Of a DNA stretch of 64,000 nucleotides, positions 1 to 64,000 are shown in pieces. A program made the position numbers and the translations under genes. This stretch comes from Alphaproteobacteria bacterium (lineage in GTDB: Bacteria; Pseudomonadota; Alphaproteobacteria; SP197), in the NCBI GenBank assembly GCA_965228895.1, contig OZ245842.1:416001-480000 (forward strand), read 5' to 3'. The notes under the pieces are model-generated. The model searched no databases and was not told where the DNA came from. It saw nothing but the letters and a program-made list of their open reading frames with translations. Positions within the stretch are counted from its first letter, which is position 1, and the number at the start of each line of letters is the position of its first letter.

Positions 1-535
1 GCTTTATGAGTTCGCCGCGCATGGCGACGCGCAGCTTGGCATCAAGGTTCGACAACGGCTCATCGAATAGAAAGACGGCGGGGTCTCTGACAATCGCACG
101 GCCAAGGGCGACGCGCTGTTGTTGTCCGCCCGACAGCGTCTTGGGTTTGCGCGACAGCTGCTCGGTCAGCCCCAACGTCGCGGCCACCTCATCGACCCGG
201 CGCTTGATCTCGTCTTGGGGCATCTTCCGAAGCTTGAGTGCAAAGCTCATGTTTTCGGCAACCGTCATATGCGGATAGAGCGCATAGGACTGGAACACCA
301 TCGCGACATCGCGATCCTTGGCGTGGACGTCTGCAACGTCTGTATCGCCGATGAAGATGCTGCCCGATGTGACCGACTCCAGTCCGGCGACCATTCTAAG
401 ACTGGTCGTTTTGCCGGAACCGGACGGACCGACCAGCACCACAAACTCGCCACTGCCAATTTCAAGATTGATCGAATCGACGGCGGTCACGTCTCCGAAA
501 CGCTTGGTCAGGTCTTTGAGGCGGACTTCGGTCAT
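1..535 (-). CDS. Carbohydrate ABC transporter ATP-binding protein (MalK/UgpC family), 3' end beyond window
   Basis: Manual reverse-strand translation from ATG at 535: [14 protein letters not shown]...GPSGSGKTT (Walker A)...[11 protein letters not shown]...[14 protein letters not shown]...[11 protein letters not shown]. Absent from the ORF track because it runs off the edge. Confidence 0.95.
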
Positions 536-693
536 GACGATATACCCAAATAAGCGAGCTCTACCGCGACGAACAGTGCCACGCCCCAGAACCGGACCTC
601 ACCGGGCGTCAGCCAATGGCTTCTGGTGTTCCAAACACCGATCAGGAGCTGAAAGGGTGCGCAGACCGCGGCGACAATGACATGCTCCAGCAT
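532..693 (-). CDS. Small hydrophobic membrane protein (53 aa), translationally coupled to the ABC ATPase
   Basis: [21 protein letters not shown]...[19 protein letters not shown] has two hydrophobic segments; its TGA overlaps the ATPase ATG (ATGA, 532-535). Confidence 0.55.
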
Positions 694-695
694 GG

Positions 696-977
696 CTATG
701 GTTCCGTGTCGCGGTGCTGAGGTTTGAGCCAGAAGAAAAACGGAATGCTGGCCAGCAACGGGAAGACGAACAGGCCGACGGGCACGACGACGAAAAACGA
801 CACGCCGAGGTCCAAAAGCAATCCGCAGCCGGCCACCAAAAGAAAGCAATACAAGATGGACCACAGAGACGCACGAAGATTGGGTCGATCGATCAGTGTG
901 GGCCTCAGCAGTCTTGTTAGACGTTTACGTATTCGATTGCCGATGGGAACAACGATGCCGGCAACATCGTGATTCAT
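696..977 (-). CDS. Small membrane protein (~93 aa), hypothetical
   Basis: C-terminal part LWSILYCFLLVAGCGLLLDLGVSFFVVVPVGLFVFPLLASIPFFFW is strongly hydrophobic; stop lies 2 nt before the next ATG; start codon uncertain. Confidence 0.5.
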   Translation of the reverse strand: MNHDVAGIVVPIGNRIRKRLTRLLRPTLIDRPNLRASLWSILYCFLLVAGCGLLLDLGVSFFVVVPVGLFVFPLLASIPFFFWLKPQHRDTEP

Positions 978-1083
978 CGACCTGCAAGGTTCACATACAA
1001 ATTTCCATCGTGCTAGAGTGAACTCAAGTCCAACCGGCAAGGTGAACGCTTGCCGCCAGAAGGACAGGGGGAGGGGCGCCCGC

Positions 1084-2442
1084 ATGGAGCGGTCCGAGCG
1101 GTATGTGAAACTTGACGAGGGCCTCGTCAGCCGCAGGATTTTCTTCGACCCCGATATCTATCAGGTAGAGCTGGAGCGTATCTTTGCACGCTCTTGGTTG
1201 TTCCTGGGTCATGAGTCACAGATCCCCGAACCCGGCGACTATATGACCGCCTATATGGGCGAAGACCCCGTGCTGGTATGTCGTGGCGATGATGGCAAGG
1301 TGAGGGCGTTCCTCAATTCATGCCGGCATCGCGGCATGAAGGTGTGTCGGGCCGACCGCGGCAACGCGCGTCAGTTCACCTGCAGCTTCCACGGTTGGAC
1401 CTATGGCAACATGGGCGAGCTGAAAGGCGTTCCCTTGGGCAAGGATGCTTACGGCGAACGTCTCGACAGGTCGGCTTGGGGACTTCTCGAAGTACCGAAA
1501 CTCACATCCTATGGCGGCTTGATCTTCGGCAACTGGGACGCCGGTGCTGAGAGTCTGGACGGCTTTCTTGGCGAGTTCCGCTGGTACCTCGACGTCATGA
1601 TCGAGCGCCAGATAGGCGGCATCGAGTTTGTACCGGGCGTACAGCGTTACTCGTTGAACGCCAACTGGAAGATCGCGAGCGAGAACTTTGCCGGCGATAC
1701 CTACCACCTGCCGTACTCGCACGGCTCGATGTACAAACTCGACATTCCCCCACTCAATCCGGCGAGCCCCGCCAACAATGACTTTCGTGGCGAGCAAAAC
1801 CGTTACTACAACATCGGCCTCGACAACGGCCACGGCATGACTGGCGTCGTCTTTGGCGGCACCCGCTACGACATCGATCGCGAATTGGCCAAGACCTACG
1901 GGCCGGAGGTCGTCGAGTATGTCGAAGAGTGCCAGCAGCGGTTGATCAAAGCCTTCCCCAAGAGACAGGCTGGCGTCTACGCGCTGTCGTTCAGCAACAT
2001 GTTCCCCAACCTGTCGTTTAACGACTTCAGCGCGCTCAGGCCCATCGGGTTCTATCTTTGGCTGCCCAAGGGCCCCGGTCGTATGGAGGCCTGGAATTGG
2101 TGCGGCATCGACCGTGATGCGCCACAGGTCATCAAGGATCAAGCGCGCCTCGACTTCTCACGCATTCAATCGGTCAGCGGGATCGCGGCACAGGACGACA
2201 CGGAGAACTTCGAACAGGTCACCGAGGCAACTCGTGGCGTCGTCGGCCAGCGTTTGGACTTCAACTACCAGATGAACGTGGGACAGGAGCTGCTGGAGGG
2301 TCCGGAAGACTGTCCCGGTCGCTTCGCACCGTTCATCTCTGAAACCAACCAACTGAACTTCTATGCTCACTGGGCGGAGCTTTTCGACTCCCCCTGGTCG
2401 GGACAATCCCGTGGCCGGTCTCGAGTTGCAGCACAGCATTGA
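1084..2442 (+). CDS. Aromatic ring-hydroxylating (Rieske) dioxygenase, alpha subunit
   Basis: Rieske motif CRHRG...CSFHGW; mononuclear Fe motif ENFAGDTYHLPYSH and QDDTEN; GGGGAGG RBS before ATG 1084. Confidence 0.95.
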   Translation: MERSERYVKLDEGLVSRRIFFDPDIYQVELERIFARSWLFLGHESQIPEPGDYMTAYMGEDPVLVCRGDDGKVRAFLNSCRHRGMKVCRADRGNARQFTCSFHGWTYGNMGELKGVPLGKDAYGERLDRSAWGLLEVPKLTSYGGLIFGNWDAGAESLDGFLGEFRWYLDVMIERQIGGIEFVPGVQRYSLNANWKIASENFAGDTYHLPYSHGSMYKLDIPPLNPASPANNDFRGEQNRYYNIGLDNGHGMTGVVFGGTRYDIDRELAKTYGPEVVEYVEECQQRLIKAFPKRQAGVYALSFSNMFPNLSFNDFSALRPIGFYLWLPKGPGRMEAWNWCGIDRDAPQVIKDQARLDFSRIQSVSGIAAQDDTENFEQVTEATRGVVGQRLDFNYQMNVGQELLEGPEDCPGRFAPFISETNQLNFYAHWAELFDSPWSGQSRGRSRVAAQH

Positions 2443-2908
2443 GCAGTTCCTCTATCGCGAAGTTCGCCTGTTGAGTGAGCTTCGCTACGAGGAATGGCTC
2501 GATCTGTTCACCGACGATGCGCGTTACTGGATGCCGGCACGCGAGACGGTGGCCGATCAGCCCGATGCGGTTGCCGGGGAAGGCGAGATGGCGTTCTTCG
2601 ACGACGACAAAGAGTTTCTGGCCATGCGTATCGAGCGACTGCAGTCATCGCTTGCCCATGCGGAACGCCCACCTTCGCGCATGCGCTACTTCATATCGAA
2701 TGTGGAAATTGACGAGGCTGATGACGGTGACCTCGACGTGCGGTGCAACCTGATGGTCTACCAGTCGCGCCTTGAGCGCACCGAGGTGAGTTACGTCGGC
2801 CGCCGCGAGGACCGGCTTCGCCGTGACGGCGATTCGTGGCGCATCGCGCTTCGCAAAGTGATTCTGGATCAAACACTGGTGCCGAGGACGATGTCGACAT
2901 TCTTTTGA
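2411..2908 (+). CDS. Ring-hydroxylating dioxygenase beta subunit
   Basis: IEQFLYREVRLL...WLDLFTDDARYWMP...RMRYFISNV...GRREDRLR...RKVILDQ pattern; follows the alpha subunit. Start is GTG 2411 or ATG 2363. Confidence 0.92.
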   Translation: MAGLELQHSIEQFLYREVRLLSELRYEEWLDLFTDDARYWMPARETVADQPDAVAGEGEMAFFDDDKEFLAMRIERLQSSLAHAERPPSRMRYFISNVEIDEADDGDLDVRCNLMVYQSRLERTEVSYVGRREDRLRRDGDSWRIALRKVILDQTLVPRTMSTFF

Positions 2909-2950
2909 GGCACCGGCCCTTTCCGGCCGTTGCGTGTACCGGAGAACACC

Positions 2951-5017
2951 ATGACCCGAGACCCACGTTTCGATGTTCTTTTCGAGCCCGTTCAGATCGG
3001 CCCGGTAACCGCACGCAACCGTTTCTTCCAGGTGCCGCACTGCAGCGGGATGGGTCACCTGCTGCCACGATCTGACGCTGCCATGCGTAGCATGAAGGCA
3101 GAAGGTGGGTGGTCGGTGGTCTGCACCGAGCAGTGCTCGTTTCACCCCCATGCGGAAGCAGCACCCTATCCGGAAACCAAGATGTGGGATCAGGACGACG
3201 TCATCCGCATGCGGCATTGGACGGACGCGGTTCATCACCATGGCGCGCTGGCCGGGATCGAACTGGTCAGCAACGCATCAGCGCTGCCCAACTGGTACAG
3301 CCGCGAAATTCCGCTGGGTCCCTCACACACGCCGGCAACCTATAGCCACGACCCCGTCCAGGCGCGCGCCATGGATCTCGATGACATCCGCGAGTTCCGC
3401 CGCTGGCACCGCGACGCCGCGCTACGGTCAAGGGATGCGGGTTTCGATCTGATCTATGTCTATTGCGGTCACGACATTGCCATGCCCATGGACTTCCTGA
3501 CCCGGCGCCGCAACCGCCGCACCGACGCGTACGGTGGCAGCCTGGAGAACCGGGTTCGGCTTTTGCGCGAGCTCATGGAAGACACGCTTGATGCGGTTGG
3601 CGGGGACATGGCCGTGGCGTTGCGTTTCGCTACGGACGAGCTGCTTGGTGACGACGGCGTCACCTGGGAGGACGAGGGCTGCAAGGTCATTGAGATGCTC
3701 GCCGACCTGCCCGACCTCTGGGACGTCAACGTCAGCGATTGGGCGCATGATTCCGCGACATCGCGTTTTAGTTCCGAAAGTTTCCAGGAGCCTTACATCG
3801 CGTTCGTCAAAGGCATGGTGAAAAAGCCGGTCGTGTGCGTCGGACGCTTTACGTCGCCGGATACCATGCTGTCGCTCATCAAGCGGGGTGTGTCCGACTT
3901 TGTCGGCTGCGCGCGTCCCTCCATCGCCGACCCGTTCATTCCGCAGAAGATCGACGAGGGTCGTCTTGACGACATCCGCGAGTGTATCGGCTGCAATATC
4001 TGCGTGACCGGCCAGCACATGAAGACGCCCATGCGTTGCACTCAGAACCCGACCGTGGGCGAGGAATGGCGCCGGGGCTGGCACCCGGAGAGGATCGAAG
4101 CCAAGGGGTCGGATGCATCGGTCCTGGTGGTCGGCGCCGGGCCGGCGGGCCTGGAGTGCGCGTTGGCGTTGGGGCAGCGCGGCTACCGGGTCGGCCTTGC
4201 CGAGGCACGACGCGAGCTTGGCGGACGTGTCAGCGATGAATCCGCGATGCCCGGTTTCTCCGAATGGGCGCGGGTGCGCGACTATCGGGCGTATCAGATC
4301 GAGAAGTTGCACGAGCGTGTCGAGGTGTTCCGCGAAAGCGAGATGTCCGCGGAGTCCGTTCTCGAGGCTGGCTATCAGCATGTCGCGGTGGCGACCGGTT
4401 CGCGCTGGCGCCAGGACGGCATCGGGCGCGCCAACACAGCCGGGCCGATACCGGGCAGCGACGCGGCGCACGTCGTGACGCCCAATGACATCTACGCCGG
4501 TGCGATCCCGGTCTCACCGGTCGTGGTGTTTGATGACGACCACTACTACATGGGCGGCGCGCTCGCCGAGAAACTCCACAACGACGGGCTCAAGGTGATC
4601 CTGGTGACGCCTGCGCCGGTCGTATCGTCCTGGGCGGAAGAAGCGCTCGAACAAGAGCATATACAGTCGCGGCTCGTAGAAATTGGGGTCGAGATTGTCA
4701 CCGGTCACAACCTCGCCGGAATAGGCGCCGACCACGTCGAGGTCGACGGAGTCTATGGCGAAGGCACGCGTCGGATCGATTGTGCGTCGGTTGTCATGGT
4801 GACATCGCGGTTGCCGAACGACGCTCTCTATTACGCGCTCAGGTCATCGCCTGACCGGCTTGGGGATGCTGGCATCCAGTCGGTCAAGCGTATCGGTGAT
4901 GCCCTGGGTCCGGGCATTATCGCTGCGGCCGTATGGAGCGGACACCGTTACGCCCGTGAGCTCGACGGTCCGCCGCCGGGTGATGTCCCGTTCAAGCGCG
5001 AACTCGTTGTCGTCTGA
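2951..5017 (+). CDS. Trimethylamine/dimethylamine/histamine dehydrogenase-family iron-sulfur flavoprotein
   Basis: N-terminus RDPRFDVLFEPVQIGPVTARNRFFQVPHC keeps the 6-S-cysteinyl-FMN Cys; 4Fe-4S motif ECIGCNIC...C; GAGPAG ADP-binding motif; GGAG RBS. Confidence 0.92.
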   Translation: MTRDPRFDVLFEPVQIGPVTARNRFFQVPHCSGMGHLLPRSDAAMRSMKAEGGWSVVCTEQCSFHPHAEAAPYPETKMWDQDDVIRMRHWTDAVHHHGALAGIELVSNASALPNWYSREIPLGPSHTPATYSHDPVQARAMDLDDIREFRRWHRDAALRSRDAGFDLIYVYCGHDIAMPMDFLTRRRNRRTDAYGGSLENRVRLLRELMEDTLDAVGGDMAVALRFATDELLGDDGVTWEDEGCKVIEMLADLPDLWDVNVSDWAHDSATSRFSSESFQEPYIAFVKGMVKKPVVCVGRFTSPDTMLSLIKRGVSDFVGCARPSIADPFIPQKIDEGRLDDIRECIGCNICVTGQHMKTPMRCTQNPTVGEEWRRGWHPERIEAKGSDASVLVVGAGPAGLECALALGQRGYRVGLAEARRELGGRVSDESAMPGFSEWARVRDYRAYQIEKLHERVEVFRESEMSAESVLEAGYQHVAVATGSRWRQDGIGRANTAGPIPGSDAAHVVTPNDIYAGAIPVSPVVVFDDDHYYMGGALAEKLHNDGLKVILVTPAPVVSSWAEEALEQEHIQSRLVEIGVEIVTGHNLAGIGADHVEVDGVYGEGTRRIDCASVVMVTSRLPNDALYYALRSSPDRLGDAGIQSVKRIGDALGPGIIAAAVWSGHRYARELDGPPPGDVPFKRELVVV

Positions 5018-5081
5018 CATCGAGAACGCCGGCAAGTGACCACGTGTAATTGTGCAAACGAACAACAAGGGAGGAAGTGAT

Positions 5082-6476
5082 ATGATTGGTTTGAGTGTGA
5101 AGCGACTTAGGAACGGCTTGTTGGCCAGTGTCCTTGGTGCTGGTCTTGCTGGCGCATTTGTGCCGGACAGGGCGGCCGCATGGACGCTTGAAGAAGCAGC
5201 GAAACCTTACGCGGGCACCGAGGTGATCGGGATTTGCGACGGCTATTCCCCATGTCTCGCCTATACCGAGATGGCCAAGAAGTTCGAGGAACTGACGGGC
5301 ATCAAGGTAATTCTTGAAGTCGCCGACCTCGAGGCCGTGTGGCGCCAGGTGTTGGCCGATCAGCTGACAGGCGGCCAGTACTACGACATCTTTCCTGCCG
5401 CCAACAACCAGACCGCGGCCTTTGCGGCACCGGGGTTCACCACCGATCTCAACCAGTTCATGAACGATCCGGCCCTGCGCGATCCCAGCGTCAAGGTCGA
5501 GGACTTCGTGCAGGCTCACTTTGAAATTTCCGGCCACTATGAGGACGAGCTGGTTGCTGTCCCCTATCACTACCTGCCGCCCTATGCGGCCTATCGGACG
5601 AGCATCGCCAACGATCCGACGGAACAGGCGAACTTCAAGGCTGAGTACGGCTATGACATGCCGTTGCCGCCCACGACCTGGGAGCAATTCCGTGATCTCT
5701 CCGAGTTCTTCACCCGTGAAGCAGGCGAGACGCTGGCCGGCGAAACGCTAGAGACCAACTTCTACGGTACGGTCGCCGCGTTCAAACGACACCTCACGGT
5801 GTTCTATGACTACGAACGCATCCTGCTCGGCATGGGCGGCGAATACGTGGATGCGGACTTCAACGTGAAGATCGACGACGGCGATGTCGGCGTCAAAGCG
5901 CTCGAATACATGCTCGATCTCAGGCAGTTCGCACCGCCCGGACACACCGAAGCGACGTGGGACACCGAGTACGCCGAGATGTGCAACGGCAACGTTTTCA
6001 TGATCTTTACCTGGGGCGACACGACGCCTTATCTGGAGATCCCCGGTGACTGTCCGGCGTCGGCCGGCGACATGACCTATTTCGTCCACCCCGGCACGAA
6101 TGTCACGGGTGCGTACGGTCAGTCGTGGATCATCCCCAGCAGCGCCCAGCACAAGGAAGCCGCCTGGCTGTTTGTTCAGTGGTTGCTGACCCAGGACGTG
6201 CAGAACGAGTGTCTGCCTTTGGGTTGCCTCGCCGTCAGAAGCGACGTTCTAGGCGATCCGCGCTGGGAGGATGAGTCGTGGGAGAACAGTCAGCGCGAAG
6301 CCATTCACATCTGGCTCGACGAGAACGGCAAGCTCTACGAACTGCCGAACACGCCGAACTGGTTTGTCTGGCAGGACATCATCATCGAGGAGCTAAGCGC
6401 GGCCGGTGCCGATCAGCAGGACGCCGAGACGACGATCGCCAATATCGCGTCACGCATGCGCGAGGCCGCCGAGTAG
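5082..6476 (+). CDS. ABC transporter substrate-binding protein (sugar-type, CUT1 family)
   Basis: Signal peptide ending AAAW; FKAEYGYDMPLPPTTWEQ motif; AAWLFVQWL; GGAGG RBS. Confidence 0.88.
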   Translation: MIGLSVKRLRNGLLASVLGAGLAGAFVPDRAAAWTLEEAAKPYAGTEVIGICDGYSPCLAYTEMAKKFEELTGIKVILEVADLEAVWRQVLADQLTGGQYYDIFPAANNQTAAFAAPGFTTDLNQFMNDPALRDPSVKVEDFVQAHFEISGHYEDELVAVPYHYLPPYAAYRTSIANDPTEQANFKAEYGYDMPLPPTTWEQFRDLSEFFTREAGETLAGETLETNFYGTVAAFKRHLTVFYDYERILLGMGGEYVDADFNVKIDDGDVGVKALEYMLDLRQFAPPGHTEATWDTEYAEMCNGNVFMIFTWGDTTPYLEIPGDCPASAGDMTYFVHPGTNVTGAYGQSWIIPSSAQHKEAAWLFVQWLLTQDVQNECLPLGCLAVRSDVLGDPRWEDESWENSQREAIHIWLDENGKLYELPNTPNWFVWQDIIIEELSAAGADQQDAETTIANIASRMREAAE

Positions 6477-6602
6477 CCTGCTCGGTGCTGACAAGAGAGT
6501 GGCCCTGTGCGTGGCGCAGGGTCACCTTTTTGTCGACCAACGGTCCATGTCATTTGGGTGATGGTCGTTGGCGATCGTTCGCGGTGACGGGAGGGAAGAT
6601 TG

Positions 6603-6908
6603 ATGTATGAGATCGATCCGGATCGCACGGACTTGATCGAGGAGTTTCGGCGAAGTCCGGGTGGTCCCTACAGTCCGGAACTAGCGTTGTTGGTCAATCG
6701 TCTCCGTCTCAGTCCTTTGGGCGAACGCTACATCCTGGTCTGCACCAGGCGCGGAACGGAGTGGGCCGTCGGCATGATGCCGACACAGCGAGGTCAAGCC
6801 GTCGAACTTCTGAACGGTCTGACCTTCAACGACTACTACGACGCGGCGCGCGAGGTGTTCCGATTGCGCTGGCAGGCCGTTACCGGCAAGGAACTCTCGT
6901 ATGCCTGA
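6603..6908 (+). CDS. dmfA1: N,N-dimethylformamidase-like small (alpha) subunit
   Basis: ~100 aa with EEFRRSPGGPYSPELALLVNRLR...EVFRLRW pattern, directly upstream of the large subunit. Confidence 0.8.
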   Translation: MYEIDPDRTDLIEEFRRSPGGPYSPELALLVNRLRLSPLGERYILVCTRRGTEWAVGMMPTQRGQAVELLNGLTFNDYYDAAREVFRLRWQAVTGKELSYA

Positions 6909-6935
6909 TTTGATTCGCCGGAGAGAGGCGGAGAC

Positions 6936-9161
6936 ATGAAGAAGATTGTCGGCTACTCGAACGAATGGAGCGTCGCGCCCGGCGATACGCTCGAGGTCAA
7001 GGTCAGCACCTATGGCCCGCAACACTACAGGGCCGATCTCGTACGCGTCATCTGCGGCGACGACGAACCCGATCACGGCATCTATCGCGAAGAGGAGATC
7101 ACGGCGGCGTTCGCCGGCGAATACACGGGCCGCACCCAGATCATGGCGGCGGGGTCGTACGTCGTGGTGCCCGCAGCACCGTCATTGCAGGGTCTGACAA
7201 GCTTTACTGTGCAGGCCTGGATCTTCCCGACCACGCCGTCCAATGGCGAGCAGGGGCTGATCGCCCACGGTACGACTGGCACCAGTGTTGGCTTTGCCTT
7301 GGTTATCGATAAGAACGGCGCACTCGCCTTACGAACTGGCGACGGTGCCGGCGGTGTCTGGGAAACCACGATGGGTGTGGCGCTCGCGGCGCGGCGCTGG
7401 CATCTGGTGGCGGCGGCCTTCGATGGGGAACGCGGGGAGGTTCTGTTACATCAGGTCTCTTCCGGATCTGTCGTCGAGGCTGGCAGTTCGATCTGTTCAA
7501 GCGGCAAGGCGGCGTTTTCGCCGGTCGGCGATGACGATCAGCCGCTTTTGATGGCCGCACTTCCTTCTGACGCCCCTTCAGGCGTGTCGTCGCACTTCAA
7601 CGGAAAAATCGACCGGCCCCGGATTACAGGGCGCGCTCTGTCGTCAGACGAGATTACGACCCTGGCGTGGGACGCCGCGCCGCACGAGCGTGAGTCCGCG
7701 CTTGTCGCGGGTTGGGACTTCTCGCTTGATATTGGTTGCCAAAGCATTAGCGATGTTGGCTTCAACGGCCTTCACGGCCATACGGTCAACCTGCCATCGC
7801 GTGGCGTAAAGGGGTTCAACTGGTCGGGCAGGGAACAGAACTGGCGCCACGCGCCCGATGAATACGGTGCCATACACTTCCACGACGACGATCACTATGA
7901 CGCCGGCTGGGAAACCGACTTCACCTATGTCGTCCCGGACGATTTGAAGAGCGGTGTTTATGCCGCGCGCCTCGCTGCCGAGGATGACGAATGGTACATC
8001 ACGTTCTTTGTCCGGCCGCCCCGTGGCACGGCGACGTCCAGGTTGGCCTTCCTGGCCTCGACCGCGACCTACATGGCGTATTCGAATTATCGCTGGCAGA
8101 TGCACGAACACTACGCGGAGGTCACCGAGAGCTACTGGACGACCCTGGACAAGGGCGACGCTTTCCTTCAGGAACACCCAGAGTTCGGCCTGTCGACCTA
8201 TGACCATCATTTCGATGGCAGCGGCGTGCGTTATGCCTCGCGGCTGCGCCCCGTTCTCAACATGGCGCCCAAGACACCACTGTGGAGCTTCAATCCCGAC
8301 ACACACATCCTGGGCTGGCTCGAAGAGAAGGGGATCGACTACGACGTCATTACCGACGAGGACCTGCACCACGAAGGCGTCGGCTTGTTGGAACCCTATC
8401 GCGCCGTCGTGACCGGGACACACCCGGAATACTACACGACCCCCATGTGGGAGGGGTTGCGCGGGTATCTTTCGCGTGGCGGTCGGCTCGCTTATCTGGG
8501 TGGCAACGGTTTCATCTGGCGCTGCGCGTTTTCCTCCGAACTGCCGGGCGTCCTGGAATTGCGACGGGCGGAAGACGGCATCCGCTACCGCGACGAGGAG
8601 CCCGGCGAATACTACCTGGAGTTCACCGGCGAATACGGCGGTCTATGGCGCCGCCTGGGCATGGCGCCGCAGGCGCTTGTCGGCGTCGGTACGGTGGCGG
8701 TGGGCTTCGATGTCTCCGGGTACTATCGGCGCACGCCCGAAAGCTTCGATTCCCGGGCGGCCTTCATCTTCGATGGCATCGGCGACGACGAGATAATCGG
8801 CGATTTCGGCATCTTGGGTGGCGGCGCCAGCGGGTCGGAAATCGATGCCGTTGATCCGCTGCTCGGCACGCCTGTTCATACGTTGGTCGTGGCAAGCTCG
8901 GAGGGACATTCGGCCAACACGTGGCTGGTGCCCGACGAGACCGGATTTCATCACAGCGCCATGGACGGCCTGCAGAACCCACGCATCAAGGCCGACATGA
9001 CCTTCTTTGAGACGCCCGGCGGTGGCGCTGTCTTCTCGGTCGGCTCGATCGCCTGGGGCGCCAGCCTGCCGCACAACGGTTACGACAATAACGTCGCGCG
9101 GGTATCGGAGAATGTGCTCCGCCGGTTCCTCGAGCCGGAGCCCTTCGCGATATCCGAGTAG
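6936..9161 (+). CDS. dmfA2: N,N-dimethylformamidase-like large (beta) subunit
   Basis: 741 aa with LamG-like insert; TYMAYSN, STYDHHFDG, GTHPEYYT, YLGGNGFIW, GSEID and VFSVGSIAW motifs characteristic of DMFase beta. Confidence 0.9.
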   Translation: MKKIVGYSNEWSVAPGDTLEVKVSTYGPQHYRADLVRVICGDDEPDHGIYREEEITAAFAGEYTGRTQIMAAGSYVVVPAAPSLQGLTSFTVQAWIFPTTPSNGEQGLIAHGTTGTSVGFALVIDKNGALALRTGDGAGGVWETTMGVALAARRWHLVAAAFDGERGEVLLHQVSSGSVVEAGSSICSSGKAAFSPVGDDDQPLLMAALPSDAPSGVSSHFNGKIDRPRITGRALSSDEITTLAWDAAPHERESALVAGWDFSLDIGCQSISDVGFNGLHGHTVNLPSRGVKGFNWSGREQNWRHAPDEYGAIHFHDDDHYDAGWETDFTYVVPDDLKSGVYAARLAAEDDEWYITFFVRPPRGTATSRLAFLASTATYMAYSNYRWQMHEHYAEVTESYWTTLDKGDAFLQEHPEFGLSTYDHHFDGSGVRYASRLRPVLNMAPKTPLWSFNPDTHILGWLEEKGIDYDVITDEDLHHEGVGLLEPYRAVVTGTHPEYYTTPMWEGLRGYLSRGGRLAYLGGNGFIWRCAFSSELPGVLELRRAEDGIRYRDEEPGEYYLEFTGEYGGLWRRLGMAPQALVGVGTVAVGFDVSGYYRRTPESFDSRAAFIFDGIGDDEIIGDFGILGGGASGSEIDAVDPLLGTPVHTLVVASSEGHSANTWLVPDETGFHHSAMDGLQNPRIKADMTFFETPGGGAVFSVGSIAWGASLPHNGYDNNVARVSENVLRRFLEPEPFAISE

Positions 9162-9274
9162 ACATGGTCCCTTGGGGCCCACGATCGACCCCCGCGATGT
9201 TGCTGTCGTCGGACGCCTCTACTTTGACGAGGACGATGACATGAAGCCAACGTCACATCGACACAGGCGTCAGC

Positions 9275-10519
9275 TCAATCGTCGGTCGAACGTATGGTGC
9301 GAGGCAGCTTCGATAAGACCTCCAGCCCTTCTTCGGTGACCAGGAACGTCTCGATAAAGTTGCAGCCGGTGCCGCCCGGCCAATCCTCCCAGATGTCGTA
9401 CTGGTTTTCATAGTTGAAGACGAGCCCGGGTTGGACCGTCAGTTTGTCGGGCGTCGGACCGAACGTTTCCTCGTTCCAGTGGATCCAGCTGGCGCCCGTC
9501 CAATCGGGTGGGAACGAGATGCCGAGCGGGTAGCCGCCAATCCACCAAGCCTTATCGGTCAGACCGACCTTGTCGATGTAAGCGTGCGCGACCTCGTCAA
9601 CACGCGGCAGCGGGTCGCCGAGCTTGACCTCCCCCAGGATGGCATCAATCGAGCCCGCCGACTTCTCCATGACATCAAGCCAGCGGTCATCCGCCTTGCC
9701 GACGGACAGCGTTCGGCACATGTTGACGTGATAGCGGTGGAGCGATGCACAAAAGTCGAAGTGAACGAGGTCGCCCTGTTTCACCTTGCGATGGGTCGGC
9801 GCGGAATGGTGCGTTCCTGAGCGGACGCCAGAGGCGACCATGGTGTGAATGGTCGGATAGTTGCAGCCTTGGCTCATCAGGCTCGCCATCAGCACGCCTT
9901 CGATCTGGGTCTCCGTCATGCCCGGACGCATCTCGGCCCGCGCGGCCTCAAGCGCCGTATCCGCCATCGCCGCGGCTCGGCGCACAACGGCCATCTCGCG
10001 CGGTGACTTATAGATGCGCAACATCTCGACCAGGAGTGAGGCGTCGACCACCTTGGCACCCTTGTCGCGCAACTTCCCGGCCAGTGTCTCGACCACCTCA
10101 GTGGCGGGTCCCCAACCCCAGAACTGAAGCCCGATCGTACCGCCGGCCAGACCGCGCGCGGCGACCTCGTCGGCGATGATGTCGAAGTCGTCGGCGCCGG
10201 CCATCGGGTCATGGTCGAAGATCACGGCATCGCGTATCTCGGGCACGAGCGAGACAATCGTCGTGTGCGCCGCAGCGTCAAAGAACAGCGTGTCGTCGCT
10301 GTCGGCCCGGATCAGCAAATTGGTCGAATTACGAAGATGATTCCAGATCATGTCATAGCCGGTCAGCCAGTTGATGTCCGGCAACCGGCACAACAACAGC
10401 ACATCGACACCGGCTTTCTTCATAGCATCGCGAACCTGCTTGCGCCGCGCGGCGTATTCCTCCGGCGGGAACGGTTGCTCCCAATCGATCTGGTCGCGCA
10501 GGTATGTCTTTAGCTCCAT
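9275..10519 (-). CDS. M24-fold hydrolase (creatinase/ectoine hydrolase DoeA-like)
   Basis: FPPEEYAARR...INWLTGY, RIYKSPREM, THHSAP, YHVNMCRT, ETFLVTEEGLEVLS; several aminopeptidase-P metal ligands are replaced. Confidence 0.85.
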   Translation of the reverse strand: MELKTYLRDQIDWEQPFPPEEYAARRKQVRDAMKKAGVDVLLLCRLPDINWLTGYDMIWNHLRNSTNLLIRADSDDTLFFDAAAHTTIVSLVPEIRDAVIFDHDPMAGADDFDIIADEVAARGLAGGTIGLQFWGWGPATEVVETLAGKLRDKGAKVVDASLLVEMLRIYKSPREMAVVRRAAAMADTALEAARAEMRPGMTETQIEGVLMASLMSQGCNYPTIHTMVASGVRSGTHHSAPTHRKVKQGDLVHFDFCASLHRYHVNMCRTLSVGKADDRWLDVMEKSAGSIDAILGEVKLGDPLPRVDEVAHAYIDKVGLTDKAWWIGGYPLGISFPPDWTGASWIHWNEETFGPTPDKLTVQPGLVFNYENQYDIWEDWPGGTGCNFIETFLVTEEGLEVLSKLPRTIRSTDD

Positions 10520-10566
10520 CTGGTCCCCCATATCCTGGCGTCGCCTGTTGCGACCTTTGCGATCAC

Positions 10567-10929
10567 TCAGGCCGCGATCATGTAGAATTTGCGCAGCGTC
10601 TTCGTGATTTCCCACGTGCACGGTGTTCCCCTGGGGATGAAGAAGGTATCGCCGGACTCATAAGTTTCGGCTTTGCCGTCAGCGTCCGTCACCGTAACCG
10701 AACCGCCCAAAACCGTCATCATCTCGTGGACCGGATAGGCGTCGATCTCTTCCTTACACGGCGCGCATTCCCAAACGCCTGTGAGGATGCTCTCGTCATC
10801 GGACGTATAGGCGTGGGAGATGAGCTCGGTCTGATCGCCGGTCGTGAACGCGTCCGGGCTTGTCAGGTGGGACGGCACCATGCCGCCGGCGTGACCTTCG
10901 GAAATCAGTCGTGCGGGTTTGTTGATCAT
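10567..10929 (-). CDS. Cupin (DUF861/EutQ-like)
   Basis: TGVWECAP...EMMTVLGGSVTV...GDTFFIPRG...W...LRKFY. Confidence 0.88.
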   Translation of the reverse strand: MINKPARLISEGHAGGMVPSHLTSPDAFTTGDQTELISHAYTSDDESILTGVWECAPCKEEIDAYPVHEMMTVLGGSVTVTDADGKAETYESGDTFFIPRGTPCTWEITKTLRKFYMIAA

Positions 10930-11144
10930 GACGGTCTCCCGTGTCCCAAGTTTCATATGCGATCGTGTCATCATGATGGACCGTCACCATGCGGGCCTCA
11001 AGGCTGGGTGCCGCCAGGTAGCTTCACTTTGTTGCAGTGCAACCCGACTCGTTTGTCTGTCGGGCCGTCGGGCTCAATGGAACGCATGCATCAGCTACCC
11101 GTTGGATAGGTCACGGATGATGTCATGACACGCGCTATGCGTAC

Positions 11145-11172
11145 TGTTTCCATAATGCAGATTATGGCGCCG
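11145..11172. other. dif-like (XerC/XerD-type) recombination site 1
   Basis: TGTTTCCATAA-TGCAGA-TTATGGCGCCG: 11+6+11 layout with the CATAA/TTATG inner dyad of dif; intergenic. Confidence 0.7.
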
Positions 11173-11405
11173 TGGTGTGTAAGCGCAGAATTAAGACGTC
11201 AGTCCTGAGCAAAGCTAAGATGATGGTGCTCCCTCCCGTTGGCAGGGACTGATGGGGAATAGTGCCGACCGCGACTTTGGTGCCCTTGAGCACTCGCCGC
11301 TGAATCGTACAAAAGCTTGGGGCAATGCCGATCGCCAATCGCAGAAGCGGCGACTAATCCCGCAAGCGATCTTGTCATGCGACTTTCCTCGACAATCATG
11401 CAATT

Positions 11406-11424
11406 TGTGAATTAAATATTCACA
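11406..11424. promoter_or_regulatory. Palindromic operator TGTGAAT-N5-ATTCACA (candidate IclR site)
   Basis: TGTGAATTAAATATTCACA about 30 nt upstream of the DUF35 gene; same dyad at 13039. Confidence 0.65.
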
Positions 11425-11455
11425 CGTTGAGTTGATGTCGGGCTCAGGAGGGCAG

Positions 11456-11863
11456 ATGGTCGGGTTGGCGCGGAACGGCCCTGAGGAAAAATTCAAGGCC
11501 TATCTCCGAGAAGGACAGTTCCTGGTCCAGAGGTCCCGACGGTCCGGGCGCATCGTCTTCTATCCACGTGTGGCGGCGCCGGAGACCGGCGAACGTGATC
11601 TCGAATGGACCCCATGCACCGGGTTCGGCACCGTTTACTCGACGACTGTGGTGCGCCGCCGCGCCGAAAAGGGCGGTGATTACAACGTCGCGCTGATCGA
11701 CCTCGATGACGGTTTCCGCATGTTGAGCCGCGTCGAGGCGGTCCCGCCTTCGGAGGTCCAAATCGGCCAGCGCGTGCGGGCGCGGATCGCTGAGATTGAT
11801 GGCGAGCCCGCGATCGTTTTCGATCCGCTGGATGGCGCTGAGGGAGATGATCATGCGCGGTGA
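11456..11863 (+). CDS. DUF35-family OB-fold protein (acyl-CoA-binding partner of thiolase-fold enzymes)
   Basis: FYPR...W...GTVYSTTVV...YNVALIDLDDGFRMLSRV...IGQRV; zinc-ribbon cysteines not evident; AGGAGG RBS. Confidence 0.88.
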   Translation: MVGLARNGPEEKFKAYLREGQFLVQRSRRSGRIVFYPRVAAPETGERDLEWTPCTGFGTVYSTTVVRRRAEKGGDYNVALIDLDDGFRMLSRVEAVPPSEVQIGQRVRARIAEIDGEPAIVFDPLDGAEGDDHAR

Positions 11864-12992
11864 GGCGGCGATTGTCGGCGTGGGGGTTGCCGGCCTTGGC
11901 GAAGCGCCCGGCCAAAGTGCGATGGAGATTCTTGCTGGCGCTGCTCTGGCTGCCCTCGATGACGCCGGGCTCCGGCCGTCCGACGTCGACGGGCTTTTTG
12001 TCAGCACCACGGCGCATTTCATGCCGACGGCGAGTGCCGCCGAGTATCTCGGCATTCGGCCGCGCTACTCCGATACCAACATGACAGGCGGATCCTCGTT
12101 CGTGGCTCATTTGCTGACCGCGGCGATGGCGCTATCGACCGGGGCCTGTGATGTGGCACTGATCGCTTATGGCAGCAACCAGCGCACATCACTGGGCCGA
12201 TTGCAGATGAACAACGAGCCGTTGCCCCTCGAAACCATATATGGACCGCGCTATCCCATCAGCGGCTACGCGATGATGGCGGCGCGTCACATGCACGAGT
12301 ACGGCACGACCCGCGAGCAACTTGCCGAAGTCGCGGTTGCCGCTCGCGGCTGGGCTGCTCTCAACCCGGAGGCCTTTTGTCGCGATCCGCTGAGCGTCGA
12401 CCAGGTGCTTGAGTCACGCATGATCTCCGATCCGCTGACGCTGTTGGATTGTTGTCTGGTCACCGATGGCGGGGGAGCCCTGGTCCTGGTCCGACGCGAA
12501 CGCGCCGCGGATTTGACGGGCTCTCCAATCCACCTGCTGGGGGCCGGGCTGGCTCACGAGCACCGGCAGATGTCGCAAATGCCCGACCTGACGTCGACGC
12601 TTGCCCGCGATTCAGGCGCGCGCGCCTTCGCCATGGCGCGCTTGGACCGAAGTGAGATCGATCTGCTGCAGCTCTACGACGGCTTCACCATCAACACGAT
12701 CATGTTTCTTGAAGACTTGGGTTTCTGCCCAAAGGGTGAGGGTGGCGGTTTTGTCAGTGGCGGGCGGATTGCGCCAGGCGGCGAGGTCGCGCTCAACACC
12801 AATGGCGGCGGGCTCTCGTGCACCCATCCCGGCATGTACGGCATCTTTCTTATCGTTGAGGCAGTTCGTCAGCTGCGCGGTGTGGCTGGTGAGCGCCAAG
12901 TGAACGACCTTGAAACCGCGCTCGTTCACGGTGTCGGCGGCATGATGTCGACCCACGTGACCGCCGTCCTCGGTACCGACGCCACCATCTGA
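11847..12992 (+). CDS. SCP-x/Ltp2-type thiolase-fold protein
   Basis: AIVGVG, DCCLVTDGGGA, LYDGFT, LEDLGFC, NTNGGGLS, EAVRQLRG; GGSSF at the usual nucleophilic Cys position. Confidence 0.9.
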   Translation: MIMRGEAAIVGVGVAGLGEAPGQSAMEILAGAALAALDDAGLRPSDVDGLFVSTTAHFMPTASAAEYLGIRPRYSDTNMTGGSSFVAHLLTAAMALSTGACDVALIAYGSNQRTSLGRLQMNNEPLPLETIYGPRYPISGYAMMAARHMHEYGTTREQLAEVAVAARGWAALNPEAFCRDPLSVDQVLESRMISDPLTLLDCCLVTDGGGALVLVRRERAADLTGSPIHLLGAGLAHEHRQMSQMPDLTSTLARDSGARAFAMARLDRSEIDLLQLYDGFTINTIMFLEDLGFCPKGEGGGFVSGGRIAPGGEVALNTNGGGLSCTHPGMYGIFLIVEAVRQLRGVAGERQVNDLETALVHGVGGMMSTHVTAVLGTDATI

Positions 12993-13038
12993 CGCCGGCC
13001 AACGTTTGTGACCAGGTGCCTTGCCATATGTCAAAAGA

Positions 13039-13057
13039 TGTGAATATTATATTCACA
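13039..13057. promoter_or_regulatory. Palindromic operator TGTGAAT-N5-ATTCACA (candidate IclR site)
   Basis: TGTGAATATTATATTCACA 20 nt upstream of the binding-protein ATG. Confidence 0.65.
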
Positions 13058-13077
13058 CTTAGCTTTGGGAGGCTGCC

Positions 13078-14679
13078 ATGAAAGACCGTGACGTCATTTT
13101 GAACGCGTTCAAATCCGCCAAATTGTCGCGCCGCGATGCGGGAGCTGCGCTCATGGGTGCGGGCCTAAGCGCCGTGGCTGCCGGGTCGCTGATCGAACGG
13201 GCTATAGGCGAGGCGGTGGCTCAGGAGCCGAAAACAGGCGGGACGTTGCGCGTCGCATCGACGGATTCCCACGCGGGCGACACCATCGACCCGGCGAAGA
13301 TCATTCAGAATATCGACATCATCCGCTCGGGCATCATCTATGAGACGCTCGTCGACTACGTGCCCGGGACCGGCCTTGTGCCCTCGCTCGCGACCTCGTG
13401 GGAGTCGAACAACGACGCCACCGAATGGCGCTTCGTGTTGCGGGACGGCGTCGAGTTCCACAACGGTAAGACAATGACGGCCAGCGACGTCGTTGCCTCG
13501 TTCAACCGTCACCTCGATCCCGACATTGCATCCCCGGCGAACGCCTATCTGGGAGACGTCGAGTCCTTCGCCGCCGACGGCGACGGCACACTCGTTGTGC
13601 GCATGAAGCAGCCCAACGCGGACATCCCTTACCTGTTTTCAGAGTATCACTTCACGGCGCAGCCCGAAGGCGACAACGATTACACAACGGGGGCGGTAGG
13701 AACCGGCGCCTGGCAGCTTCAGGACTTCGAGCCCGGTATCGTCGCAACATTTGTGCGCAATCCGAACTACTGGAAGAGCGGGTTGCCCTACATCGACGAG
13801 ATCGAAACCTTCGGCATCCCGGACAACGCTTCGCGGGTTAACGCGCTGCTTGCCGGTGAAGCCGATATGATCGTGCAGCTCGACCCCCAGCTCATCGGCT
13901 CCGTCGAAGCTGACGCGAACGGTCGCGTCCTAAGCCAGCCCGGCGGCGCGCATCCGACCTATCCCATGTTGGCAAACACGGCGCCCTACAGTGACAACAA
14001 CGTGCGCCTTGCGCTGAAGCATGCGGTCGACAGGGAACGTATGCTGGAGCTTGCGTTCGGTGGCTTCGGCGTCGTCGGACGCGATCATCCGATACCGCAG
14101 CACGACCCCTTCTTCGCGGCGGACGTCGAGCCGCTCGCGCATGATCCCGACAAGGTCGCCTACTACCTCAAGCAGGCGGGCATGGAAGGCGCCAGCTTCG
14201 AGCTCGTTGCCTCCGACGCCAACTTCGGTGGCGCCAATGCCAGCGTCGTCATGGCGGAGTTGATGAACGAGTCGGGCGCGAACGTCACCGTCAAGAAGGT
14301 GCCGTCGGACGGCTACTGGAGCGCGATCTGGATGCAGGCCCCGTGGTGCGGATCGTCGTGGTATGGACGACCCACCGCTGACCTCATGCTCTCCATCGCC
14401 TACATCACGGGTGGCGCGTGGAACGAGAGCTTCTGGTCGAACGAGAAGTTCGACAGTCTCGTGCTCGAGGCCCGCAAGGCGACCGACACGGCCCTGCGGA
14501 CAGAACTCTACCGAGAGTGCCAGATCCTGATGCGCGACGAAGGCTCCACCGTTACGCCCGTCTTCACGAATTGGATGGATGGTTACTCCGCGCGCGTGCG
14601 CAACTTCAACGGCCACCCTTATGGATTCCTTGGCTGGATGAAGTGGAGCGAAGTCTGGCTCGCCGACGCTTCAGCCTAG
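13078..14679 (+). CDS. Peptide/nickel-family (family 5) ABC substrate-binding protein, Tat-exported
   Basis: SRRDAG twin-arginine leader; LATSWE...LRDGVEFHNGK...DVVASF; GTGAW; RNPNYW; VRLALKHAVDR. Confidence 0.92.
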   Translation: MKDRDVILNAFKSAKLSRRDAGAALMGAGLSAVAAGSLIERAIGEAVAQEPKTGGTLRVASTDSHAGDTIDPAKIIQNIDIIRSGIIYETLVDYVPGTGLVPSLATSWESNNDATEWRFVLRDGVEFHNGKTMTASDVVASFNRHLDPDIASPANAYLGDVESFAADGDGTLVVRMKQPNADIPYLFSEYHFTAQPEGDNDYTTGAVGTGAWQLQDFEPGIVATFVRNPNYWKSGLPYIDEIETFGIPDNASRVNALLAGEADMIVQLDPQLIGSVEADANGRVLSQPGGAHPTYPMLANTAPYSDNNVRLALKHAVDRERMLELAFGGFGVVGRDHPIPQHDPFFAADVEPLAHDPDKVAYYLKQAGMEGASFELVASDANFGGANASVVMAELMNESGANVTVKKVPSDGYWSAIWMQAPWCGSSWYGRPTADLMLSIAYITGGAWNESFWSNEKFDSLVLEARKATDTALRTELYRECQILMRDEGSTVTPVFTNWMDGYSARVRNFNGHPYGFLGWMKWSEVWLADASA

Positions 14680-14730
14680 CTTGCGTGTACGCGTCATCAC
14701 CCAAAGATCACCGGTACTGAGGAGAGTGTT

Positions 14731-15534
14731 TTGGAGAACAAGTTCATCGTAAAGAAGGACGAACAGATCGCATGGATCATCTTCGACAGACCGCAGAAGC
14801 TGAACGCCATGCGCAGCGAGGGGTGGCGCGAGTTTGGCCGTCTCCTGTCGGAGCTCTGCGACGACCGAACGCTGCGATGCCTGATTATTGCGGGCGAGGG
14901 CAAGGCGTTCCAGGCCGGCCATGACATCGGACAGATGCTCGAGCACATCGAGGACATGAAGACCGGCGCGTACACGGTTGCCGACCTGCACGAGGGCCAG
15001 AAGGCGCTACAAGAGACAACACGCCTGATCCGCAAGGCCCGATTTCCCGTTATTGCCGCGGTACACGGCTTCGCCGTCGGCGGCGGATGCGAGGTCACGC
15101 TGGCGTGTGATCTCGTCGTCGCCGGCAAATCCACGCAGATGGGATTCCCTGAGGCCAAGGTCGGGGCGACCATTACCAATGGCGGCACTTGGTTGCTGCC
15201 GCGCAAGGTGGGGCTCGCCAAGGCTCGCGAGCTCGCCTTCATGGGTGAGATCGTCGACGCCGAGGAGGCGCTGAAAATCGGCCTCGTCAACCGAGTCGTA
15301 CCCGACGACGATGTGCGGACAGAGGCCGAAAGTATGGCCCGGAAGATCTGCACGATGTCACCGATGTCGGTCCAGTTGCATAAGACCATGCTCGATCGTG
15401 GCCAGGATGCCTCGCTCGAGACCATGCTGAACTTCGAGACTGAATGCCTCGTCGTTGCCTCGATCATGAAGGACCACGTCGAGGGCGTGCACGCGTTCCA
15501 CGAGCGGCGCGATCCCGTCTTCAACGGCGACTGA
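14731..15534 (+). CDS. Enoyl-CoA hydratase/isomerase (crotonase)
   Basis: DRPQKLNAM, FQAGHDI, AVGGGCE...ACD, FPEAKVG (both catalytic Glu present); TTG start after GAGGAG. Confidence 0.93.
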   Translation: MENKFIVKKDEQIAWIIFDRPQKLNAMRSEGWREFGRLLSELCDDRTLRCLIIAGEGKAFQAGHDIGQMLEHIEDMKTGAYTVADLHEGQKALQETTRLIRKARFPVIAAVHGFAVGGGCEVTLACDLVVAGKSTQMGFPEAKVGATITNGGTWLLPRKVGLAKARELAFMGEIVDAEEALKIGLVNRVVPDDDVRTEAESMARKICTMSPMSVQLHKTMLDRGQDASLETMLNFETECLVVASIMKDHVEGVHAFHERRDPVFNGD

Positions 15535-15547
15535 GCGCCTGACGCCC

Positions 15548-17158
15548 ATGTTTCTCGATCCACGAGAGCGCCACACGGTTTGCCAGGTCATGGCCGATCG
15601 TGCCCGGCGGCAGGGCGACCGCCCCTTTCTCCTCGGTGAGGAGGGGACGGTCAGCTATCTCGCGTTCGAGGAACGGGCGGTTGCCATGGCGCAGGGACTC
15701 ACGGCGCTGGGCGTTAAGCCGGGCGACACGGTCCTCGTCATGCTTCCGAACGTCATGGGGTTCGTCGTGCTGTGGGCCGCGCTGGCGCGCATTGGTGCGA
15801 TCCAGGTGCCGGTCAACACGGCCTACCGTGGCGGCATCCTTGAGCACATCATGAGCGACTCACAGGCGGCCTTTATGGTGGCCGACACCGAGTACCTGGA
15901 GCAGGTCGGCGAAGCGGCGGCCAAATGCCGCGCCCTCCGCCATGTCATCGTACACGACGGTGACGGCGCCGGCCTTCCGGCGAATCTCGCCACCAGCCAA
16001 TTCGAGGCACTTGAAACGCGTGAGGCCGAGCTGCCGGACCCACCGCGCCCGCGCGATCTGATCGGTGTCATGTACACGTCAGGCACCACGGGCCCATCGA
16101 AGGGTGCGATGATCACCCACGCCCACGCTTATGTTTACGCCCACAACGGCCACGACCGCATGAAGCTTGTGCCTGAGGACGTCTACTTCGCGCCGCTACC
16201 GTTGTTCCACATCGCGGGACAATGGGCGGTGGTTTACGCGGCGATGATCTGCGGTTCTGCGGCGGTCATCACCCGGCGTTTCAGTGTCACCACATTCTGG
16301 CGCGATGCCGTGCGATTCCGCGCCACGGCTGCGTTTCTTCTTGGTGCGATGGCAAACTTTCTGCATCGCCAGTCGCCCGGCGACCATGAGCGCGAGAGCA
16401 GGATCGACCGTATGCTCGTGGTCCCGCTCTTCCCGGAGGTCACCGACTTCGGGAGGCGCCTTGGTGTCCGCGTGGTGACGACCTACGGCTCGACCGAGGT
16501 CAACTCGCCCATGATCGCGTCCTTCGACGCGCCGGACTGGCGCAGCTGTGGGCGGATGAAGGATGACCTCTTCGAGGCCCGCATTGTCGACGATGAGGAC
16601 GAGGAGGTGCCGCACGGTACGGTGGGTGAGCTTGTTGTGCGCCCGCGCCTTCCCTGGATCGTGATGGCGGGCTACTGGGGTCATCCGGACTGGACCGCGG
16701 ATGCTTGGCGCAACCTTTGGCTCCACAGCGGTGATGCCATGTATCGCGACGAAGCGGGCAACTTCTACTTCGTCGACCGCAAAAAGGACGCCATACGACG
16801 GCGCGGCGAGAACATCTCGTCGGTCGAGGTCGAAAACGAGATCAACGCCCATCCCGACGTGCTCGAGAGCGCCGTTTTTGCCGCCTCGTCCGAGCACACC
16901 GAGGACGAGGTCATGGCGGCCGTCGTGGTGAAGCCGGGCGTCGCACTTTGCCCGGAGGCGCTAATCCATTTCCTCGAGCCGCGCATGGCCTACTTCATGG
17001 TGCCGCGCTACCTGGAGATCGTCACGGAGCTGCCGAAGACGCCAACCGGCAAGATCCGCAAGGTCGACCTTCGGCGCCGTGGCCCCACCGCCGCGACCTG
17101 GGACCGTGAACACGCCAAAGTCCCGCTGCGGCAGCTCGACAAGAGGAGGGAACGATGA
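15548..17158 (+). CDS. Acyl-CoA ligase (crotonobetaine/carnitine-CoA ligase-like)
   Basis: YTSGTTGPSKG, YGSTE, WLHSGD, DRKKDAIRRRGENISS, PKTPTGKI. Confidence 0.93.
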   Translation: MFLDPRERHTVCQVMADRARRQGDRPFLLGEEGTVSYLAFEERAVAMAQGLTALGVKPGDTVLVMLPNVMGFVVLWAALARIGAIQVPVNTAYRGGILEHIMSDSQAAFMVADTEYLEQVGEAAAKCRALRHVIVHDGDGAGLPANLATSQFEALETREAELPDPPRPRDLIGVMYTSGTTGPSKGAMITHAHAYVYAHNGHDRMKLVPEDVYFAPLPLFHIAGQWAVVYAAMICGSAAVITRRFSVTTFWRDAVRFRATAAFLLGAMANFLHRQSPGDHERESRIDRMLVVPLFPEVTDFGRRLGVRVVTTYGSTEVNSPMIASFDAPDWRSCGRMKDDLFEARIVDDEDEEVPHGTVGELVVRPRLPWIVMAGYWGHPDWTADAWRNLWLHSGDAMYRDEAGNFYFVDRKKDAIRRRGENISSVEVENEINAHPDVLESAVFAASSEHTEDEVMAAVVVKPGVALCPEALIHFLEPRMAYFMVPRYLEIVTELPKTPTGKIRKVDLRRRGPTAATWDREHAKVPLRQLDKRRER

Positions 17159-18024
17159 CCAGCGAACGCCGCCTGACCGATGCGGAGATCGCCGCGTTCG
17201 AAACCGACGGATTTCTCAAGATCGAGGGCTTCTTCGGTCTTGGCGAGCTTGCGCCGCTGCAAGACTCTCTTAAGGAGGATCCGACCGTCGGTGGTCGTTT
17301 CTTCACCGTGCATGACGGTGATGGCGTCGGCACCCACGACTACATGAGTTGGAGCCGCCACGAGGATGACTATGTCGGCACGGCGACCCGGCTAGCCCGG
17401 GTCGTCCACGCCGCAGAAGACCTGATCGGCGAGCCGGTCTATCACTACCATTCCAAGATGGTGCGCAAACCACCGAGAAGCCCCGGCAAGGTCGACTGGC
17501 ACCAGGATTATGGTGGCTGGTACCAGGAAGGCTGTCTGTTTGCGAAAATGCTGACCTGCGCCGTGGCGGTCACGCGCGCGCCGGCAGAGGCCGGTTGCCT
17601 GCGCATGTTACGGGGTTCTCACACCATGGGGCGCATCGACTGGATCAGCGACGAGACGTCCTATTACACGCTCTACCGACCGCGGCTCGAGGCAATCCTT
17701 GAGCGCTTCGAGCTGGTTGAGCTGGAGATGGAGCCGGGTGACGGACTCTTTTTCCACCCCAATGTTCTCCATACGTCAGCGCCCAACGTGACGAACGCGC
17801 CGCGGACGCTGATGGAGTTCTCCTTTAACGCGCACGCCAACGCGCCGGTGTTCGAGGGCCAGGCTCATCACCAGCCGAAGGCGCTCGTCATCGCCGATGA
17901 CGATGCCCTGGCGGCGGGCCGTTTCGACGGCGTCTTCGGACGTACGCCACTTCACGACATCGACAATCCGAGCGACGAGGGCTACCGCATCTTCCATCGC
18001 GAAGACCTGCCCTCGAAGTCGTGA
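17155..18024 (+). CDS. Fe(II)/2-oxoglutarate dioxygenase, PhyH family
   Basis: WHQD (HxD), GSH, LHTSAPN, distal Arg; ATGA overlap with the ligase. Confidence 0.9.
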   Translation: MTSERRLTDAEIAAFETDGFLKIEGFFGLGELAPLQDSLKEDPTVGGRFFTVHDGDGVGTHDYMSWSRHEDDYVGTATRLARVVHAAEDLIGEPVYHYHSKMVRKPPRSPGKVDWHQDYGGWYQEGCLFAKMLTCAVAVTRAPAEAGCLRMLRGSHTMGRIDWISDETSYYTLYRPRLEAILERFELVELEMEPGDGLFFHPNVLHTSAPNVTNAPRTLMEFSFNAHANAPVFEGQAHHQPKALVIADDDALAAGRFDGVFGRTPLHDIDNPSDEGYRIFHREDLPSKS

Positions 18025-18038
18025 CCGGAGGTGAAGCC

Positions 18039-18929
18039 ATGACCGAACCCGTGATCGAACGTCTGACCGCCCAAGCCTCGGCCGACGGCATTGCCGATGT
18101 CGTGCTGCGTGACGGTTGCGTCATCATCGAGCGGCTGCTCGAGGAGAGTTTCGTCGACCGCATACTCGAGGAGCTGTCGCCCTGGCTTGATCGCGTGCCG
18201 GAGGGCAGCGGCGACTGGGTTGGCTTCCGGACCCGCCGTCTGCATGGGTTGACGCCGAAATCGGCGGCAATCCGTGAGAACATCTGCAACCCGTTGGTCC
18301 TGGGCGTGATGGAGCGGCTGCTGGGGCCGTGGTGCGACACCTTCCAGCTCAGCTCCTGCTCGACCACAGCAATCGGGCCTGGCGAAAAAGCGCAGGAACT
18401 GCATCGCGACGACCTGATGTTTCCGTTTGAGCATCCGTCGGCGCGCATCCCTTATTGCACCACGTTCTGGGCGCTGTCCGACTTCACCGAGGAGAATGGC
18501 GCGACCCACATGATCCCCGGTAGCCATCGCTGGGACGACGAGCGGATCCCGCGTCACGAGGAGACGGCACGCGCGGTGATGCCGAAGGGTTCGGTGATAA
18601 TCTACACCGGTGCGGTGTGGCACGGCGGCGGCGCCAACGTGACCCGAGACGGGTGGCGCAGCGCGCTCTTCACCAGCTATTCGGTCGGCTGGCTGAAGCA
18701 GGAGGAGGCCCAGTATCTGGTCAATCCGCCGGACATCGCGCGTCACTATCCCGAACGGCTGCAGCGGCTTGTCGGCTATCAAATGCACAACCCGTTTCTC
18801 GGTTGGTACGACCTCCAGGATCCGATCGAGGTTTTGCGCGGCTACGAAGAACTCTCCGCGCCCAACCGTGATCTCTTCGCTGAGGGCGAGACGCGTAGTG
18901 TCATCAGCCGCGACGTGAAGCGCGCGTGA
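18039..18929 (+). CDS. Fe(II)/2-oxoglutarate dioxygenase, PhyH family
   Basis: QELHRDD, DFTEENGATHMIPGSHRW, WHGGGAN, WR; WLKQEE. Confidence 0.92.
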   Translation: MTEPVIERLTAQASADGIADVVLRDGCVIIERLLEESFVDRILEELSPWLDRVPEGSGDWVGFRTRRLHGLTPKSAAIRENICNPLVLGVMERLLGPWCDTFQLSSCSTTAIGPGEKAQELHRDDLMFPFEHPSARIPYCTTFWALSDFTEENGATHMIPGSHRWDDERIPRHEETARAVMPKGSVIIYTGAVWHGGGANVTRDGWRSALFTSYSVGWLKQEEAQYLVNPPDIARHYPERLQRLVGYQMHNPFLGWYDLQDPIEVLRGYEELSAPNRDLFAEGETRSVISRDVKRA

Positions 18930-18957
18930 AGCAGCCCCCGAAACCGGAGACCTCGCC

Positions 18958-19809
18958 ATGACGACAGAGATCATCGATGCTCGCGTTCGCCTGCCGCGCC
19001 AGTTCTGGCCCAAAATCGAGGTTCCTGCGGCAATTGCCAATCAGTACGACGCAATTCTGGGCACGGGCGCGACCAAGGCCAAGACCTTCGACGATCTCCT
19101 GGGCGAGATGGAGACCAGCGGCGTCGGTCGCGCGGTGATGCATGCCGAATTCGAAGTCGGCGATCCGGCGGACGCCATGAACCAGGCGGTTGCCAAGATT
19201 GTGCGCGAGCAGGAGGGGCGCTTCCTGGGCGTCGGCGGCGTCTCGCTCGAGCATGTCAACATCAGCCGCATGCTGAGCCAGGTTGAGGAATGCCACGATG
19301 CGGGTTTTGTCGGCGTCGGATTGCAGCCCGCCTTCTTTGGCATGTCGCTCGACGATCGCCGGCTCTATCCGCTTTATGCCCGAGCCCAGCAACTCGGCCT
19401 CATCGTCTTCCTGCACACCGGCGTCAATTACAGCCGCATGCATCCCATGCGTCATGACCAGCCGCTTCTGATCGACGACATCGCGTGCGATTTTCCGGAA
19501 CTTCGGATTGTGGCCTGCCATGCCGGCTGGCCCTGGGTATCGGAAATGGTGGCTGTGGCGCGCAAGCATCCGACGGTTTTCTTGGAGTTTGGCGGTTTGG
19601 CCCCAAAGTACCTTGGTACGGGAGGGACAGGCTGGGAGGTCATGTTCCGTTTTATGAACAGCCTGCTGGGCGATCAGATTCTCTACGGCACTGACTGGCC
19701 GGTCATTGGCATGGAGCGGGCAGTTGGTGAATGGAAGGAACTTGGTCTAAAGGAACAGGTCCTGGAGAAAGCGCTGTCGGGCAACGCCAGCCGGCTGTTT
19801 GAACTGTAA
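18958..19809 (+). CDS. Amidohydrolase_2 family protein
   Basis: YPLY...IVFLHTG...DFPELRIVACHAGWPW...ILYGTDWP...NASRLF; N-terminal HxH is replaced by DARVR. Confidence 0.88.
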   Translation: MTTEIIDARVRLPRQFWPKIEVPAAIANQYDAILGTGATKAKTFDDLLGEMETSGVGRAVMHAEFEVGDPADAMNQAVAKIVREQEGRFLGVGGVSLEHVNISRMLSQVEECHDAGFVGVGLQPAFFGMSLDDRRLYPLYARAQQLGLIVFLHTGVNYSRMHPMRHDQPLLIDDIACDFPELRIVACHAGWPWVSEMVAVARKHPTVFLEFGGLAPKYLGTGGTGWEVMFRFMNSLLGDQILYGTDWPVIGMERAVGEWKELGLKEQVLEKALSGNASRLFEL

Positions 19810-19877
19810 CCGGATGAGATTGATGCAGAGTTTCATGGAGATGTTGTTGACTAAGAATAGTCGCGCCGAGGTGTTTC

Positions 19878-20717
19878 ATGCGTAAGCGACGCGCGGACGG
19901 CGCCGCGGCGGCAGAGGTCAGCCCGAAATCCGCCGATAAGACCAGCGGACGTGACAGTCAGTTCGGTCAGGGGATAGGACGGGCCTTCGCCATTCTGCGC
20001 TGCTTTCGTGATGGCGAGGTTGGGCTCAGCAACAAGCTCATCGCCGAGCGAACCGGTATGCCCCAGTCGACCGCTTCCCGGCTGGCGTACACCTTGCTTG
20101 AATTGGGTTACCTGACCTACTCCGACGAGGACGCAACCTATCGGCTCGGTCCCGGCGTCGTCTCGCTGGCATCGCCGATCCTCTCGGGGCTTGGCTTTCG
20201 TCAGCGTGCGCGTGAGCTCATGCAGGACTTGGCCAACGAAAGCCAGGCGACTGTTGCTCTCGGTGGGCGGCAAGGGTTGCGTATGGTGTACCTGGAGTGC
20301 CGCCACAGCCGCGATGTCGTGCTGATCAGTTGCGAAATTGGCATGAGCGTGCGCATGGCGACGACCGCTATCGGTCGCGCCTATCTCTATGCCCTGCCCG
20401 AAAAGGAACGCGCGCCGCTGCTTGCCGAGATTGAAACGTCATCGGGCGATGACTGGCCGTCTATCAAGGCGCGCATCGATCAGGGGTTTGCGGACATCGC
20501 CGACTACGGGTTCTGCTTGTCGATCGGCGAGTTCCGTCCGGAGATCAACGTCGTCGCCGCGCCACTTCGCTACGAACCCTCCGGCGATATCTACGGCATC
20601 AACTGCGGCGGTCCGGCAAGTATCGTGACACCCAAGCGTATGGAAAGCCGCATCGGTCCGCGGCTTGTCGAAATCGCACGCGAAATCGCGCTGACGGACG
20701 CCATGGAACAGACATGA
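19878..20717 (+). CDS. IclR-family transcriptional regulator
   Basis: RAFAILRCF...LIAERTGMPQSTASRLAYTLLELGYL HTH; TAIGRAYL; GEFRPEINVVAAP. Confidence 0.93.
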   Translation: MRKRRADGAAAAEVSPKSADKTSGRDSQFGQGIGRAFAILRCFRDGEVGLSNKLIAERTGMPQSTASRLAYTLLELGYLTYSDEDATYRLGPGVVSLASPILSGLGFRQRARELMQDLANESQATVALGGRQGLRMVYLECRHSRDVVLISCEIGMSVRMATTAIGRAYLYALPEKERAPLLAEIETSSGDDWPSIKARIDQGFADIADYGFCLSIGEFRPEINVVAAPLRYEPSGDIYGINCGGPASIVTPKRMESRIGPRLVEIAREIALTDAMEQT

Positions 20718-20820
20718 CGACGTCCCGTCTCATCAAGGTAAGGACTTGTGCACGCCCAGCGTGGTGCGGCTTCACAGATGTGATTTTGATCATCTTTGAC
20801 CCGATGCACAGGACACCAGC

Positions 20821-21939
20821 TTGGAGCGCCTTCTCGTGAAGGTCACCGCAGCCGTTACGCCGTCTCCGTCGGCGCCTTTCGCGGTCGGCTCCCTTGATCT
20901 GGAAGGTCCCCGGCCCGGTGAGATCCTCGTACGCGTGATCGCCAGCGGCATGTGCCATACCGATTTGGTCGTTCGCGACCAACACTACCCGTTTCCTCTG
21001 CCGGGCGTGCTGGGTCATGAGGGCGCGGGCGTGGTCGATGCGGTAGGAACTGGCGTCGCCAAGGTGCAACCCGGCGATCACGTGGTCATGAGTTACGGCG
21101 CCTGCGGATGCTGCCATCAATGTCTGCAGGGCGAACCCGCATATTGCCAGGACTTTGTCACAGCCAACCTTGGTGCCGTCCGGGCGGACGGCAGTGTGTT
21201 GTATTCGGACAGGGGCAATCCCGTTCACGGGAACTTTTTTCAGCAGTCTTCCTTTGCAACGCACGCCATCTGCCGCGAGCAAAACATCGTTAGGGTACCC
21301 AAAGATGTACCGATCGACATACTTGGACCATTGGGGTGTGGCATCCAGACCGGGGCTGGTGCGGTGATGAACAACTTCAAACCCCGCGCCGGGTCATCGC
21401 TTGTCGTCTTCGGTGCAGGTTCGGTGGGCCTGTCGGCGATCATGGCCGCCAAAGTCGTCGGTTGCGGCAAGATCATCGCCGTCGACGTCAAGCAAAGCCG
21501 TCTCGATATGGCCAAAAAGCTGGGTGCTACCGACACGCTTGATCCCACCCAAGCCGACGATCCCGTCGCCTGGTTGTTGGACGCAACTGAGGGTGGTGCG
21601 GACTTCTCGTTGGAGGCAACCGGCCTGCCGGCTGTCGTACGGCAGGCGGTGGATTGCCTCAATGTTCGCGGCGTATGCGGCGTTGTCGGTGCCCCCGCCG
21701 TCGGTACGGAAGTCAGTCTCGACGTCAACAGTCTGCTCTTCGGGCGCACCGTTCGCGGGATCATCGAGGGCGACAGCATTCCCGATGTTTTCATTCCACA
21801 GTTGATCGAACTGTACGCGCAAGGTCGTTTCCCGTTCGACAGACTGATCAGCTTTTACGACCTCGACGCCATCAATCAGGCGGCAGAGGACAGCGAAACC
21901 GGAGAGGTCATCAAGCCGGTCATTCGCATGCCGAGTTGA
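20821..21939 (+). CDS. Zn-dependent aryl/benzyl-alcohol dehydrogenase
   Basis: GMCHTD, GHEGAG, CGCCHQC...C, FFQQSSFAT, PLGCGIQTGAGAV, GRFPFDRL (XylB/AreB-like); start could be GTG 20836. Confidence 0.92.
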   Translation: MERLLVKVTAAVTPSPSAPFAVGSLDLEGPRPGEILVRVIASGMCHTDLVVRDQHYPFPLPGVLGHEGAGVVDAVGTGVAKVQPGDHVVMSYGACGCCHQCLQGEPAYCQDFVTANLGAVRADGSVLYSDRGNPVHGNFFQQSSFATHAICREQNIVRVPKDVPIDILGPLGCGIQTGAGAVMNNFKPRAGSSLVVFGAGSVGLSAIMAAKVVGCGKIIAVDVKQSRLDMAKKLGATDTLDPTQADDPVAWLLDATEGGADFSLEATGLPAVVRQAVDCLNVRGVCGVVGAPAVGTEVSLDVNSLLFGRTVRGIIEGDSIPDVFIPQLIELYAQGRFPFDRLISFYDLDAINQAAEDSETGEVIKPVIRMPS

Positions 21940-22034
21940 TGACCGTAAGTTCGTCCTCTCTTTAGCGGGATGCGCCGTTGATGCATGCCCAAACTGGCCG
22001 GAAGGCTCCATTCACAGAACAGGTGAGGCAAACC

Positions 22035-22421
22035 GTGCGACATATCGAGTTGGGTGAAAAGCACAAATCCAGCGGCTACAGCCAGGCGATCGAAGTTGGC
22101 GGTTCCGGCCGGCGACTGCTCATCGCGGGCCAGGTCGGAGTCGATTCCGAAGGCAATCTGCCGGAAGACATCGAGGGGCAGACGAAAGCCTGCTTTCAGA
22201 ACATCTTTGACATCCTCGATGCGGCCGGCATGTCGAAACACGACCTGGTGCGACATGTCGTCTACGCAACGCAGAGCGACAAAGAGACACTCAAGTCATA
22301 TCGAAAGGTGCGCGACGAGATGATGCAGGGGCATCTGATGACCGCCACCTTCGTTGGTATCCAGGCGCTCGCCCATCCGAAACTCTTGATCGAGATCGAA
22401 GCTGAAGCCGTCGCTGACTAG
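22035..22421 (+). CDS. RidA/YjgF family protein
   Basis: YSQAI...IAGQVG...QTKACFQNI...LAHPKLLIEIEAEA. Confidence 0.88.
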   Translation: MRHIELGEKHKSSGYSQAIEVGGSGRRLLIAGQVGVDSEGNLPEDIEGQTKACFQNIFDILDAAGMSKHDLVRHVVYATQSDKETLKSYRKVRDEMMQGHLMTATFVGIQALAHPKLLIEIEAEAVAD

Positions 22422-22441
22422 ACACACGAAGGTTTTGCACA

Positions 22442-23230
22442 ATGGCGACGTCAACGTCTCTCAAGTCTCTCTTTGACCTCGGCGATCAAGTGGCGGTCGT
22501 GACGGGTGGCTCGCGTGGCCTGGGTTTCCAAGTGGCTGAGGCCCTTGCCGAATTCGGTGCGAACCTGATGCTGGTAGCGCGCAAGGAGAAAGATCTCCAC
22601 GAAGCGGCAGAGATGCTTCGAGGCTACGATCATCGCGTAGAGTGTATTGCTGCTGATCTGACTGATCCAGCGGCCGCCAAAACGGTTACGACGGCGACAC
22701 TCGATCACTTCGGGCGCATTGACATTCTCGTCAACAATGCCGGAGCCACCTGGGGCGCGCCTGCCGAAGAGTACCCACTTGATGCCTGGCAAAAGCTGTT
22801 GTCGACAAATCTCACCGGGCCCTTCCTGCTGACGCAAGAAATCGGACGACGGGCGATGATCCCATCGAGTTCGGGCTGTGTCGTCAACATTGCCTCCGTT
22901 GCCGGGCTCCAAGGTCATCATCACGCGATGGTGGGCACGATCGGCTACAACGCGACCAAAGGTGCCATGGTGAACTTCACGCGTGCCTTGGCCGCTGAGT
23001 GGGGACAATACGGAATCCGCGTCAATGCCCTTGCCCCCGGCTTCTTCCCGTCGAAGATGACCAAGGCCACACTCGAACGCTATGAGGCGGATCTCATTTC
23101 ACGGACCCCTCTCGGCAAGCTAGGAGGTAATGCGGATCTGAAGGGTGCTGCGCTCCTATTTGCCTCCGACGCGGGAAGTCACATCACAGGTCAGGTCCTG
23201 ACAGTTGATGGTGGCGCTATCGTCGTATGA
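22442..23230 (+). CDS. Short-chain dehydrogenase/reductase (gluconate 5-dehydrogenase-like)
   Basis: TGGSRGLG, NNAG, YNATK, VNALAPG. Confidence 0.93.
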   Translation: MATSTSLKSLFDLGDQVAVVTGGSRGLGFQVAEALAEFGANLMLVARKEKDLHEAAEMLRGYDHRVECIAADLTDPAAAKTVTTATLDHFGRIDILVNNAGATWGAPAEEYPLDAWQKLLSTNLTGPFLLTQEIGRRAMIPSSSGCVVNIASVAGLQGHHHAMVGTIGYNATKGAMVNFTRALAAEWGQYGIRVNALAPGFFPSKMTKATLERYEADLISRTPLGKLGGNADLKGAALLFASDAGSHITGQVLTVDGGAIVV

Positions 23231-23456
23231 CGAACGACATGCGCCTATTCGGAACCAGAATTCCGACAGAACCAATGCGCATTTGGCGTGATTGGATCGG
23301 CCACTGCCAATGCATGCGGACCGTCAATATGATGCCTTAGCATCCTCATTGGCGATGGTATGTTTCCCTGATCCGCTAGATGAAAATCCCTGTTCGCATG
23401 CGTAGGAATTCGTCGCCAAGCTTTCGAAAACACTGCAAAAGCTGGAGCAGGAAGCT

Positions 23457-24632
23457 TGGTATCGGGCACAAATCGCTGAGCCTTTGATTGAGCATCTTGG
23501 CTTCGATCGCCGTCGCGCTTTGGATCGCGCGCGTGAATTGCTTAGCGAACTTGGTATCGCCCGGACTAAGGACGTCGCTTCCGCCTGCCCACACTAGCTC
23601 AGCGGCGGTATGAAGCAGAGGGCGCTGATTGCGGTTGCGCTTAGCTGCGAACCTTCGTTTATCATCCTTGACGAGCCGACGACGGCGTTGGACGTGACAA
23701 TCGAGGCGCAAATCCTCGATATGCTAGCGGACTTGCGGAAACGGCATCACCTAAGTCTGATGTTCATTAGACACAACCTGGCGGTAATACGGCAAGTCTG
23801 CGACAAGGTGTGTGTTCTTTACGCGGGCGAACTCGTGGAGTGGGGCAATGTCGATGAGGTGTTTGACGAACCGTCCCACCCCTACACGAAGGGGCTTCTT
23901 GCATCACTGCCGCGCCTTTCGCCCGAAGCTGAGAAGGAACGCCTGACGTCAATCCCTGGAGGTGTCCCAAGTCTTATCCACGTTCCGCAAGGCTGCATCT
24001 TCGCGTCACGCTGTCCCTATGCTGAACCGGCCTGCCAGGCGCAGGAGCAGTCGTTGCGCGATGTGAGTCCTGAACGCCTATCACGATGCTGGAAGGCGGA
24101 GCAACTGTGGCACCAACCTTGGCCACGCGCGGAGGCCGACAAGGGTGTCGGTGGTGCGCGCTGGACCGGCGACACGCTTGCGGAAGTTGAAGATCTCAGA
24201 AAGGTCTACCGCATCGGCAGCTTCTGGGATCGCCTGAAGCTCAAGCGTACAGAAAGTGGTAGGCTTTCATTCGCAGAACCGCGTCAGATCGTAGCGGTGG
24301 ATCGGGTCTCACTTGAAATCCGTAAAGGCGAGGTGCTTGGCCTCGTTGGTGAGAGCGGGTGCGGAAAGACTACGTTCGGTCGATGCCTCGTTCGCCTGAT
24401 CGAGTCATCGAACGGTCGTGTCGAGTTCGATGGCATGGATGTGCTAGGGGCGAAGCGCGATGGCCTGCGACCTTTCCGACGCAATGCCCAGGTTATCTTT
24501 CAGAACCCAGACTCTTCGCTCAATCCGCGCATGACCATTGAGAACATCATCAGCAGACCACTACGGCTCTTCGATATTGTCGAACCTCACGAAGAACCTC
24601 GTCGCGTGGCTGAGTTGCTTGAGTTGGTCCGT
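23457..24632 (+). pseudogene. Truncated dipeptide/oligopeptide ABC ATPase (fused OppD/OppF-type) pseudogene
   Basis: Frame reads ...AQIAEPLIEH...CPH*LSGGMKQR with an in-frame TAG at 23595-23597 where PHQLSGG is expected. The first Walker A is missing and the second domain (GESGCGKT, QVIFQNP) breaks off after ELLELVR. Confidence 0.85.
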
Positions 24633-24669
24633 ACTCCACTTTCGACCCATTCACTCGATCGGCAAGTCT

Positions 24670-24722
24670 TGTCACAGCCAGTCCTGGACGGACTGCACCA
24701 CGCTTATCTGCGGACGGCATAG
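24670..24722 (+). mobile_element. Remnant C-terminus of an integrase-core (rve) transposase
   Basis: ...QPVLDGLHHAYLRTA* resembles the P(I/V)LGGLHHxY end of alphaproteobacterial IS integrase-core proteins; very short. Confidence 0.5.
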
Positions 24723-24739
24723 ATAGCAGGGATAGAGCA

Positions 24740-24955
24740 AGCAATAGCGAGGCTCAGGAGCGCAAAGTCGCTTCAGGAGTTTGCCTCGATCCACTCTTCA
24801 ATCCGCAATCATTTCAATCAGGAACGCCACATCCACAGACGCCAAGACTTCAAACTCTGCCGCCGATCTGCGATGGCGGAGTGGCGTCAACTCGCTGCCT
24901 GATTGATTCTAATCGAGCGGATTTGTTGGTCAGATAGAATTGCTCTGACAGTGCC
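24740..24955 (+). mobile_element. IS6-family remnant: transposase C-terminus plus right inverted repeat
   Basis: RSAKSLQEFASIHSSIRNHFNQERH...FKLCRRSAMAEWRQLAA* (stop at 24900-24902), then TGACAGTGCC at 24946-24955, the reverse complement of the IS6-type GGCACTGT end. Confidence 0.8.
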
Positions 24956-24990
24956 GTTTTGTGACTATGCCTTGTGACAAGGCCTTCCTA

Positions 24991-26079
24991 TCAGCCGTTA
25001 GCCTGTTTGTTGCGCAATCCCGTCGGCACTTGGCAAAACGCGCGCTTGAAACAGCGGCTGAAGTGAGAGGCGTCGGCAAAACCGCAGTCATAGGCAATCT
25101 GCGTTACCGTACGCGTCGTGTGGGTTAGCAACCAGCGGCCGTGTTTTAGCCGCATGGTCCGGTAGTAGGTCTGCGGACTAACACCAAAGCTGCGCCGGAA
25201 ACCGCGTTCGAGTTGTCTCACGCTCGATCCCACACGGCCCGCGATATGCCCGATGGCCGGGGGATTGTTCATATGTTGCTCCATGATGAACACCGCCTTT
25301 CTGACCCGATCGTCGAAGACGTGGAAATAGTCATCGACCATTGGCAACTGCGCGTGATCGGGCGACCGGATTTCGTCGATCACCAGGTGAGGCAGTATCT
25401 TGAGCGCCCGGTCCCTGCCGCAGTGGCGTTCGATCAGCATGGCGGCCAGATCGATTGCTGCGGCGCCGCCGGCACAGGTCACGCGGTCCCGGTCGACGAC
25501 GATGATCTCGTCGGTGATGGTCTGTGCGTTCGGAAATTCCAACTCGAATTCGTGGTCATGATAGCCGTGGACGCAGCATCGATAGCCGTCCAACAGGCCG
25601 GCGCGTGCCAGCACGAAGACGCCGGTGCAAACGCCGACTAGCGGCACGCCTTGGCCGGCGGCGCGCCTGAGATAGGCCAGCGTCGCGGCGTCGTACTCAA
25701 GCTCGTCGCTCAGCAACCCGCCGACAACGACCAGATAGTCGAAACGCGCCGGGTCGGCGAAGGTTTCGGTGTGGGTGATCGTAATACCGCAGCTCGACCG
25801 CACCGGGCGCAGATCGGGTCCGACCACCGACCAGCGACACCGCACCTGGCGGCTTCTATCGCCGACATCGCTGGCGATCCTCAACGCATCGACAAATCCG
25901 GCAAAAGCAAGCAGCGTAAATGCGGGCGTCAGGATAAATCCGACCGTGAGATCGGGTGTCACGTTGCCGGCCCGCTCGTCGTCGGCGGCAAGCACCTCCA
26001 TGAAACCCGGTCGATAGTCGCCGGCCTGGTTTTGCTCGGTCGACCGCCGGTTGGAGCGATATCGGCTTGTTTTGCCCAC
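24991..26079 (-). CDS. GlxA/FtrA-type AraC regulator (DJ-1/GATase domain + AraC HTH)
   Basis: FTLLAFAGFVDALR, GVCTG, TCAGG, RQLERGF...SPQTYY...IAYDCGFADASHFSR; start may be ATG 26001. Confidence 0.93.
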   Translation of the reverse strand: MGKTSRYRSNRRSTEQNQAGDYRPGFMEVLAADDERAGNVTPDLTVGFILTPAFTLLAFAGFVDALRIASDVGDRSRQVRCRWSVVGPDLRPVRSSCGITITHTETFADPARFDYLVVVGGLLSDELEYDAATLAYLRRAAGQGVPLVGVCTGVFVLARAGLLDGYRCCVHGYHDHEFELEFPNAQTITDEIIVVDRDRVTCAGGAAAIDLAAMLIERHCGRDRALKILPHLVIDEIRSPDHAQLPMVDDYFHVFDDRVRKAVFIMEQHMNNPPAIGHIAGRVGSSVRQLERGFRRSFGVSPQTYYRTMRLKHGRWLLTHTTRTVTQIAYDCGFADASHFSRCFKRAFCQVPTGLRNKQANG

Positions 26080-26267
26080 ACCGCGGCTCCCTTACACCTT
26101 GGGCAGCCGGCCAAACACCGGGCGCCGACCGTCAGTCTATGTCGAGTCCATACCGTCGGTCGACTATTGCGTTCTAAGCTGGCGGCCGCGGTGCTCCCAA
26201 GATTTGGCCGGGGCACGATCCACGCTTGCTGTTTGGCCGCCAGGCTCTTGTTGTTGTGGGATATGTC

Positions 26268-27422
26268 ATGAAAATTACCTCGATCGAAGCCTTTCCATTC
26301 CGATTGCCGCCGCGCCGTGAGTTCCGCTGGGCGGGCTTGAAGGTCGATCTTGGCGGTTTTGTTTTCGTGCGTGTTCATAGCGACGATGGACTCTCGGGCA
26401 TCGGCGAAGCGACGCCGCTACCCGATTGGGGCGGCGACTTCAATAGGCGCGGCGGCGAGACGCAGAGGACGGTCGTCGAGATCGTCAAGTCGGTCATCGA
26501 GCCAGTCCTGGTCGGCCTCGATCCGACCGCGATCGAAACCTGCAACGCCGCCATGGACCGGGCTGTGCGCGGCAACAGCTATGCCAAGAATGCCGTCGAT
26601 ATCGCACTGCACGACCTTTGGGGCAAGGCGCTCGGTCAACCGATCTACAAGCTCCTGGGCGGCGCCTTTCGTGACCGGGTGGCGGTAGCCCACATGGTCG
26701 GCATCATGCCCAACGACGATGCGCTCGCCGAGGCCGAAGCAGCGGTTGTCGACGGCATCACCGCATTCCAGATCAAAGGCGGCGAAGACGCGCCCCGCGA
26801 CATTACGCTGATCCATACGTTGCGCGAACGACTGGGGCCCGACATCATGCTCAGGCTAGACATCAACCAGGGATATCGCGACGTTAAGATGGCGATCCAG
26901 GTGCTGGATGCCCTGGCCGACGCAGGCCTCGACTATGTCGAGCAGCCGGCCATCGGCTTTCATGACATGAGCGTGGTGACGGCAAACGTGACCCCGCGTG
27001 TGATTGCCGATGAGACGTGCTGGAACGGTGCCGACGCGCTGGAACTGATCGAGACCCGGGCGGCCGACTGTATCTCGATCTATCTCGCCAAGGCCGGCGG
27101 CATTGCGCCGGCGCGCCAGGTGGCGGCCATCGCGCAGGCTGCCGGCATCGATTGCGATGTCAACGGCTCGATCGAATCGGCGGTCGGCAATGCCGCCAAT
27201 CTGCACGTGGCGCTCGCTATGCCGTCGGTCACCCTGCCGTGTGTCATTCCGGTGAGCGCGCCAGCCGGTCGCCATCCGTGCGATGTCGGCGGTAACTATT
27301 ATAGCGACGACGTTATCGCCGCGCCGTTCGGCTACCAGGAGGGCCGCCTGTTGCCGCTGGACGGTCCGGGCCTCGGTATCGAAATCGACGAGGCCAAGCT
27401 GGAGCGGTTCCGTGAGGATTGA
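26268..27422 (+). CDS. Enolase superfamily enzyme (muconate lactonizing enzyme/epimerase subgroup)
   Basis: GIGEATP, AVDIALHDLWGK...PIYKLLGG; metal ligands DINQ, EQP, ADE; GPGLGIE. Confidence 0.92.
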   Translation: MKITSIEAFPFRLPPRREFRWAGLKVDLGGFVFVRVHSDDGLSGIGEATPLPDWGGDFNRRGGETQRTVVEIVKSVIEPVLVGLDPTAIETCNAAMDRAVRGNSYAKNAVDIALHDLWGKALGQPIYKLLGGAFRDRVAVAHMVGIMPNDDALAEAEAAVVDGITAFQIKGGEDAPRDITLIHTLRERLGPDIMLRLDINQGYRDVKMAIQVLDALADAGLDYVEQPAIGFHDMSVVTANVTPRVIADETCWNGADALELIETRAADCISIYLAKAGGIAPARQVAAIAQAAGIDCDVNGSIESAVGNAANLHVALAMPSVTLPCVIPVSAPAGRHPCDVGGNYYSDDVIAAPFGYQEGRLLPLDGPGLGIEIDEAKLERFRED

Positions 27423-28608
27423 GGCAGGCGAGTTCCGGGCGCGCCAGAAAAACTTCGCCGCGACGTTGATCGCCGCCGGGCTCGACGGCGCCATCGTCGT
27501 GTCGCGCGGCGGCTCGACCCTGGACCGTTATGCCAACGTGCTCTATCTGACCGGCCACTACCAGCACTATAGCTACCTGCCCGAATCGCCGCCGATTTTC
27601 TCAGGCCGGGCGCACAATTGTCTGGTGATCGATGCCGAAGGCGGCAACGTGCTGTGCGTGGCCGTGCCGGAGGTCGACGAGGCAAACGTCGTCGCCGATC
27701 GCATCGCCCATTCCGACCGCTGGGTCGAGACGGTCGCCGTCGCAATCAACGACCTGGGACTGACACACAGCAAGCTCGGCCTGGTCGGCGGCGATGTGCT
27801 GCCCGCCAACCAATGGGACTTGCTGAAGCAGGAATTGCCCGCGGTCCGTTGGTCGGATGTGGAACCGATGCTGAACGAGCTGCGACGCATCAAAAGCCCG
27901 GCCGAGCAGGCGTTGATCCGCGAGGCCTGCCGGATCAACCGGCAGGCGGTGACCGCGTTCTTCGCCGCTGCACGGCCCGGCGCGATGGAAGCCGATTGCG
28001 CGGCCGATGCTCTCGATGTCATCGCCCGACATGGATCCGGTTTTTATTATGCCGCGGTCTCGTCCGGTCCTCACGCTTGGCGCTGGATGACGTCGCCCTT
28101 GCCCGGCTGGTCAAGACGCCAGCTCGAGGCGGGCGACTTGCTGCGCCTCGATCTGGCGAGCGTCTTTGAGGGTTACTTGAGCGATTTTGGCCGCACGATC
28201 GTGGTCGGCGCCACGCCCAGCGACGATCAACGTATGTTGCTCGATGCCCTGCACCAGTCGATTGATTGCGCGATCGATGCGGTGCGTTCCGGTGCGCTGG
28301 TGCGCGACATCGTCGCGGCTGGCGAGCAATCGCTTGAGGACGCCGGCGTTTTGACGGGAGATGTCGCGGAGCCCGGTGTTATGCACGCGTCCTATCCGGC
28401 CCACTGGGGGCACTGCCTGGGACTGGGATGGGAGGAGCCATGGATGGTCGCCGGTAGCGAGGCGGCGATCGAGCCCGGCATGTACGTGGCTATCGAACGG
28501 GCATTGTCACTCGACGGTGTTGGCACCGTGGCGGCGGAGCAGGACCTTCTGGTCGGCGAGCACGCGACGGAGGTTTTGACCGAAGGGTCTGACGGCAGGT
28601 GGTCGTAG
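27412..28608 (+). CDS. M24 metallopeptidase (Xaa-Pro dipeptidase-like)
   Basis: LRRIKSPAEQ, RLDL...GYLSDFGRT, GHCLG, AIER, AAEQ (D/D/H/E/E metal set); GTG start overlaps the upstream gene. Confidence 0.85.
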   Translation: MRIEAGEFRARQKNFAATLIAAGLDGAIVVSRGGSTLDRYANVLYLTGHYQHYSYLPESPPIFSGRAHNCLVIDAEGGNVLCVAVPEVDEANVVADRIAHSDRWVETVAVAINDLGLTHSKLGLVGGDVLPANQWDLLKQELPAVRWSDVEPMLNELRRIKSPAEQALIREACRINRQAVTAFFAAARPGAMEADCAADALDVIARHGSGFYYAAVSSGPHAWRWMTSPLPGWSRRQLEAGDLLRLDLASVFEGYLSDFGRTIVVGATPSDDQRMLLDALHQSIDCAIDAVRSGALVRDIVAAGEQSLEDAGVLTGDVAEPGVMHASYPAHWGHCLGLGWEEPWMVAGSEAAIEPGMYVAIERALSLDGVGTVAAEQDLLVGEHATEVLTEGSDGRWS

Positions 28609-28741
28609 CGGCAGAGCCGGACAACGTTTGCCGTCGTCTCCGTTCCAAACAATGGCCGCCTCGTTCTAAGCGTGACGTCCCGCCGATCGCTAGACTCGTT
28701 ACCCTATCGACATGTTCACGACGACAGCGGGAGGGTTGATC

Positions 28742-29866
28742 ATGACATCACGTCGTTTGGTTCGGGAGCCGGGTTACCGGCTTGGACGCCGCCAGGTACT
28801 GGCTGGCGCGGCAGGCATCACGTCCGCGTTGGCGTTCGGCCCGCGGGCTTGGGCACTCGACCGTAGCGAGGTCGACGCTGCTTCAGGCACGGTGAAGATG
28901 CTCGTCTGGGAGGGCTATGACAATCCCGACGCCTTCGCCGCGTTAAGCGACATCCAGATCGAGGCGGGTTACTTGGCCGCCAACGAGGACACCATCACCA
29001 AGACCCAACCGGCCGGCGCGTTCGACATGCTGACGATTTACCAGGGCATGGTCGACCCGCTGATGGCGACCGACCGGGTGATGCCAATCGACACGTCCTT
29101 GCTGAACAACTATGGCCAGCTCTATCCCTTCTTCCGAGATTCCGAAGCGTTCCAGCGTGACGGCAAAGTCTATGCCGTGCCTTATGCCTGGGGCTCGATG
29201 GAAGTTCTCTACGATGCCGACAACACGTCGGCGCCAAAGAGCTTTGACGATCTGATGAGCCCGGACCTGACCGGCAAGATCGCCATGGTCGACGACGCCT
29301 ATGCCAGCATCACGACGTTTGCCCGTTATGCCGGTTTCCAGAACGCCAATCGCCTGACCAGCGACGAGCTCGATAAGACCATGGATCTTTTGTTGACGTT
29401 CAAGCCGCAGCTTCTGACCATCGCGCCCAGCTACGGCGAGTTGCCGGCCATGTTCTCGCGCCGCGAGATCCTGGTCTCGGTGCCGGACTGGGTGCCGACG
29501 GCGCTGGCCGCGCGAGACAGCGACGTCAATGTCCAGGCAACGCTGCCGGAGGAAGGCGGACTGAGTTTTGTCGATAGTTGGATGACGGTTGTCGGCGCCG
29601 AGAACGAGGCCGGTGCTTACGCCGTCATGGACCAGGCCATTGGTGCCCAGGCCCAGGCCGTGATCGGCGAATACACGTGGCTTGGCATCGTCAATCCAGA
29701 GGGCGTCTCCTTGATGAGCGACACCATGGCAAACGCTTACAGCTATGATGGGATCGATCAGGTCTTCGCCAAGGCGCCGCTGTTCGCCGGTGTGCCCGTC
29801 GAGTCGGACGAATACACGACGCTCGACGAGTGGCTGGCACGCTGGACCGACTTCAAAGCGGCCTGA
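28742..29866 (+). CDS. Polyamine-type (PotD/PotF-like) ABC substrate-binding protein, Tat-exported
   Basis: GRRQVL leader; WEGY, YAVPYAWG, PEEGGLSFVDSW, WTDFKAA. Confidence 0.88.
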   Translation: MTSRRLVREPGYRLGRRQVLAGAAGITSALAFGPRAWALDRSEVDAASGTVKMLVWEGYDNPDAFAALSDIQIEAGYLAANEDTITKTQPAGAFDMLTIYQGMVDPLMATDRVMPIDTSLLNNYGQLYPFFRDSEAFQRDGKVYAVPYAWGSMEVLYDADNTSAPKSFDDLMSPDLTGKIAMVDDAYASITTFARYAGFQNANRLTSDELDKTMDLLLTFKPQLLTIAPSYGELPAMFSRREILVSVPDWVPTALAARDSDVNVQATLPEEGGLSFVDSWMTVVGAENEAGAYAVMDQAIGAQAQAVIGEYTWLGIVNPEGVSLMSDTMANAYSYDGIDQVFAKAPLFAGVPVESDEYTTLDEWLARWTDFKAA

Positions 29867-29934
29867 GGTCACATGATGTCGAGTTGCCTGCATCTTCCCC
29901 CCGCAAGGGGGGAGGACCGGTAACGAGGCAGGGC

Positions 29935-31014
29935 ATGGTTCAGGCAGGCAGTGTCTCGCTCAGAGACGTATCGAAACACTTCGGTGATCTGGTCGCGGTC
30001 CGACATGTCGACCTCGACATCCAGGACGGCGAGTTCCTGACGCTGCTTGGTCCGTCGGGCTGCGGCAAGACGACCCTCTTGCGCATGATTGCCGGTTTCG
30101 AGAAACCGAGCACGGGATCGATCGCCATCGGCGATACCGACATCACCTTCCTGGCGCCCGAGGACCGCCCGCTCAACATGGTCTTTCAACGCTATGCTTT
30201 GTTTCCCCACCTGAATGTCTTCGACAACGTCGCCTATGGCCTGCGTGTCAAGGGCGGCAAATCCGAGGATGTGCGGACGAGCGTCGGGCGTGCGTTGGAG
30301 ATGGTCGACATGGTGGCGTTTGCGGACGCCGACGTGACGCGGCTGTCGGGCGGGCAGTCACAGCGTGTGGCGCTGGCGCGCGCCCTGGTTAACGAGCCTC
30401 CCGTCCTGCTTCTCGATGAGCCGCTGGGCGCCCTAGACCTCCAACTCAGAAAGCGCATGCAGGTCGAGCTGCGTGATATTCAGCACCGCCTGGGGACGAC
30501 CTTCATCTTCGTAACCCACGACCAGGAAGAGGCGCTCGCCATGAGCGGGCGCATCGCCGTCTTCCAGTCGGGCGACCTGATCCAGGTCGGCGCCCCCGAA
30601 GACGTTTACCGCAGGCCCGCCACCCGGTTTGTCGCTTCGTTCATCGGCGAGGGTACGCTGATCGCCGGTGCCGCCGGGCGCAACGGTGGGCGTCTCGTCG
30701 CGCGTCTCGACGGCGCTGCCCGGCCGATCGACATCACGACGAGCCACGCCGACAGTATACCCGACGGAGAAAATGGTGCGGTGTTGATCCGCCCGGAGCA
30801 CCTGCGGCTGGTGGACGCGGCCGAAGGGCGTCTCACTGGGCGCGTGCGCGACCGTATCTTTCTGGGCGCGCAGTACCGCTATTTGGTGATTTTGCCAGAT
30901 GGGTCGGAAGCCAAGGCGGACGCAGCCTTCGGGGTGGCGCCGCAAGCAGGCGACGAGGTGGGCCTCGACTGGGATGACGCCGCCGCCGTTTGGGTCAGGG
31001 AGGGTGCGCCGTGA
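29935..31014 (+). CDS. PotA-like ABC ATP-binding protein
   Basis: GPSGCGKTT, LSGGQSQRVALARAL, LDEPLGALD, THDQEEAL, TOBE C-terminus. Confidence 0.93.
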   Translation: MVQAGSVSLRDVSKHFGDLVAVRHVDLDIQDGEFLTLLGPSGCGKTTLLRMIAGFEKPSTGSIAIGDTDITFLAPEDRPLNMVFQRYALFPHLNVFDNVAYGLRVKGGKSEDVRTSVGRALEMVDMVAFADADVTRLSGGQSQRVALARALVNEPPVLLLDEPLGALDLQLRKRMQVELRDIQHRLGTTFIFVTHDQEEALAMSGRIAVFQSGDLIQVGAPEDVYRRPATRFVASFIGEGTLIAGAAGRNGGRLVARLDGAARPIDITTSHADSIPDGENGAVLIRPEHLRLVDAAEGRLTGRVRDRIFLGAQYRYLVILPDGSEAKADAAFGVAPQAGDEVGLDWDDAAAVWVREGAP

Positions 31015-32729
31015 CCGGGCGCCTGGCACGCCTGCTGCCGCTGCCGGCGACGCCGGTTGCGATCTATCTTGTCGTGATTCTGGTCGCCCCGGTTTCGGTC
31101 ATGGCGGTCTACAGCTTCTGGAAGGCAAGCTTCTTTGCCGTCACCCGCGATTTCACCCTCGACAACTACGTGCGCATCGTCGACCAGGCACTCTATATCG
31201 AGCTCATCCTAAGATCCCTCACCATCGGTCTGGTGGTCGCCGCGATCTGCGTGCCGCTGAGTTATCTGCTGGCCTTTGCCGTCACCTTCCGCTTTCCCAA
31301 ATGGGGCAGGGCGATCCTGGTGCTCATCATGCTGTCCATGCTGTCGAGCTATCTGGTACGCATCTACGCCTGGAAGACGATCCTGGGCCCCCAAGGCGCG
31401 ATCAACCAGCTCCTGATGGCGACCGGTTTGATCGACGAACCGCTCGCCTTCTTGCTCTATGGCGACTTCGCGCTGGTCGTCACTTTGACTCACATCTTGG
31501 TGCCCTATGCGGTGTTGCCGATCTATTCGGCGATGCAGAACATCGACCGTCAGACGCTGGAGGCCTCGCGCGATCTGGGCGCAACGTCGACCGGCACGTT
31601 CTGGCGTGTGCTGTTGCCGCAATCGATGACAGGCGTTGTCACCGCCTTCATCTTCTGCTTCATCCTGGCCGCCGCCGATTACGTCACGCCGCAATTGGTC
31701 GGCGGCAAGTCGGGCATGCTGGTCGGACGCGTGATCGCCGATCAGTACGGGCTCGCCGGCAATCCGCCCTTCGGCGCGGCTCTGTCGATCGGCCTGATGC
31801 TTGGGTTCGGTGTCGTCTTGGTGCTGCTTGCCATGCTGCGGCGTTTCCTGGTCCCGGTGTTTCACCGCATCCTGCTGTCGACGGGCCAACATCGGCCGGG
31901 CACGCGCCGCCACGCGTATCGCAGGTCCTGGGGACCGGAGATTGGCACCATCGCCCTTCTGGTCTTCCTCTACGCACCGTTGATCATCGTGTTGGTCTTC
32001 TCGTTCAACGCGACGCCGTCGGGCATCTTTCCGATCAAGGGGCTGACCCTGCGCTGGTACGAAGAGCTTCTGGCCTCGCCGACATTCGGTCGTGCGCTGA
32101 GGACAAGCATCACCATCGCCTGCATCACCGTGGTGGGCAGCCTGTTGATCGCAAGTCCGGCAGCCTTTGCGCTTGTACGCCGGCGCTTCGTGACGAAGCC
32201 AGCTCTACTCGGTCTTATCATCGGCCCCATCGCGGTACCGGGCGTGGTCATCGGCGTGGCGCTGATTTCCGCAGTCGCCGTGATCGGGTTCGAGCCCGGC
32301 TTGGTCATCACCTCTCTGGCGCACATCCTCTTCACGCTGCCGTTTGTCGTGCTTGTCGTACGCGCCCGTCTCAGCGATTTCGACCGTCAGATCGAGGAGG
32401 CGGCGCGCGATCTCGGCGCGCGCCCGTGGAAGGTCCTGCGGACGGTCACCCTGCCGCTGATCTCGCCGACCTTGATCGGCGCGGGTATTCTGGTGTTCGC
32501 GTTGTCGATCGACGAGTTCATCATCACGAACTTTGTCATCGGTGCGAACGCGACACTGCCGGTATTGATCTGGAGTCAGATGCGCACGGGCATCACGCCC
32601 TCGGTGAATGCTATGTCGACGGTGATTCTTCTGACGACCCTGGGCCTGATCGCGTTGGCCGGATTGCTGCTGTGGCGCCGCCAGGCGAGTGCAGCGCGGG
32701 CGGTGGGCTTGAATTCGAAGGAAGCGTGA
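31011..32729 (+). CDS. Fused PotB/PotC-type ABC permease (two membrane domains)
   Basis: Two EAA loops (EASRDLGA and EEAARDLGA) in one 573-aa frame. Confidence 0.9.
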   Translation: MTGRLARLLPLPATPVAIYLVVILVAPVSVMAVYSFWKASFFAVTRDFTLDNYVRIVDQALYIELILRSLTIGLVVAAICVPLSYLLAFAVTFRFPKWGRAILVLIMLSMLSSYLVRIYAWKTILGPQGAINQLLMATGLIDEPLAFLLYGDFALVVTLTHILVPYAVLPIYSAMQNIDRQTLEASRDLGATSTGTFWRVLLPQSMTGVVTAFIFCFILAAADYVTPQLVGGKSGMLVGRVIADQYGLAGNPPFGAALSIGLMLGFGVVLVLLAMLRRFLVPVFHRILLSTGQHRPGTRRHAYRRSWGPEIGTIALLVFLYAPLIIVLVFSFNATPSGIFPIKGLTLRWYEELLASPTFGRALRTSITIACITVVGSLLIASPAAFALVRRRFVTKPALLGLIIGPIAVPGVVIGVALISAVAVIGFEPGLVITSLAHILFTLPFVVLVVRARLSDFDRQIEEAARDLGARPWKVLRTVTLPLISPTLIGAGILVFALSIDEFIITNFVIGANATLPVLIWSQMRTGITPSVNAMSTVILLTTLGLIALAGLLLWRRQASAARAVGLNSKEA

Positions 32730-32792
32730 AGTCATGCCACACCGCACGACTGACTTGACTGGACCCAACGTGCGCCGCGGCGCCGGAAAGGA

Positions 32793-33944
32793 GTGATGAC
32801 CATGGACCCGGTTGAGCTGACCCAAAAGCTGGTCCGGATACCGGGCGTGTCGGGTCAAGAAGGCAACGTTGCGGACGTGGTCGAGCAGACTATGCTGGAT
32901 CTCGGTTTTCGCGAGGTGGTGCGCGACAGGTTCGGTGCAGTGATCGGACTGGCTGGACCGGAAGACGCCGTCACAAAGCTCTTGTTCGATGGCCATATGG
33001 ATGTCGTGCCGGTGGTCGGCGATTGGGCCGTGGATCCTTTCGGCGCCGAGATTGTCGACGGCAGACTCTATGGCCGCGGCTCGACCGATATGAAAGGTGG
33101 CCTGTCGGCGGCGATCTGCGGTGTCGCGGCGGCTGCCGAGACGGGAGAGCTCAAGCACCAGGTCGCGGTCTCGGCGACCGTGCTCGAAGAGGTTATCGAG
33201 GGCATCGCGCTGGGCGAGGTCATGGATCGCTTGTCGCCGGAGTCCGTCGTGATCTGCGAACCTTCGGGCCTGCAACTGAAGACGGCGCAACGCGGACGCC
33301 TGGAGATCCTGCTCAAGATCCATGGCGAACCCGCCCATGCCGCTCATCCCGAGCGCGGCATCAACGCCATCGAGTTTGCCATGCGGGCGCTCCGAGCTTT
33401 CGATGCCATGGCGCCCGTGACCGACAAGGAGCTCGGCAAGGGCATCCTGGTGGCGACCGACATCGTCTCTGACCCCTATCCGTCGATCTCCATGCTACCG
33501 TCGTCGGTGACCATTCGTTTCGACCGGCGCACCTTGGTGGGCGAAGATCGCGATGGGATACTGAATGCCATGCGCGATACCCTTGTCGCCGATAACATAT
33601 CCGACTTCGATGTCTCGGTGACGGAAAGTGAGGTGGCAACCTATACGGAACAGTCGATGACGCCGCCGCGCTGGTTGCCGGCATGGCGCCTGGACCGTGA
33701 ACATGCCCTGGTGCATGCGGGTCTGACGGCGATCGAAAAGGCGGGCGTCGAGCCGAAGCTTGGCGTGTTTGCGTTCTGCACGAACGGTTCGGAGTCGGCC
33801 GGAAATCGCGACATTCCGACCATCGGCATCGGGCCGGGCAACGAGGCCGACGCCCACATCATCGACGAATCGGTGGCGGTCGACGAGGTGCGCGCGGCAT
33901 GTGACATCTATCGCAACCTGGTCCTCGAACTTGCGGGGGACTGA
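32793..33944 (+). CDS. M20 metallo-hydrolase (ArgE/DapE/YgeY-like)
   Basis: DGHMDVV, GRGSTDMKG, LEE, ICEP, AHAAHPERG, GPGNEADAHIIDE. Confidence 0.9.
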   Translation: MMTMDPVELTQKLVRIPGVSGQEGNVADVVEQTMLDLGFREVVRDRFGAVIGLAGPEDAVTKLLFDGHMDVVPVVGDWAVDPFGAEIVDGRLYGRGSTDMKGGLSAAICGVAAAAETGELKHQVAVSATVLEEVIEGIALGEVMDRLSPESVVICEPSGLQLKTAQRGRLEILLKIHGEPAHAAHPERGINAIEFAMRALRAFDAMAPVTDKELGKGILVATDIVSDPYPSISMLPSSVTIRFDRRTLVGEDRDGILNAMRDTLVADNISDFDVSVTESEVATYTEQSMTPPRWLPAWRLDREHALVHAGLTAIEKAGVEPKLGVFAFCTNGSESAGNRDIPTIGIGPGNEADAHIIDESVAVDEVRAACDIYRNLVLELAGD

Positions 33945-33945
33945 C

Positions 33946-34716
33946 GTGGCGGACCACCGACATCGTATCGAACTGGACGGGCATCGCATCATGGTGACCG
34001 GCGCCGGCGGCGGCATGGGACGCGGCATTGCCCTGGCCTTCGCATCGTGGGGTGCGCGCGTCGCGGTCAGCGATCTGACGCATGAAACCGCGGAGGCGAC
34101 CTTAGCTGCGATCAAGGAGGCCGGTGGCGACGGTGTTGCGATCGCCATGAACGTTGCCGACGAAACCAGCGTCGATGCCGGTGTCGACGCCGGTTGGCGG
34201 GCATGGGGCGGACTCGACCTCTTGGTCAACAACGCAGGGGTCCTGACGGTCTCTAACGTCGTCGACATGGCGCTCGAAGACTGGCGGTTTGTCCTGGGCG
34301 TCAATGCGACCGGCGTATTCCTGGTGTCCCGCGCCGTAGCGCAACGCATGATCGCGGCCGGCGAGCCGGCGTCGATCATCTCGACCTCGTCGATTGCTGG
34401 CAAGCATGGCGATGCCGGTCTGGCCCACTACAGCGCCTCGAAGTTTGCCGTCGTCGGATTCACCCAGGCCCTGGCGGCGGAACTGGCGCCGCACGACATC
34501 CTGGTCAACGCGATCTGTCCGGGGACCGTCGAAACGACCATGATGGTCAATCTGACGACCGGCGCCCGGACCTCCGTCGCCGAATACGTGGGGGACCAAC
34601 TCATCAAACGCCCGCAAACGCCCGACGACATGGCCTACGCGTTGGCATTCTTGCACACCTCGCGCGCGATGACCGGCCAGGCGCTCAACGTCGACGGCGG
34701 CACTGTGTTTAACTGA
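33946..34716 (+). CDS. Short-chain dehydrogenase/reductase
   Basis: TGAGGGMG, NNAG, YSASK, VNAICPG; GTG start. Confidence 0.92.
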   Translation: MADHRHRIELDGHRIMVTGAGGGMGRGIALAFASWGARVAVSDLTHETAEATLAAIKEAGGDGVAIAMNVADETSVDAGVDAGWRAWGGLDLLVNNAGVLTVSNVVDMALEDWRFVLGVNATGVFLVSRAVAQRMIAAGEPASIISTSSIAGKHGDAGLAHYSASKFAVVGFTQALAAELAPHDILVNAICPGTVETTMMVNLTTGARTSVAEYVGDQLIKRPQTPDDMAYALAFLHTSRAMTGQALNVDGGTVFN

Positions 34717-34728
34717 CGAGGCGGGACC

Positions 34729-35193
34729 ATGGCCATCAAGGGAGTTCTTCACACCAGCTTCACTGTCGCGGACATGCAGAAGTCGCTCGATTTTTGGACC
34801 GGTCCGCTCGGGTTCCACCTGGTCGCACGGGGGCCGTGGCAAAGCGATGCCCTGGGCCGTGTCGTCGGCGTGCCAGGCGTCAAGATGGATATTGCCATCC
34901 TGGAAGGCTACGGCCACGGCGTCGAGCTGATCGCTTGTCACGCGCCCGATGCCGTCCCCCTCGATGTTCAGCCGCATCGGCCCCTCGCGTCCCATCTGGC
35001 GCTCGAGGTCGGCGACATCAAAACGACCACCGCGGCACTTCTGGATGCCGGCGCGAGCCTACAGGGCGAGATCGACTTCTTGGGCGACGATCCGTCGGAT
35101 GCCGGCTGGGCGGTCTATTTACGTGATCCCAACGGCATCATCATCGAGTTGATTCAGCCAGCCGCTTTAACTTGTCAGGACTCGAAAGCTTGA
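34729..35193 (+). CDS. VOC/glyoxalase-family protein
   Basis: HTSFTVADM...VELI...HLALEV...DPNGIIIEL metal-binding pattern. Confidence 0.9.
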   Translation: MAIKGVLHTSFTVADMQKSLDFWTGPLGFHLVARGPWQSDALGRVVGVPGVKMDIAILEGYGHGVELIACHAPDAVPLDVQPHRPLASHLALEVGDIKTTTAALLDAGASLQGEIDFLGDDPSDAGWAVYLRDPNGIIIELIQPAALTCQDSKA

Positions 35194-35210
35194 CAAGCGT
35201 CGTGTGGACA

Positions 35211-35356
35211 CTCGAGCCCATGCGTCTCGTTGACGTGGTCATTCCCTGATACCATCCCGAAAATTCCCTCTTCCAGTCCGGGAGCAGGCCATATTTTCCC
35301 TGTTAACAGGGAAATCGCGGCGGAGACGGGTTCGCAGCAGACTGCCCGCACCACCA
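35211..35356 (+). repeat. Copy 1 of a composite direct repeat (16-bp box, 20-bp palindrome, 34-bp core)
   Basis: CTCGAGCCCATGCGTC (35211); perfect palindrome TTTCCCTGTTAACAGGGAAA (35295-35314); core GAGACGGGTTCGCAGCAGACTGCCCGCACCACCA (35323-35356) identical to 47503-47536. Confidence 0.9.
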
Positions 35357-35383
35357 TTTTCCATAATGCAGGTTATGGGGCTC
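35356..35383. other. dif-like recombination site 2
   Basis: ATTTTCCATAA-TGCAGG-TTATGGGGCTC, abutting the 34-bp repeat core. Confidence 0.68.
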
Positions 35384-35442
35384 AAACCGAGCTTGGGTGG
35401 CACCGGGAGTTCTGCCCCTCGCCTTGCTGACCCTTGCGGAGG

Positions 35443-35640
35443 TTAGTGTTCCGGCGTTTGATGGTCTGAATGCCATGGGCGGCCGTCGATCTGGACGCCT
35501 ATGGCGCCATGCCTTTTCACCAAGACCTCAAGATGAATGAGTGCCTCGTGGAGGCATGCAAATGATGTCTCGGTTTCCAGGCTGACGGCATCCACGATAT
35601 CGACACCGCGCGCAGACGCTATGACTTGGTAGCCTTTCAT
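35443..35640 (-). CDS. Small hypothetical protein (65 aa)
   Basis: MKGYQVIASARG... preceded by a GAGG RBS; divergent from dhaK; no recognised motif. Confidence 0.4.
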   Translation of the reverse strand: MKGYQVIASARGVDIVDAVSLETETSFACLHEALIHLEVLVKRHGAIGVQIDGRPWHSDHQTPEH

Positions 35641-35678
35641 GGGGACCTCTCGCAGGACCGGTGCAGCACACTTGACCG

Positions 35679-35707
35679 TAGAGTTTAGTTTAGTAGAGTT
35701 GAGTTTG
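35679..35707. promoter_or_regulatory. Candidate operator upstream of dhaK (GTTTAGTTTA half-site plus degenerate direct repeat)
   Basis: AGAGTTTAGTTTAG...AGAGTTGAGTTTG; the same 10-mer forms the palindrome at 45888-45917. Confidence 0.55.
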
Positions 35708-35801
35708 TTGTGCAACGACACTAGAAAACCCAGTCCGGCTGGGGTTGATTGGCGTTGCCGACTGCTGATGTGGCGTTGCACGGGAGTATGCGGGGGCGGC
35801 C

Positions 35802-36794
35802 ATGAAGAAATTCTTGAATGATGTCGATGACCTGCTTCGTCAAAGCCTGGACGGTTTTGGCGCGGCCCACAGCGGCCTCGTCCAAATTCATCACGAGCCG
35901 ACCTACGTTGTCCGCGCAGGCGGGCCCGTCGCTGGTGAGGTCGCGCTGATTTCCGGCGGCGGTTCGGGGCACGAACCGCTGCACGCCGGTTTTGTCGGCG
36001 CCGGCATGTTGGCGGCGGCCTGTCCCGGCGAGGTCTTCACGTCGCCGACGCCCGACCAGATGCTTGCCGCCGCCGAGGCCGCCGACGGCGGCGCCGGCGT
36101 CCTGTTCATCGTCAAGAACTACTCAGGCGATGTCATGAACTTCGAGATGGCCGCCGAAATGTATGGCGGCGCGTCGGCGACGGTCTTGGTCAATGACGAC
36201 GTCGCGGTCGAAGACTCCTCGTTCACAACCGGCCGTCGCGGCGTGGCGGGCACGGTTGTGGTGGAGAAGATGGTTGGGGCCGCCGCCGCCGCAGGGGCAA
36301 CATTGGAAACGTGCATGATGCTTGGCGAGCGGGTCAACGCGGCGACACGCTCGATCGGTGTGGCACTCACCAGCTGCACTGTTCCAGCAGCAGGGACGCC
36401 GACTTTCGAACTTGGCGACGATGAAGCGGAGATGGGCGTCGGCATTCACGGCGAGCCCGGGCGGCGGCGCATCAAACTGGCGTCGGCGGCGGATCTCGCT
36501 GAAGAAATGATGTCGGCCATTCTTGCAGAGACTCCGGCAGAAAAGGGTGACCCGGTTCTGCTCCTGGCGAACGGCTTCGGCGGCACGCCGCTTATGGAGC
36601 TCTACCTGATGTATCAGGAGGCCCGCCTTCGTTTGGAGGATCGTGGCATTCAGGTCGCGCGCAGCCACGTCGGCAACGTCACGACATCGCTCGAAATGCA
36701 CGGTTGTTCGTTCACGGTAACGGCGCTTGACGACGAGATGACAACTCTTTGGAATGCGCCTGTGCAGACTGCAGCGCTACGCTGGGGCTGTTAG
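35802..36794 (+). CDS. dhaK: Dihydroxyacetone kinase subunit DhaK
   Basis: MKKFLN, SGGGSGHEPLHAGFVG, FTSPTPDQ, KNYSGD, GRRGVAG, GIHGEPG, TSLEM. Confidence 0.95.
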   Translation: MKKFLNDVDDLLRQSLDGFGAAHSGLVQIHHEPTYVVRAGGPVAGEVALISGGGSGHEPLHAGFVGAGMLAAACPGEVFTSPTPDQMLAAAEAADGGAGVLFIVKNYSGDVMNFEMAAEMYGGASATVLVNDDVAVEDSSFTTGRRGVAGTVVVEKMVGAAAAAGATLETCMMLGERVNAATRSIGVALTSCTVPAAGTPTFELGDDEAEMGVGIHGEPGRRRIKLASAADLAEEMMSAILAETPAEKGDPVLLLANGFGGTPLMELYLMYQEARLRLEDRGIQVARSHVGNVTTSLEMHGCSFTVTALDDEMTTLWNAPVQTAALRWGC

Positions 36795-36818
36795 GCCCGC
36801 AGACGCCAGGTTGCGGGC

Positions 36819-37274
36819 TTACTCTTTTTCTATCCGCCGCCTGGCAAGGCCGATCATGCGTTTGGCCGTCTGGCGTATGGAATCTTCGAGTTGCTGCTCG
36901 AGTTCCGGGTCACCCAAGTTGGGCAACATAATCGACATTTGACGGCCGTTGTCGCTGACGCTCCTCTTTGAAGCCGCGCTACCGCTTGCGCCCGCTTTGC
37001 GGTTGGGATGCGCTGCCTGATAGGCAGACAGAAATCGCTGTTTCTCGCTCGGCGACAGATGGCAGACCTTGGCGATAACCGAGACGTCGCCTGCCGGGAT
37101 CGGCACCGGATAGGTCGGGTTGGTGATTTGCGAGACAAAGCTCTTATGTTTGCCGAGCGCCTCGGCGATTTTCTGGCGTGTACCGGACGGTCGCAGGTCG
37201 ACGAGTTCGCGGAGCACGGTCTTGTACTCCCTGACCAGGTCTTCGCGGGACCGCACGTCAGATGTCGAGTTCAT
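36819..37274 (-). CDS. Hypothetical protein with HTH-like segment (candidate regulator)
   Basis: RPSGTRQKIAEALGKHKSFVSQITNP looks like a helix-turn-helix; last gene of the PTS/dha operon. Confidence 0.65.
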   Translation of the reverse strand: MNSTSDVRSREDLVREYKTVLRELVDLRPSGTRQKIAEALGKHKSFVSQITNPTYPVPIPAGDVSVIAKVCHLSPSEKQRFLSAYQAAHPNRKAGASGSAASKRSVSDNGRQMSIMLPNLGDPELEQQLEDSIRQTAKRMIGLARRRIEKE

Positions 37275-38874
37275 GGATAGCGGCCTTGATCGTTCCAAGC
37301 GCGGCCGGTGCGATCGAGAGCGATCGCAGCCCAAGCCCAACGAGATCTGCCAGGCATCTCGGATCCGATCCCATGTCGCCGCACAGACTTACCCCCTTGC
37401 CGTCACGGCGACCATGCTCGACGACCCGGGCGATTAACTCAAGCACGGCGGGATTGCGCGGGTCCTGAAGTGAGCTGAGGCTGGCCTCGTCGCGGCTGGC
37501 TGCCGTCGTGTACTGGATGAGGTCATTGGATCCGATCGAATAGAAATCGGCGTCAAACTCCGCGATGCGCAGGGCGGCTGCGGGCACCTCGACCATGATC
37601 CCGATCGGCGGCAGTCGGTCGGACCGTTCGCCTGACGCCATGGCGGCATGGGTCTCGGTTATCAAACGGCGTGCCTCTTCAAACTCTTCTGGCGCCGTCA
37701 CCATGGGCAGCATGATCCGCATGTCGCCATCAGCTGCGGCACGCAGCATGGCGCGGATTTGGGTTTGAAAGGTCTCGGGACGCTCCAGCGACAAGCGCAA
37801 GCCCCGCACGCCCAGAAACGGGTTCATCTCGCCACTATGGGTCAGACCGGGGATCGGTTTGTCGCCGCCGGCATCCAGTGTACGGAAGATGATCGGTTTG
37901 CCGCGCGACCATGCCATCACCCGATGATACGTGGCGGTCTGCGTGGCCTCATCTGGCAAGGTGCCGCCGTCGTCCAGCTGAAGTTCGGTTCTGACAAGGC
38001 CGCTGCCGTCGCAATGATCGATGTCAATGGCGGGCAGAAGGGCGGGGTCGTCGATGTTGACCAGAACGGCGACCGACGTGCCGCGCCGTGTCGTGGCGGG
38101 CAGCGGCAGGAGCCGGGCCTGCTCGCGCCGGCTCTTGGCCAGGCGGGTAAGACGCTGGTCAAAGTCGCGCTTTGCTTCCGCAGTGGGATCGATCACCAGA
38201 ACGCCCTGTTCGGCATCGACCAAGGCGCATCCGGCGTCTGCGATGGCGGCCTCGGCGGCATCACCAAGGCCGACCAGCATGGGCAGACCGCGCGCGCGCG
38301 CCAGGATGGCGACATGGCTGGTCGCGCTTCCGGCCCGCAAGACAAGGGCCGCCATGCCGTGGGACGCCAGGGCAAGGAAACGCGACGGTGGCATGTCGCT
38401 GGCGATGACAACGTGGCCGGAAACCTTGTCATCGATCGCCGCCGCATGGCCTTGCAAGTGGTCGAGAACACGGTCGCGAAGATCCGCAAGGTCAGCCGCG
38501 CGGGCCCGGAAGTACGCGCTGTCACCGTCTTGATAGATGGCTATCTGGCTACCGAGGGCGTTTGTCCACGCGGTGTCGGCGGCGGTGCCATCGGCGATCT
38601 CCGGATAGGCGGCGGCGGTCAGCTCGTCATCCTCAAGCATGGCGATCTGGAATTCGAGGATTTCCGATGCCAGGTCATCGGCATGCTGTCGAAGGAAATC
38701 CAAGTCACGGACGGCCGCGCCGACGGCGTCTCGCAAGGCGTCCGCCTCGGCGCCGGGCGCCAGGGCTTGCCGGGCTTGACCCTTGCCCCTGGCATCGAGC
38801 CATAGCGGGCCTTTGGCCAGGCCCGGTGAGGCGGCTTGTCCGCTCAGCACGTTAGCCGTCGACCCGCGTTTCAT
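37258..38874 (-). CDS. ptsI: PEP-protein phosphotransferase (Enzyme I)
   Basis: TSHVAILARA (phospho-His), GLVRTE, RTLDAGGDK, NPFLGVRGLR, MVEVP, SIGSNDL, SLCGD. Confidence 0.93.
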   Translation of the reverse strand: MKRGSTANVLSGQAASPGLAKGPLWLDARGKGQARQALAPGAEADALRDAVGAAVRDLDFLRQHADDLASEILEFQIAMLEDDELTAAAYPEIADGTAADTAWTNALGSQIAIYQDGDSAYFRARAADLADLRDRVLDHLQGHAAAIDDKVSGHVVIASDMPPSRFLALASHGMAALVLRAGSATSHVAILARARGLPMLVGLGDAAEAAIADAGCALVDAEQGVLVIDPTAEAKRDFDQRLTRLAKSRREQARLLPLPATTRRGTSVAVLVNIDDPALLPAIDIDHCDGSGLVRTELQLDDGGTLPDEATQTATYHRVMAWSRGKPIIFRTLDAGGDKPIPGLTHSGEMNPFLGVRGLRLSLERPETFQTQIRAMLRAAADGDMRIMLPMVTAPEEFEEARRLITETHAAMASGERSDRLPPIGIMVEVPAAALRIAEFDADFYSIGSNDLIQYTTAASRDEASLSSLQDPRNPAVLELIARVVEHGRRDGKGVSLCGDMGSDPRCLADLVGLGLRSLSIAPAALGTIKAAIHELDI

Positions 38875-39151
38875 CGAAGTCTCTCAGGACGAGGCCGGTC
38901 AATGCCGCAATCGCATCGTCAGCGTCACACCCTTCCGCTCGAATGATCAGAGTTTCGCCGGCCGCGATCTTCAACGCCATGACCTTGACGATGCTCTTGG
39001 CGTCGATCCATCCGGTCTCGTCCGCCTCGGTACGCAGCCTGATGTCGGACTCGAACGTCTTGGCGAGCTTGGTCAGTTTCACCGACGGTCTGGCGTGCAG
39101 GCCGACATCGTGAGTCACACGGACGGATCCTTCGGCATGGCTCGGCGTCAC
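38852..39151 (-). CDS. ptsH: HPr phosphocarrier
   Basis: GLHARP and DAKSI motifs. Confidence 0.93.
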   Translation of the reverse strand: MTPSHAEGSVRVTHDVGLHARPSVKLTKLAKTFESDIRLRTEADETGWIDAKSIVKVMALKIAAGETLIIRAEGCDADDAIAALTGLVLRDFDETRVDG

Positions 39152-39537
39152 GGTGACAGTTCCTCCGCCGTTGCCTTGACATCCTCAAGCGTGGCGTTAC
39201 CCCAGGCTTCGGTTGCCGCCATGACAGCGCCTTCAACGATCGGTGCGTTGCAGATGACGACGCGCTCACGCCATGGTTCCGGCAACATCTCGATGGCCAT
39301 TTCCGAGTTCGTCTCGGCGCCGCCGAGGTCGACCAGAATGGCGACGCCGGCGTCGGAATAGACCGTCTCGATCGCCTGCTTGATCGCGGCGACATCCGTA
39401 CCCAGGCCGCCGTCCGAGTTACCGCCGCACCACGCGACCGGGACTTCGTCGCCGACCATCTGATGCACCATGTCGTGGGCACCGCTGGCGACGCCAGGCG
39501 AATGCGAAACAATAACGATGCCAACTCTGTTACTCAC
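39148..39537 (-). CDS. dhaM: DhaM (stand-alone EIIA-type phosphotransferase subunit)
   Basis: VGIVIVSHS, GGLGT, LVDLGGA, NAPIVEGA. Confidence 0.92.
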   Translation of the reverse strand: MSNRVGIVIVSHSPGVASGAHDMVHQMVGDEVPVAWCGGNSDGGLGTDVAAIKQAIETVYSDAGVAILVDLGGAETNSEMAIEMLPEPWRERVVICNAPIVEGAVMAATEAWGNATLEDVKATAEELSP

Positions 39538-40150
39538 CAGTCTTCCCCTGCACTGCCTGACATACGGCGTGAACCAACAACTGACTTGATCGTGCGCCCG
39601 GATCGAGATGTCCAACCGAGCGCTCGGCCAGAAACGATGCTCGGCCCTTCGTCGCCTGCATGGCGCGAGTCGATTCCAAACCATCGTCGGCTGCCGTTAG
39701 CGCATGGGCCACGGCATCGGCTACGGTTTTCGACTGCTTCAGTGCATCCTCGACCGGACCAAGCACGTCCAGCATGGTTTTCTCGCCACGGTCGGACTTG
39801 CCGCGCGACTTCACGGCATCGACCCCGGCGGTAAAGGCTTGCGTGAACGCTTCGAGTGACAGGGACGAAGCGGGCATGGCCTTGCCCATGGCCATAAGAA
39901 AACTGCCGTAGAGCGGGCCGGATGCACCGCCGACCTTCATGACCAGGGTCATGCCGGCTTTCTGCAGCCCGGCGCTGGGATCCAGGTCGGCCAGGGCATC
40001 GCGTTCGGCGGCGATCGCCTCGAACCCACGCTTCATGTTGAGCCCGTGGTCGCCATCGCCGATCGCCTGGTCGAGCGCCGTCAACTCGTCCGTATGATCG
40101 AGGATGGTGGCGACGCATGCGTCAATCAGCGGTGCGGTAAGGTCAGCCAT
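39530..40150 (-). CDS. dhaL: Dihydroxyacetone kinase subunit DhaL
   Basis: LDQAIGDGDHG, GGASGPLYG, KTMLD, KGRAS, DPGA. Confidence 0.95.
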   Translation of the reverse strand: MADLTAPLIDACVATILDHTDELTALDQAIGDGDHGLNMKRGFEAIAAERDALADLDPSAGLQKAGMTLVMKVGGASGPLYGSFLMAMGKAMPASSLSLEAFTQAFTAGVDAVKSRGKSDRGEKTMLDVLGPVEDALKQSKTVADAVAHALTAADDGLESTRAMQATKGRASFLAERSVGHLDPGARSSQLLVHAVCQAVQGKTGE

Positions 40151-41177
40151 GAGGGCCTCCCGCCGCCTGGCCCGCAAGCCGGGCTCCGTCCTTTGAGAAA
40201 AAGAGCGCCCCGCCCGGCCGAGCCCGCACTGTGACGGGCTGGCCCGGCCGGAACTGCCGGTCAGCCGGTGCCAGGGAGCTGATCGCCTGGTCGGCGAGAC
40301 TGAGCTGGATGACGGTTTCGGCGCCCAGATGCTCGACATGGGTCACGGTCGCCGTGTCGCCGCCGTCGTCGAGGACGACGTCTTCCGGCCGGACGCCCTG
40401 CGTCGCCGTTCCCGACGGCGCCGCGGCACCCAAGCAACCGGCCGGCAGCAGATTGATGCGGGGGGATCCCAGACGGCGCGCCACGTCGATGTTGTCGGGC
40501 TTCTGATAGACCTCCGTCGGCGTTCCGATCTGCACGAGGCGACCTTCCGACAGGACGCCAATCCGATCCGCCAAGGTCATGGCTTCCACCTGATCGTGGG
40601 TGACGTAAAGGATGGTCGCGCCAAGCGAGAGCTGAATACGTTTCAGTTCGATCCTGAGATCGTGGCGCAGCTTCGCGTCGAGCGAGGACAACGGCTCGTC
40701 CATCAGAAATATCGCGGGTTCGCGGACCAGGGCACGGCCGATGGCGACCCGTTGCATCTCACCGCCCGACAGTTTGGTTGCCTTGTTCTCCAGCTTGTTC
40801 TCGATGCGCAGCAGTCCTGCGATCTCGCGAACGCGTCGGTCGATCTCCTTATCGCCCAGACGGCGCAGGGGCGATTTGAGCGGAAACGCCATGTTCTGGT
40901 AGGCGGTGTAGTGGGGGTAGAGCGAATACTGCTGGAACACCATCGCGACGTCGCGCGCGGCGGGATCCGTCGTCGTGATGTCAACGCCTTGGATGGCAAC
41001 GCGGCCACAGTCCGGGCGTTCCAGGCCTGCGACCAAGCGCAAGGTCGTTGTCTTGCCGGCCCCTGTCGGGCCGAGCAGGACGACACATTCGCCGTCCGCA
41101 ATGGTCATCGACATGTCTGCGATGGCGACAGTTTCGTCAAACGTCTTGGTGATTTGGGAGAGCGCTACGTCAGCCAT
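40143..41177 (-). CDS. Carbohydrate ABC ATP-binding protein
   Basis: GPTGAGKTT, LSGGEMQR, DEPLSSLD, THDQ. Confidence 0.93.
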   Translation of the reverse strand: MADVALSQITKTFDETVAIADMSMTIADGECVVLLGPTGAGKTTTLRLVAGLERPDCGRVAIQGVDITTTDPAARDVAMVFQQYSLYPHYTAYQNMAFPLKSPLRRLGDKEIDRRVREIAGLLRIENKLENKATKLSGGEMQRVAIGRALVREPAIFLMDEPLSSLDAKLRHDLRIELKRIQLSLGATILYVTHDQVEAMTLADRIGVLSEGRLVQIGTPTEVYQKPDNIDVARRLGSPRINLLPAGCLGAAAPSGTATQGVRPEDVVLDDGGDTATVTHVEHLGAETVIQLSLADQAISSLAPADRQFRPGQPVTVRARPGGALFFSKDGARLAGQAAGGPHG

Positions 41178-42264
41178 GGCGCCCTCCCGTGTTGGTCAAG
41201 GCCAGGGCTGCTTGCGACTTGGCGTCGAACAACGAGAGCCTTGACGTCAGGAAGTCGAGACCCACGGTGTCGCCAATCCGGGCATCGACCGTGTTGGAGG
41301 CGCGTACGCGCACCCGACCAACATCGGTGTCGACGGCGACGATCTTGCGCGCGCCCGTGTACTCGACGCCGAACACCCGTCCGCGCAGCGCTGCCGAATC
41401 GCTGAGTACGATGTGTTCGGGGCGGGCGCCCAGAATGCCGCTGTCGTGATCCAGGCCGTGTTCAAGGACCGGAACGCTGACATCGGCGCCGGCGACCGAC
41501 ACCTTGTCGCTACCGGGCGCGACGGGTCCGCCAAAGGGCAGCATGTTCATCGGCGGATTGCCGATAAAGTCCGCGACGAAGACGGACGACGGCCGGTCAT
41601 AGACGTCGTTCGGTGTGCCGACCTGCAGGATCTCACCGCCGTTCATGACCGCGACATAGTCACCCATCGACATCGCCTCGACCTGGTCGTGGGTGACATA
41701 AACGGTGGTTGCGCCGATGCGGTCATGAAGCTGCCGCAGCTCCTGACACATGAGATCACGGAACTCGGTATCCAGCGTGCCCAGTGGCTCATCCATCAAA
41801 AATGCCTTGGGCCGGCGGACGATCGCGCGGCCGAGCGCGACCCGTTGACGGTCGCCGCCGGCCAGCTGGCTGGGGCGTGCCTTCAAGAGGTCTTCGATAC
41901 GCAGCAACCGCGCGACTTCCTTGATGCGCTCGGCAATCTCCCGGCGGCTGACGCCCTGCGACTTCAGCGGATAGGCAAGGTTGTTATAGACGTTGAGATG
42001 CGGATAGAGCGCAAAGAGCTGAAAGACAAACGCGATATCGCGCTGTGCGGCACGACGGAACGTTACGTCTTCATCACCCAGGACGATGCGCCCGGACGTC
42101 GGTATCTCAAGTCCGGCGATCATGCGCAGCGTTGTTGTCTTGCCGCAGCCGGACGGCCCGAGCAGCACAAAAAAGCTGCCGTCGGGAATCGTCATGGTCG
42201 AATCCTTGACCGCAACGAACGCGTCGAAGCGTTTGTGCAGGTTCTCGATGCGGATCTGGGCCAT
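41170..42264 (-). CDS. Carbohydrate ABC ATP-binding protein
   Basis: GPSGCGKTT, LAGGDRQR, DEPLGTLD; ATG at 42264. Confidence 0.93.
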   Translation of the reverse strand: MAQIRIENLHKRFDAFVAVKDSTMTIPDGSFFVLLGPSGCGKTTTLRMIAGLEIPTSGRIVLGDEDVTFRRAAQRDIAFVFQLFALYPHLNVYNNLAYPLKSQGVSRREIAERIKEVARLLRIEDLLKARPSQLAGGDRQRVALGRAIVRRPKAFLMDEPLGTLDTEFRDLMCQELRQLHDRIGATTVYVTHDQVEAMSMGDYVAVMNGGEILQVGTPNDVYDRPSSVFVADFIGNPPMNMLPFGGPVAPGSDKVSVAGADVSVPVLEHGLDHDSGILGARPEHIVLSDSAALRGRVFGVEYTGARKIVAVDTDVGRVRVRASNTVDARIGDTVGLDFLTSRLSLFDAKSQAALALTNTGGRHG

Positions 42265-42266
42265 CG

Positions 42267-42467
42267 TCAATCCTTGAAGTGGCTGACGATGACGAAACCC
42301 AGCGTGCCGGTGAGGATGACACCGAAGGAATAGCTGTAGGCCCACATTGAGAACGGTTGCATCAGCATGATGACGCCGGCGGCGATCAATGTCGTTGCCG
42401 CGGCTTCCCATGGTCCGCGTCGGAACAGGCGCCGCGGCCGCGTCTTGTTGGCGTCGCGCCCGCTCAT
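42267..42467 (-). CDS. Small two-TM membrane protein within the ABC operon
   Basis: RRGPWEAAATTLIAAGVIMLMQPF...FGVILTGTLGFVIVSHF; ATGA-coupled to the upstream permease. Confidence 0.75.
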   Translation of the reverse strand: MSGRDANKTRPRRLFRRGPWEAAATTLIAAGVIMLMQPFSMWAYSYSFGVILTGTLGFVIVSHFKD

Positions 42468-43420
42468 TTGCGCACCGCGCCAAAGGTAATGCCGCGCAGC
42501 AGGTGCCGGCGCATGAGGACGGTGAAGAAGACGATCGGCAGCAGGAAGAGCGTCGTGCCCGCGCCGACGGCGGGCCAATCAAGGCCGCCCTCGCCAATGA
42601 TCGTGGGAATGAAGGGCGGCGCCGTTTGCGCCTCGCCGCTGGTCAGCAGCAGCGCAAATGCATACTCGTTCCAGGCGAAGATAAGACAGAAGATCGCCGT
42701 CGCCGCGATGCCCGTCGTCGCCTGGGGCAGAACGATCTTGATAAAGGCCTGGAATCGGCTGTAGCCGTCGATCATGGCGGCTTCCTCGTATTCGGGCGGG
42801 ATCTCGTCAATGAAGCCTTTCAGGAGCCAGACCGCGAGGCTGACGTTGACGGCCGTATAGAGCAAGATCATGCCGAGATGAGTGTCGTTCAGGCCAAGCT
42901 CTCGGTACATCAAGAAGATCGGCACGGCGACGGCAATCGGCGGCATCATGCGTGTCGACAGGATGAAGAACATCAGGTCGTCCTTTAGCGGCACCCGAAA
43001 GCGCGAGAAGCCATAAGCCGCGAGCGTGCCGAGGAAGACGGCAAGGAAAGTCGAGCCAAAGCCGATGATGACGGAGTTGGTGTAACGCTCGGCGAAACGC
43101 GACGGCCCGGTGATCACCATGTTGCGGCTGCGCACCAGTTCCTCATACCAGCTCGACGGCGGCGGCAGGCTTTCCATGTACTCCGGCGTTTGGCGCGACC
43201 GTGTCGTGAAGAGGTTTACGTAGCCTTCCAGCGACGGGTTGAACGTTACTTCCGGCGGGTAGGCGATGGCGTCGGGCGGCGTCTTGAACCCCGTCATCAA
43301 GATCCAGACGAGCGGCACCAAGGCGATAAGGGCATAGGCCGCGACCAAGACACCTGCAACGGTGCGCGACAGGGGGCTGGGTTCGACGACCGAATGTGAC
43401 GTCGAGGCAAAGCGGCTCAT
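42464..43420 (-). CDS. Carbohydrate ABC permease (MalG-like)
   Basis: EEAAMIDGYS EAA loop; FAWNEY. Confidence 0.93.
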   Translation of the reverse strand: MSRFASTSHSVVEPSPLSRTVAGVLVAAYALIALVPLVWILMTGFKTPPDAIAYPPEVTFNPSLEGYVNLFTTRSRQTPEYMESLPPPSSWYEELVRSRNMVITGPSRFAERYTNSVIIGFGSTFLAVFLGTLAAYGFSRFRVPLKDDLMFFILSTRMMPPIAVAVPIFLMYRELGLNDTHLGMILLYTAVNVSLAVWLLKGFIDEIPPEYEEAAMIDGYSRFQAFIKIVLPQATTGIAATAIFCLIFAWNEYAFALLLTSGEAQTAPPFIPTIIGEGGLDWPAVGAGTTLFLLPIVFFTVLMRRHLLRGITFGAVRK

Positions 43421-44373
43421 CGCTGTTTCACCCGGTTAAGGAACTTGACGTAGAGATTGCCGGCCCCGAACACCGTGACAAACAGGATGATGGCAAAGGC
43501 CGAGCTATAGCCGGTTCGCCATTTCTCGAAGGCTTCTCGCTTCAGGTTGATCGACGCCAGTTCCGTCACCGACCCGGGCCCGCCCGACGTCAGCTCCACG
43601 ACGAGGTCGAACATCTTGAAGTTCTCAATGCCCCGGAACAAGACGGCAAGCATCAAGAAGGGCAGGACCATCGGTACGGTGATGGTCCAGAACTGACGCC
43701 AACGCGAGGCCCGGTCGACCTCAGCCGCTTCATAGATATAGTCGGGGATCGACCGCAACCCGGCCAGGCAGATCAGCATCACGTAAGGCGTCCACATCCA
43801 GGTGTCGACCAGAACGATGGCCCAGGGCGCCAGGTTGACATCGCCGATCATGGTGAAGCTGCCGGCGTCGATGAAGAAATTGACGATGTAGTTAAAGATG
43901 CCGGACTGGGGCTGGAAGATATAGGTCCAGAAAACGCCAACGACCGCAGGCGACAGCATCATCGGAAGCAGGATCAGCGTCGTCCAGGTTGCATGACCCT
44001 TGAAGCGGCGGTTGATCAACAGAGCGAGGCCGAATCCGAGGACCACCTGACAGACCATGGTCCAGGTAACGAAGTGCGCGGTCGCCTGCATGTAGCCCCA
44101 GACGTCCTCGCTGCCGAGCAGCCTTTCGTAGTTGCGAAAGCCGACCCACTCGATCTCGCGGCCCGGCTGGTTCGCCCGGTAGTTGGTGAAACTGAGGTAG
44201 ATCGCCCACAGCAGCGGAAAGATGTTGATCGCCAGAAGCAGGCCGATGGTCGGCAGAATAAAAACCCAGGCCAGGGCCCTGTCGCCCATCCCACGCACAC
44301 GGATGCCACGCCCGGGAAGCGTTGCTGTCGCTGCTGTTGTGGTCGTGCTCTGGGACATGTGGGATTGAGCCAT
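43417..44373 (-). CDS. Carbohydrate ABC permease (MalF-like)
   Basis: YEAAEVDRAS EAA loop; WMWTPY; GGPG. Confidence 0.93.
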   Translation of the reverse strand: MAQSHMSQSTTTTAATATLPGRGIRVRGMGDRALAWVFILPTIGLLLAINIFPLLWAIYLSFTNYRANQPGREIEWVGFRNYERLLGSEDVWGYMQATAHFVTWTMVCQVVLGFGLALLINRRFKGHATWTTLILLPMMLSPAVVGVFWTYIFQPQSGIFNYIVNFFIDAGSFTMIGDVNLAPWAIVLVDTWMWTPYVMLICLAGLRSIPDYIYEAAEVDRASRWRQFWTITVPMVLPFLMLAVLFRGIENFKMFDLVVELTSGGPGSVTELASINLKREAFEKWRTGYSSAFAIILFVTVFGAGNLYVKFLNRVKQR

Positions 44374-44466
44374 CTGCTGGCTTGGATACTAAAGGGATCA
44401 AAAAAATATGGTCGACCGGACCGGAGACGTGGTCCGGCCGACCAGGTTGGTTGCGACGGCGGGAGA

Positions 44467-45792
44467 CTAAATCTTACCGTCGTCTTCGAACACTTCGGTC
44501 CAGTCATCAACGAGCTTGTCGAGCGCTTCCTGGGCCGTACCTTGATCGGCCACGACATAGTCGTGAACCCGCTTCTGCATGGATTGCAGCAATTCGGCGT
44601 ATGTTGGTTCTTGCCAGAAATCCTGTACGCTACTCATGGCCACCAGGAAGTCGGAAGCGAACGGCGCGCTGCCGGCAAAGCTGGGGTCTTCGAGCACCGA
44701 CAGACGGCATGAGTAACCGCCAAGGGACCACCACTTCTGCTGCACTTCCGGCTTGGCAAACCACTTGATGTACTCAAGCGCCATGTCCTGTTTGTCGGAA
44801 TAGGCGACGACGGAGATCCCCTGTCCGCCGAGCGTTGACGCCTCGACGTTCTGGGCGGGATTGACGAAGAAACCCGACTTGTCACCGCCGACATCTTCGT
44901 CCTTGGCGATACCGGGGAAGAAAGCGAACCAATTCATCTGCATCGCCACCTGGCCGGACTTGTAGGCGTCCAGATTGGCAACCATGTAGGCGTCGGAATG
45001 CCCCGGAGGTGTGCAGCACTCATAGAGTTCCTTGTAGAACGACAGGGCTTCGACAGCGGCCGGGCCATTGACATAACCGCCCATATCATAGGGCCGCTCG
45101 GGATTGTCGTACTCCATGCCCCAGGCATACATCGCCGACGTCACGCCCATGGTAATGCCTTCGGAACCGCGTTCGGTGTAAAGACCCATGCCGTAGACGG
45201 TCTTGCCGTCGATCTCGCGGCCCTGGAAGAACTTGCCGATATCCATCAGCTGGTTCCAGTTCGCCGGCGGCGCGAGGTCATAGCCATACTCGCTCTTGAA
45301 GGCTTCCTGAAGCTCGGGCCGCTCGAACCAGTCCTTGCGGTAGACCCAGCCCAGCGCGTCGCCCATGGCCGGCAGCGCCCAATAGCTCGGCTCGCCCTTT
45401 GGCCATGTCGAATAGGCGTACACCGTGGCCGGCAGGAAGTCGTCCATCGAGATATCGTTCTCGACAAAGAAATCGGTGAGCTCGATGTAGTGACCATAGG
45501 TGGCCGAACCGCCGAGCCACTGGCTGTCACCAATCAACAGATCGCAGAGCTTACCGCCCGAGTTCAATTCGTTCAGAAAGCGATCCGCGAAGTTCGTCCA
45601 CGGAACAAACTCGAACTTCATGGCGATGCCCGACTCGGCCGTAAAGTCTTTCGACAGTTCAGCCAGCGCGTTGGCCGGATCCCAGGCCGCCCAACATAAC
45701 GTCAGTTCTTGATCCTGTGCCTGGGCCGTCGTGCCGCCCATGAGACCGGCCGCGACCGCGGCGGCAGCACAGATTTGTGCCAGTTTTCGCAT
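44467..45792 (-). CDS. Carbohydrate/polyol ABC substrate-binding protein
   Basis: Signal peptide (AQAQ); GDSQW; FKSEYGYDLAPP; LGGQG; GGAGG RBS. Confidence 0.92.
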   Translation of the reverse strand: MRKLAQICAAAAVAAGLMGGTTAQAQDQELTLCWAAWDPANALAELSKDFTAESGIAMKFEFVPWTNFADRFLNELNSGGKLCDLLIGDSQWLGGSATYGHYIELTDFFVENDISMDDFLPATVYAYSTWPKGEPSYWALPAMGDALGWVYRKDWFERPELQEAFKSEYGYDLAPPANWNQLMDIGKFFQGREIDGKTVYGMGLYTERGSEGITMGVTSAMYAWGMEYDNPERPYDMGGYVNGPAAVEALSFYKELYECCTPPGHSDAYMVANLDAYKSGQVAMQMNWFAFFPGIAKDEDVGGDKSGFFVNPAQNVEASTLGGQGISVVAYSDKQDMALEYIKWFAKPEVQQKWWSLGGYSCRLSVLEDPSFAGSAPFASDFLVAMSSVQDFWQEPTYAELLQSMQKRVHDYVVADQGTAQEALDKLVDDWTEVFEDDGKI

Positions 45793-45887
45793 TGCTTCAC
45801 CTCCCAAATTCTGAGTTCGCGTTGCGTCGATGTTGGTGCCGACCGACAGCCGGTCGGATAAGACCACCCCACGTATTCTTGCTCTTG

Positions 45888-45917
45888 GTTTAGTTTATTG
45901 TTTTGACTAAACTAAAC
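45888..45917. promoter_or_regulatory. Perfect inverted repeat GTTTAGTTTA-N10-TAAACTAAAC in the divergent promoter
   Basis: AT-rich dyad between the binding-protein and amidohydrolase starts. Confidence 0.7.
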
Positions 45918-46010
45918 TTCTGTCAAGCGCGATCTATCTGCTGCAGCGCACCAAATCGATGTTGCAGCGCAACAAACCGAGCGAATCAAAGCAACGTGGA
46001 GGACGTCGTG

Positions 46011-47291
46011 ATGTCGGGAACATTCATTCATAACGCCAGGATCATTGATGCCAGCGGCGACGAGCCGTTCTTGGGATCGGTCCAGATCCGCGGCAACCGT
46101 ATCGCCGCGATCCACCACGGCATCGAAGGCAAAGCCGGCGCCGGCGACAAGTCAATCGACGCCGGTGGCGCCACACTGATGCCCGGCCTGATCGAGGCGC
46201 ACGCGCATATCTCGTTCTGCGATACACCGACCCTGGAAGACCTCGGCGACATCCCGCCGGAAGAGCACACGCTCGAGACCATGAAGTTCGCGCGCAAGAT
46301 GCTGGATCAGGGTTTCACTTCGTTGTTCAGCGCGGCGGCGGCCAAACCCCGCCTGGATGTCGTCATCCGCAATGCGATCGAAGCCGGTGACATTCCGGGG
46401 CCGCGCATGCGTGCGGCCAGCCCTGAGCTGACGGTCACCGGCGGGCTGGGTGATGTCAGGCGCCGTCACATTCATCGCGAGACCTTCGCGATCTGCTGCG
46501 ACGGCGTCGACGAGTTTCGCCGCACCGCGCGCGAGATGTGCCGCGAGGGCGTCGATACCTTGAAGATCAATCCGTCGGGCGACGAGTTCATCCCGTTCGC
46601 CCGGGCGCACTTGACCGTCATGAACGAAGACGAGATCGCCGCCGTGTGCGAGGTCGGCAAGTCGCGCGGCAAAATGGTCGCGGTCCACGCCCGGTCGGCG
46701 CTCAGCGTCAAGCTTTGCCTGAAGCACGGCGCCGATGTGATTTACCACGCCAGCCTCAGTGACGACGAAGCGCTCGATATGCTGGAAGCACATAAGGACG
46801 AGATCTTCGTCGCCCCAGCAATGGGCATTATGTTCGCGACGTCGCAGGGTGAGGGCGCGGCCTGGGGGCTGACCAAGGACAGCGACGTCGCCATGCATTT
46901 CGCCCGCGAACTCGAGCGCTGCGTCGAGAACATGAAAGAACTCGCCAAGCGCGGCGTGCGCATCCTGCCGGGCGGCGATTACGGCTTTGCCTGGAACCCC
47001 ATCGGCACCAATGCCCGCGATCTCGAACACTTCGTCAACCTGCTCGACTTTACACCGATGCAGGCGATCCAGTCATGCTGTGCCCATGGCGGCGCGTTGA
47101 TGGGATTGCCTGGAGAGCTGGGCCAGATTCGCGAGAGCTGGCTCGCCGATCTCGTCCTGATTGACGGCGATCCGCTGAAGGACATCCGGCTTCTACAGGA
47201 CGCCGACAAGTTCTTGGGCATCATGAAGGACGGGAAGTTCCACAAAGATCCCTCGATCGCCGCGACACGGTCCACTGAGGTCGCCGCATAG
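46011..47291 (+). CDS. Metal-dependent amidohydrolase (prolidase-like subgroup)
   Basis: MPGLIEAHAH (HxH), LKI, VAVHA, IYHA, GGDYG, ADLVLIDGDPL. Confidence 0.9.
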   Translation: MSGTFIHNARIIDASGDEPFLGSVQIRGNRIAAIHHGIEGKAGAGDKSIDAGGATLMPGLIEAHAHISFCDTPTLEDLGDIPPEEHTLETMKFARKMLDQGFTSLFSAAAAKPRLDVVIRNAIEAGDIPGPRMRAASPELTVTGGLGDVRRRHIHRETFAICCDGVDEFRRTAREMCREGVDTLKINPSGDEFIPFARAHLTVMNEDEIAAVCEVGKSRGKMVAVHARSALSVKLCLKHGADVIYHASLSDDEALDMLEAHKDEIFVAPAMGIMFATSQGEGAAWGLTKDSDVAMHFARELERCVENMKELAKRGVRILPGGDYGFAWNPIGTNARDLEHFVNLLDFTPMQAIQSCCAHGGALMGLPGELGQIRESWLADLVLIDGDPLKDIRLLQDADKFLGIMKDGKFHKDPSIAATRSTEVAA

Positions 47292-47344
47292 CGTCGCACC
47301 AACGGGCAACGCCGATCGATGACTAGGCTGGGCCGTTACGCTTT

Positions 47345-47536
47345 CTCGAGCCAATGCGTCCGGCCCGTTCCCTGTTCATACGCGTAGGGAAGTTGTTTCT
47401 AAGTCACCGGTTCGGGTCAGTTATGTGGTAGCTCAGCGTGTGAAGAGTGACTGATCTGGCAGAAGTTCCCTGCATTCTCCCTGTTAACAGCGAAGTTCGG
47501 CAGAGACGGGTTCGCAGCAGACTGCCCGCACCACCA
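47345..47536 (+). repeat. Copy 2 of the composite direct repeat
   Basis: CTCGAGCCAATGCGTC (47345), TTCCCTG boxes, TCCCTGTTAACAGCGAA, and the 34-bp core at 47503-47536 identical to 35323-35356. Confidence 0.9.
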
Positions 47537-47563
47537 CTTGCTAGAATGCAGATTATGACGCCG
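47536..47563. other. dif-like recombination site 3 (left arm degenerate)
   Basis: ACTTGCTAGAA-TGCAGA-TTATGACGCCG; right arm differs by 1 nt from site 1. Confidence 0.6.
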
Positions 47564-47729
47564 ACAAGGCGTCTGCTTCATAGCTGGAAGCGGACATCCT
47601 GGGTTACTAGCGTTCAGATCCACTATTAACCCGAAGCGGCCATAAGTCAGGGGCCGGAACGATCGTCAAGGCGAGAGGCGCACCCATCTTCGATACGTAG
47701 AGGGAAGCAGGTTCGCTTGGCATGATCCT

Positions 47730-48266
47730 TCACTCCTCAACCCGGTTGTCGGGTGCAACTTTCGATGACGAAAATGACCAGCAGAAACTAATGACGACGC
47801 CGCAGGTAATCGCAGCATCGGCCAGATTAAAGGCTGGCCAGTGATACGTTCCAATGTAGAAATCCAAAAAGTCAGTTACGGCGCCATCCCAAATCCGATC
47901 CAACAGGTTACTGATCGCGCCGCCGAAGATGCAGGTGAGACCAAGTGCGAGCAGGGAACTCGATGTACGCCAAAGCCACGTGCCAACGAGTACGATCAGC
48001 ATTAGAGCAACCACGCCGAGGGCATAGGGCATAAGCGAGTGCTCAGTGCTCAGGAAGCCAAAACTGACGCCCCGATTGTAGTGCAGTACGAGATTGAAGA
48101 ATGTCGTGACCGCTATAGGCTGTGCAGAATCTTGTACGGTGCCTTCAGCGAACCACTTGGTGCCCAGATCGACCGCAACGATTCCAGCACTTAACGAGCC
48201 AGCCATCGTGAGACGCCGAAGCGTGCGGCGTCTTCCGAACCATGACGTGTGCACAACCGTCTTCAA
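47730..48266 (-). CDS. lspA: Lipoprotein signal peptidase II (accessory copy)
   Basis: DLGTK, NRGVSFG, GAISNLLDR, VTDF, WPAFNLAD. Confidence 0.93.
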   Translation of the reverse strand: MKTVVHTSWFGRRRTLRRLTMAGSLSAGIVAVDLGTKWFAEGTVQDSAQPIAVTTFFNLVLHYNRGVSFGFLSTEHSLMPYALGVVALMLIVLVGTWLWRTSSSLLALGLTCIFGGAISNLLDRIWDGAVTDFLDFYIGTYHWPAFNLADAAITCGVVISFCWSFSSSKVAPDNRVEE

Positions 48267-48275
48267 CGAAGACCG

Positions 48276-48614
48276 TTAATCACCGATCACCCGCCGCCGC
48301 TCCTCGAACTCGGCCTTGTCAATCTCACCGCGTGCATACCGCTCCTTCAGAACATCAAGGGCCGTCCTGCCCTGCGGGACATGCGGTGTGCCGCTGTGAC
48401 CAGCGCCACCGAGAAAGCGTACGATCAAGACGATCACGGCAACCGCCACGACCAAGATGATGATCATCATGAATGGACCCATGAACCATCCCGACCATCC
48501 GCCATGCCACATGTCCGGTCCATAAGGGCTGTTCTGGACCTGTTGTGACAGTGCGGGAGAGGTAACAAAGACAAAGCCAAGCACTGTGATAACCAAACGG
48601 ATTGGCGTTTTCAT
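48276..48614 (-). CDS. SHOCT-domain membrane protein
   Basis: Signal peptide, one TM helix, ALDVLKERYARGEIDKAEFEERR. Confidence 0.88.
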   Translation of the reverse strand: MKTPIRLVITVLGFVFVTSPALSQQVQNSPYGPDMWHGGWSGWFMGPFMMIIILVVAVAVIVLIVRFLGGAGHSGTPHVPQGRTALDVLKERYARGEIDKAEFEERRRVIGD

Positions 48615-48625
48615 TGGTGCAATCC

Positions 48626-49213
48626 TCATTGTTTCGTCGATTCACTGGGAGACCCGGCACGCATGTAGGTAACGATCGTCCAAATCTCGTCTGTGGTAAG
48701 ACCGTATTTGAACGCGGGCATGTCTGTTCCGAGCGCCTCACCACCACTAGAAATTGACCACAAGAGATACTCGTCAACAGCCATTGGCATTTGGATCATG
48801 TAGGCGAGCAGGGCCGGAGACGGGTTAAGTGAACGACCCGCTTCACCATCACCCATGCCCGATGCTCCATGACAGGAAGCGCAGTTCTCCGCATAGAGGG
48901 TGCGACCTGCATTGATCGTCATGGCATCCGGTGAAAGGGGGTTGCGGGCTTCACGATACTCAGCTGGGATGCCTTGATGCATGAAGGTCCAATGGCGCTC
49001 CATCCTCTGGTTCATGCCGGGACCCATCTGATCGGGCCCCCACATATCGCGCTGCATCCAAAAGGGGTCCCACATGTCCGAACAGCACGGGGGTGTTTGA
49101 GTGTCGGATGACTGAGCGGTGGCCTCGCTGAGATCAAATGGGGCAGCGACTGCAACAGCAAACGCAAGAACGCCGATTAAGACAAAACTAGATCTTGTTC
49201 TTCCTGCTTTCAT
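48626..49213 (-). CDS. Periplasmic monoheme cytochrome c
   Basis: Signal peptide; CASCHG; MPAF axial Met; Met-rich linker. Confidence 0.88.
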   Translation of the reverse strand: MKAGRTRSSFVLIGVLAFAVAVAAPFDLSEATAQSSDTQTPPCCSDMWDPFWMQRDMWGPDQMGPGMNQRMERHWTFMHQGIPAEYREARNPLSPDAMTINAGRTLYAENCASCHGASGMGDGEAGRSLNPSPALLAYMIQMPMAVDEYLLWSISSGGEALGTDMPAFKYGLTTDEIWTIVTYMRAGSPSESTKQ

Positions 49214-49233
49214 GGCCTCACTCCCGTAGTCGT

Positions 49234-49866
49234 CTACTCCGCCGGAACTTCATTGGCATGGCGCAACTCAAAGCGCGCATGGCGGACGATCTGGACGGAA
49301 GACCACAGGAACAAGCTCGCCATGATGCCGGCAACTGTCAGATCCGGCCACGCGGTATTGGTTACCCACACGCCACTTGCCGCAAGAACGACGGCCACGT
49401 TGCCGATGGCGTCATTGCGACTGCAAAGCCAGACGGAGCGAACATTAGAGTCGCCGTTCCGAAACTTGAGTAAGAGCAGGACACTGGTGAGATTGGCCGC
49501 TAATGCCAGGAATCCAACAACACCCATCACCTCTGCCTTCGGAAGGTCGAGAACAGCAACGTGATAGATCGTTGAACCCAACACCCACAGGCCCATTGCG
49601 CCAAGGGTTAGTCCCTTGAAGAGCGCAGCGCGGGCACGCCACACAAGCGGCATGCCAATGACAAACAGCGTAATTGCATAGGTCGCGGTGTCGCCCAGGA
49701 AGTCGAGTGCATCGGCCTTGAGGGCCTGCGAACCCGCGAAGACGCCCGCAGCAATCTCGGCCGCAAACATCGTCCCGTTAATGGCGATGACCACCCAGAG
49801 CACACGTTTGTACGACGCTGAGAGGCCGTCAAAACCCAATTCTTCACCGCAGCCGCAACCGGCCAT
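49234..49866 (-). CDS. Cation diffusion facilitator-like Co/Zn/Cd/Pb transporter (membrane domain only)
   Basis: SQALKADALDFLGD, SVWLCSRNDAIGN, WPD; N-terminal CGC. Confidence 0.88.
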   Translation of the reverse strand: MAGCGCGEELGFDGLSASYKRVLWVVIAINGTMFAAEIAAGVFAGSQALKADALDFLGDTATYAITLFVIGMPLVWRARAALFKGLTLGAMGLWVLGSTIYHVAVLDLPKAEVMGVVGFLALAANLTSVLLLLKFRNGDSNVRSVWLCSRNDAIGNVAVVLAASGVWVTNTAWPDLTVAGIMASLFLWSSVQIVRHARFELRHANEVPAE

Positions 49867-49917
49867 ACTGCCAGAATCCTTCTTGCCGTTTCGGAACCTT
49901 GTGTATCCGTCGTCAGC

Positions 49918-49948
49918 AATCTACGATCTATAGTAACTAGAGATTCAA
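49918..49948 (-). promoter_or_regulatory. MerR-type (PbrR/CadR-like) promoter/operator
   Basis: Minus strand TTGAAT-CTCTAGTTACTATAGATCG (19 bp)-TAGATT, with a dyad inside the 19-bp spacer. Confidence 0.85.
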
Positions 49949-49959
49949 GGCATAATTCG

Positions 49960-50412
49960 ATGGCAGCGACAGAGTTCACAATCGGCCACCTCGCCAGAGA
50001 AACTGGCTGTAAGGTCGCCACAATCCGTTACTACGAACAGATCGGTCTCATGCCAGCGCCCGGACGTTCGCCTGGCAATACACGGCTCTACGGCTCCGCT
50101 CACCTGGCCCGGCTCAACTTCGTTCAACACTGTCGGGATCTCGGGTTTTCGCAGGCCGTTATTCGAGAGCTCTTGGAGCTAACGGAACATCCAGACAGGT
50201 CCTGCGAGGCCGTCACCGAGATCGCTCAGACGCATCTCAACTCCGTGAACCAACGTATTGCCCGACTCGCGGCACTGAAAGGCGAACTTGAGCGCATGAT
50301 CAAGGCCTGCCGTGGAGGGCGAGTGGAGCATTGCCAGATCGTCGAGGCCCTGGCGGATAACTCACCGCTACGCGATCCTGCAGAAAATCAAGGAACGTCT
50401 CAGGCACACTGA
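49960..50412 (+). CDS. MerR-family divalent-metal regulator (CadR/PbrR/ZntR-like)
   Basis: TIGHLA...TIRYYEQIGL; three Cys (RSCEAV; ACRGGRVEHC). Confidence 0.92.
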   Translation: MAATEFTIGHLARETGCKVATIRYYEQIGLMPAPGRSPGNTRLYGSAHLARLNFVQHCRDLGFSQAVIRELLELTEHPDRSCEAVTEIAQTHLNSVNQRIARLAALKGELERMIKACRGGRVEHCQIVEALADNSPLRDPAENQGTSQAH

Positions 50413-50539
50413 GTCGGCTCACGGCCAAAAGCGAACATCTACGGAGCTAGGAACGACGTCGGCGTCAACGCTCAAAGCGGAAATCTCAGCGGTCGGATTT
50501 ACGACGACGCATTGTGAAAGAACACCGTAGCAATCCTGT

Positions 50540-50567
50540 GTTTCCCATAATGCAGATCACGCGACCA
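50540..50567. other. dif-like recombination site 4 (right arm degenerate)
   Basis: GTTTCCCATAA-TGCAGA-TCACGCGACCA; same spacer and orientation as sites 1-3. Confidence 0.58.
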
Positions 50568-50679
50568 GATCGCACGTTTGATCCGTAGCGAAACCCACGT
50601 CCAGATGGCGAGCCGTCCAATCTTCCGTTGCTGATCGAATGTGGTTGAATCTTGATTACGCATGATTCACTTACATACC

Positions 50680-50807
50680 TAGAGCATTTTCCGATTAAGT
50701 TGCATCACCGTCCCGCTCCCCCACCCGGCCACCCATGGCAGCATCCTCGGGGTGGCCGGGTGGGGGAGCGGGCTGGCGCCGATTCCGTGCGAACGGAAAA
50801 TGCCCTA
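50680..50807. repeat. Nested palindromic element (MITE/REP-like)
   Basis: Outer IR TAGAGCATTTTCCG / CGGAAAATGCCCTA (1 mismatch); inner perfect 23-bp IR at 50712-50734 / 50750-50772. Confidence 0.8.
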
Positions 50808-51043
50808 CTCGGCTAGTGCGAATGCATCGGCTGATCGACTTATCAATTGCCGAGAACTCCGCCGCTCAAAGCGCCGATCCAACGTGAAGCCATCTCGACC
50901 GCACCCGACGCCGGAACGGAACGCCAACTGTCAAACGTCAAACATACACGCCAGCCATCGCTTGCCTCTCGACCTGATCGCGCGACACGTGTCTTGCAGT
51001 TACATCATTCAGGCCGAATGAGTCTCGTTTTCGTCACCACATC

Positions 51044-51238
51044 TCATTCCACCACCGGATAGCCCGCCTTTTCGATGATGGCGGCGAGCTGAGTATGGCT
51101 TGCGCTACTTTCGACGGTGACGGTGCCGGTTGTCAGGTCGGCATCGACCCGTGCCTGCGGGTCGATGCTTTGGACAGCCTTGGTCACAGTGCTCACGCAG
51201 TGGCCGCAGCTCATCTCCTCAACTTTGAACGTCTGCAT
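51044..51238 (-). CDS. copZ: Copper chaperone (HMA domain)
   Basis: MSCGHC; 64 aa; GAGG RBS. Confidence 0.92.
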   Translation of the reverse strand: MQTFKVEEMSCGHCVSTVTKAVQSIDPQARVDADLTTGTVTVESSASHTQLAAIIEKAGYPVVE

Positions 51239-51274
51239 CGCTTGTTTCCTCATTTGGTGGACCAAGATGAATCC

Positions 51275-51305
51275 AGTCTGCGACCTGCCTTCGCTGGAAG
51301 GTCAA
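51275..51305 (-). promoter_or_regulatory. CueR-type promoter for copZ
   Basis: TTGACC-TTCCAGCGAAGGCAGGTCG (19 bp)-CAGACT; dyad ACCTTCC...GGCAGGT. Confidence 0.8.
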
Positions 51306-51355
51306 TCCCTTTTCGAACGGTAGCGCAACAATCACACGTTCGTGCTGGTAAGGCC

Positions 51356-51386
51356 TTGACCTTCCCGTAAGGGAAAGCACCACTTT
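51356..51386 (+). promoter_or_regulatory. CueR-type promoter upstream of cueR
   Basis: TTGACC-TTCCCGTAAGGGAAAGCAC (19 bp)-CACTTT. Confidence 0.78.
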
Positions 51387-51421
51387 TTGAGCAAGTGAGT
51401 TTTGATCCTGGGTGGTGATTG

Positions 51422-51853
51422 ATGCAGAGCGGACGATTTTCTATTGGCGAAGCAGCGCGGGCTGCAGGTGTGTCGGCCAAGATGGCACGTCACTACGAAA
51501 CGATAGGTCTGGTACCGCGGGCTGAGAGAACGGCTGGTGGTCTGCGCCTATTCAGTCCGGCCGCAGTTCACACGCTGCGTTTCATTGGCCGTGCGCGGTC
51601 GCTCGGTTTTCCCCTGGCAACCGTGCGCAAACTGCTGTCGCTGTGGCAGGATCCGAACCGCAGCAACACGGACACTCTTAGGCTTGCCAATCAGCACATG
51701 CAGGAACTCCTCGCTAAGGGCGTAGCTCTTTCCAGTATGGAGAAAGCATTGCAGGAGCTGATTGATGCCTGCGCGGGTGACGGGCGTCCTGAATGCCCGA
51801 TTCTGGACGACCTAGCCAGTGAGAGCCGGATGCCGAGGGACAGGACAAGCTAG
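51422..51853 (+). CDS. cueR: Cu(I)-responsive MerR regulator
   Basis: SIGEAARAAGVSAKM...LWQDPNRS...CAGDGRPECPILDDL. Confidence 0.93.
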   Translation: MQSGRFSIGEAARAAGVSAKMARHYETIGLVPRAERTAGGLRLFSPAAVHTLRFIGRARSLGFPLATVRKLLSLWQDPNRSNTDTLRLANQHMQELLAKGVALSSMEKALQELIDACAGDGRPECPILDDLASESRMPRDRTS

Positions 51854-51983
51854 GCACGGCGGGTCTGGATCTGCTCATACAAACTTTGCTCTTGCGCTGC
51901 CCTGTGGAAGGTCTGTCAGACGACAAAACGGCTGCCCGGATAGGAGCGGTCGGTATTTTGTCAACTCAACAAGGAGATCTGTC

Positions 51984-52382
51984 ATGGATCATGGCCTGCA
52001 AGTGCTCCAAAACCACGTGCACAGACCAAGTCAAAGCATCGAAGACTGTCTGAAAGCTTGCCTCGACTGCCTGCTGGCCTGCGCCGCTTGTACGGACGCC
52101 TGTCTGTCGGAATCCGATGCCTCGAGGCTTTCCGACTGTATCAGGTTGGATGTTGCCTGTGCCGCCGCCTGCACGGCAGCCATACCTATGCTGGTCGGCA
52201 GCGGGTCGGCCGCACTCGCAAACGTCGCAAAAGCGCAGTTGGCGGCTTGCTCGGCGGCGTGTCTGGCTTGTGAGGCGGAGTGCCGCAAACACGCCGACCA
52301 TCACAGTCATTGTGCACATTGCGCTGAGGCGTGTCAGGCATGCTATCTAGCGTGTGAGGCGGCGATCAAGACACTCAACTAG
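51984..52382 (+). CDS. Four-helix-bundle copper storage protein (Csp3/DUF326-like, cytosolic)
   Basis: 18 Cys in CxxxC/CxxC repeats, HADHHSHC cluster, no signal peptide; AGGAG RBS. Confidence 0.9.
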   Translation: MDHGLQVLQNHVHRPSQSIEDCLKACLDCLLACAACTDACLSESDASRLSDCIRLDVACAAACTAAIPMLVGSGSAALANVAKAQLAACSAACLACEAECRKHADHHSHCAHCAEACQACYLACEAAIKTLN

Positions 52383-52395
52383 CAAGAAGAGTGTT

Positions 52396-52424
52396 GGGGT
52401 CGGCGGGCGACGCCTGCCGACCCC
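52396..52424 (+). terminator. GC-rich hairpin after the csp gene
   Basis: GGGGTCGGCGGGC-GAC-GCCTGCCGACCCC; no strong U-tract. Confidence 0.45.
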
Positions 52425-52470
52425 GACGTCGGTCGGGATCACTTTTGTGAGACCGCGCCAAGTCCGACGC

Positions 52471-52501
52471 TTGACCTTCCCGTGAGTGGAAGCTCCATCT
52501 T
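52471..52501 (+). promoter_or_regulatory. CueR-type promoter for copA
   Basis: TTGACC-TTCCCGTGAGTGGAAGCTC (19 bp)-CATCTT; ACCTTCC-N7-GGAAGCT. Confidence 0.85.
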
Positions 52502-52535
52502 GGAATTCACAACGCGACAAAGATGGAGCCTCGCG

Positions 52536-55124
52536 ATGTTGAGAGAAGCGTCGTTCGGTCCGACGGGAACGCCGACTGCCACAACGGGTTCGGTCAAGGG
52601 TGAGACACTATCTCTCTCGCTCAGTATCGAGGGCATGACGTGTGCCTCGTGTGTAGCCCGCGTCGAACGAGCGATCAAAGCCGTGTCTGGCGTGACAGAT
52701 GCGTCGGTCAATCTCGCAACGGAACGCGCCGTCATAACGTTCGATCCTGAGACGCTTGATCCGGCCGCGGTATCGACTGCGATTCGCGATGCTGGATACA
52801 AGACCCGTAAGGAGACGATCATGCTGGCCGTGCGCGGCATGACTTGCGCCTCCTGTGTCGGGCGCATCGAAAAGGCATTGAACGCGGTGCCCGGTGTGCA
52901 CGCGGCACGCGTGAACCTTGCGACGGAGAGAGCGGAGATCGATGTGATCTCGCGCGCAGTCGAGGCCGGACAACTTGTCCAGGCGGTCCAAGGCGCGGGG
53001 TACGATGCCGAACCTGTTGGCGGCCTGTTGGACCACGTTGACCGGGAGCGAGAGACGCGCGAACGCGAAATCAAGACCTTGAGGCGGTGGGTGTTCCTGG
53101 CTGCGGTCCTCACCTTGCCGGTCTTCGTACTGGAGATGGGATCTCACGTCATTCCGGCCATGGATGACTGGGTCAAGGCGACGATTGGTCATCGCGAAAG
53201 CTGGCATGTGCAGTTTGTCCTGTCGACGCTTGTGCTGTTTGGGCCCGGTCTGGTGTTTTTCCGAAAGGGGATTCCGGCGCTTTTGCGCTGGGCGCCCGAC
53301 ATGAACGCTCTCGTTGCGCTCGGTACCGGCGCTGCCTGGTCCTATTCGGTCGTCGCGACATTTGTCCCCAATCTGTTGCCGGAAGGGGCCCATCATGTCT
53401 ACTACGAGGCGGCGACAGTCATTGTCACGCTGATCCTGGTGGGACGGTACCTGGAGGCACTGGCCAAGGGTCGGACGAGCGAAGCGATCCGCCACTTGAT
53501 GAGCATGCAAGCCAAGACAGCACGTGTGCTTCGTGATGGCCGGGAGATCGAGATCGACGCAGACCAGGTGATAGTGGGCGATCTTGTCCAAGTGCGCCCG
53601 GGCGAGCGCGTGCCCGTGGATGGCATGGTGGCGGGTGGACGTTCTTACGTGGACGAGTCAATGATTACCGGAGAACCGATCCCGGTTCTCAAGGAAGACG
53701 GTGCGGAGGTCGTGGGCGGCACCGTCAACAAGACAGGCGCATTCACTTTTCACGCCACCAAGATCGGCTCCGAAACGGTTCTGGCGCAAATCATACGCAT
53801 GGTCGAACAGGCGCAGGGATCGAAGTTGCCGATCCAGGCATTGGTCGATCGTGTCACCGGGGTATTCGTGCCGATCGTTATCGCCGTTGCGTTGGCCACC
53901 TTCGCCATCTGGTTCTTCCTCGGCCCTGAGCCAGCCCTGACCTTCGCGCTGGTCAACGCCGTTGCCGTGCTGATTATTGCCTGTCCGTGTGCCATGGGGC
54001 TCGCTACACCAACGTCGATCATGGTTGGCATGGGTCGCGCGGCAGAGATGGGGGTGCTGTTTCGTAAGGGAGAAGCTCTCCAAACCCTGCGCAACGTCGA
54101 AGTCATAGCATTCGACAAGACCGGCACCTTGACCCAAGGCAGACCTGAGTTAACAGATTTCGTTGTATCGACAGGTTTCGATGAAAGCGACGTCCTGCGT
54201 CTCGTAGCGTCGGTCGAGCACAGGTCTGAGCATCCGGTGGCCGAGGCAATCGTCGCGGCAGCAAGAGAGCGTGGTCTATCGCTATCCGACGCGCGAGACT
54301 TCGAAGCCGAGCCGGGGTTCGGCGTCGTTGCGATCGTCGATGGGACCCGCGTCGAGGTTGGCGCGGACCGCTACATGCAAAAACTGGGTCATAGCGTCGC
54401 GCCGTTCGAAGACGCGGCGAATCGCCTGGGCGACGATGCGAAGACGCCGCTCTACGCGGCCGTGGATGGAAAGCTCGCCGCAATTATCGCTGTCGCAGAC
54501 CCGATCAAGGAGGCAACATCGGTTGCCATTGCGGCGCTGCACGCCGAGGGGCTGCAGGTCGCGATGATCACCGGCGATAATCGACGTACGGCGGATGCAA
54601 TAGCGAAGATGCTCGGTATCGACGAGGTGTCTGCCGAGGTGCTGCCCGGCGGCAAGGTCGATTCGCTCAAAAACCTGCAACGCGGTGGGCGCAAGGTAGC
54701 CTTCGTCGGCGATGGTATCAATGATGCGCCGGCTCTGGCTCAGGCTGATGTGGGTATCGCCATCGGTACGGGGACGGACATTGCGATCGAATCTGCTGAC
54801 GTGGTGTTAATGTCGGGAGATCTGAGAAACGTTCCGAACGCTATCGCACTCAGCCGCGCGACGATGCGCAACATCAAGCAGAATCTGTTCTGGGCTTTTG
54901 CCTACAACGCCTGCCTCATTCCGGTGGCGGCGGGTGCGCTCTATCCGGCCTTTGGTCTGTTGCTGTCGCCGATTCTCGCAGCTGCAGCGATGGCCGCATC
55001 CAGCGTTTGTGTCCTGACCAATGCGCTGAGACTGAAACGTTTCCGAGCTCCGATTTCGCACAGCGGGGCGGTAAGGAACGACGCTGTGCTTGGTGCCGAC
55101 GGAGAACTTGCACGAGCGGCATAG
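52536..55124 (+). CDS. copA: Cu(I)-translocating P1B-type ATPase
   Basis: Two GMTCASC domains, TGE, CPC, DKTGT, SEHP, GDGIND, YN, MAASS. Confidence 0.96.
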
Positions 55125-55315
55125 GGGCGACAGCAGTTGCCTACCTACGGATAGCCCAAGTGTCAGGAAAAAGAGATACCCATAGTCTCGTCTTTGAGTC
55201 TTGGCCAAGTTGTACGTCGACTGTCGGTACAGCAACGGATCCTTGAACCAACCCCAGTTGCGACCGTGCGCAGATTCTAGCAGCGTTTTCGATTGCGCCG
55301 AAGCGTTGCGTCGAT

Positions 55316-56209
55316 CTAGGTGCTTGATCGACCCGAATCTCGTGCGCGATACGTGACCAACCAGACACCAAACACCGTTAGCATGATGCCGAGAATCTGC
55401 ACCCAACCCAGTGTCTCTCCGTAGAACATGATGCCCATCGTTAGGCCGAAAACTGGAATGAGAAAGCTAAACGCATTTGCCCAGTTGAGCGGCGTCGTCT
55501 CCAGGACGGAGAACCAAAGCCAATAGACGAGTGCTGTTCCGGGAAGTGCAAGGGCGATAAGGGCCCAGACGAACGTGAACGACCACCGGATGGACCCAGG
55601 TTCCTCCATGATCGCAGCGGCAAGCATGAGTGGGATGCCGCCGATCAACATCTGAAATCCCATGGTCATGAGACCATCGACGTTACCTGCCAGTCGCTTA
55701 ATCAAGACGTTGCTTGCCGTGATCCCCAGTGCGGCCAGCGTGATGTAAGCGACGCCGAGCAGATAGTCGGACTGATTGGCTGAGAAGAGTTCGGGTGACG
55801 TAATGACCAATATTCCACCGAATCCGAAAGCCATTCCAATCTTGCCACGTGCAGCAAGACGTTCGTCAAGGACCGCCACAGCGAGCGCAGCAGCCAGAAG
55901 TGGTTGAGTATTGGCGATCACTGTGGCCATGCCCGGAGAAATGAACTCCGCAGCATGGAACATGCCAAGAAAGCCCAAGCTTGTCGCACCAACACCAATG
56001 GCTGACACGATGGCCCAAGTTCGCGCTCCCCTGGGTAGAGGACGGCGATACGCAAAAGCCAGAATTGTTAGCGTCAGGCCCGCCAGAATTGCGCGCAAGG
56101 CGGCGAACGAGAGGTGAGGCGCCTCCTCGATACCGATACTGATAAGCGGAAAGCAGACCGCCCATAGCAGCATCACCAGAACAATCTTCGCAATTTTGGC
56201 CACAGTCAC
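55316..56209 (-). CDS. DMT/EamA-family transporter
   Basis: About 10 hydrophobic helices in two repeats (LLWAVCF...ANTQPL...LDERL; ...LIPVFG...GETL). Confidence 0.88.
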   Translation of the reverse strand: MTVAKIAKIVLVMLLWAVCFPLISIGIEEAPHLSFAALRAILAGLTLTILAFAYRRPLPRGARTWAIVSAIGVGATSLGFLGMFHAAEFISPGMATVIANTQPLLAAALAVAVLDERLAARGKIGMAFGFGGILVITSPELFSANQSDYLLGVAYITLAALGITASNVLIKRLAGNVDGLMTMGFQMLIGGIPLMLAAAIMEEPGSIRWSFTFVWALIALALPGTALVYWLWFSVLETTPLNWANAFSFLIPVFGLTMGIMFYGETLGWVQILGIMLTVFGVWLVTYRARDSGRSST

Positions 56210-56366
56210 TGGCGCTGTACCTCGTTCATCTGGAGCAAAACTCGAGTTTGGCGCGAGACCGGCATCGATTTCGGCAAGTCTTCGACACGTAGGGTAAAAA
56301 CAATAGTAACGCGTCGCTGTTCAGACCGTCATATGTAAGTTGTTTGGTTATCGAGGCGCCATCACC

Positions 56367-57080
56367 ATGATACCCGAAGCCTATGTTTGGCTGGTCTGGT
56401 CAAGTGTCTTCCTAGTGCCTTGGCTCTTGCTCTACATTGCATTTCCGGTCCACAGAAAGCCCATGATTTGGGCCAGTCTGTTCACCGCGCCGTTCGGCCT
56501 TACCGAGCCGTTGTTCGTACCGTCGTACTGGAATCCGCCTAGCTTGTTTGACCTGGCACGCCGAACTGGGTTCGATATCGAAAGTCTGATCTTCTGCTTC
56601 GGCATCGGTGGAATTGCTGCCGTTCTCTACAATGTTGTCACCAGCCACAGGGCTGAACCGCAAGCCGCAACGGAACGACATCAACCGCGGCATCGCTTCC
56701 ATCTTTGGGTGCTCGCTGCGCCTTTTCTGACGTTCCCCATCCTGTATGCCTTCCCTTGGAATCCCATCTATCCGGCAATTCTCGTCATGGCGCTTGGTGC
56801 CATCGCCACGCTGCTGTGCCGGCCAGACCTCATAAGAAAGACCTGGGTCGGTGGACTTTTGTTTTTGATCTACTATGCGGTTTTCCTCGTCGGGCTCGAA
56901 TGGACGGCGCCGGGCTACATCGCTCGGGTTTGGAACCTCAAGGCCTTATCAGGACTCTACGTCATTGGATTCCCGATCGAAGAACTCCTGTTTGCGCTCA
57001 CGTTCGGAGCTTACTGGTCGAGTGTGTACGAACACTTCACATGGAAGAGATCTGAATCGTCGATACGCCATACTGGGTGA
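56367..57080 (+). CDS. Lycopene-cyclase-domain membrane protein
   Basis: Polytopic with duplicated FDIESLIF / FPIEELLF motifs. Confidence 0.7.
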   Translation: MIPEAYVWLVWSSVFLVPWLLLYIAFPVHRKPMIWASLFTAPFGLTEPLFVPSYWNPPSLFDLARRTGFDIESLIFCFGIGGIAAVLYNVVTSHRAEPQAATERHQPRHRFHLWVLAAPFLTFPILYAFPWNPIYPAILVMALGAIATLLCRPDLIRKTWVGGLLFLIYYAVFLVGLEWTAPGYIARVWNLKALSGLYVIGFPIEELLFALTFGAYWSSVYEHFTWKRSESSIRHTG

Positions 57081-57200
57081 CAGGCTTGTACTCCCAAAAG
57101 AAATGACGGGCCGGTGCGCAACACGAACCGGGCTTGCCCTAAAGAACGTGTCCCGACGCCTACGTTGTTTCGAACTTCGATCGACACAAACGCAATACGT

Positions 57201-57584
57201 TTACTTGATACCGTTCGCTGCCTGCAGCTCGCGCACGTAGAGGATCAAGGCTAAGAGCTCCTCATCACCAACATCGGGCACCGGCTTCATATCACCAAAA
57301 CTCCAGTGGTGGGCCCGCGATCCCTCCCGTGCGGCCCGAACGAAGGCAGCATCGCTGTGATGATTCGGGTTGTAGAGGGGATGGATCAGCGGTGGACCAT
57401 CGGCCGTGCCTTCCGCCAAAGCGCCATGACAGGCCGCGCAGTGACGACCAAATGCGGCCTGGCCTGTGACGGCCGTCTCCGAGAGTTCAGGCACGACGAC
57501 GTCGACAATTAAGGGCTCGGCGTGCAATTGTGTTCCATAGATAGTTACTGCGATGACCAGCAGAACCAAGCTACACGCTTTCAT
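57201..57584 (-). CDS. Small periplasmic cytochrome c
   Basis: Signal peptide; CAACHG; GPPL...HHSD...HHWSFGDM. Confidence 0.85.
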   Translation of the reverse strand: MKACSLVLLVIAVTIYGTQLHAEPLIVDVVVPELSETAVTGQAAFGRHCAACHGALAEGTADGPPLIHPLYNPNHHSDAAFVRAAREGSRAHHWSFGDMKPVPDVGDEELLALILYVRELQAANGIK

Positions 57585-57713
57585 CGCAAATCTTCGAGAA
57601 CATGACATCTTTTGTGCTCCACTCTGTCTAAGACTGTTCGTTTGACGGCACCACGGCCGGCCGATTCTCTTCCAACACGAGACCCATGATCTTCGTCTCG
57701 CCCAGCACACAGA

Positions 57714-58175
57714 CTACCCATCAGCACTGTGAACGTGCGCTTCAACATGCAGACGACTCCTGAGAAAGACGAGTTCGACGGGTATGGATTCACCTGGTGA
57801 AATGTCGCGCGTCAGGGGACCAAGTTCGATCCACAGATGCGAAGTCGTCAAGTCGAGATCATCGTTTGCTCGAACACTGATTGAATCGAAAGTCGTTGAC
57901 TGGTGATCGTCGATACGACCGACAATATGTGCGTCAGTCGCGAATGGCGTTTCAATGCCCAGCAGGTGGACGTGTTCTTGGCTGTCGTTGATGAGCCTAA
58001 GCCGCAGGACGCTATGACCACCTCGCAGCGAAGGAGTAGCCCAAACCTCCTCAATGACGATGTCGCCGTGATGATCCGGTGGTTCATCTGCCACAGCAAA
58101 ATCAGCCTTAGCAAACACGATGGAAAGTGCGGCGAGCGTGCACGGGATAACGGCGAGTCCCATTGGCTTTAACAT
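57714..58175 (-). CDS. PCu(A)C-like periplasmic copper chaperone (divergent)
   Basis: IVIEEVWA...LRLIN...LLGIETP...L...PGESIPVELVF fold pattern; canonical Met ligands not visible. Confidence 0.65.
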   Translation of the reverse strand: MLKPMGLAVIPCTLAALSIVFAKADFAVADEPPDHHGDIVIEEVWATPSLRGGHSVLRLRLINDSQEHVHLLGIETPFATDAHIVGRIDDHQSTTFDSISVRANDDLDLTTSHLWIELGPLTRDISPGESIPVELVFLRSRLHVEAHVHSADG

Positions 58176-58270
58176 GCGATCGACTCCTCTGAAGCCTTGA
58201 TCAACAGCGAGTTCATACGAATGCTTGTCTTTCGTTGTTTTCGATAGATTCTCTCCAACCGTGCCATGAG

Positions 58271-59629
58271 CTATAAGATCGGCTTCTGCGGGGCACATGG
58301 GCTGAAAGTTTTCCACCCGAGAGTGCCGACCAAGCCGTATGTGCCTGCAGGGCGCCCCGAATTGCTTGCCGCCTGAGATCGAGAATCAACTGCTGGCGCG
58401 ATGCGCTGTTGCTCGACGCGTGAAGATTTGAGCGCCTGATTCCCCGATGATGGCGCCTCGAGGAAGCGCCTAGTTTCGTCATAGCGCACCCGGACATCGG
58501 CCATTGTCTGATAGTACTTCAGGAGTTCGTTCAGTGGCGCGGAGAAGTCTTTGTGTGCAGTGAGAACGGCAACGAGTGCGCCAAACGTCAGGTTGCCATC
58601 TATAACCAGATAGCCACCAACCGTGTAGAAGAAGAAGGGTGTTAGTTGGTTGATGAAGTTGTTCAGTGACTTCATGAAGAACTTTTTTCGATAGAGTTCG
58701 AAGCGAATATCCGCAATTCGACGTAGCACTCCGGTAAACTGCTTGCGGTTATGGCCAGCTTCCGTCCAGCCCGTGCTGATCTCTCGACCTAACACGCCTC
58801 CAAGGCCGCGCATTTCGCGTGCACGTTGCCGAGAAAGCTCGTTGACCTTGCGTTGAAGCCGCGGAATGAGAGCTAACTGAACCGGGAGGAGTGTAATTGC
58901 CGCTGCGCCAAGTACTGGGTCTTGCACAAGCATGAACGCTAGAATGGTGAGGAATGTTCCGCCTTGAAACAGTGGCAACACGAACGCGTCTCCGGCGAAC
59001 CCACCAATTGGCTCGATCTCCTGCACGAGCATTGGAATGACCTCTGAGCGATCGCCCGGCGTATTGTTGCGTCGCCAGCTACGGTAGATTGTCAGACGCA
59101 GCCGTTTCAGCAGAGACTCAGCGACACGTCCCTTGTGAACGTTGATCGCGTACTTGATTGTTGCGTTTACCAGTATGACCAGCAGGTACAGGCCACAGAG
59201 CAAGAACAGGTAGCCAGCTTGTGAGAGTGATGAATCGACAACCTCGACTGGGAAGTGCCCGGAGGAGATGGCGTTGTTGATGATGAGTTTCGGTAGCTCG
59301 AGCCCGAAATAGAGAAGGGGTAGTGCAATTGCCGCTGTAACGAGAAGCAGAAACTGGCTGCGGCGGGTATGTCTTAGAACATAGCGGAAGACGTCAAGGG
59401 TGCTGGCATTGGGCGCTGAAGCCGTAGATGCCGCGTTAGCGTTTTTGCGCCGGCGGACGATTAGGCTCCGAATGACCTTAACGAGCCATACGCCGATCAA
59501 CAACAGAAGGGCGAACGGAGCGGCAATCAAGACCGCATGAAGTACGAACTCGAACCAAGGATTGGATCCCTCGAAGAGCCAGAAGCCGATCTCATGGCCG
59601 ACACCGTGTAGGCCGAGAAACTTGTCCAC
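58271..59629 (-). CDS. ABC exporter transmembrane domain without nucleotide-binding domain
   Basis: LELPKLIINNAI, EIEPIGGFAGDA, KFFMKSLNNF...GGYLVIDGNLTFGALVA; no Walker motifs. Confidence 0.75.
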   Translation of the reverse strand: MDKFLGLHGVGHEIGFWLFEGSNPWFEFVLHAVLIAAPFALLLLIGVWLVKVIRSLIVRRRKNANAASTASAPNASTLDVFRYVLRHTRRSQFLLLVTAAIALPLLYFGLELPKLIINNAISSGHFPVEVVDSSLSQAGYLFLLCGLYLLVILVNATIKYAINVHKGRVAESLLKRLRLTIYRSWRRNNTPGDRSEVIPMLVQEIEPIGGFAGDAFVLPLFQGGTFLTILAFMLVQDPVLGAAAITLLPVQLALIPRLQRKVNELSRQRAREMRGLGGVLGREISTGWTEAGHNRKQFTGVLRRIADIRFELYRKKFFMKSLNNFINQLTPFFFYTVGGYLVIDGNLTFGALVAVLTAHKDFSAPLNELLKYYQTMADVRVRYDETRRFLEAPSSGNQALKSSRVEQQRIAPAVDSRSQAASNSGRPAGTYGLVGTLGWKTFSPCAPQKPIL

Positions 59630-59804
59630 CCTAACAGTACTCCATTCAAGCTACCGCCAACGCATCCGTGTCCCCCCTTCTTCAACAGAATCACATTGGC
59701 CTGGTTCTCAATACCGTCCTGCGTTTTCGGAACTCCAACAGGGCTGTGCGAGACCAATCGCCCTTATGCCGTGGCTCCGTTCCCGAACTGAATTGCGGCT
59801 TGCG

Positions 59805-60545
59805 TCAGAACCAGAAGCGCACACCTGCCACGACAGCGAACGTATCGACATCCTCACCCTCGGCGCGCGTCAGGTCTGCGGTTCTGCCGAGATCGCGTTC
59901 CCAGTTGACGCCGATATAGGGTGCAAACTCGCGTATGATCTCGTAGCGCAGTCTGAGGCCGAGCTCGACGTCGTTAATGCCCGAGCCGATACCGCGTTCC
60001 TCATCATCCTGAACGGCGGCGTTCATCTCGAAGGTCGGCTGAAGCACCACCTGTTGGGTCAGCAAGATGTCGTATTCGGCCTCGAACCTGCCGGAGACGT
60101 CGCCCTTGTTGCTGACGAAGGCTGCAGCATCGATCTCGAAGAAGTACGGCGCCAGGCCCTGAACGCCCAAAACGCCGAAGGTACGCTCTGGCTCCGGTGC
60201 GAAGTCGTAGCGCACGCCAATCTGCGCATCAAAGAAAGTCGAGATCTGTCGGCTGTACAGCGCCTGGACTTCTGCGTCCTCGAGCCGTCCGTCGATGGGC
60301 TGCTCGCCTTCGGTTTTCAGCCAAAGCTTTTCGACATCGCGGCCGACCCAGCCTTGAGCTTCCCAGTTGAAGCTGTCTTCGCCATCGTTGAAGCGATACT
60401 CGAACTGCTCCGCCTGGATGAAGTAGTGGAGCGGATCCGGTTCGCCGGCCTGTGCCACGTGAGCCAGAGGGGCGGTAGCGGCGACGCCCGCAACAACCAG
60501 GATTGCAAACCGCCGCCGCGGCCCAGATATGAGCAAGCCGGTCAT
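59805..60545 (-). CDS. copB: Copper resistance protein B (outer membrane)
   Basis: KLWLKTEGE, QALYSR, GLAPYFFE, LRLRYEIIREFAPYIGV, C-terminal GVRFWF. Confidence 0.93.
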   Translation of the reverse strand: MTGLLISGPRRRFAILVVAGVAATAPLAHVAQAGEPDPLHYFIQAEQFEYRFNDGEDSFNWEAQGWVGRDVEKLWLKTEGEQPIDGRLEDAEVQALYSRQISTFFDAQIGVRYDFAPEPERTFGVLGVQGLAPYFFEIDAAAFVSNKGDVSGRFEAEYDILLTQQVVLQPTFEMNAAVQDDEERGIGSGINDVELGLRLRYEIIREFAPYIGVNWERDLGRTADLTRAEGEDVDTFAVVAGVRFWF

Positions 60546-62287
60546 GGTGCGCTCACGTCGTCTGCCGAAGCGACACGTTGCTCAACGACGAACCGTGTCA
60601 TCATGCCAGCCGCCATGTGATAGAGCAGGTGGCAGTGAAATGGCCATTCGCCGGGTTCGTTGGCGGTCAGAACCGCAGACACTTCGCGTCCCGGCGGCAC
60701 AACAACGACGTGCTTCAGAGGCTTCCGGTCGGTCTCACCGTTTTCAAGCTCCATGAACATGCCATGCAAGTGCATTGGATGGGCCATCATCGTCTCATTG
60801 ACGAACCGGATGCGGACCCGGTCACCGTAGTTCACGCGGATTGGATCGCCCTGATCAAACTTCTCGCCGTTCAGGGTCCAAATGTATCGTTCCATGACGC
60901 CAGTCAACCGGACCTCGATCTCGTGATTTGGCTCGCGCGGATCAGGGTTCGCGGTGTGCGCGCGCAGATCTTCGTAGCTGAGGGCTTTGGCCCCTGTCGT
61001 GGTGTCTGCGTCATGCCAGCCGACTAGCTTCGCGTCGTTATCGGCCGACATGCCGGGCATGGACATATCACCATGATCCATGCCGTCCATGTTGCTATGG
61101 TCCATCTGTGCCATATCGCTATGGTCCATGCTGGCCATACCGTCACCTTGCATGCCCGCCATATCGCCGTGATCCATGTCCCCATGAGCCATGCCCATAT
61201 CTGCCATCGACAGAATGGTTCTTGACCGCTGGTCGGGGATGGCGGCTTCGTCACCATGGCTTGTGGCGAGCGTAGCCCTCGCGTATCCCGAACGATCCAA
61301 GGGTTCAGCCATGAAAGTGAAGGGCCTGTCTTCGGTCGGACGCACGATGACGTCATAGGTTTCACCGACACCAAATCTAAACTCGTCCACCTTGACAGGC
61401 GCCACGAACTGGCCATCGGCGGCGACCACCGTCATGGATAGATCGGGAATGTGCACATCAAAGAAGCTCATAGCTGACGCATTGATGATACGAATGCGCA
61501 CGCGCTCACCCGGTTCGAACAGCCATGTGAAGTTGTCTGCCGGGCCCCGCCCGTTGACCAGGAACGTGTAGCCCGTTACGTCGGCAAGATCGGTCGGGTC
61601 CATTCGCATTTCACCCCAGTCGAGCCGATCCTGCAGGGCGGCGTCGAAACCCATGTTGTCGACATCGTCAAAGAAGTCGAACAACGTCCGCTTGCCCTTG
61701 TTGTAGTATTCAGGGTCGGCTTTGAGGTTGCGGAGGACCCGAAGCGGGTCCTCCCGGGTGTGATCGGACAAGACAGCGACATAGTCGCGGTCGTATCGGA
61801 TCGGTTCGCGCTCCACTGGATCGATGATGATCGCGCCATACATGCCTGCCTGCTCCTGCAGCGCAGAGTGACTGTGATACCAGTAGGTCCCGGACTGGCG
61901 CAGTTTGAAGCGGTAGGTGTAAGTCTCACCTGGTTCGATTGCTTCGTAGCCATTGAAGCCGGGTGCACCATCCATCACACCTTCGATCAGCAGGCCGTGC
62001 CAGTGAATGGAGGTCGGTTCGTCGAGACGGTTGGTCGCGTAAATGACGACCTCCTCGCCCTCCTGCCAGCGCAGCGTCGGTGCTGGAACCGAACCGCCGA
62101 TCGAGATCGCGTCGAAGGTATCGCCGTCGATACTTATCTGCGTACGCTCGATGGCAAGCTCAAACTCCTGGTCGGCGGAGGCGAAGCTGCGGCGGCCGCG
62201 ATAGACGGTAACGACGCCAGCAACCCCTGCTGCCACTGCCAGGCCAAGCGCGCCGCGCCTGGACACATTTAGATCTGAGTTACTCAT
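60542..62287 (-). CDS. CopA/PcoA-family multicopper oxidase, Tat-exported
   Basis: SRRGAL leader; HWHG, WYHSH, HPMHLHG, HCHLLYHMAAGM; Met/His-rich MDH repeats. Confidence 0.95.
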   Translation of the reverse strand: MSNSDLNVSRRGALGLAVAAGVAGVVTVYRGRRSFASADQEFELAIERTQISIDGDTFDAISIGGSVPAPTLRWQEGEEVVIYATNRLDEPTSIHWHGLLIEGVMDGAPGFNGYEAIEPGETYTYRFKLRQSGTYWYHSHSALQEQAGMYGAIIIDPVEREPIRYDRDYVAVLSDHTREDPLRVLRNLKADPEYYNKGKRTLFDFFDDVDNMGFDAALQDRLDWGEMRMDPTDLADVTGYTFLVNGRGPADNFTWLFEPGERVRIRIINASAMSFFDVHIPDLSMTVVAADGQFVAPVKVDEFRFGVGETYDVIVRPTEDRPFTFMAEPLDRSGYARATLATSHGDEAAIPDQRSRTILSMADMGMAHGDMDHGDMAGMQGDGMASMDHSDMAQMDHSNMDGMDHGDMSMPGMSADNDAKLVGWHDADTTTGAKALSYEDLRAHTANPDPREPNHEIEVRLTGVMERYIWTLNGEKFDQGDPIRVNYGDRVRIRFVNETMMAHPMHLHGMFMELENGETDRKPLKHVVVVPPGREVSAVLTANEPGEWPFHCHLLYHMAAGMMTRFVVEQRVASADDVSAP

Positions 62288-62337
62288 GAGTTAGTCTCCG
62301 TTCATCACATTGCTCAGCCGTCACCAGCTGAAAGGCT

Positions 62338-62931
62338 CTAGCCGCCAAAATCGATATCACCCATCATCCCCGACTCGTAGTGGCCAGGAACGTTGCAGGC
62401 GAACTCCAGACCTGTCGCCTCGGTAAATTTCCAAACCAGTTCCTGCGTCGCGCCGGGCGCGACCAGAGCGCTGTTCGGATCGTCGTGGACGTGGCCAGAC
62501 ATACCCGTACCGGAGTGGTCCATCTCCATCATATCGTGGTCGATGCCGGTCGCCGTCAGCATGCCATGTTCCAGCATCGTCATCATCTCTTCCTGATGTT
62601 CCGCGTGCATGGCTGCCGTACCGATGTTGAATTCGTGAAGGAACTCGCCCTTGTTTTTGACGATGAACCGGACTGTCTCGCCTGCCTGAATTTCTAGGGA
62701 TTCAGGCTCAAAGTAGTTGTCGTACATTGCGATTTCGATCGTGCGGGTAACATCGTCCGGGTTTCCCGGCTCGCCGAATGCCAACGTATCGGCGTGACCA
62801 TGCGCATGGTCTTCGGTATGGCTCTCAGTTTCAGAGCCTTTGTGTAGGCTATCGGCAAATGCCGCGGGTGCAGCGGCGAGCGAAACGATGGCGGCGAGTG
62901 CAAGGACAGATTTGGATAACGTAACAGACAT
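62338..62931 (-). CDS. Periplasmic cupredoxin (CopI-like)
   Basis: Signal peptide, His-rich N-terminus, HEFNIG, ACNVPGHYESGM. Confidence 0.9.
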   Translation of the reverse strand: MSVTLSKSVLALAAIVSLAAAPAAFADSLHKGSETESHTEDHAHGHADTLAFGEPGNPDDVTRTIEIAMYDNYFEPESLEIQAGETVRFIVKNKGEFLHEFNIGTAAMHAEHQEEMMTMLEHGMLTATGIDHDMMEMDHSGTGMSGHVHDDPNSALVAPGATQELVWKFTEATGLEFACNVPGHYESGMMGDIDFGG

Positions 62932-63274
62932 TGTTGCTCTACTCCGTTGATCGATTTGAGGCGTATTGCCCCATTAAGTTTGGCGTCACACGGGCTTGCT
63001 GTTGTGATCACGCCGGTGAAAGTGCTGTGGTGAAGCTATAGGTCTGCTTCTAGCGAGTGGGCATTTCGCATGCGCTTAGCTCGGTCGGTCTTACGCTCGC
63101 CCGCGGCACAATGTGTGTTTGATCACGATTGCAGCGAGGTAACGAGAGAACCGTTGCGGATCGCGGAGCCGGCTAATTTCGCGTGGCTTTGTTCCGCTGA
63201 TGCCGGAGTGTGTCACTCAGCAGTCGACGTCCTAACAGGGCGCAAACCGATGTACCGAGAAACACGCTACCGCT

Positions 63275-63638
63275 TCAGGATGGGACTCGAGGTGGGGGAG
63301 GGTCCGAGCCCAGGTCATGTTGCGGATGCGATGTCGCATAGGAAGCTGCGACGGCTACCGCAACGTAACCGAGACCGGAGACCAAGTTATCGCGGACGAG
63401 GGGGTCGAGGTGGTGAAGGCAGTCACCGTGATGGTTGACTTCGGCATCCTCGCCGTGCAGCGAAGACCAGTCATCGGCGACCATGATGCAGATGGATCCT
63501 GCATGAGAGTGCCCAGATGTGCCATCTGAGTCGGCAAGCAGCGGATGCGGATTAATGGCCAGCAAAAGCACAGCAGAAAAAGCCAACAGCAGGCCGACCC
63601 TAACTGCCCATTTCCGTATTCCGTCGGTCAAACTCATT
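63275..63638 (-). CDS. Hypothetical His-rich exported protein
   Basis: Hydrophobic leader, GHSH, HHGDCLHH, C-terminal DPPPPR; downstream of a CueR box. Confidence 0.6.
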
Positions 63639-63679
63639 GGCGATCGACACCACAACATGAATGAATCTCACTGAGCGAA

Positions 63680-63710
63680 CAAATGGGGGTTTCCCCCGCT
63701 GGAAGGTCAA
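63680..63710 (-). promoter_or_regulatory. CueR-type box (leftward)
   Basis: Minus strand TTGACCTTCCAGCGGGGGAAACC. Confidence 0.7.
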
Positions 63711-63936
63711 GTCGAAAGTTCTGCTGTCACGCCGACGTGACCGTTGGAACCGCTCTTCTACCTTTTGGTAGCACATTGCCGGAATCTCCCCAACGGGACA
63801 ATTTGGTTACGCTTTGCCGACTCGAAAGTCGTCGGCTATGTGAGCCGCTGGCTCGCGTTCGGAGAGCAGCTGCTTAACGAAGAGGAACGCGCTGCCAACG
63901 TCGAGCAGCCTCACAGATTTTTGATGCCCTTCAACG

Positions 63937-63967
63937 TTGACCTTGCGGCTGGTGGAAGGAGCACGAT
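63937..63967 (+). promoter_or_regulatory. CueR-type box (rightward, target gene beyond window)
   Basis: TTGACC-TTGCGGCTGGTGGAAGGAG (19 bp)-CACGAT. Confidence 0.7.
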
Positions 63968-64000
63968 CTTGGAGGCTTGAGGGTGGTTGAGACTGGCCAG

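Follow-up and report, generated by a model that had tools for sequence, protein, structure and literature searches.

Proposed modular organisation of a Rieske oxygenase, amine dehydrogenase and dimethylformamidase-like gene locus in an uncultured marine alphaproteobacterium

The question raised by this locus is whether six adjacent genes for a Rieske oxygenase, a TMADH-family flavoprotein, a binding protein and a dimethylformamidase (DMFase)-like enzyme form one operon serving one pathway. An earlier sequence-only reading had proposed this, with Rieske oxygenation giving an N-formyl amine which the DMFase homologue deformylates and the flavoprotein then oxidises. The window (the whole stretch of DNA that was analysed, 64,000 nt) holds six long ORFs at 1084-9161, all on the plus strand according to the ORF list and translations:

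1084..2442, plus strand: Rieske non-haem iron oxygenase alpha subunit, 452 aa (Pfam Rieske and Ring_hydroxyl_A)
2363..2908, plus strand: Rieske oxygenase beta subunit, 181 aa from the ATG at 2363, an internal start being possible (Pfam Ring_hydroxyl_B, E 3.4e-40)
2930..5017, plus strand: TMADH-family amine dehydrogenase with FMN and a [4Fe-4S] cluster, 695 aa (Pfam Oxidored_FMN and Pyr_redox_2)
5082..6476, plus strand: periplasmic solute-binding protein (SBP), 464 aa from the ATG at 5082, alternatively from a GTG at 5052 (Pfam SBP_bac_1 and SBP_bac_8)
6603..6908, plus strand: DMFase small (alpha, DmfA1-like) subunit, 101 aa, start at 6600 or 6603 (assigned by fold match, synteny and fusions)
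6936..9161, plus strand: large (beta, DmfA2-like) subunit of the DMFase-like enzyme, 741 aa, predicted to be an amidase with mononuclear Fe (Pfam Laminin_G_3 and DMFA2_C, E 2.7e-90)

The database matches are so strong that chance ORFs are far excluded, and six genuine co-directional genes lie where they had been placed. Pfam domains and matches to PDB sequences also confirmed the family labels given to them. The claim of close spacing stands at four junctions (one overlap, then gaps of 21, 34 and 27 nt) but not at the fifth, 6476 to 6603, which is 126 nt long and has a hairpin inside.

6499..6525, plus strand: terminator-like hairpin, its stem of 12 pairs including 8 G-C and its loop 3 nt long, then CTTTTTG, in the gap that separates the binding-protein gene from the DMFase pair
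990..1019, plus strand: sequence resembling a sigma-70 promoter, ahead of the Rieske alpha gene (weak evidence)

The intergenic sequence 6477-6599 folds with z = -4.27, none of 200 shuffles folding equally well, and a GC-rich hairpin was present 3' of the SBP stop codon in all eight other loci with a binding-protein orthologue. The hairpin aligns with its counterpart in genome G012, where the differences in the arms preserve pairing. In genus g4 the DMFase pair begins after a divergent gene, and hence has its own start there. On sequence grounds we predict two transcription units, probably split at the hairpin, though some read-through may occur. Of 'one operon, one pathway', adjacency and co-direction remain, whereas the hairpin between gene 4 and the DMFase pair puts the single operon in doubt. 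The promoter match agrees at 9 of 12 hexamer positions and has a TG extension, but the scan gave 2 sites per 11 kb against 2.8 expected, and we therefore regard it as a consensus match only. A ribosome-binding site, GGGGGAGGGG, precedes the ATG at 1084.

The Rieske alpha subunit is, by its nearest structures, of the naphthalene/biphenyl/phenylpropionate alpha3beta3 type (2b1x, naphthalene dioxygenase, 319 bits; 8k0a, HcaE, 316 bits), and the motifs CxH-x17-CxxH and D-x2-H-x4-H are readable in its translation. The beta subunit scores 170 bits with PRK10069, over the cut-off of 145, and is the sole one of the genome, as PF00866 had one match in a whole-genome search against 53 for the Rieske domain. 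While the pair shares both subunits and the Rieske and mononuclear-iron motifs with HcaEF and the naphthalene and biphenyl dioxygenases, it falls under the equivalog cut-offs (HcaE model 362 against 830 bits, HcaF 131 against 230). Unlike in those systems, the pair has no adjoining gene for a ferredoxin, a reductase or a dihydrodiol dehydrogenase, and is accompanied instead by the amine dehydrogenase and binding-protein genes.

Dioxygenases of this type form cis-dihydrodiols, not N-formyl ring-cleavage products. A domain search of the locus and its flanks found no gene for an aldehyde dehydrogenase, a dihydrodiol dehydrogenase, a ring-cleavage enzyme, a ferredoxin or a reductase, which leaves gaps in the proposed pathway. 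The proposed oxygenation to an N-formyl amine finds no footing here, as such products need a ring-cleaving dioxygenase. The scheme does have the adjacency and common direction of its three enzyme classes in its favour, and a precedent in the hybrid nicotine cluster of Agrobacterium tumefaciens S33. According to the available part of PMC5500553, that cluster combines a TMADH-family enzyme (Pno) with a dioxygenase ring opening that yields an N-formyl amide and with a deformylase, and it also encodes ABC binding proteins of the polyamine type. As described there, however, the ring opener is 2,5-dihydroxypyridine dioxygenase, with no involvement of a Rieske alpha/beta enzyme, and the deformylase, Nfo, lies outside the DMFase family. 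With the cluster split by a hairpin and the gene combination scarcely conserved (see below), we consider the scheme very unlikely.

The flavoprotein aligns over its full length with the histamine dehydrogenases of Nocardioides simplex (3k30, 783.8 bits) and Rhizobium (6de6, 742 bits) and with TMADH (1djn, 577.7 bits); it also matches 6l6j (682.8 bits). The alignment retains the Cys that links FMN covalently, the four [4Fe-4S] cluster Cys and the C-terminal nucleotide-binding domain. Of the TMADH 'aromatic bowl' only one residue in three is kept (Y60->Q, W355->Q), and the pocket positions read Q/E/W, which is histamine-dehydrogenase-like; the Gln at Trp355 of TMADH also replaces Asp358 of histamine dehydrogenase. 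The roles of these aligned residues (Y60, W355/Asp358) we take to be those assigned in structural work on histamine dehydrogenase. With two of three bowl residues gone and histamine dehydrogenase the nearer relative, the predicted substrate is more likely an arylalkyl or heteroarylalkyl amine than a methylamine; the earlier assignment as an amine dehydrogenase thus stands for the family and is weakened for methylamines. The protein is one of 15 TMADH/histamine-dehydrogenase paralogues in the genome with varied pocket residues. We suggest an aromatic amine as substrate with reserve, since the alpha3beta3 group to which the Rieske enzyme is assigned dihydroxylates aromatic rings and the nearest solved relatives of the flavoprotein use an imidazolyl-ethylamine.

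Neither the PDB nor the Atlas search gave a ligand hint for the binding protein: the top PDB match reached just 48 bits ('sugar ABC transporter') and the Atlas returned generic SBP clusters only. Its orthologues (80-88% identity) follow the flavoprotein gene in 8 of 31 Rieske-orthologue loci, and transporter genes lie upstream:

2..535, minus strand: ABC transporter ATPase (MalK/TOBE type), 5' part, the remainder being upstream of the window (Pfam ABC_tran, OB_MalK and TOBE_2)
L001:15684-17434, plus strand: two permease genes just past the ATPase (Pfam BPD_transp_1)

Permeases recur in 8 and the ATPase in 9 of the 31 loci, and the dedicated binding protein proposed earlier forms part of the unit together with these ABC partners.

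The 101-aa protein had no match in the local copy of Pfam and no PDB sequence match. Modelled with AlphaFold2 (pLDDT 90.8), it superimposes on DMFase 6lvb chain B with TM 0.73, rmsd 2.1 Å and probability 1.00, the runner-up fold reaching a TM of at most 0.36. Its gene lies immediately 5' of the large-subunit gene in all 20 orthologous loci, the pair being autonomous, and three in-frame small-large fusions were found (paralogue P7 of G000, L024 and L039). The modelled fold, together with this adjacency and the natural fusions, shows the protein to be the DMFase small subunit.

Against the PDB the large subunit scored 520.2 bits with DMFase 6lvb and 486.6 bits with N-acetyl-(R)-beta-phenylalanine acylase (8huy). 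DMFase residues Y399, Y440, H519, E521, N547, E657 and F693 correspond to Y382, Y422, H496, E498, N524, E635 and F671, all identical. In the available part of PMC7686228, Y399, Y440 and E521 are the Fe ligands, F693 narrows the acyl pocket, and DMFase shows good activity on formyl amides only. Phe occupies the F693 position in the window enzyme and in one other of the seven DMFase paralogues of the genome, whereas acylase 8huy has Leu; the role of this position in acyl selectivity is based on a single paper's interpretation and this single comparison. Judging by the conserved residues, the pair most probably cleaves formyl, or another very small acyl group, off an N-substituted amide, and specificity for formyl is conceivable, though we hold it with some reserve. 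Acylase 8huy, of the same family and with identical aligned catalytic residues, indicates that the family is able to hydrolyse N-acyl derivatives of aromatic amines; its PDB entry has the large chain alone (A and B), with no small subunit on record.

The two-gene layout and the Laminin_G_3 and DMFA2_C domains are shared with DmfA1/DmfA2 of Paracoccus sp. DMF (6lvb; available part of PMC7686228), yet the small subunits agree in fold without any detectable sequence match, and a match of 520 bits makes the large subunit a distant relative. No LuxR-type DmfR adjoins the window pair, and its host is an uncultured bacterium from the sea rather than a degrader of solvents. Could the locus nevertheless encode plain use of DMF or N-methylformamide, with a true DMFase and a dimethylamine dehydrogenase? 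An amidase followed by a TMADH-family dehydrogenase is exactly DMF pathway I as given in the available part of 10.1101/2021.03.18.435917, and the small subunit, every catalytic residue and the F693 constriction are retained. Nevertheless, the flavoprotein has lost most of the TMADH bowl and is nearer to histamine dehydrogenase (784 against 578 bits), and the 7-14 DMFase paralogues per genome in uncultured marine MAGs point to natural substrates. Moreover, a Paracoccus dmfA1A2 paralogue with 34%/40% identity to the pAMI2 proteins had no link to DMF use in the available part of PMC4543880. We find this the most improbable of the readings.

Conservation of the gene combination, on which the sequence-only reading had staked its case, was largely lacking: among related, non-independent genomes, the complete six-gene order occurred at one of the 31 loci with a Rieske orthologue and at one of the 20 with a DMFase orthologue, probably in one and the same genome. 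The whole arrangement was also found in a 96.7% identical contig from a different study. The 31 Rieske-orthologue loci contained the beta subunit in 28 cases, a flavoprotein orthologue (at least 80%) in 14, the SBP in 8 and the DMFase pair in 1; Rieske orthologues of 79-87% identity occur elsewhere with imine-reductase-like, SDR and GST genes, or with ferredoxin and aldehyde:ferredoxin oxidoreductase genes. The link between DMFase-like amidase and TMADH-family dehydrogenase fared better, recurring in 10 of the 20 DMFase-orthologue loci in at least four gene orders and with two flavoprotein orthogroups. Among the 35 DMFase-family genes of five complete or near-complete genomes, four had a TMADH-family gene less than 10 kb away, and all four were window-type orthologues.

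These families are very abundant in the 5.5 Mb genome (53 Rieske-domain matches, besides the paralogues counted above), eight Rieske genes lying at 352-418 kb immediately ahead of the window, which makes chance adjacency much likelier than in an ordinary genome. By rough arithmetic, TMADH-family genes lay less than 10 kb from only 2 of 6 DMFase loci in G000 against about 0.4 expected, and Rieske genes by 2 of 6 against about 1.4. Two further genes lie downstream:

9275..10621, minus strand: M24 metallohydrolase resembling creatinase and ectoine hydrolase, its gene convergent to the DMFase genes (Pfam Peptidase_M24 and Creatinase_N)
10567..10974, minus strand: Cupin_3 (EutQ-like cupin) protein (Pfam Cupin_3)

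In 10 of the 20 DMFase-orthologue loci the gene for a cupin homologue of at least 69% identity runs towards the large-subunit gene, and a weaker one (31-39%) is close by in five more; the cupin_3 gene is the most constant neighbour of the pair. Its steadiness, greater than that of the flavoprotein, would suit a DMFase pair (with the cupin gene) that merely landed beside an unrelated Rieske/flavoprotein/SBP unit in a dense catabolic island, the two acting on different substrates. The rarity of the six-gene order, the hairpin between the units, the gene density and six loci in which the first four genes are followed by a PhyH-family gene instead of the DMFase pair speak for such chance neighbours. 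However, TMADH-family genes recur by the window DMFase orthogroup in several non-homologous arrangements and not near other DMFase paralogue clades, and the junction, homologous between G000 and G012, is retained over two genera and a diverged strain. We regard chance neighbourhood as rather doubtful, though a serious contender.

We give about an even chance to a reading of the locus as a mosaic of catabolic modules, each mobile on its own, with the following functions. The first module (1084-6476 with the upstream ABC permeases and ATPase) would be an uptake and oxidation unit ending at the conserved hairpin. An amine would be imported by the binding protein and ABC transporter, the histamine-dehydrogenase-like flavoprotein would oxidise this amine to an aldehyde with loss of ammonia or a small amine, and the only alpha/beta Rieske dioxygenase of the genome would hydroxylate that compound on an aromatic or heteroaromatic ring. 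The second module (6603-9161) would be a self-contained DmfA1/DmfA2-type enzyme with a 2-Tyr-1-Glu iron site and the catalytic His, Asn and Glu. That the two are functionally coupled may be suspected, short of an even chance. Where both lie side by side, the second module would split an N-formyl amine into amine and formate, and the flavoprotein would take the amine to the aldehyde while the oxygenase attacks the ring, which is the logic of DMF pathway I on a natural arylalkyl-type amide. The amidase would then act first, the reverse of the order originally suggested.

The Cupin_3 protein had only uncharacterised PDB relatives. The M24 protein scored 130 bits with DoeA models, under the cut-off of 613, and 96 bits with DoeA in the PDB; its gene is missing from the equivalent place in G012. 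The named relatives in the synteny set are MAGs, one of them 'Candidatus Poriferihabitaceae'.

The stretch, G000:C1:416001-480000 (G000 being the source genome and C1 its contig), comes from a genome of 5.53 Mb in a single contig, and 1084-9161 holds six long open reading frames, all on the + strand, each of which is a member of a known family. The genes and their immediate flanks are listed below; DMFase denotes N,N-dimethylformamidase and SBP the binding protein.

Genes of the cluster and its flanks
Upstream, + strand: two ABC permease genes
Upstream, - strand: MalK-type ATPase gene
1084-2442, + strand: gene 1, Rieske alpha subunit
2363-2908, + strand: gene 2, Rieske beta subunit
2930-5017, + strand: gene 3, flavoprotein
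5082-6476, + strand: gene 4, SBP_bac_1 binding protein
6603-6908, + strand: gene 5, 101 aa, without match in the local Pfam copy
6936-9161, + strand: gene 6, DMFase-like large subunit
Downstream, - strand: M24 creatinase/ectoine-hydrolase-like gene
Downstream, - strand: Cupin_3 gene

An open reading frame at 696-1085 (- strand) was not retained as a gene, as tblastn gave no match to it in the 20 loci with a DMFase orthologue and the 31 loci with a Rieske orthologue.

The Rieske alpha subunit carries Rieske and Ring_hydroxyl_A domains (Pfam), its nearest PDB relatives, a naphthalene dioxygenase from Rhodococcus and HcaE, score 319 and 316 bits, and both the CxH...CxxH Rieske motif and a 2-His-1-carboxylate site are readable in the translation. 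Gene 2 encodes a beta subunit (Ring_hydroxyl_B, passing the PRK10069 cut-off). The genome has no other, whereas its Rieske-domain matches number 53. By these motifs and the beta partner the pair is predicted to be an aromatic ring-hydroxylating Rieske oxygenase of the alpha3beta3 type. Its scores to the equivalogs of 3-phenylpropionate dioxygenase (HcaE/HcaF) are both below the cut-off (alpha 362.2 against 830, beta 130.9 against 230), which would make it a generic member of the type outside HcaEF. No dedicated ferredoxin, reductase or cis-dihydrodiol dehydrogenase was found among the genes from L001:13963 (L001 is the G000 stretch reaching upstream of the window) to window position 21939. Further, all 53 Rieske-domain matches lie in open frames of at least 177 aa, hence there is no obvious Rieske ferredoxin of about 105 aa.

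The flavoprotein (695 aa) combines Oxidored_FMN (PF00724, 201 bits) and Pyr_redox_2 domains (Pfam), and reaches 783.8 and 742 bits against the histamine dehydrogenases 3k30 and 6de6, 682.8 against 6l6j and 577.7 against TMADH; our literature search found no paper on structure 6L6J. Its VPHC motif, with the cysteine for 6-S-cysteinyl FMN, and its CIGCNIC...C motif, with four cysteines for a [4Fe-4S] cluster, align with 3k30 and with TMADH (1djn). With an OYE-type FMN domain, the FMN cysteine and the C-x2-C-x2-C...C motif it belongs to the TMADH/histamine dehydrogenase family. At the positions of TMADH Y60, W264 and W355, which we take to be the aromatic bowl binding the methylammonium head, it has Q, W and Q, so that the bowl is not conserved. 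From what are presumably the pocket residues of histamine dehydrogenase (Q65, E79, W267 and D358 in 3k30 and 6de6) it keeps Q, E and W, and Gln replaces D358. It seems that the protein is an amine dehydrogenase and not a methylamine specialist. The 15 paralogues of the flavoprotein in G000, at 50% identity or more, vary in their pocket-position residues.

Gene 6 encodes 741 aa with Laminin_G_3 and DMFA2_C domains (PF20254 at 303.9 bits, cut-off 27). Among PDB entries the DMFase large subunit 6lvb matches it at 520.2 bits (residues 4-737), and 8huy, the N-acetyl-(R)-beta-phenylalanine acylase on which the literature search found no paper, at 486.6. The 2-Tyr-1-carboxylate iron site of DMFase (Y399, Y440, E521) is identical in the window protein (Y382, Y422, E498), as are the catalytic H519, N547 and E657 (H496, N524, E635) and the pocket-constricting F693, which aligns with a Phe; the roles of these residues in DMFase are those given in PMC7686228. 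Judged from its residues the large subunit looks catalytically complete, and metal binding is predicted. In our alignment the six catalytic residues are kept in all seven DMFase paralogues of G000, and the F693 position reads F, F, H, S, N, H and H across them. One TGA flagged in the paralogue P6 is its own stop codon, at which the alignment ends. Good substrates of DMFase are DMF, N-methylformamide, N-ethylformamide and formamide; dimethylacetamide is hydrolysed only slightly, and acetamide and benzamide not at all (PMC7686228). Since DMFase prefers formamides, and since the Phe is kept where the acetyl-accepting 8huy has Leu, we weakly predict that the window amidase acts on a formyl or very small acyl group, the pocket comparison with DMFase covering the F693 position only.

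The start of gene 5 was set by its orthologues at ATG 6603 (MYEIDP...). By sequence it gave only chance matches in the PDB (E 0.34 or worse), whereas an AlphaFold2 model built from 18 orthologues (pLDDT 90.8) matched chain B of 6lvb with a TM of 0.73 and an rmsd of 2.1 Å over 92 columns (probability 1.00), all other folds staying at a TM of 0.36 or less. The gene lies directly 5' of the large subunit in 20/20 orthologous loci, and in-frame small-large fusions occur in the G000 paralogue P7 and in loci L024 and L039. The modelled fold, the adjacency and the fusions show small-large pairing, and we assign gene 5 as the DMFase small subunit. Its 263 detectable relatives have 'hypothetical protein' as their sole name in the sources searched and carry the precomputed Pfam accession PF26354. 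On sequence and model, the window pair has all the sequence-testable features of the DMFase family, namely DMFA2_C, the iron site and a small partner directly upstream. The fusions measure 839 aa (L024:13409-15925) and 854 aa (L039:9076-11637); P7 (G000:C1:575249-577759, - strand) lies within an 877-aa open frame, the fused reading starting inside that frame. Another arrangement is seen at G000:C1:1671347-1676109 (- strand), where one small-subunit gene is followed by two tandem large-subunit genes (P2 and P3), and similar tandems occur in the compared genomes G012, G016, G017, G019 and G023.

The sequence-only reading had placed all six genes in one operon. Their common direction and four tight junctions out of five speak for this, but the fifth junction carries a terminator-like hairpin and the six-gene order is rarely kept. 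The gap from the SBP stop (6476) to ATG 6603 contains a 12-pair hairpin (8 G-C) and then CTTTTTG, and the intergenic RNA after the SBP gene has a fold z of -4.27. All eight other loci with an SBP orthologue have a GC-rich hairpin 3' of the SBP stop; the one in G012 aligns with the window hairpin, and the differences in its arms preserve pairing. In the related genus g4 the small and large pair begins after a divergently oriented gene, and therefore has its own start there. We consider it fairly probable that the window genes form two transcription units. An Rfam scan of 1-12000 found no riboswitch; its sole match, of a miRNA hairpin to the terminator hairpin, stayed below threshold (30.9 bits, threshold 92).

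Relatives of the Rieske alpha gene at 79-87% identity were found in 31 loci, nearly all from MAGs of uncultured Alphaproteobacteria, one of them titled 'Candidatus Poriferihabitaceae'. The downstream counts were repeated on the 21 loci with at least 7 kb of downstream sequence.

Genes beside the Rieske alpha relatives (all loci; loci with at least 7 kb downstream)
Beta subunit: 28/31
Flavoprotein orthologue (at least 80%): 14/31; 10/21
SBP: 8/31; 6/21
Permeases: 8/31
ATPase: 9/31
Small and large DMFase pair: 1/31; 1/21

Alternative contexts of the Rieske pair hold either imine-reductase-like, SDR and GST genes, or a 2x[4Fe-4S] ferredoxin and an aldehyde:ferredoxin oxidoreductase. The latter (AFOR_N, AFOR_C) follows the orthologous alpha/beta pair and the ferredoxin at about 11.3-14.6 kb in each of L043, L056 and L064, and is an unusual partner for an oxygen-dependent Rieske enzyme. 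Rieske orthologues are present in G000 and in 7 of the 15 g4 genomes, and were not found in the two other genomes of G000's own genus (95% and 97% complete), hence their distribution is patchy. An AMP-ligase gene was dropped as an identity yardstick for horizontal transfer, being paralogous and 59-60% identical even within the genus.

On the DMFase side, tblastn gave 20 loci with large subunits 67-80% identical. The full cluster recurs in one of these (L021 of G012; L021 and L052 are probably the same genome). As a conserved unit, the six-gene pathway of the earlier reading thus did not hold up, with 1/31 Rieske loci and 1/20 DMFase loci. In a contig of a second study that spans 274-12000 the gene order is unchanged, with 390 differences and 7 gaps. 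The Cupin_3 gene lies beside the DMFase pair in 15/20 loci. Ten of the 20 have a TMADH-family gene inside the 20-kb locus, in at least four different gene orders and from two flavoprotein orthogroups. In five g4 genomes such a gene lies within 10 kb of 4 of the 35 DMFase-family genes, and all four are window-type orthologues. The g4 loci L026-L030 share, at about 1.1-14.4 kb, a conserved order of TMADH-family gene, methyltransferase, PhyH dioxygenase, alpha-only Rieske oxygenase, S15/CocE-type hydrolase, small and large DMFase, Cupin_3, SBP_bac_8 and a second PhyH.

These families are numerous in G000 (5.5 Mb), which has 53 Rieske-domain matches, 15 TMADH/histamine-dehydrogenase paralogues, 7 DMFase large subunits, about 14 more distant OYE/FadH-like flavoproteins and about 19 M24 genes. 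The 65 kb preceding the window contain eight Rieske genes, and C1:352893-418439 is an example of the expansion of catabolic families. By rough arithmetic, a Rieske gene is expected within 10 kb of about 1.4 of six DMFase loci and is found at 2/6, thus the Rieske-DMFase association is not above chance. For a TMADH-family gene the same rough arithmetic gives 2/6 against about 0.4 expected; the flavoprotein-DMFase association is suggestive only. The compared genomes are kin and not independent. The six-gene set is a rare mosaic, not a conserved operon, and a lead, not a defined new system.

We suggest that the mosaic joins two modules. In the first, the ABC transporter and its SBP would take up an amine with an aromatic or heteroaromatic ring, which the amine dehydrogenase and the ring dioxygenase would oxidise; the second would be an autonomous DmfA1/A2-type amidase. 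When joined, amide hydrolysis would precede amine oxidation as in DMF pathway I (10.1101/2021.03.18.435917). The locus holds no aldehyde dehydrogenase, downstream ring enzymes or electron-transfer partner of the oxygenase for such a pathway, and the missing electron partner leaves room for the dehydrogenase feeding the oxygenase. The opposite order, in which ring oxygenation yields an N-formyl amine that is then deformylated, had been proposed from the sequence. Rieske enzymes of the window type make dihydrodiols and no ring-cleaving enzyme is present, which argues against this order. To form N-formyl products, ring-cleaving enzymes such as those of the nicotine cluster (PMC5500553) are required.

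Two further readings are, taken jointly, quite unlikely in our estimate. The Rieske system might be driven by its substrate, the oxygenase receiving electrons directly from oxidation of the substrate's amine (or aldehyde) via the [4Fe-4S] cluster of the dehydrogenase, without an NAD(P)H reductase. We speculate so because the conserved unit of Rieske pair and flavoprotein includes neither a ferredoxin nor a reductase gene, and orthologous pairs adjoin a ferredoxin and an aldehyde:ferredoxin oxidoreductase. Further, the 7-14 DMFase paralogues per genome in these uncultured marine bacteria could be deformylases or deacylases whose substrates are N-formyl or N-acyl amines occurring naturally in the host or the environment; if true, the locus would be the first natural route from amide to amine to aldehyde for the DMFase family.

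DMFase is known from bacteria degrading a man-made solvent, and we know of no natural substrate established for the family; our literature search found no paper combining dimethylformamidase with sponge. The family is nevertheless widespread: a 2021 preprint (10.1101/2021.03.18.435917) reports that 4.5% of complete genomes have it, none with more than 9 copies. This lineage has 7-14 matches per genome, and an expansion up to 14 against that reported maximum may be new. Three other points may likewise be new: that a family of 'hypothetical proteins' of about 100 aa can be assigned to the small subunit of DMFase, that small and large subunits are naturally fused, and that one DMFase orthogroup is repeatedly paired with amine dehydrogenases. 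The paralogue expansion, the varied pocket-constriction position and the repeated proximity of TMADH-family genes give concrete candidates, hence the value of the locus as a source of testable leads to natural formamide or acylamine substrates of the DMFase family.

Further catabolic genes surround the cluster. Just upstream of the window, L001:9109-15468 groups an alpha-only Rieske oxygenase, a methyltransferase and an amidase-signature enzyme with a double GFA (formaldehyde-activating) protein and a TetR/BetI-type regulator, and looks like a separate N-demethylation cluster. Another catabolic cluster occupies 11432-21939 in the window. It encodes an enoyl-CoA hydratase, an AMP-ligase, two PhyH dioxygenases and a zinc alcohol dehydrogenase, together with ChsH2-type OB-fold, thiolase-like, SBP_bac_5 and Amidohydro_2 proteins and an IclR regulator. 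The Cupin_3 gene has a second copy at G000:C1:937013-937384, with 88.7% identity over 124 residues.

Follow-up and report, generated by a model that had tools for sequence, protein, structure and literature searches.

Four co-oriented dif-like sites in the window (the whole 64,000-nt stretch of alphaproteobacterial DNA analyzed here) are among 18 such sites arranged in two arrays in the 5.53-Mb genome. We give roughly even chances to the view that they are junction scars within two tRNA-anchored genomic islands, which are larger than the initial annotation, made from the window, had seen. In both islands, cargo modules may well follow one another head to tail, with co-oriented dif-like recombination sites as the joints, a point on which we are evenly divided. 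As to how the arrays arose, sequence comparison leads us to favor, with moderate confidence, a model in which modules were added one after another by Xer-type site-specific recombination at a landing pad anchored at a tRNA gene. On this model, a housekeeping recombinase would have served to stack blocks of foreign genes in series.

Dif-like sites in the window and in the genome

All four 28-bp sites described in the initial annotation were recovered on the forward strand with the same letters (table 1), as were the start-to-start distances of 24,211, 12,180, and 3,004 bp between them. With up to 3 mismatches, the 16-nt core occurs four times in the window, compared with 0.26 matches expected by chance, and none of 100 shuffled controls reached four matches. 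Based on a crude gene call, the intergenic placement that had been proposed holds for the window, where 0 of 4 sites overlap an ORF of at least 100 aa; among all genome sites, 16 of 18 are clear and two overlap doubtful ORFs of 110–120 aa.

Table 1. Sites, flanking elements, modules, and selected genes in the window (window coordinates; sites are written as XerD arm-central region-XerC arm)
Feature	Position	Strand	Details
24.5-kb module, distal part	1..11144		module starts at genome site 402,640
M24 creatinase/prolidase-like gene	9275-10621	-	end of 24.5-kb module (Pfam)
Cupin gene	10567-10974	-	end of 24.5-kb module (Pfam)
Dif-like site 1	11145..11172	+	TGTTTCCATAA-TGCAGA-TTATGGCGCCG; PWM 40.3 bits; 2 mismatches to host dif in XerD arm, 0 in inner XerC arm
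24.2-kb module	11173..35355		GC 0.619; operons mainly on + strand
IS1202-type left-end remnant B	11178..11222	+	right of site 1; starts with TGT 5 nt after XerC arm
Thiolase-like gene	11796-12992		first in 24.2-kb module
Element A, proximal part	35289..35355	+	palindromic box pair TTCCCTGTTAACAGGGAA, then GAGACGGGTTCGCAGCAGACTGCCCGCACCACC; abuts XerD arm of site 2
Dif-like site 2	35356..35383	+	ATTTTCCATAA-TGCAGG-TTATGGGGCTC; PWM 42.4 bits; XerD arm identical to that of host dif
12.2-kb module	35384..47535		Dak1, ABC transporter genes, amidohydrolase
Element A at site 3	47361..47535	+	~175 nt; TTCCCTG boxes at ~-168 and ~-70
Dif-like site 3	47536..47563	+	ACTTGCTAGAA-TGCAGA-TTATGACGCCG; PWM 33.0 bits
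3.0-kb module core	47570..50499		LspA, cytochrome c, cation-efflux, MerR
Dif-like site 4	50540..50567	+	GTTTCCCATAA-TGCAGA-TCACGCGACCA; PWM 31.5 bits, weakest of the four; inner XerC arm TCACG
35.4-kb module, proximal part	50568..64000		module ends at genome site 501,917
880-aa ORF	52482-55124		in 35.4-kb module

The whole genome was scanned with a PWM trained on the 18 sites, counting matches above 31 bits. Twenty matches were found, namely the 18 array sites and two dif-type sites at the terminus; the next-best match scored 17.1 bits and the maximum in a reversed-sequence control was 16.0. Rather than being scattered across the genome, the sites are confined to two islands and the terminus. 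Array 1 contains 14 sites (345,425 to 561,838, 216 kb) downstream of tRNA-Met, all on the forward strand, and array 2 contains four sites over 71 kb downstream of tRNA-Ser(GGA), all on the reverse strand, the order in both always being tRNA, XerD arm, XerC arm. The modules of both islands range from 1.2 to 44 kb. The same order and orientation were observed for all 11 PWM hits on two contigs of a congener (G002) and for 10 of 10 sites on three multi-site contigs of a metagenome-assembled genome (G430); in the congener, tRNA-Met directly adjoins the first site. A search of 30 other genomes of the order revealed no sites, and no match carrying the repeat element was detected among Rfam families, plasmids, and phages.

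XerD sites near the terminus of Bacillus subtilis reportedly unload SMC complexes. It is very improbable, however, that the sites described here are XerD-binding sites for chromosome organization of this type and not cassette junctions. Such a role would fit the best-conserved XerD arm, the half-degenerate XerC arm, and the same direction relative to replication in both islands, but the sites lie in low-GC, variable islands 0.74–1.05 Mb from the origin and not at the terminus, were not detected in the 30 further genomes, and mark synteny breaks; their orientation is explained by that of the anchoring tRNA genes.

The canonical host dif (TTTCCATAA-TATATA-TTATGCGA), at which chromosome dimers are resolved, is located at 2,268,576, near the GC-skew maximum at ~2.35 Mb, and canonical dif is single-copy in 20 of 24 genomes of the family. 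Comparison with this sequence revealed that the left arm of the array sites is the host dif XerD arm and that the 11+6+11 layout, as had been suggested, has dif geometry. Conservation covers the host XerD arm, a central TGCAGA (TATATA in the host dif), and, of the XerC arm, the 5 inner bp. Among the 18 array sites, 16 differ from host dif at no more than 2 positions of the XerD arm, five of them at none, and 13 retain an intact inner XerC arm (TTATG). At sites without the accessory element A described below, the outer boundary of the 11-nt XerD arm is exactly where conservation starts. Full, single-copy dif-like sites with TGCAGA as their central region also occur in other Alphaproteobacteria. 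Two features of the arms count against Xer-type accretion. First, conservation does not extend to the outer 6 bp of the XerC arm, an arm with 2 to 6 mismatches over its 11 nt, and XerC binding is therefore uncertain. Second, the outer XerD arm of every one of the nine stronger congener sites (>20 bits) deviates from that of the congener's own dif, at position 2 in eight cases.

Flanking elements and module contents

Element A precedes 12 of the 18 sites on the XerD side and extends for up to ~215 nt, with phased TTCCCTG boxes that lie 21 nt apart and have inverted copies; clusters of at least three such boxes are confined to A elements. Copies of 70–300 nt are 72–94% identical to each other, and the element ends in a stretch resembling a tRNA 3' end. 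In the window, it is absent on the left of sites 1 and 4, and sites 2 and 3 have ~75–175 nt more conserved sequence in common on their left side. Families of left and right flanks combine freely, all of them ending in the core. The phased, repeated boxes of element A resemble arm-type sites of integrases.

On the XerC side, remnants of insertion sequences whose TGT lies exactly 5 nt from the site were found at 4 of 18 sites in this genome and 3 of 11 in G430. Remnant B in the window, at which no transposase is left, has homologous counterparts to the right of genome sites 345,425, 366,728, and 4,237,508. Downstream, there are fragments that carry an rve_3 domain and match HTH and ISNCY weakly. 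As IS1202-family insertions reportedly lie 5 bp from dif and pdif sites, on the XerC side (PMC10132070), these IS1202-type ends represent an independent sign of dif-likeness.

Pfam analysis broadly confirmed the module contents given in the initial annotation (Dak1, amidohydrolase, LspA, cytochrome c, cation-efflux, MerR, and thiolase-like proteins). A second copy of the 3.0-kb module core, 95.5% identical, is present in the second island (4,267,987-4,270,916), and no flanking dif-like sites were found around it, which counts against Xer-type accretion.

Homology switches in related genomes

Both the congener (a 97%-complete assembly) and G430 hold the same arrays with different cargo, and alignment for breakpoints revealed that homology switches inside the site in three comparisons with these two genomes. 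At congener site 122293, the left side matches the left flank of genome site 399,780 and the right side matches the right flank of site 451,356; three modules found here are thus absent at this point in the congener. Between site C106:435 of G430, which lacks element A, and genome site 383,035, identity is 92% across 250 nt to the left and drops to 54% to the right, with only ~22 bp in common at the switch. Similarly, congener site 110053 shows 71% identity to site 463,536 on the left and 46% on the right. The outer XerC arm goes with the right-hand module: homologous right flanks come with 0 differences in its 6 positions, and non-homologous ones with 3 to 5. The 12.2-kb module is kept whole between two sites of the congener (84% identity), where its left neighbor is a different module.

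Decay of older arms had also been proposed, and orthologous sites do decay in a lineage-specific manner: 3–4 of 22 core positions differ where the flanks are 84–92% identical between genomes, giving no sign of purifying selection at the sites. For example, the XerD arm of window site 3 has decayed (4 of 11 mismatches) and the orthologous site in the congener is intact. The arrays may be inactive relics, a further point against Xer-type accretion.

The apparent lack of selection would also be expected of a dispersed intergenic repeat, such as a small non-autonomous element or an operator for a DNA-binding protein, in which case the sites would not serve recombination and homologous recombination across the longer repeats, or chance, would have produced the synteny breaks. 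The core forms an inverted repeat (CCATAAT-GCAG-ATTATGG), as in many operators, the length and similarity of the element A copies could support homologous recombination, and no Rfam family, plasmid, or phage has the element. Nevertheless, we consider a repeat of this kind quite improbable. It is difficult to reconcile with the confinement to two islands and strict co-orientation, with a switch at a site that lacks element A, or with freely combining flank families that stop at the core, and it leaves both the identity with host dif arms and the IS1202-type targeting unexplained.

Recombinases and the origin of the arrays

The initial annotation had reported no recombinase in the window. This holds for the window, where neither a tyrosine nor a serine recombinase was found, but not beyond it, as large serine recombinase genes head both arrays in this genome. 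Only four recombinases with the PF00589 domain are encoded in the genome, none in either array. Two of them are XerD-like and XerC-like, and the host XerC and XerD are the only Xer-type enzymes present; two P4-type integrases with an Arm-DNA-bind_3 domain are encoded outside the arrays. In the congener, three tyrosine recombinases were detected, none on the array contigs. The genome encodes four large serine recombinases: three at a distance of ~300 nt from tRNA genes, including the two at the array heads, and one that is 0.85 kb from site 4,295,107. Array heads with large serine recombinases occur in two of the three genomes.

Another recombinase could have built the arrays by site-specific recombination, either the tRNA-side large serine recombinases, by SCCmec-like accretion, or a P4-type integrase acting in trans or since lost. 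In the latter case, the TTCCCTG boxes would be arm-type sites and the dif resemblance of the core would be secondary. The positions of serine recombinases beside the anchoring tRNAs and near sites count against Xer-type accretion; moreover, G430 has an ortholog 13.7 kb from a site, in the same relative position as in array 2 here, and the congener keeps a serine-recombinase remnant beside tRNA-Ser. To our knowledge, Xer proteins have no arm-binding domain, so that the arm-like boxes of element A and the presence of P4-type integrases point in the same direction, as do the tRNA-like end of element A and the location of the arrays at tRNA genes.

On balance, we regard this explanation as unlikely, though worth serious consideration. 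No Resolvase or Recombinase domain hit was obtained in the 97%-complete assembly of the congener, which has 11 co-oriented sites, and neither a tyrosine nor a serine recombinase was found on the three G430 array contigs with their 10 sites. No dif-like site is present at the junctions of the serine-recombinase elements with tRNA, both of which have a different 8-mer in common, and the P4-type integrases occupy loci of their own, one of them between two tRNA-Thr copies. Furthermore, the conserved unit is asymmetric and spans exactly the host dif XerD arm, the central region, and the inner part of the XerC arm, which makes an unrelated att core very unlikely, and the IS1202-type ends lie 5 bp from the XerC side. 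SCCmec-type composite islands, which are driven by large serine recombinases, are similar in their tandem cassettes at one chromosomal locus with short direct repeats between them, and in having the recombinase in some cassettes only, from which it could act in trans; however, dif geometry and identity with dif arms set the repeat described here apart, and no serine recombinase hit was obtained in one array-bearing genome.

According to the Xer-type accretion that we prefer, a circular module would carry one site, usually with the ~215-nt accessory arm on its XerD side. Strand exchange with a resident site within the central region would leave the module between two directly repeated hybrid sites; the sequence on the left of the resident site would stay with the XerD arm, and the outer XerC arm would move with the right-hand module. 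Repeated rounds of integration would produce an array, whose sites would decay after fixation. Host XerC and XerD, acting in trans, are the most likely catalysts, element A may have an accessory role, and the private central region might keep the array from recombining with the chromosomal dif. Serial Xer-driven accretion had already been put forward in the initial annotation: dif geometry, clustering, and switches inside sites agree with it, whereas catalysis by XerC/XerD is what we infer, and the tRNA anchor and element A had been missed, as had the insertion-sequence end beside site 1. The arrays are located 1.7–2.0 Mb from dif, where FtsK-dependent activation of XerD is not expected, and this distance counts against Xer-type accretion.

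Several known systems share part of these features. Integrative mobile elements exploiting Xer (IMEX), such as the CTX/TLC/VGJ phage arrays at Vibrio cholerae dif1 and the gonococcal genetic island, also have no recombinase of their own, directly repeated dif-like flanks, possible tandem accretion, and one degenerate site arm. However, IMEX integrate at the terminus dif and not beside distant tRNA genes, and neither a central region that differs from host dif nor a conserved accessory arm is among their features; their cargo comprises phage genomes, compared with metabolic, transport, and metal-resistance operons of up to 44 kb here. The plasmid resolution sites cer and psi likewise combine an Xer core with ~180–200 bp of accessory DNA for architectural proteins and can recombine as direct repeats independently of FtsK; their accessory DNA, which binds PepA with ArgR or ArcA, is on the XerC side, whereas element A is on the XerD side and its boxes match no binding motif that we can name. 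As in integrons, a fixed platform gathers co-oriented cassettes, each adding one site at the distal end, but there is no intI or other tyrosine recombinase at the platform, the cores are double-stranded and dif-type instead of folded attC hairpins, and the cassettes consist of entire operons, which include their own regulators and occur in both orientations.

The arrays also resemble the pdif/dif modules of Acinetobacter, in which a region is divided into successive cargo modules by many dif-like sites beside the main dif, conservation is higher in the XerD arm than in the XerC arm, and insertions of IS1202-family elements lie 5 bp from the site on its XerC side (PMC10132070). Those modules are small, mostly plasmid-borne, and bounded by inversely oriented sites (alternating C/D and D/C), in contrast to the direct repeats, chromosomal location, tRNA anchors, modules of up to 44 kb, and alphaproteobacterial host described here. 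The novelty that had been claimed is thus reduced, and the idea varies a known type and is not unprecedented, since chromosomal multi-module "dif module islands" have been published for Acinetobacter; their sites alternate in orientation (PMC12907356), whereas those of the present arrays are co-oriented.

Dif-like sites in two genomic islands and their relation to the host dif

The initial annotation described four 28-bp dif-like sites in the window, each composed of a XerD arm, a 6-bp central region and a XerC arm, which divide the region into cargo segments of 24,211, 12,180 and 3,004 bp. The positions, common orientation and sequence letters of all four sites (sites 1–4), as well as the three spacings, were confirmed, and Pfam searches recovered the cargo genes that had been named around them (see table). 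Allowing up to three mismatches, the 16-nt core occurred four times in the window compared with 0.26 expected, and none of 100 shuffled sequences reached this number. No Rfam family reached its gathering score anywhere in the window; a match around site 2 (E = 5.9) was dismissed as meaningless.

A position-weight matrix made from the sites was run over the whole genome, a single contig of 5,528,408 bp with 62.4% GC in which the window spans 416,001–480,000. Of 28 matches above 14 bits, 20 scored above 31 bits, the next best being 17.1; a reversed-sequence control gave three matches with a maximum of 16.0 bits. A motif scattered over the genome, which the initial annotation had named as evidence against its proposal, was not observed. 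Instead, the high-scoring matches marked two islands, one of 14 sites following a tRNA-Met gene (array 1) and one of four sites following a tRNA-Ser(GGA) gene (array 2), in addition to two sites near the terminus. Both islands are lower in GC (0.555–0.624 for individual modules). Based on a crude gene call, 16 of the 18 array sites are free of open reading frames (ORFs) of at least 100 amino acids, and the other two overlap doubtful ORFs of 110–120 amino acids. The geometry is that of two inverted 11-bp arms around a 6-bp central region, the information content of the matrix being high at positions 1–22 and near zero at positions 23–28.

Features of the two arrays and of the window (genome coordinates unless marked as window)
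Feature	Position	Strand	Remark
Array 1, 14 sites	345,425-561,838	+	matrix >31 bits
Array 2, 4 sites	4,224,334-4,295,107	-	matrix >31 bits
Two terminus-near sites	2,268,576 and 2,598,514		matrix >31 bits
Site 1	window 11145	+	28 bp
Site 2	window 35356	+	28 bp
Site 3	window 47536	+	28 bp
Site 4	window 50540	+	28 bp
M24 peptidase and cupin	before site 1		Pfam
Thiolase-like gene	after site 1		Pfam
Dak1	after site 2		Pfam
Amidohydrolase	before site 3		Pfam
LspA, cytochrome c, cation-efflux, MerR	between sites 3 and 4		Pfam
Element B remnant	window 11178-11222		beside site 1
tRNA-Met	321,892-321,968	+	array 1 downstream
tRNA-Ser(GGA)	4,310,749-4,310,838	-	array 2 downstream
Large serine recombinase, 598 aa	322,271-324,067		~300 nt from tRNA-Met
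Large serine recombinase homologue	~4,308.7-4,310.5 kb		adjoins tRNA-Ser(GGA)
Large serine recombinase	~875.7-877.7 kb		adjoins tRNA-Ser(CGA); no dif-like site nearby
Large serine recombinase	4,292,693-4,294,255		0.85 kb from site 4,295,107; RepB/ParB-like gene follows

Cumulative GC skew placed the origin at about 5.04 Mb and the terminus at about 2.35 Mb. The site at 2,268,576 reads, from the XerD arm, ATTTTCCATAA-TATATA-TTATGCGACTT. Its core, TTTCCATAA-TATATA-TTATGCGA, or a one-mismatch variant, occurred as a single copy in 20 of 24 family genomes and in 27 of 41 relatives searched. In a congener that also has arrays (G002), dif is identical to the 2,268,576 site across all 28 bp; no dif was found in the assembly of a second array-containing organism, a Hyphomicrobiales metagenome-assembled genome (MAG; G430). 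The 2,268,576 site is taken to be the host dif. Outside the window, a second full dif-type site is located at 2,598,514–2,598,541 (positions 2514–2541 of locus L036), 330 kb away and in the same orientation, with arms identical to canonical dif and the central region TGTAGC. In G002, the canonical dif was detected and this second site was not.

The comparison with the host dif that had been proposed earlier revealed that the array sites have its XerD arm, with no mismatch in five sites, one in seven, two in four, three in one and four in one. At sites without an upstream element, conservation begins exactly at the outer end of this 11-nt arm. The whole 11-bp XerC arm differs from that of the host dif at 2–6 positions per array site; its inner five bases are intact in 13 of the 18 sites and its outer six are unconstrained. 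Fifteen of the 18 have TGCAGA as their central region. Single-copy sites with this spacer, both arms being dif-like, were also detected in Hyphomonadaceae, Hyphomicrobiaceae and other genomes. On this distribution, TGCAGA can be regarded as a natural dif central region.

Homology limits at the sites in related genomes

To examine the distribution of the sites, we searched several sets of genomes. Among 40 relatives, only G002 has them (11 sites, all co-oriented), and no further genome with sites was found among 33 of the order. In 400 other genomes of the class, two showed a single match and none an array. A scan of the species collection yielded 12 loci, four of which came from G430; this MAG has 11 sites, co-oriented within each of three multi-site contigs. 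The third genome of the genus (G001) was left out of the empty-site comparison, as it is too divergent (69–73% identity) and too fragmented. The only match on a viral contig (positions 14055–14074 of locus L158) is a full dif-like site with the central region TGCAGG; that contig is AT-rich and unrelated in composition, and the site was rejected as part of this system.

Alignment of the flanks showed that left- and right-flank homology families combine freely among sites. Every left-flank alignment terminates within +15 to +23 of the core, and every right-flank alignment starts within -7 to -4. The 12.2-kb module of the window is present in G002 between two sites, with 84% identity. Its left neighbour in G002 is the module located at 383,035–399,780 here, and the three modules that separate the two here are absent in G002.

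Three junctions were found to be discordant between genomes (identities over 250 nt). At position 122293 of G002, the left flank is that of site 399,780 (0.67, the alternative giving 0.58), whereas on the right it is that of site 451,356 (0.75 vs 0.49). Between G002 position 110053 and site 463,536, identity was 0.71 to the left of the site but 0.46 to its right. For position 435 of G430 contig C106 and site 383,035 (without element A, an accessory sequence on the XerD side), the left side is 92% identical as far as the central region, compared with 54% for the right side. A fourth candidate, 402,640 compared with C106:79979, was rejected, because the two share a right element of about 30 nt and not a module.

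The outer part of the XerC arm follows the same division: it differs at none of six positions between sites with homologous right flanks and at 3–5 of six between sites with non-homologous ones. Judging from these counts, the outer XerC arm moves together with the module on its right, and the exchange is thereby located between the XerD arm and the outer part of the XerC arm. Xer enzymes cut in this same interval. Orthologous sites differ at 3–4 of 22 core positions, indicating that the sites evolve no slower than their flanks and may be relics.

A copy of the 3-kb module of the window, 95.5% identical, was found in the second island. The copied homology starts 7 nt past site 3 and stops 41 nt before site 4, and the copy, which lacks sites, borders a perfect inverted repeat of 1,218 bp. 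The 3-kb unit is therefore a discrete one, but it also moves by other routes. The inverted repeat (4,266,770–4,267,987 and 4,288,300–4,289,517) brackets about 20 kb, which begins with the copy of the LspA/cytochrome c/cation-efflux/MerR module, and its arms are probably two copies of an insertion sequence (IS).

All-against-all BLASTP of crude ORFs from the islands here and in G002 was used to look for a shared gene beside the sites; it returned cargo families only, including transporters, regulators and dehydrogenases. Contigs from four public runs (X9, X10, X11 and X1) were compared with window positions 33000–52900, and the short ones end at the repeats, at about 35342–35352 and 47525. The joints listed map to transporter genes that are paralogous, with no joint linking one site to another; being contigs and not reads, these data have no bearing either way.

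tRNA anchors, recombinases and elements beside the sites

In both arrays, the order is always tRNA, XerD arm, XerC arm, which also accounts for their common direction along with replication. The first site of G002 begins 2 nt past the 3' end of tRNA-Met. Here the distance is 23.5 kb. The intervening stretch contains DUF2924, terminase, ParB-methylase, RES and OLD-like ATPase genes and has the appearance of a phage-derived or defence island. Within 70 kb downstream of the tRNAs, no direct repeat of their 3' ends of at least 12 nt was detected except one 12-mer near tRNA-Ser.

The window had been described as lacking a recombinase gene, and indeed neither a tyrosine nor a serine recombinase was found in it. 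The genome encodes four PF00589 recombinases, none of which is located in either island. The XerD-like protein scored 323.6 bits on TIGR02225 (cut-off 329.6) and 366 bits on NF001399, and the XerC-like protein 318 bits on TIGR02224 (cut-off 335), each slightly below its equivalog cut-off. The remaining two, encoded at separate loci of their own, are integrases of the P4 type that contain an arm-binding domain. The genome also has two tRNA-Thr(CGT) copies at 5,244,200 and 5,259,763, which are 15.5 kb apart; next to the second is a P4-type integrase (Arm-DNA-bind_3), and the arrangement looks like a classical tRNA-flanked island.

Large serine recombinases might be considered as the enzymes of the arrays. 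Four are encoded in the genome, three of them about 300 nt from tRNA 3' ends; one is present at the head of each array here and one near a G430 site, and the tRNA-Met and tRNA-Ser(GGA) junctions have a common 8-mer, which is unrelated to dif. On the other hand, no Resolvase or Recombinase domain was matched in G002 (97% completeness), which has three tyrosine recombinases only and none on its array contigs, and the three multi-site contigs of G430 contain neither tyrosine nor serine recombinases. We therefore regard the serine recombinases as probably belonging to separate tRNA-targeting elements, with a smaller probability that they act on the arrays.

Element A is present on the XerD side of 12 of the 18 sites. 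The full element is about 215 nt long; in its two longest copies, weaker homology continues upstream as far as about 300 nt. It contains TTCCCTG boxes at about -213, -192 and -170 (21-nt phasing), followed by an inverted box near -150, further boxes at -74 and -63 and an inverted one at -52, which together with the -63 box forms a perfect 18-nt palindrome. A GC-rich stretch with a final CACCACC ends the element and abuts the site. Clusters of at least three boxes occur nowhere else in the genome, and BLASTN of element A plus site 3 against plasmids matched nothing. The palindrome was found at at least 120 loci in a metagenome scan, none of the 120 listed having a dif-like site downstream, and by itself it is therefore unspecific. 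The phasing of the boxes would fit an arm-binding integrase more readily than Xer proteins.

A resemblance between tRNA and the 3' portion of element A was rejected as weak and non-specific: among 49 tRNAs, the best match was tRNA-Glu, tRNA-Met ranked 13th, and 48 of 2000 shuffles reached the best score. Variants of element A at 501,917, 527,045, 4,251,535 and position 70967 of G002 contig C9, three of which have a 17-nt insert before the XerD arm, hold a 12-mer equal or nearly equal to the 3' end of tRNA-Ser(GGA) plus the first six downstream bases. This sequence identity hints that the left border of a site copies the ends of the anchoring tRNAs.

Element B follows four sites here, including site 1, and three of the 11 sites in G430. 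All copies (4/4 and 3/3, respectively) start exactly 5 nt past the XerC arm, and they begin with TGT in three of the four copies here (AGT in the other) and in all three of G430. Downstream of three copies, none of them in the window, are decayed reading frames. Fragments in these regions matched rve_3 (28.7 bits; cut-off 26.5), HTH_29 (19.9 bits, below cut-off) and the ISNCY model NF033594 (20.6 bits, E = 6.6e-4; cut-off 250). As described by Harmer, Pong and Hall (PMC10132070), members of the IS1202 family have TGT...ACA ends with inverted repeats of 24–26 bp, encode transposases of 394–507 amino acids with N-terminal HTH domains and a DDE domain, generate target-site duplications of 3–5 bp, and insert in one orientation 3–5 bp (5 bp reported) from the XerC side of dif or pdif. 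The same authors include Rhizobium and Methylobacterium members adjoining loose dif-like sites whose XerD arm starts with TTATGGAA, a start that the array sites have in common with them.

We read element B as probable remnants of an IS1202-type IS. In a search for the right ends of the remnants, BLASTN-short gave no inverted copy; local alignment yielded an inverted match of 9 nt, with ACA at its end, in the case of the 345,425 copy alone, for which the 5 nt before the left end differ from the 5 nt after the putative right end, giving no target-site duplication. Element B is an independent hint that the array sites were recognised as dif-like in the cell. If so, the homing of IS1202-type elements to dif-like sites would be extended to a further alphaproteobacterial lineage. 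Further short right-flank elements are common to otherwise unrelated modules (402,640, G430 C106:79979, and G002 contig C4 positions 110053 and 96077); one of them is about 27 nt long, starts 5–6 nt past the XerC arm, begins with TGT, ends with ACA and has inverted termini. It may be a miniature relic of the same IS type.

Known Xer-based systems, a possible mechanism and a nearby repeat

Phages, the gonococcal island and the small resistance modules of Acinetobacter plasmids are known to hijack Xer recombination. Tandem arrays of IMEX elements work alike, and the lack of an own recombinase, for which the window was checked, together with direct dif-like flanking repeats agrees with them. However, IMEX are located at the chromosomal dif, whereas here dif lies at 2,268,576 and the arrays elsewhere. 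Dif-module islands of Acinetobacter also work alike, but their sites alternate, each module being bounded by inversely oriented sites (C/D and D/C) according to PMC12907356; the sites here are direct repeats, co-oriented within each array. Integrons have an integrase at the platform, with intI at the array head beside attI, and attC sites that fold as imperfect palindromes; here there is no PF00589 match in the arrays, and the cores are 28-bp and dif-type. Our literature search revealed no earlier account of dif-like arrays with co-oriented sites, either next to tRNA genes or in Alphaproteobacteria. The arrays lack a defining feature of IMEX as well as of dif-module islands.

The most economical model for these sequence comparisons is that circular modules would be integrated serially into a resident site by XerC/XerD, and that the same enzymes would excise them between direct repeats. 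Element A may serve as an architectural arm, similar to the accessory sequences that cer and psi have, and the private central region would bar exchange with the chromosomal dif. Caveats to this model are that the XerC arm is half degenerate and that the arrays are 1.7–2.0 Mb from dif. The arrays as a whole may be relics. It is possible, though in our opinion rather doubtful, that they represent a still-active capture platform without an integrase, in which XerC/XerD and a protein binding the TTCCCTG boxes would move operon-sized modules into and out of a private dif-like pad beside tRNAs, independently of FtsK and far from the terminus, with TGCAGA providing insulation from dif. Such a platform would amount to a Xer-driven counterpart of integrons for whole metabolic operons in marine Alphaproteobacteria.

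If the Xer model is true, these housekeeping enzymes would also build tRNA-anchored islands in environmental Alphaproteobacteria, each hundreds of kilobases in size and composed of operons for metabolism, transport and metal resistance. This would allow islands to grow free of a recombinase and, with no integrase gene to find, to stay invisible to annotation pipelines. The 18, 11 and 11 sites of three genomes with different cargo would then offer a clean natural system. It raises the questions of how XerD-first or FtsK-independent recombination is licensed away from the terminus, what binds the accessory arm and how a private central region insulates ectopic sites from dif.

Beyond site 4, a 28-nt direct repeat with 86% identity, which contains an inverted repeat, was found at window positions 51355–51382 and 52470–52497. 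The second copy is located just upstream of, and overlaps the start of, an ORF of 880 amino acids (52482–55124). We take this pair to resemble MerR-type promoter/operators.

Follow-up and report, generated by a model that had tools for sequence, protein, structure and literature searches.

The 12.2-kb DhaK/DhaL/PTS/ABC module, which is bracketed by identical 34-mers with a dif-like site after each, is one of a long series of cassettes that lies downstream of a tRNA-Met gene. The reading that we prefer, with a probability of roughly 0.5, is that the module is a recombinase-less cassette of a composite tRNA-Met island, the joints of which consist of an arm of the large serine recombinase (LSR) type and a Xer-type site, and that it is moved by the host XerC and XerD recombinases (XerCD). 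The new feature is the fusion of an LSR-island end to a dif-like site. The module lies in a window of 64,000 nucleotides, in which genes were called heuristically as open reading frames picked by GC3. The genome containing this window, termed G000, was compared with two congeners, G001 and G002, giving a genus sample of three genomes, two of which are drafts.

The DHA cassette and its two junctions

The cargo of the cassette (35384..47293, both strands), as identified by Pfam, comprises DhaK (35802-36794) and an amidohydrolase (45903-47291) on the plus strand and, on the minus strand, a PTS EI-like protein (37258-38874), HPr (38852-39151), EIIA-Man (39148-39684), DhaL (39530-40339), two ABC ATPases (40143-41177 and 41170-42597), two permeases (42464-43420 and 43417-44373) and a binding protein (44467-45867). 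The Pfam scan, which covered the window genes between 20.8 and 55.1 kb, produced zero recombinase or transposase family matches in the module, in agreement with the earlier note, which had described a unit carrying no mobility gene.

As that note had claimed, the window contains exactly two copies of the 34-mer (35323-35356 and 47503-47536); both are on the plus strand, and 0 of 100 shuffled windows contained any match. A dif-like site with an 11-6-11 layout directly follows each copy, again as proposed. The left junction repeat (35211..35356, plus strand; nhmmer match at genome 451292-451389, E 1.9e-32) contains two distal TTCCCTG-type boxes, a 20-bp palindrome and the first 34-mer. Alignment with the copy at genome 4251579 revealed that it is a ~280-bp unit with an internal deletion, and it belongs to the cassette on its left. 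The left dif-like core (35356..35383, plus strand) comprises the XerD-type arm ATTTTCCATAA, the centre TGCAGG and the XerC-type arm TTATGGGGCTC, the last conserved in its inner 5 nt only, such that the conserved part reads ATTTTCCATAA TGCAGG TTATG (35356-35377). The right junction repeat (47294..47536, plus strand; nhmmer E 1.8e-65) is a full unit, with a distal box and an inverted box (TTCCCTGTTCATACGCGTAGGGAA), a spacer, proximal boxes and the second 34-mer. It is orthologous to the unit at G002 contig C4 110059-110268 and, because it travels with the cargo on its left, constitutes the DHA cassette's own end. The right dif-like core (47536..47563, plus strand) consists of the XerD-type arm ACTTGCTAGAA, the centre TGCAGA and the XerC-type arm TTATGACGCCG, with ACTTGCTAGAA TGCAGA TTATG at 47536-47557, and just past it a GACGCC/GGCGTC hairpin extends up to 47574 (GACGCCGACAAGGCGTC, 47558-47574). 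The right XerD-type arm is degenerate (7/11), and this copy may therefore be inactive.

The smaller elements previously described were largely recovered. TTCCCTG boxes are present in both copies, and the 16-bp box CTCGAGCC[C/A]ATGCGTC is found at window positions 35211 and 47345, with no match elsewhere in the genome at ≤1 mismatch. The dyad said to precede each copy is a perfect 20-bp palindrome, TTTCCCTGTTAACAGGGAAA, in copy 1 only, while in copy 2 (CCCTGTTAACAG) its right half is broken. The general proposal that the repeat is a multi-part recombination site or element end is supported.

Repeat units and cassette arrays

The ~280-bp repeat family has 18 copies or fragments in the genome (nhmmer, E ≤ 1e-3), of which 13 lie on the plus strand between 345 kb and 935 kb, in the right replichore, and 5 on the minus strand at 4.21-4.25 Mb, in the left replichore. 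Downstream of tRNA-Met and tRNA-Ser(gga) lie two arrays, each with its members co-oriented, which span 0.35-0.56 Mb and 4.21-4.30 Mb at a distance of ~0.8-1 Mb from the origin. Among 20 matches to the dif-like pattern, all 18 sites with a TGCAGA-type centre fall in these two arrays, the remaining 2 being at the terminus, and within each array all dif-like sites are co-oriented. The earlier note had set an island end against a common dispersed repeat or one lacking any empty-site allele; every copy lies in a tRNA-anchored island, and alleles with and without the insertion were found. The cassettes measure 1-35 kb and carry mostly metabolic operons.

Three further members of the array are located in the window, all on the plus strand. 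A bare dif-like site at 11145..11166 (genome 427145; 2 mismatches to the 22-mer) forms a cassette joint with no box and 34-mer unit on its left, a remnant of the box region of a unit lies at 23349..23479 (genome 439349-439479, E 9.9e-12, profile positions 40-170 only), and a degenerate bare dif-like site at 50540..50561 (genome 466540; 4 mismatches) ends a 3-kb segment that follows the DHA cassette and encodes LspA, SHOCT, cytochrome c, CDF and MerR proteins. In total, four bare dif-like sites lack a P-type arm on the left.

Comparison with G002 revealed that contig C4 110393-122385 matches window positions 35292-47291 with 84% identity over 12 kb, flanked by unrelated DNA on both sides. The order in G002 is tRNA-Met, a dif-like site, cassette A, a unit with its dif-like site and the DHA cassette, whereas in G000 cassettes A and DHA are 51.6 kb apart. 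The same cassette thus lies between different neighbours in a congener, and cassettes therefore reassort at the junctions; parentage switches somewhere in the stretch that starts at the NNNN of the 34-mer and closes with the dif-like core, at a resolution of ~45 bp. The notion of an excisable unit bounded by the repeats stands in so far as the module is discrete and recurs with other neighbours on both sides, but the repeats are joints of an array and not the two ends of one island.

The difference in presence and absence between G000 and G002 could also result from homologous recombination between direct repeats of 100-280 bp. More generally, the units might be inactive relics of old integrations, subject to RecA-dependent recombination and deletion, with no site-specific enzyme acting on them now. 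Consistent with such scars, the units are 75-88% identical, several are truncated or degenerate, the XerD-type arm of the right junction retains 7/11 positions, the parentage switch is placed no finer than ~45 bp, and the contigs, which break at repeats, contain no joint. However, the boxes, the 34-mer, the XerD arm and the centre are kept among 12 units from two species of the genus while the spacers diverge, which argues for continued selection on the sites. Conservation stops sharply at TTATG in all copies, and the bare dif-like sites keep the arm and the centre without flanking homology that recombination could use. We consider inactive scars improbable.

The arm as the end of serine recombinase islands

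The 34-mer has the consensus GAGACGGGTTCGC-NNNN-GACTGC-NNN-CNCC-R-CCA, with two clusters of 7-bp boxes upstream. A 23-nt pattern of the unit is present at more than 122 loci in many phyla among the matches listed, and the box layout is conserved across the loci of other genomes. Among the same matches, the box and 34-mer units of other phyla occur without the dif-like part, which was found in this genus alone. A converging LSR gene lies 269-1926 bp past the CCA end at 7 of the 20 loci fetched from two of these genomes (G043 and G044), and an LSR gene also accompanies the unit at one of three loci of a third (G030). In G000, all three LSRs of this family, which share 43-54% identity with unit-linked LSRs from other genomes, are located 236-303 bp from the 3' ends of tRNA-Met, tRNA-Ser(cga) and tRNA-Ser(gga). 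At tRNA-Ser(cga), G000 carries an island of 59,149 bp, distinct from the DHA cassette, with the 34-mer at its far end; in the empty site of G002 the same tRNA gene directly abuts the DNA that follows this 34-mer (934783) in G000, revealing a precise insertion. The box and 34-mer part is the conserved right end of LSR islands inserted at tRNA 3' ends, and we read the 34-mer as the putative P half-site of an LSR attP. The earlier suggestion that the boxes are accessory sequences of the cer/psi type was not borne out, as they belong to the LSR-island end and flank the XerD side.

In a sequence comparison with tRNA-Met, CTGCC of the 34-mer appears at the same distance from CCA (CTGCC, 10 nt and the end) and GGTTCG 3 nt further out, and the R of CC-R-CCA seems to track the tRNA discriminator base. 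The likeness of GGTTCG...CCACCA to a tRNA 3' end is real, but its interpretation as a decayed tRNA is not retained: ARAGORN identified 0 tRNA genes in the window, Rfam produced no match at gathering, and, since the unit is an LSR-island end with an empty tRNA-Ser site in a congener, the tRNA-like appearance is probably that of an attachment-site mimic. The same motif, together with the strong sequence conservation across phyla, might suggest that the 34-mer region is an RNA gene, such as a tRNA pseudogene, a tRNA-like small RNA or a guide RNA scaffold. This is hardly credible given the ARAGORN and Rfam results (best Rfam hit, a chance-level hairpin ribozyme, E 0.073); in addition, RNAalifold found 2 invariant pairs and zero covariation in 49 sequences, and where the right half of the palindrome is conserved, its left half is not.

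With its two clusters of 7-bp boxes and its sharp end in CA, the repeat also recalls DDE-type transposons of the Tn7/Mu-like kind, whose termini carry transposase-binding boxes just inside a ...CA-3' tip, and in a Vicinamibacterales genome the motif lies within a ~780-bp element that has box-bearing terminal inverted repeats and is present in 82 copies. In that element, however, the motif is internal and not terminal. The arrays have no inverted partner end, their box clusters occupying one strand only in each, Pfam identified no transposase among the window genes between 20.8 and 55.1 kb (most other cassettes of G000 were covered by all-against-all BLAST), and the recurrent neighbour is an LSR. 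A transposon terminus is thus a very unlikely explanation.

As the unit is clearly an LSR-island end, the arrays could instead have been built and rearranged by LSRs alone, acting in trans in the manner of SCC, with the dif likeness convergent or irrelevant and the dif-like stretch representing the right half-site of a sub-lineage. Insertion at the tRNA-proximal site would make each internal joint a P(new) half joined to a P'(old) half, and tandem elements of this kind would account for the units of G044, G043 and G030 that have P' and an LSR immediately behind them. An LSR element of G000 sits precisely at the boundary of tRNA-Met and the first dif-like site, which implies that the dif-like stretch served as the right half of the LSR target. 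The nearest named NCBIfam relatives of the LSRs, although far below cut-offs, are Ccr recombinases (CcrB/XisF), the enzymes that assemble composite SCC islands, in which some elements lack ccr. Against LSRs as sole agents, none of the ~19 cassettes with a dif-like left end in G000 and G002 carries an LSR, and the LSR-bearing elements display a different P' (CyAGTC-type). The recombinase family PF07508 was not found in G002 (97% complete) or G001, and there was no LSR across 80 kb of the G002 array and no recombinase in the DHA cassette. Equally difficult for this reading are the bare dif-like sites, an 11/11 host XerD arm with exact 6-bp spacing and CATAA, which would hardly arise by chance, and the direct repetition of identical sites, since LSRs select attP x attB pairs and identical sites in direct repeat are not their normal substrates. 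We regard an origin through LSRs alone as rather unlikely.

Attachment sites of large serine integrases (A118/LI, Bxb1, phiC31) have bipartite half-sites with two conserved blocks and a variable linker, as does the unit described here. As in these systems and SCC, the recombinase gene here adjoins P' and insertion is precise relative to the empty site, and SCC composite islands likewise contain tandem elements, recombinase-less ones included. In contrast, the target here is a tRNA 3' end, the P arm bears a long box array, in this genus a dif-type site either takes the place of the right half-site or serves as both, and no LSR is encoded in the cassettes.

The Xer-type core and its proposed use

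The true dif of G000, AAGTCGCATAA TATATA TTATGGAAAAT, is located at 2268576, near the skew maximum (2.34 Mb). Its XerD arm corresponds to ATTTTCCATAA of the repeat at 11/11 positions, in both the consensus and copy 1. The dif-like sites retain the exact 6-bp spacing, with a centre (TGCAGA) that differs from TATATA, and only the inner 5/11 nt of their XerC arm are conserved. The dif of G002 shares this XerD arm (TTATGGAAAAT) and the centre of the true dif, under a pattern that covered the inner 4 nt of the XerC arm. Host candidates are a XerD-like gene (323.6 bits with the NCBIfam XerD model, cut-off 329.6), which passes the subfamily model NF001399, and a XerC-like gene (318.2 bits, cut-off 335.15). 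Two further tyrosine recombinases of the genome are far from the arrays. An integron cassette array was also considered and rejected, as none of these four tyrosine recombinases, the only ones in the genome, lies near the arrays and the repeats have no attC-like fold.

By its sequence, the dif-like core looks made for the host Xer recombinases. In the mechanism that we propose, each joint would comprise the right end of an LSR island (boxes and 34-mer) and, directly after CCA, a 28-bp Xer-type site. XerC and XerD would cut cassettes out as circles and re-insert them at co-oriented, identical dif-like cores, with the limits of the DHA cassette running from the crossover in the left site to that in the right (~12.18 kb). 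The distinct centre would keep cassette sites from recombining with dif, and use of host XerCD would explain why the ~19 cassettes all lack a recombinase of their own. The LSR-type arm would be an inherited but still conserved component, with candidate roles in LSR docking, regulation or as a Xer accessory sequence. Host XerCD is the favoured enzyme, with an LSR in trans or homologous recombination as alternatives. Several observations weigh against it: the contigs show no circle or deletion joint, breaking as they do at repeats; the sites lie ~0.8-1 Mb from the origin instead of near the terminus, and Xer recombinases normally need special activation to act outside dif; TTTCC follows CCA in the tRNA-Ser(cga) LSR target sites too, so that some of the "XerD arm" may represent a motif of an LSR half-site; and CTGC-N22-GCAG, symmetric about the CCA/TTTT joint, also fits a serine-recombinase site. 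A tentative extension is that a recombinase swap took place in this one marine alphaproteobacterial genus, in which the integrase-proximal half-site of an LSR island was exchanged for a host Xer core, the cassettes moving via XerCD and the old arm persisting on the XerD side in an accessory or controlling role. If this were true, recombinase-free cassettes of 1-35 kb with whole metabolic operons, in co-oriented arrays of up to ~240 kb, would represent a chromosomal counterpart, with large cassettes, of integrons and pdif modules.

Integrative elements exploiting Xer (IMEXs), such as CTXphi, VGJphi, TLCphi and the gonococcal island, have no integrase, employ host XerCD and carry a dif-like site of which one arm is good and the other poor; the cassettes likewise have such a site and no integrase, and would likewise depend on XerCD. 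IMEXs, however, integrate at the chromosomal dif, at the terminus, and an assignment to this class was rejected: dif is at 2.27 Mb and the arrays, with their different centre, lie at tRNA genes. The cer and psi sites, which act on direct repeats, also combine a Xer core with ~200 bp of flanking protein-binding DNA, but their accessory sequences flank the XerC side and bind PepA, ArgR and ArcA (10.64898/2026.02.23.706985). A site of this type was discarded because here it is the XerD side that bears the conserved flank, while conservation extends no further than the inner XerC arm; moreover, the flank is common to LSR islands without a Xer core.

Prochlorococcus tycheposons, according to the portion of the report consulted, are tRNA-anchored islands in which successive integrations push older elements outward, elements being separated by partial tRNA copies and remnants scattered through the islands, and their cargo consists of nutrient-uptake and defence genes (10.1101/2020.12.28.424599). 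The growth of the present arrays appears similar. Tyrosine integrases and true partial tRNA copies are the rule among tycheposons, 27 of 937 having a large serine recombinase, and that portion describes no Xer-type core or box arrays, unlike those found here (10.1101/2020.12.28.424599). In Acinetobacter, dif modules are recombinase-less genes that stand in rows between 28-bp sites of the XerC/XerD type, neighbouring sites alternating between C/D and D/C, and are mostly 1-5 kb with resistance or toxin-antitoxin genes on plasmids (PMC12907356, PMC6449649). The present cassettes resemble them in these recombinase-less rows, in the occurrence of the same module in different contexts and in a conservation that is stronger on the XerD than on the XerC side. 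Classification as Acinetobacter-type pdif modules was rejected, since the alternating orientation is absent and all sites here are direct repeats; the cassettes are also larger and mostly metabolic, the array is tRNA-anchored, and most sites bear a ~250-bp LSR-type arm on the XerD side.

Organisation of the repeats bracketing the DHA-kinase module

Exactly two copies of the 34-mer GAGACGGGTTCGCAGCAGACTGCCCGCACCACCA are present in the window (35323 and 47503), both on the + strand, and no match to it was obtained in shuffled sequences (0/100). Upstream of each copy lie TTCCCTG boxes and a CCCTGTTAACAG dyad, which forms a perfect 20-bp palindrome at copy 1 only, and a dif-like site lies downstream. 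A 16-bp box, CTCGAGCC[C/A]ATGCGTC, lies further upstream of both copies and was not found elsewhere in the source genome (G000) at up to one mismatch. The arrangement described in the earlier note is thus confirmed. The 12.2-kb segment between the two copies encodes DhaK, a PTS EI-like protein, HPr, EIIA-Man, DhaL, two ABC ATPases, two permeases, a binding protein and an amidohydrolase; among these genes, called in the window as heuristic GC3-based ORF picks, no match to recombinase or transposase families was observed. The accompanying proposal, a composite recombination site bounding a unit without mobility genes, largely holds and is reframed here, the repeat marking the points at which cassettes join in an array anchored at a tRNA gene. 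It is a composite structure, comprising upstream the end of a serine-recombinase island and downstream a genus-specific Xer-type core.

When the single 5.53-Mb contig of G000, of which the window covers positions 416001-480000, was searched with a profile of six full-length copies of the repeat, 18 copies or fragments of the unit were identified at E <= 1e-3, 13 at 345-935 kb (+ strand) and five at 4.21-4.25 Mb (- strand). The full unit spans ~280 bp and displays a sharp end at ...ATGCAGATTATG. Searching with the dif-like 22-mer (up to four mismatches) identified 20 sites, 14 at 345-562 kb (+ strand), four at 4.22-4.30 Mb (- strand) and two near the terminus. Adjacent dif-like sites are separated by 1.2 to 35 kb, and the DHA module therefore constitutes one segment in a row of ~14. 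The full unit is absent to the left of six array sites: those at genome positions 383037, 402642, 427147 and 466542 lack any unit sequence, that at 345427 follows the end of an element carrying a large serine recombinase (LSR) at tRNA-Met, and that at 366730 has a mere 34-mer remnant to its left. Two units (genome 526996-527068 and 4251534-4251612) display a nested end, in which ...CACCGCCA TTCTCC.. is followed by a second short remnant ending in CCA and then by the dif-like core, and which looks like insertion of an element into the end of an earlier unit.

By cumulative GC skew, replication starts near 5.04 Mb and terminates near 2.34 Mb; the two arrays thus occupy opposite replichores, at ~0.8-1 Mb from the origin in each case and in mirrored orientation. 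The arrays at 345-562 kb and 4.21-4.30 Mb are thus mirror images about the replication origin, with the XerD-type arm on the origin side in both, such that a terminus-bound translocase would meet XerD first. Alternatively, the mirroring could reflect tRNA genes co-oriented with replication, together with symmetric inversion.

The box and 34-mer part and its serine recombinase

Among 41 relatives searched, the unit was found in the congeners G001 and G002 and in one genome of another family (G030), where the repeat stops directly after ...CCGCCA and carries no dif-like part; a further genome (G005) holds only a 37-nt piece of the 34-mer (E 1.5e-5). A wide scan of one genome per species with the pattern GAGACRGGTTCGCNNNRGACTGC matched at least 122 loci, and the matches listed include Alphaproteobacteria, Acidobacteriota, Nitrosomonadaceae, Burkholderiales, Gemmatimonadaceae, Chloroflexota and others; at none of the loci listed do the 80 nt past the motif contain an ATAA-N6-TTAT site. 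The conserved architecture comprises a distal cluster at -220 to -120, with direct boxes and one inverted box, and a proximal set at -60 to -20, with a direct box pair and one inverted box, next to which lies the 34-mer ending in CCA. The sequence of the boxes varies, being CGTGTTC in the tRNA-Ser(cga) island, whose 34-mer is retained, and CCGGGAT in a Vicinamibacterales genome with 82 motif copies. A blastn search of a plasmid collection with the unit gave no match.

Several identities for the unit were rejected. An RNA gene was ruled out, searches having yielded no tRNA, tmRNA or Rfam family and 49 sequences having shown neither a consensus structure nor covariation. A coding region was likewise rejected, since the reverse frame M-V-V-R-A-V-C-C-E-P-V-S... 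closes after ~32 codons and the copies differ by indels. A two-ended transposon was ruled out for G000 by the absence of inverted box clusters, and a large shared element in G030 by its three near-identical copies, which have just 202-371 bp in common. In the Vicinamibacterales MAG (G041) the 82 motif copies often form inverted pairs a few kb apart, and a ~780-bp MITE-like element (locus L147, 799-1578), with 88-bp terminal inverted repeats of four CCGGGAT boxes, carries the same 23-nt motif internally. At ~459,436 of G030 (junction of loci L141 and L142), an IS with a DDE_Tnp_1_4 transposase begins exactly at the CCA boundary of a unit, a placement that could be fortuitous or reflect preferential targeting of the site.

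The enzyme linked to the box and 34-mer part is an LSR. A Resolvase-Recombinase protein of 511-656 aa is the single recurrent neighbour of the unit, present at 7 of 20 loci in two other genomes (G043 and G044), its gene lying 269-1926 bp past the CCA end and converging on it; the same arrangement is observed at one of the three unit copies of G030, and a ParB-N6-methylase gene is frequent on the box side. G000 encodes four LSRs, three of which belong to the unit-linked family (43-54% identity to other members), and each of the three terminates at a distance of 236-303 bp from a tRNA 3' end, namely that of tRNA-Met (321892-321968), tRNA-Ser(cga) (875546-875634) and tRNA-Ser(gga) (4310749-4310838). 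DUF3489 precedes the LSR in all three elements, and DUF2924 also does so in those at tRNA-Met and tRNA-Ser(gga), whose LSR genes span 322271-324067 and 4308780-4310513, respectively. DUF3489, DUF2924 and a 290-aa protein encoded beside the unit of the tRNA-Ser island are candidates for binding the boxes. In G002, tRNA-Ser(cga) joins directly to DNA that in G000 comes after the 34-mer copy at 934750-934783. This empty site reveals that a 59,149-bp island, with the LSR at the tRNA end and the 34-mer at the opposite end, was inserted in G000 exactly after the CCA of the tRNA. Targeting of tRNA 3' ends is usually credited to tyrosine integrases. Among LSR systems, the att sites of serine integrases and the composite SCC islands come closest.

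We read the 34-mer as a putative P half-site, one half of the attP of the LSR, a reading that also draws on the general organisation of LSR attachment sites. Two conserved blocks are joined by a free 4-nt linker, the CTGCC-to-CCA distance is the same as in tRNA-Met with GGTTCG 3 nt further out, and the base preceding CCA tracks the discriminator of the target tRNA. A half-site of this type would account for the tRNA-like look of the 34-mer, which had earlier been noted as reminiscent of a decayed tRNA 3' end; the likeness stands, with no tRNA or Rfam match, and probably belongs to the attachment site. The 34-mer and its box arrays provide a short, phylum-spanning signature by which the ends of a large family of serine-recombinase islands, targeted to tRNA 3' ends, can be recognised and the islands themselves delimited, whether in genomes or in MAGs. 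The 59-kb tRNA-Ser(cga) island also encodes a Piwi-domain (prokaryotic Argonaute-like) protein (locus L209, 12667-15093; genome 888166-890592), whose gene adjoins a PD-(D/E)XK nuclease and an HTH regulator.

Anchoring of the arrays and cassette order in the congeners

The tRNA-Met at which the first array starts is an integration hot spot, being present in 28 of 33 family genomes with different downstream DNA in nearly all. The array of G002 (contig C4) begins at the orthologous tRNA-Met, where CCA is followed by CCTC and a dif-like site, and the flank upstream of this tRNA is syntenic with that of G000. In G000, a 23-kb LSR element separates the tRNA from the first dif-like site (345427) and carries genes for the LSR, DUF2924, DUF3489, a large terminase, DUF5681, a ParB-methylase and defence-type functions. 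At locus L207, 471-6816 (genome 322271-328616), the terminase, DUF5681 and ParB-methylase genes lie beside DUF3489-DUF2924-LSR with no capsid genes seen, a satellite-like gene set that is followed by RES, PIN, a UvrD-type helicase and a STAND NTPase. The second array is directed at tRNA-Ser(gga).

Positions 110393-122385 of G002 C4 and 35292-47291 of the window share 84% identity over 12 kb, and this likeness is absent to the left of the left unit and beyond ~20 bp past the right dif-like core. The order in G002 is tRNA-Met, dif-like site, a cassette termed A, unit with dif-like site, DHA cassette, unit with dif-like site and unrelated DNA. Cassette A corresponds to G000 383520-399798, which is separated from the DHA cassette of that genome by 51.6 kb that hold three further dif-bounded segments. 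No empty-site allele of the DHA cassette alone was found, its left and right neighbour cassettes in G000 being absent from G001 and G002. The DHA module thus behaves as a cassette, with the same cargo and different neighbours in a congener. Three-way alignment of the joint between A and the DHA cassette in G002 revealed that the box region is orthologous to the unit ending A and the post-core DNA to the beginning of the DHA cassette. Parentage changes within the interval delimited by the NNNN of the 34-mer and the far edge of the dif-like core, as finely as 84% identity allows the point to be placed. This means that the unit travels with the cargo to its left and that exchange takes place in or next to the core. 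The segments after the DHA cassette (window 47730-55124) encode LspA, SHOCT, cytochrome c, CDF, two MerR proteins, an HMA chaperone and a P-type ATPase, a metal-handling set of which several genes have paralogues in the second array; a degenerate dif-like site (50540) closes the first 3 kb.

The Xer-type core and the enzymes that may move the cassettes

The best dif candidate of G000, AAGTCGCATAA TATATA TTATGGAAAAT, is located at 2268576, near the skew maximum, and the repeat core reads nnnnnnCATAA TCTGCA TTATGGAAAAT on the opposite strand. The XerD arms of repeat and dif are identical (11/11) and the spacing is exactly 6 bp, while the centre differs and the XerC arm keeps only its inner 5 nt, where conservation stops. 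At the DHA cassette, the XerD arm is perfect at copy 1 and degenerate (7/11) at copy 2. G000 encodes XerD-like and XerC-like proteins, both slightly below NCBIfam equivalog cut-offs, and just two other tyrosine recombinases, both distant from the arrays. The conserved ~250-bp flank of the core lies on the XerD side, the opposite of the cer/psi layout, and the suggestion of cer/psi-like accessory boxes is therefore abandoned. No accessory unit was identified at the true dif, which comes directly after the stop codon of a gene.

The host Xer system is favoured as the activity that would act on the cassettes. Xer action would explain why the XerD arm is perfect, why the spacing is 6 bp and the non-dif centre shared, why bare dif-like sites exist and why recombinase genes are absent, none being present in the ~19 cassettes of G000 and G002. 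Action of the LSR only remains as a rival: the unit itself originates from LSR islands, the G000 LSR element inserted at a tRNA-Met|dif-like target, the CCA of the tRNA-Ser target is likewise followed by TTTCC, and CTGC-N22-GCAG is symmetric about the joint. Against this rival, LSR genes were not found in G002 (97% complete) or in G001. The fourth, unrelated LSR of G000 (4292693-4294255), located by a bare dif-like site, was rejected as the cassette enzyme; used as a query it gave no match in G002, G001 or a further genome (G045), and thus cannot explain the G002 array. Homologous recombination between repeats could also have produced the genome differences. Across 12 units from two species the boxes, 34-mer, arm and centre are conserved and the spacers variable, a pattern that argues for sites still under selection. 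Four of the five public runs listed provide contigs only, which end at repeats, none joining 35.3 to 47.5 kb, and are uninformative on excision.

The nearest Xer analogue is provided by the Acinetobacter dif/pdif modules, including chromosomal "dif module islands", whose sites alternate in orientation and for which neither a tRNA anchor nor a long flank is described (PMC12907356). The nearest ecological analogue is the Prochlorococcus tycheposon islands (bioRxiv 10.1101/2020.12.28.424599). In literature searches of limited coverage, neither a site fusing an LSR arm to a Xer core, nor Xer-type cassette arrays at alphaproteobacterial tRNA genes, nor the 34-mer itself was found to have been described. 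If large cassettes are indeed moved by Xer, much of the flexible genome of these marine bacteria, including genes for sugar and peptide uptake, resistance to metals and defence, could be exchangeable without an element-encoded recombinase, and such exchange would be invisible to integrase-seeking tools. The fusion of a serine-recombinase arm to a Xer core would also offer a test substrate for two unrelated recombination systems sharing one site. A second site with both arms of dif (AAGTCGCATAA ... TTATGGAAAAT) and the centre GCTACA is found at genome 2598514-2598541, 330 kb from dif and in the same orientation, and could represent the far end of a large Xer-integrated terminus element.
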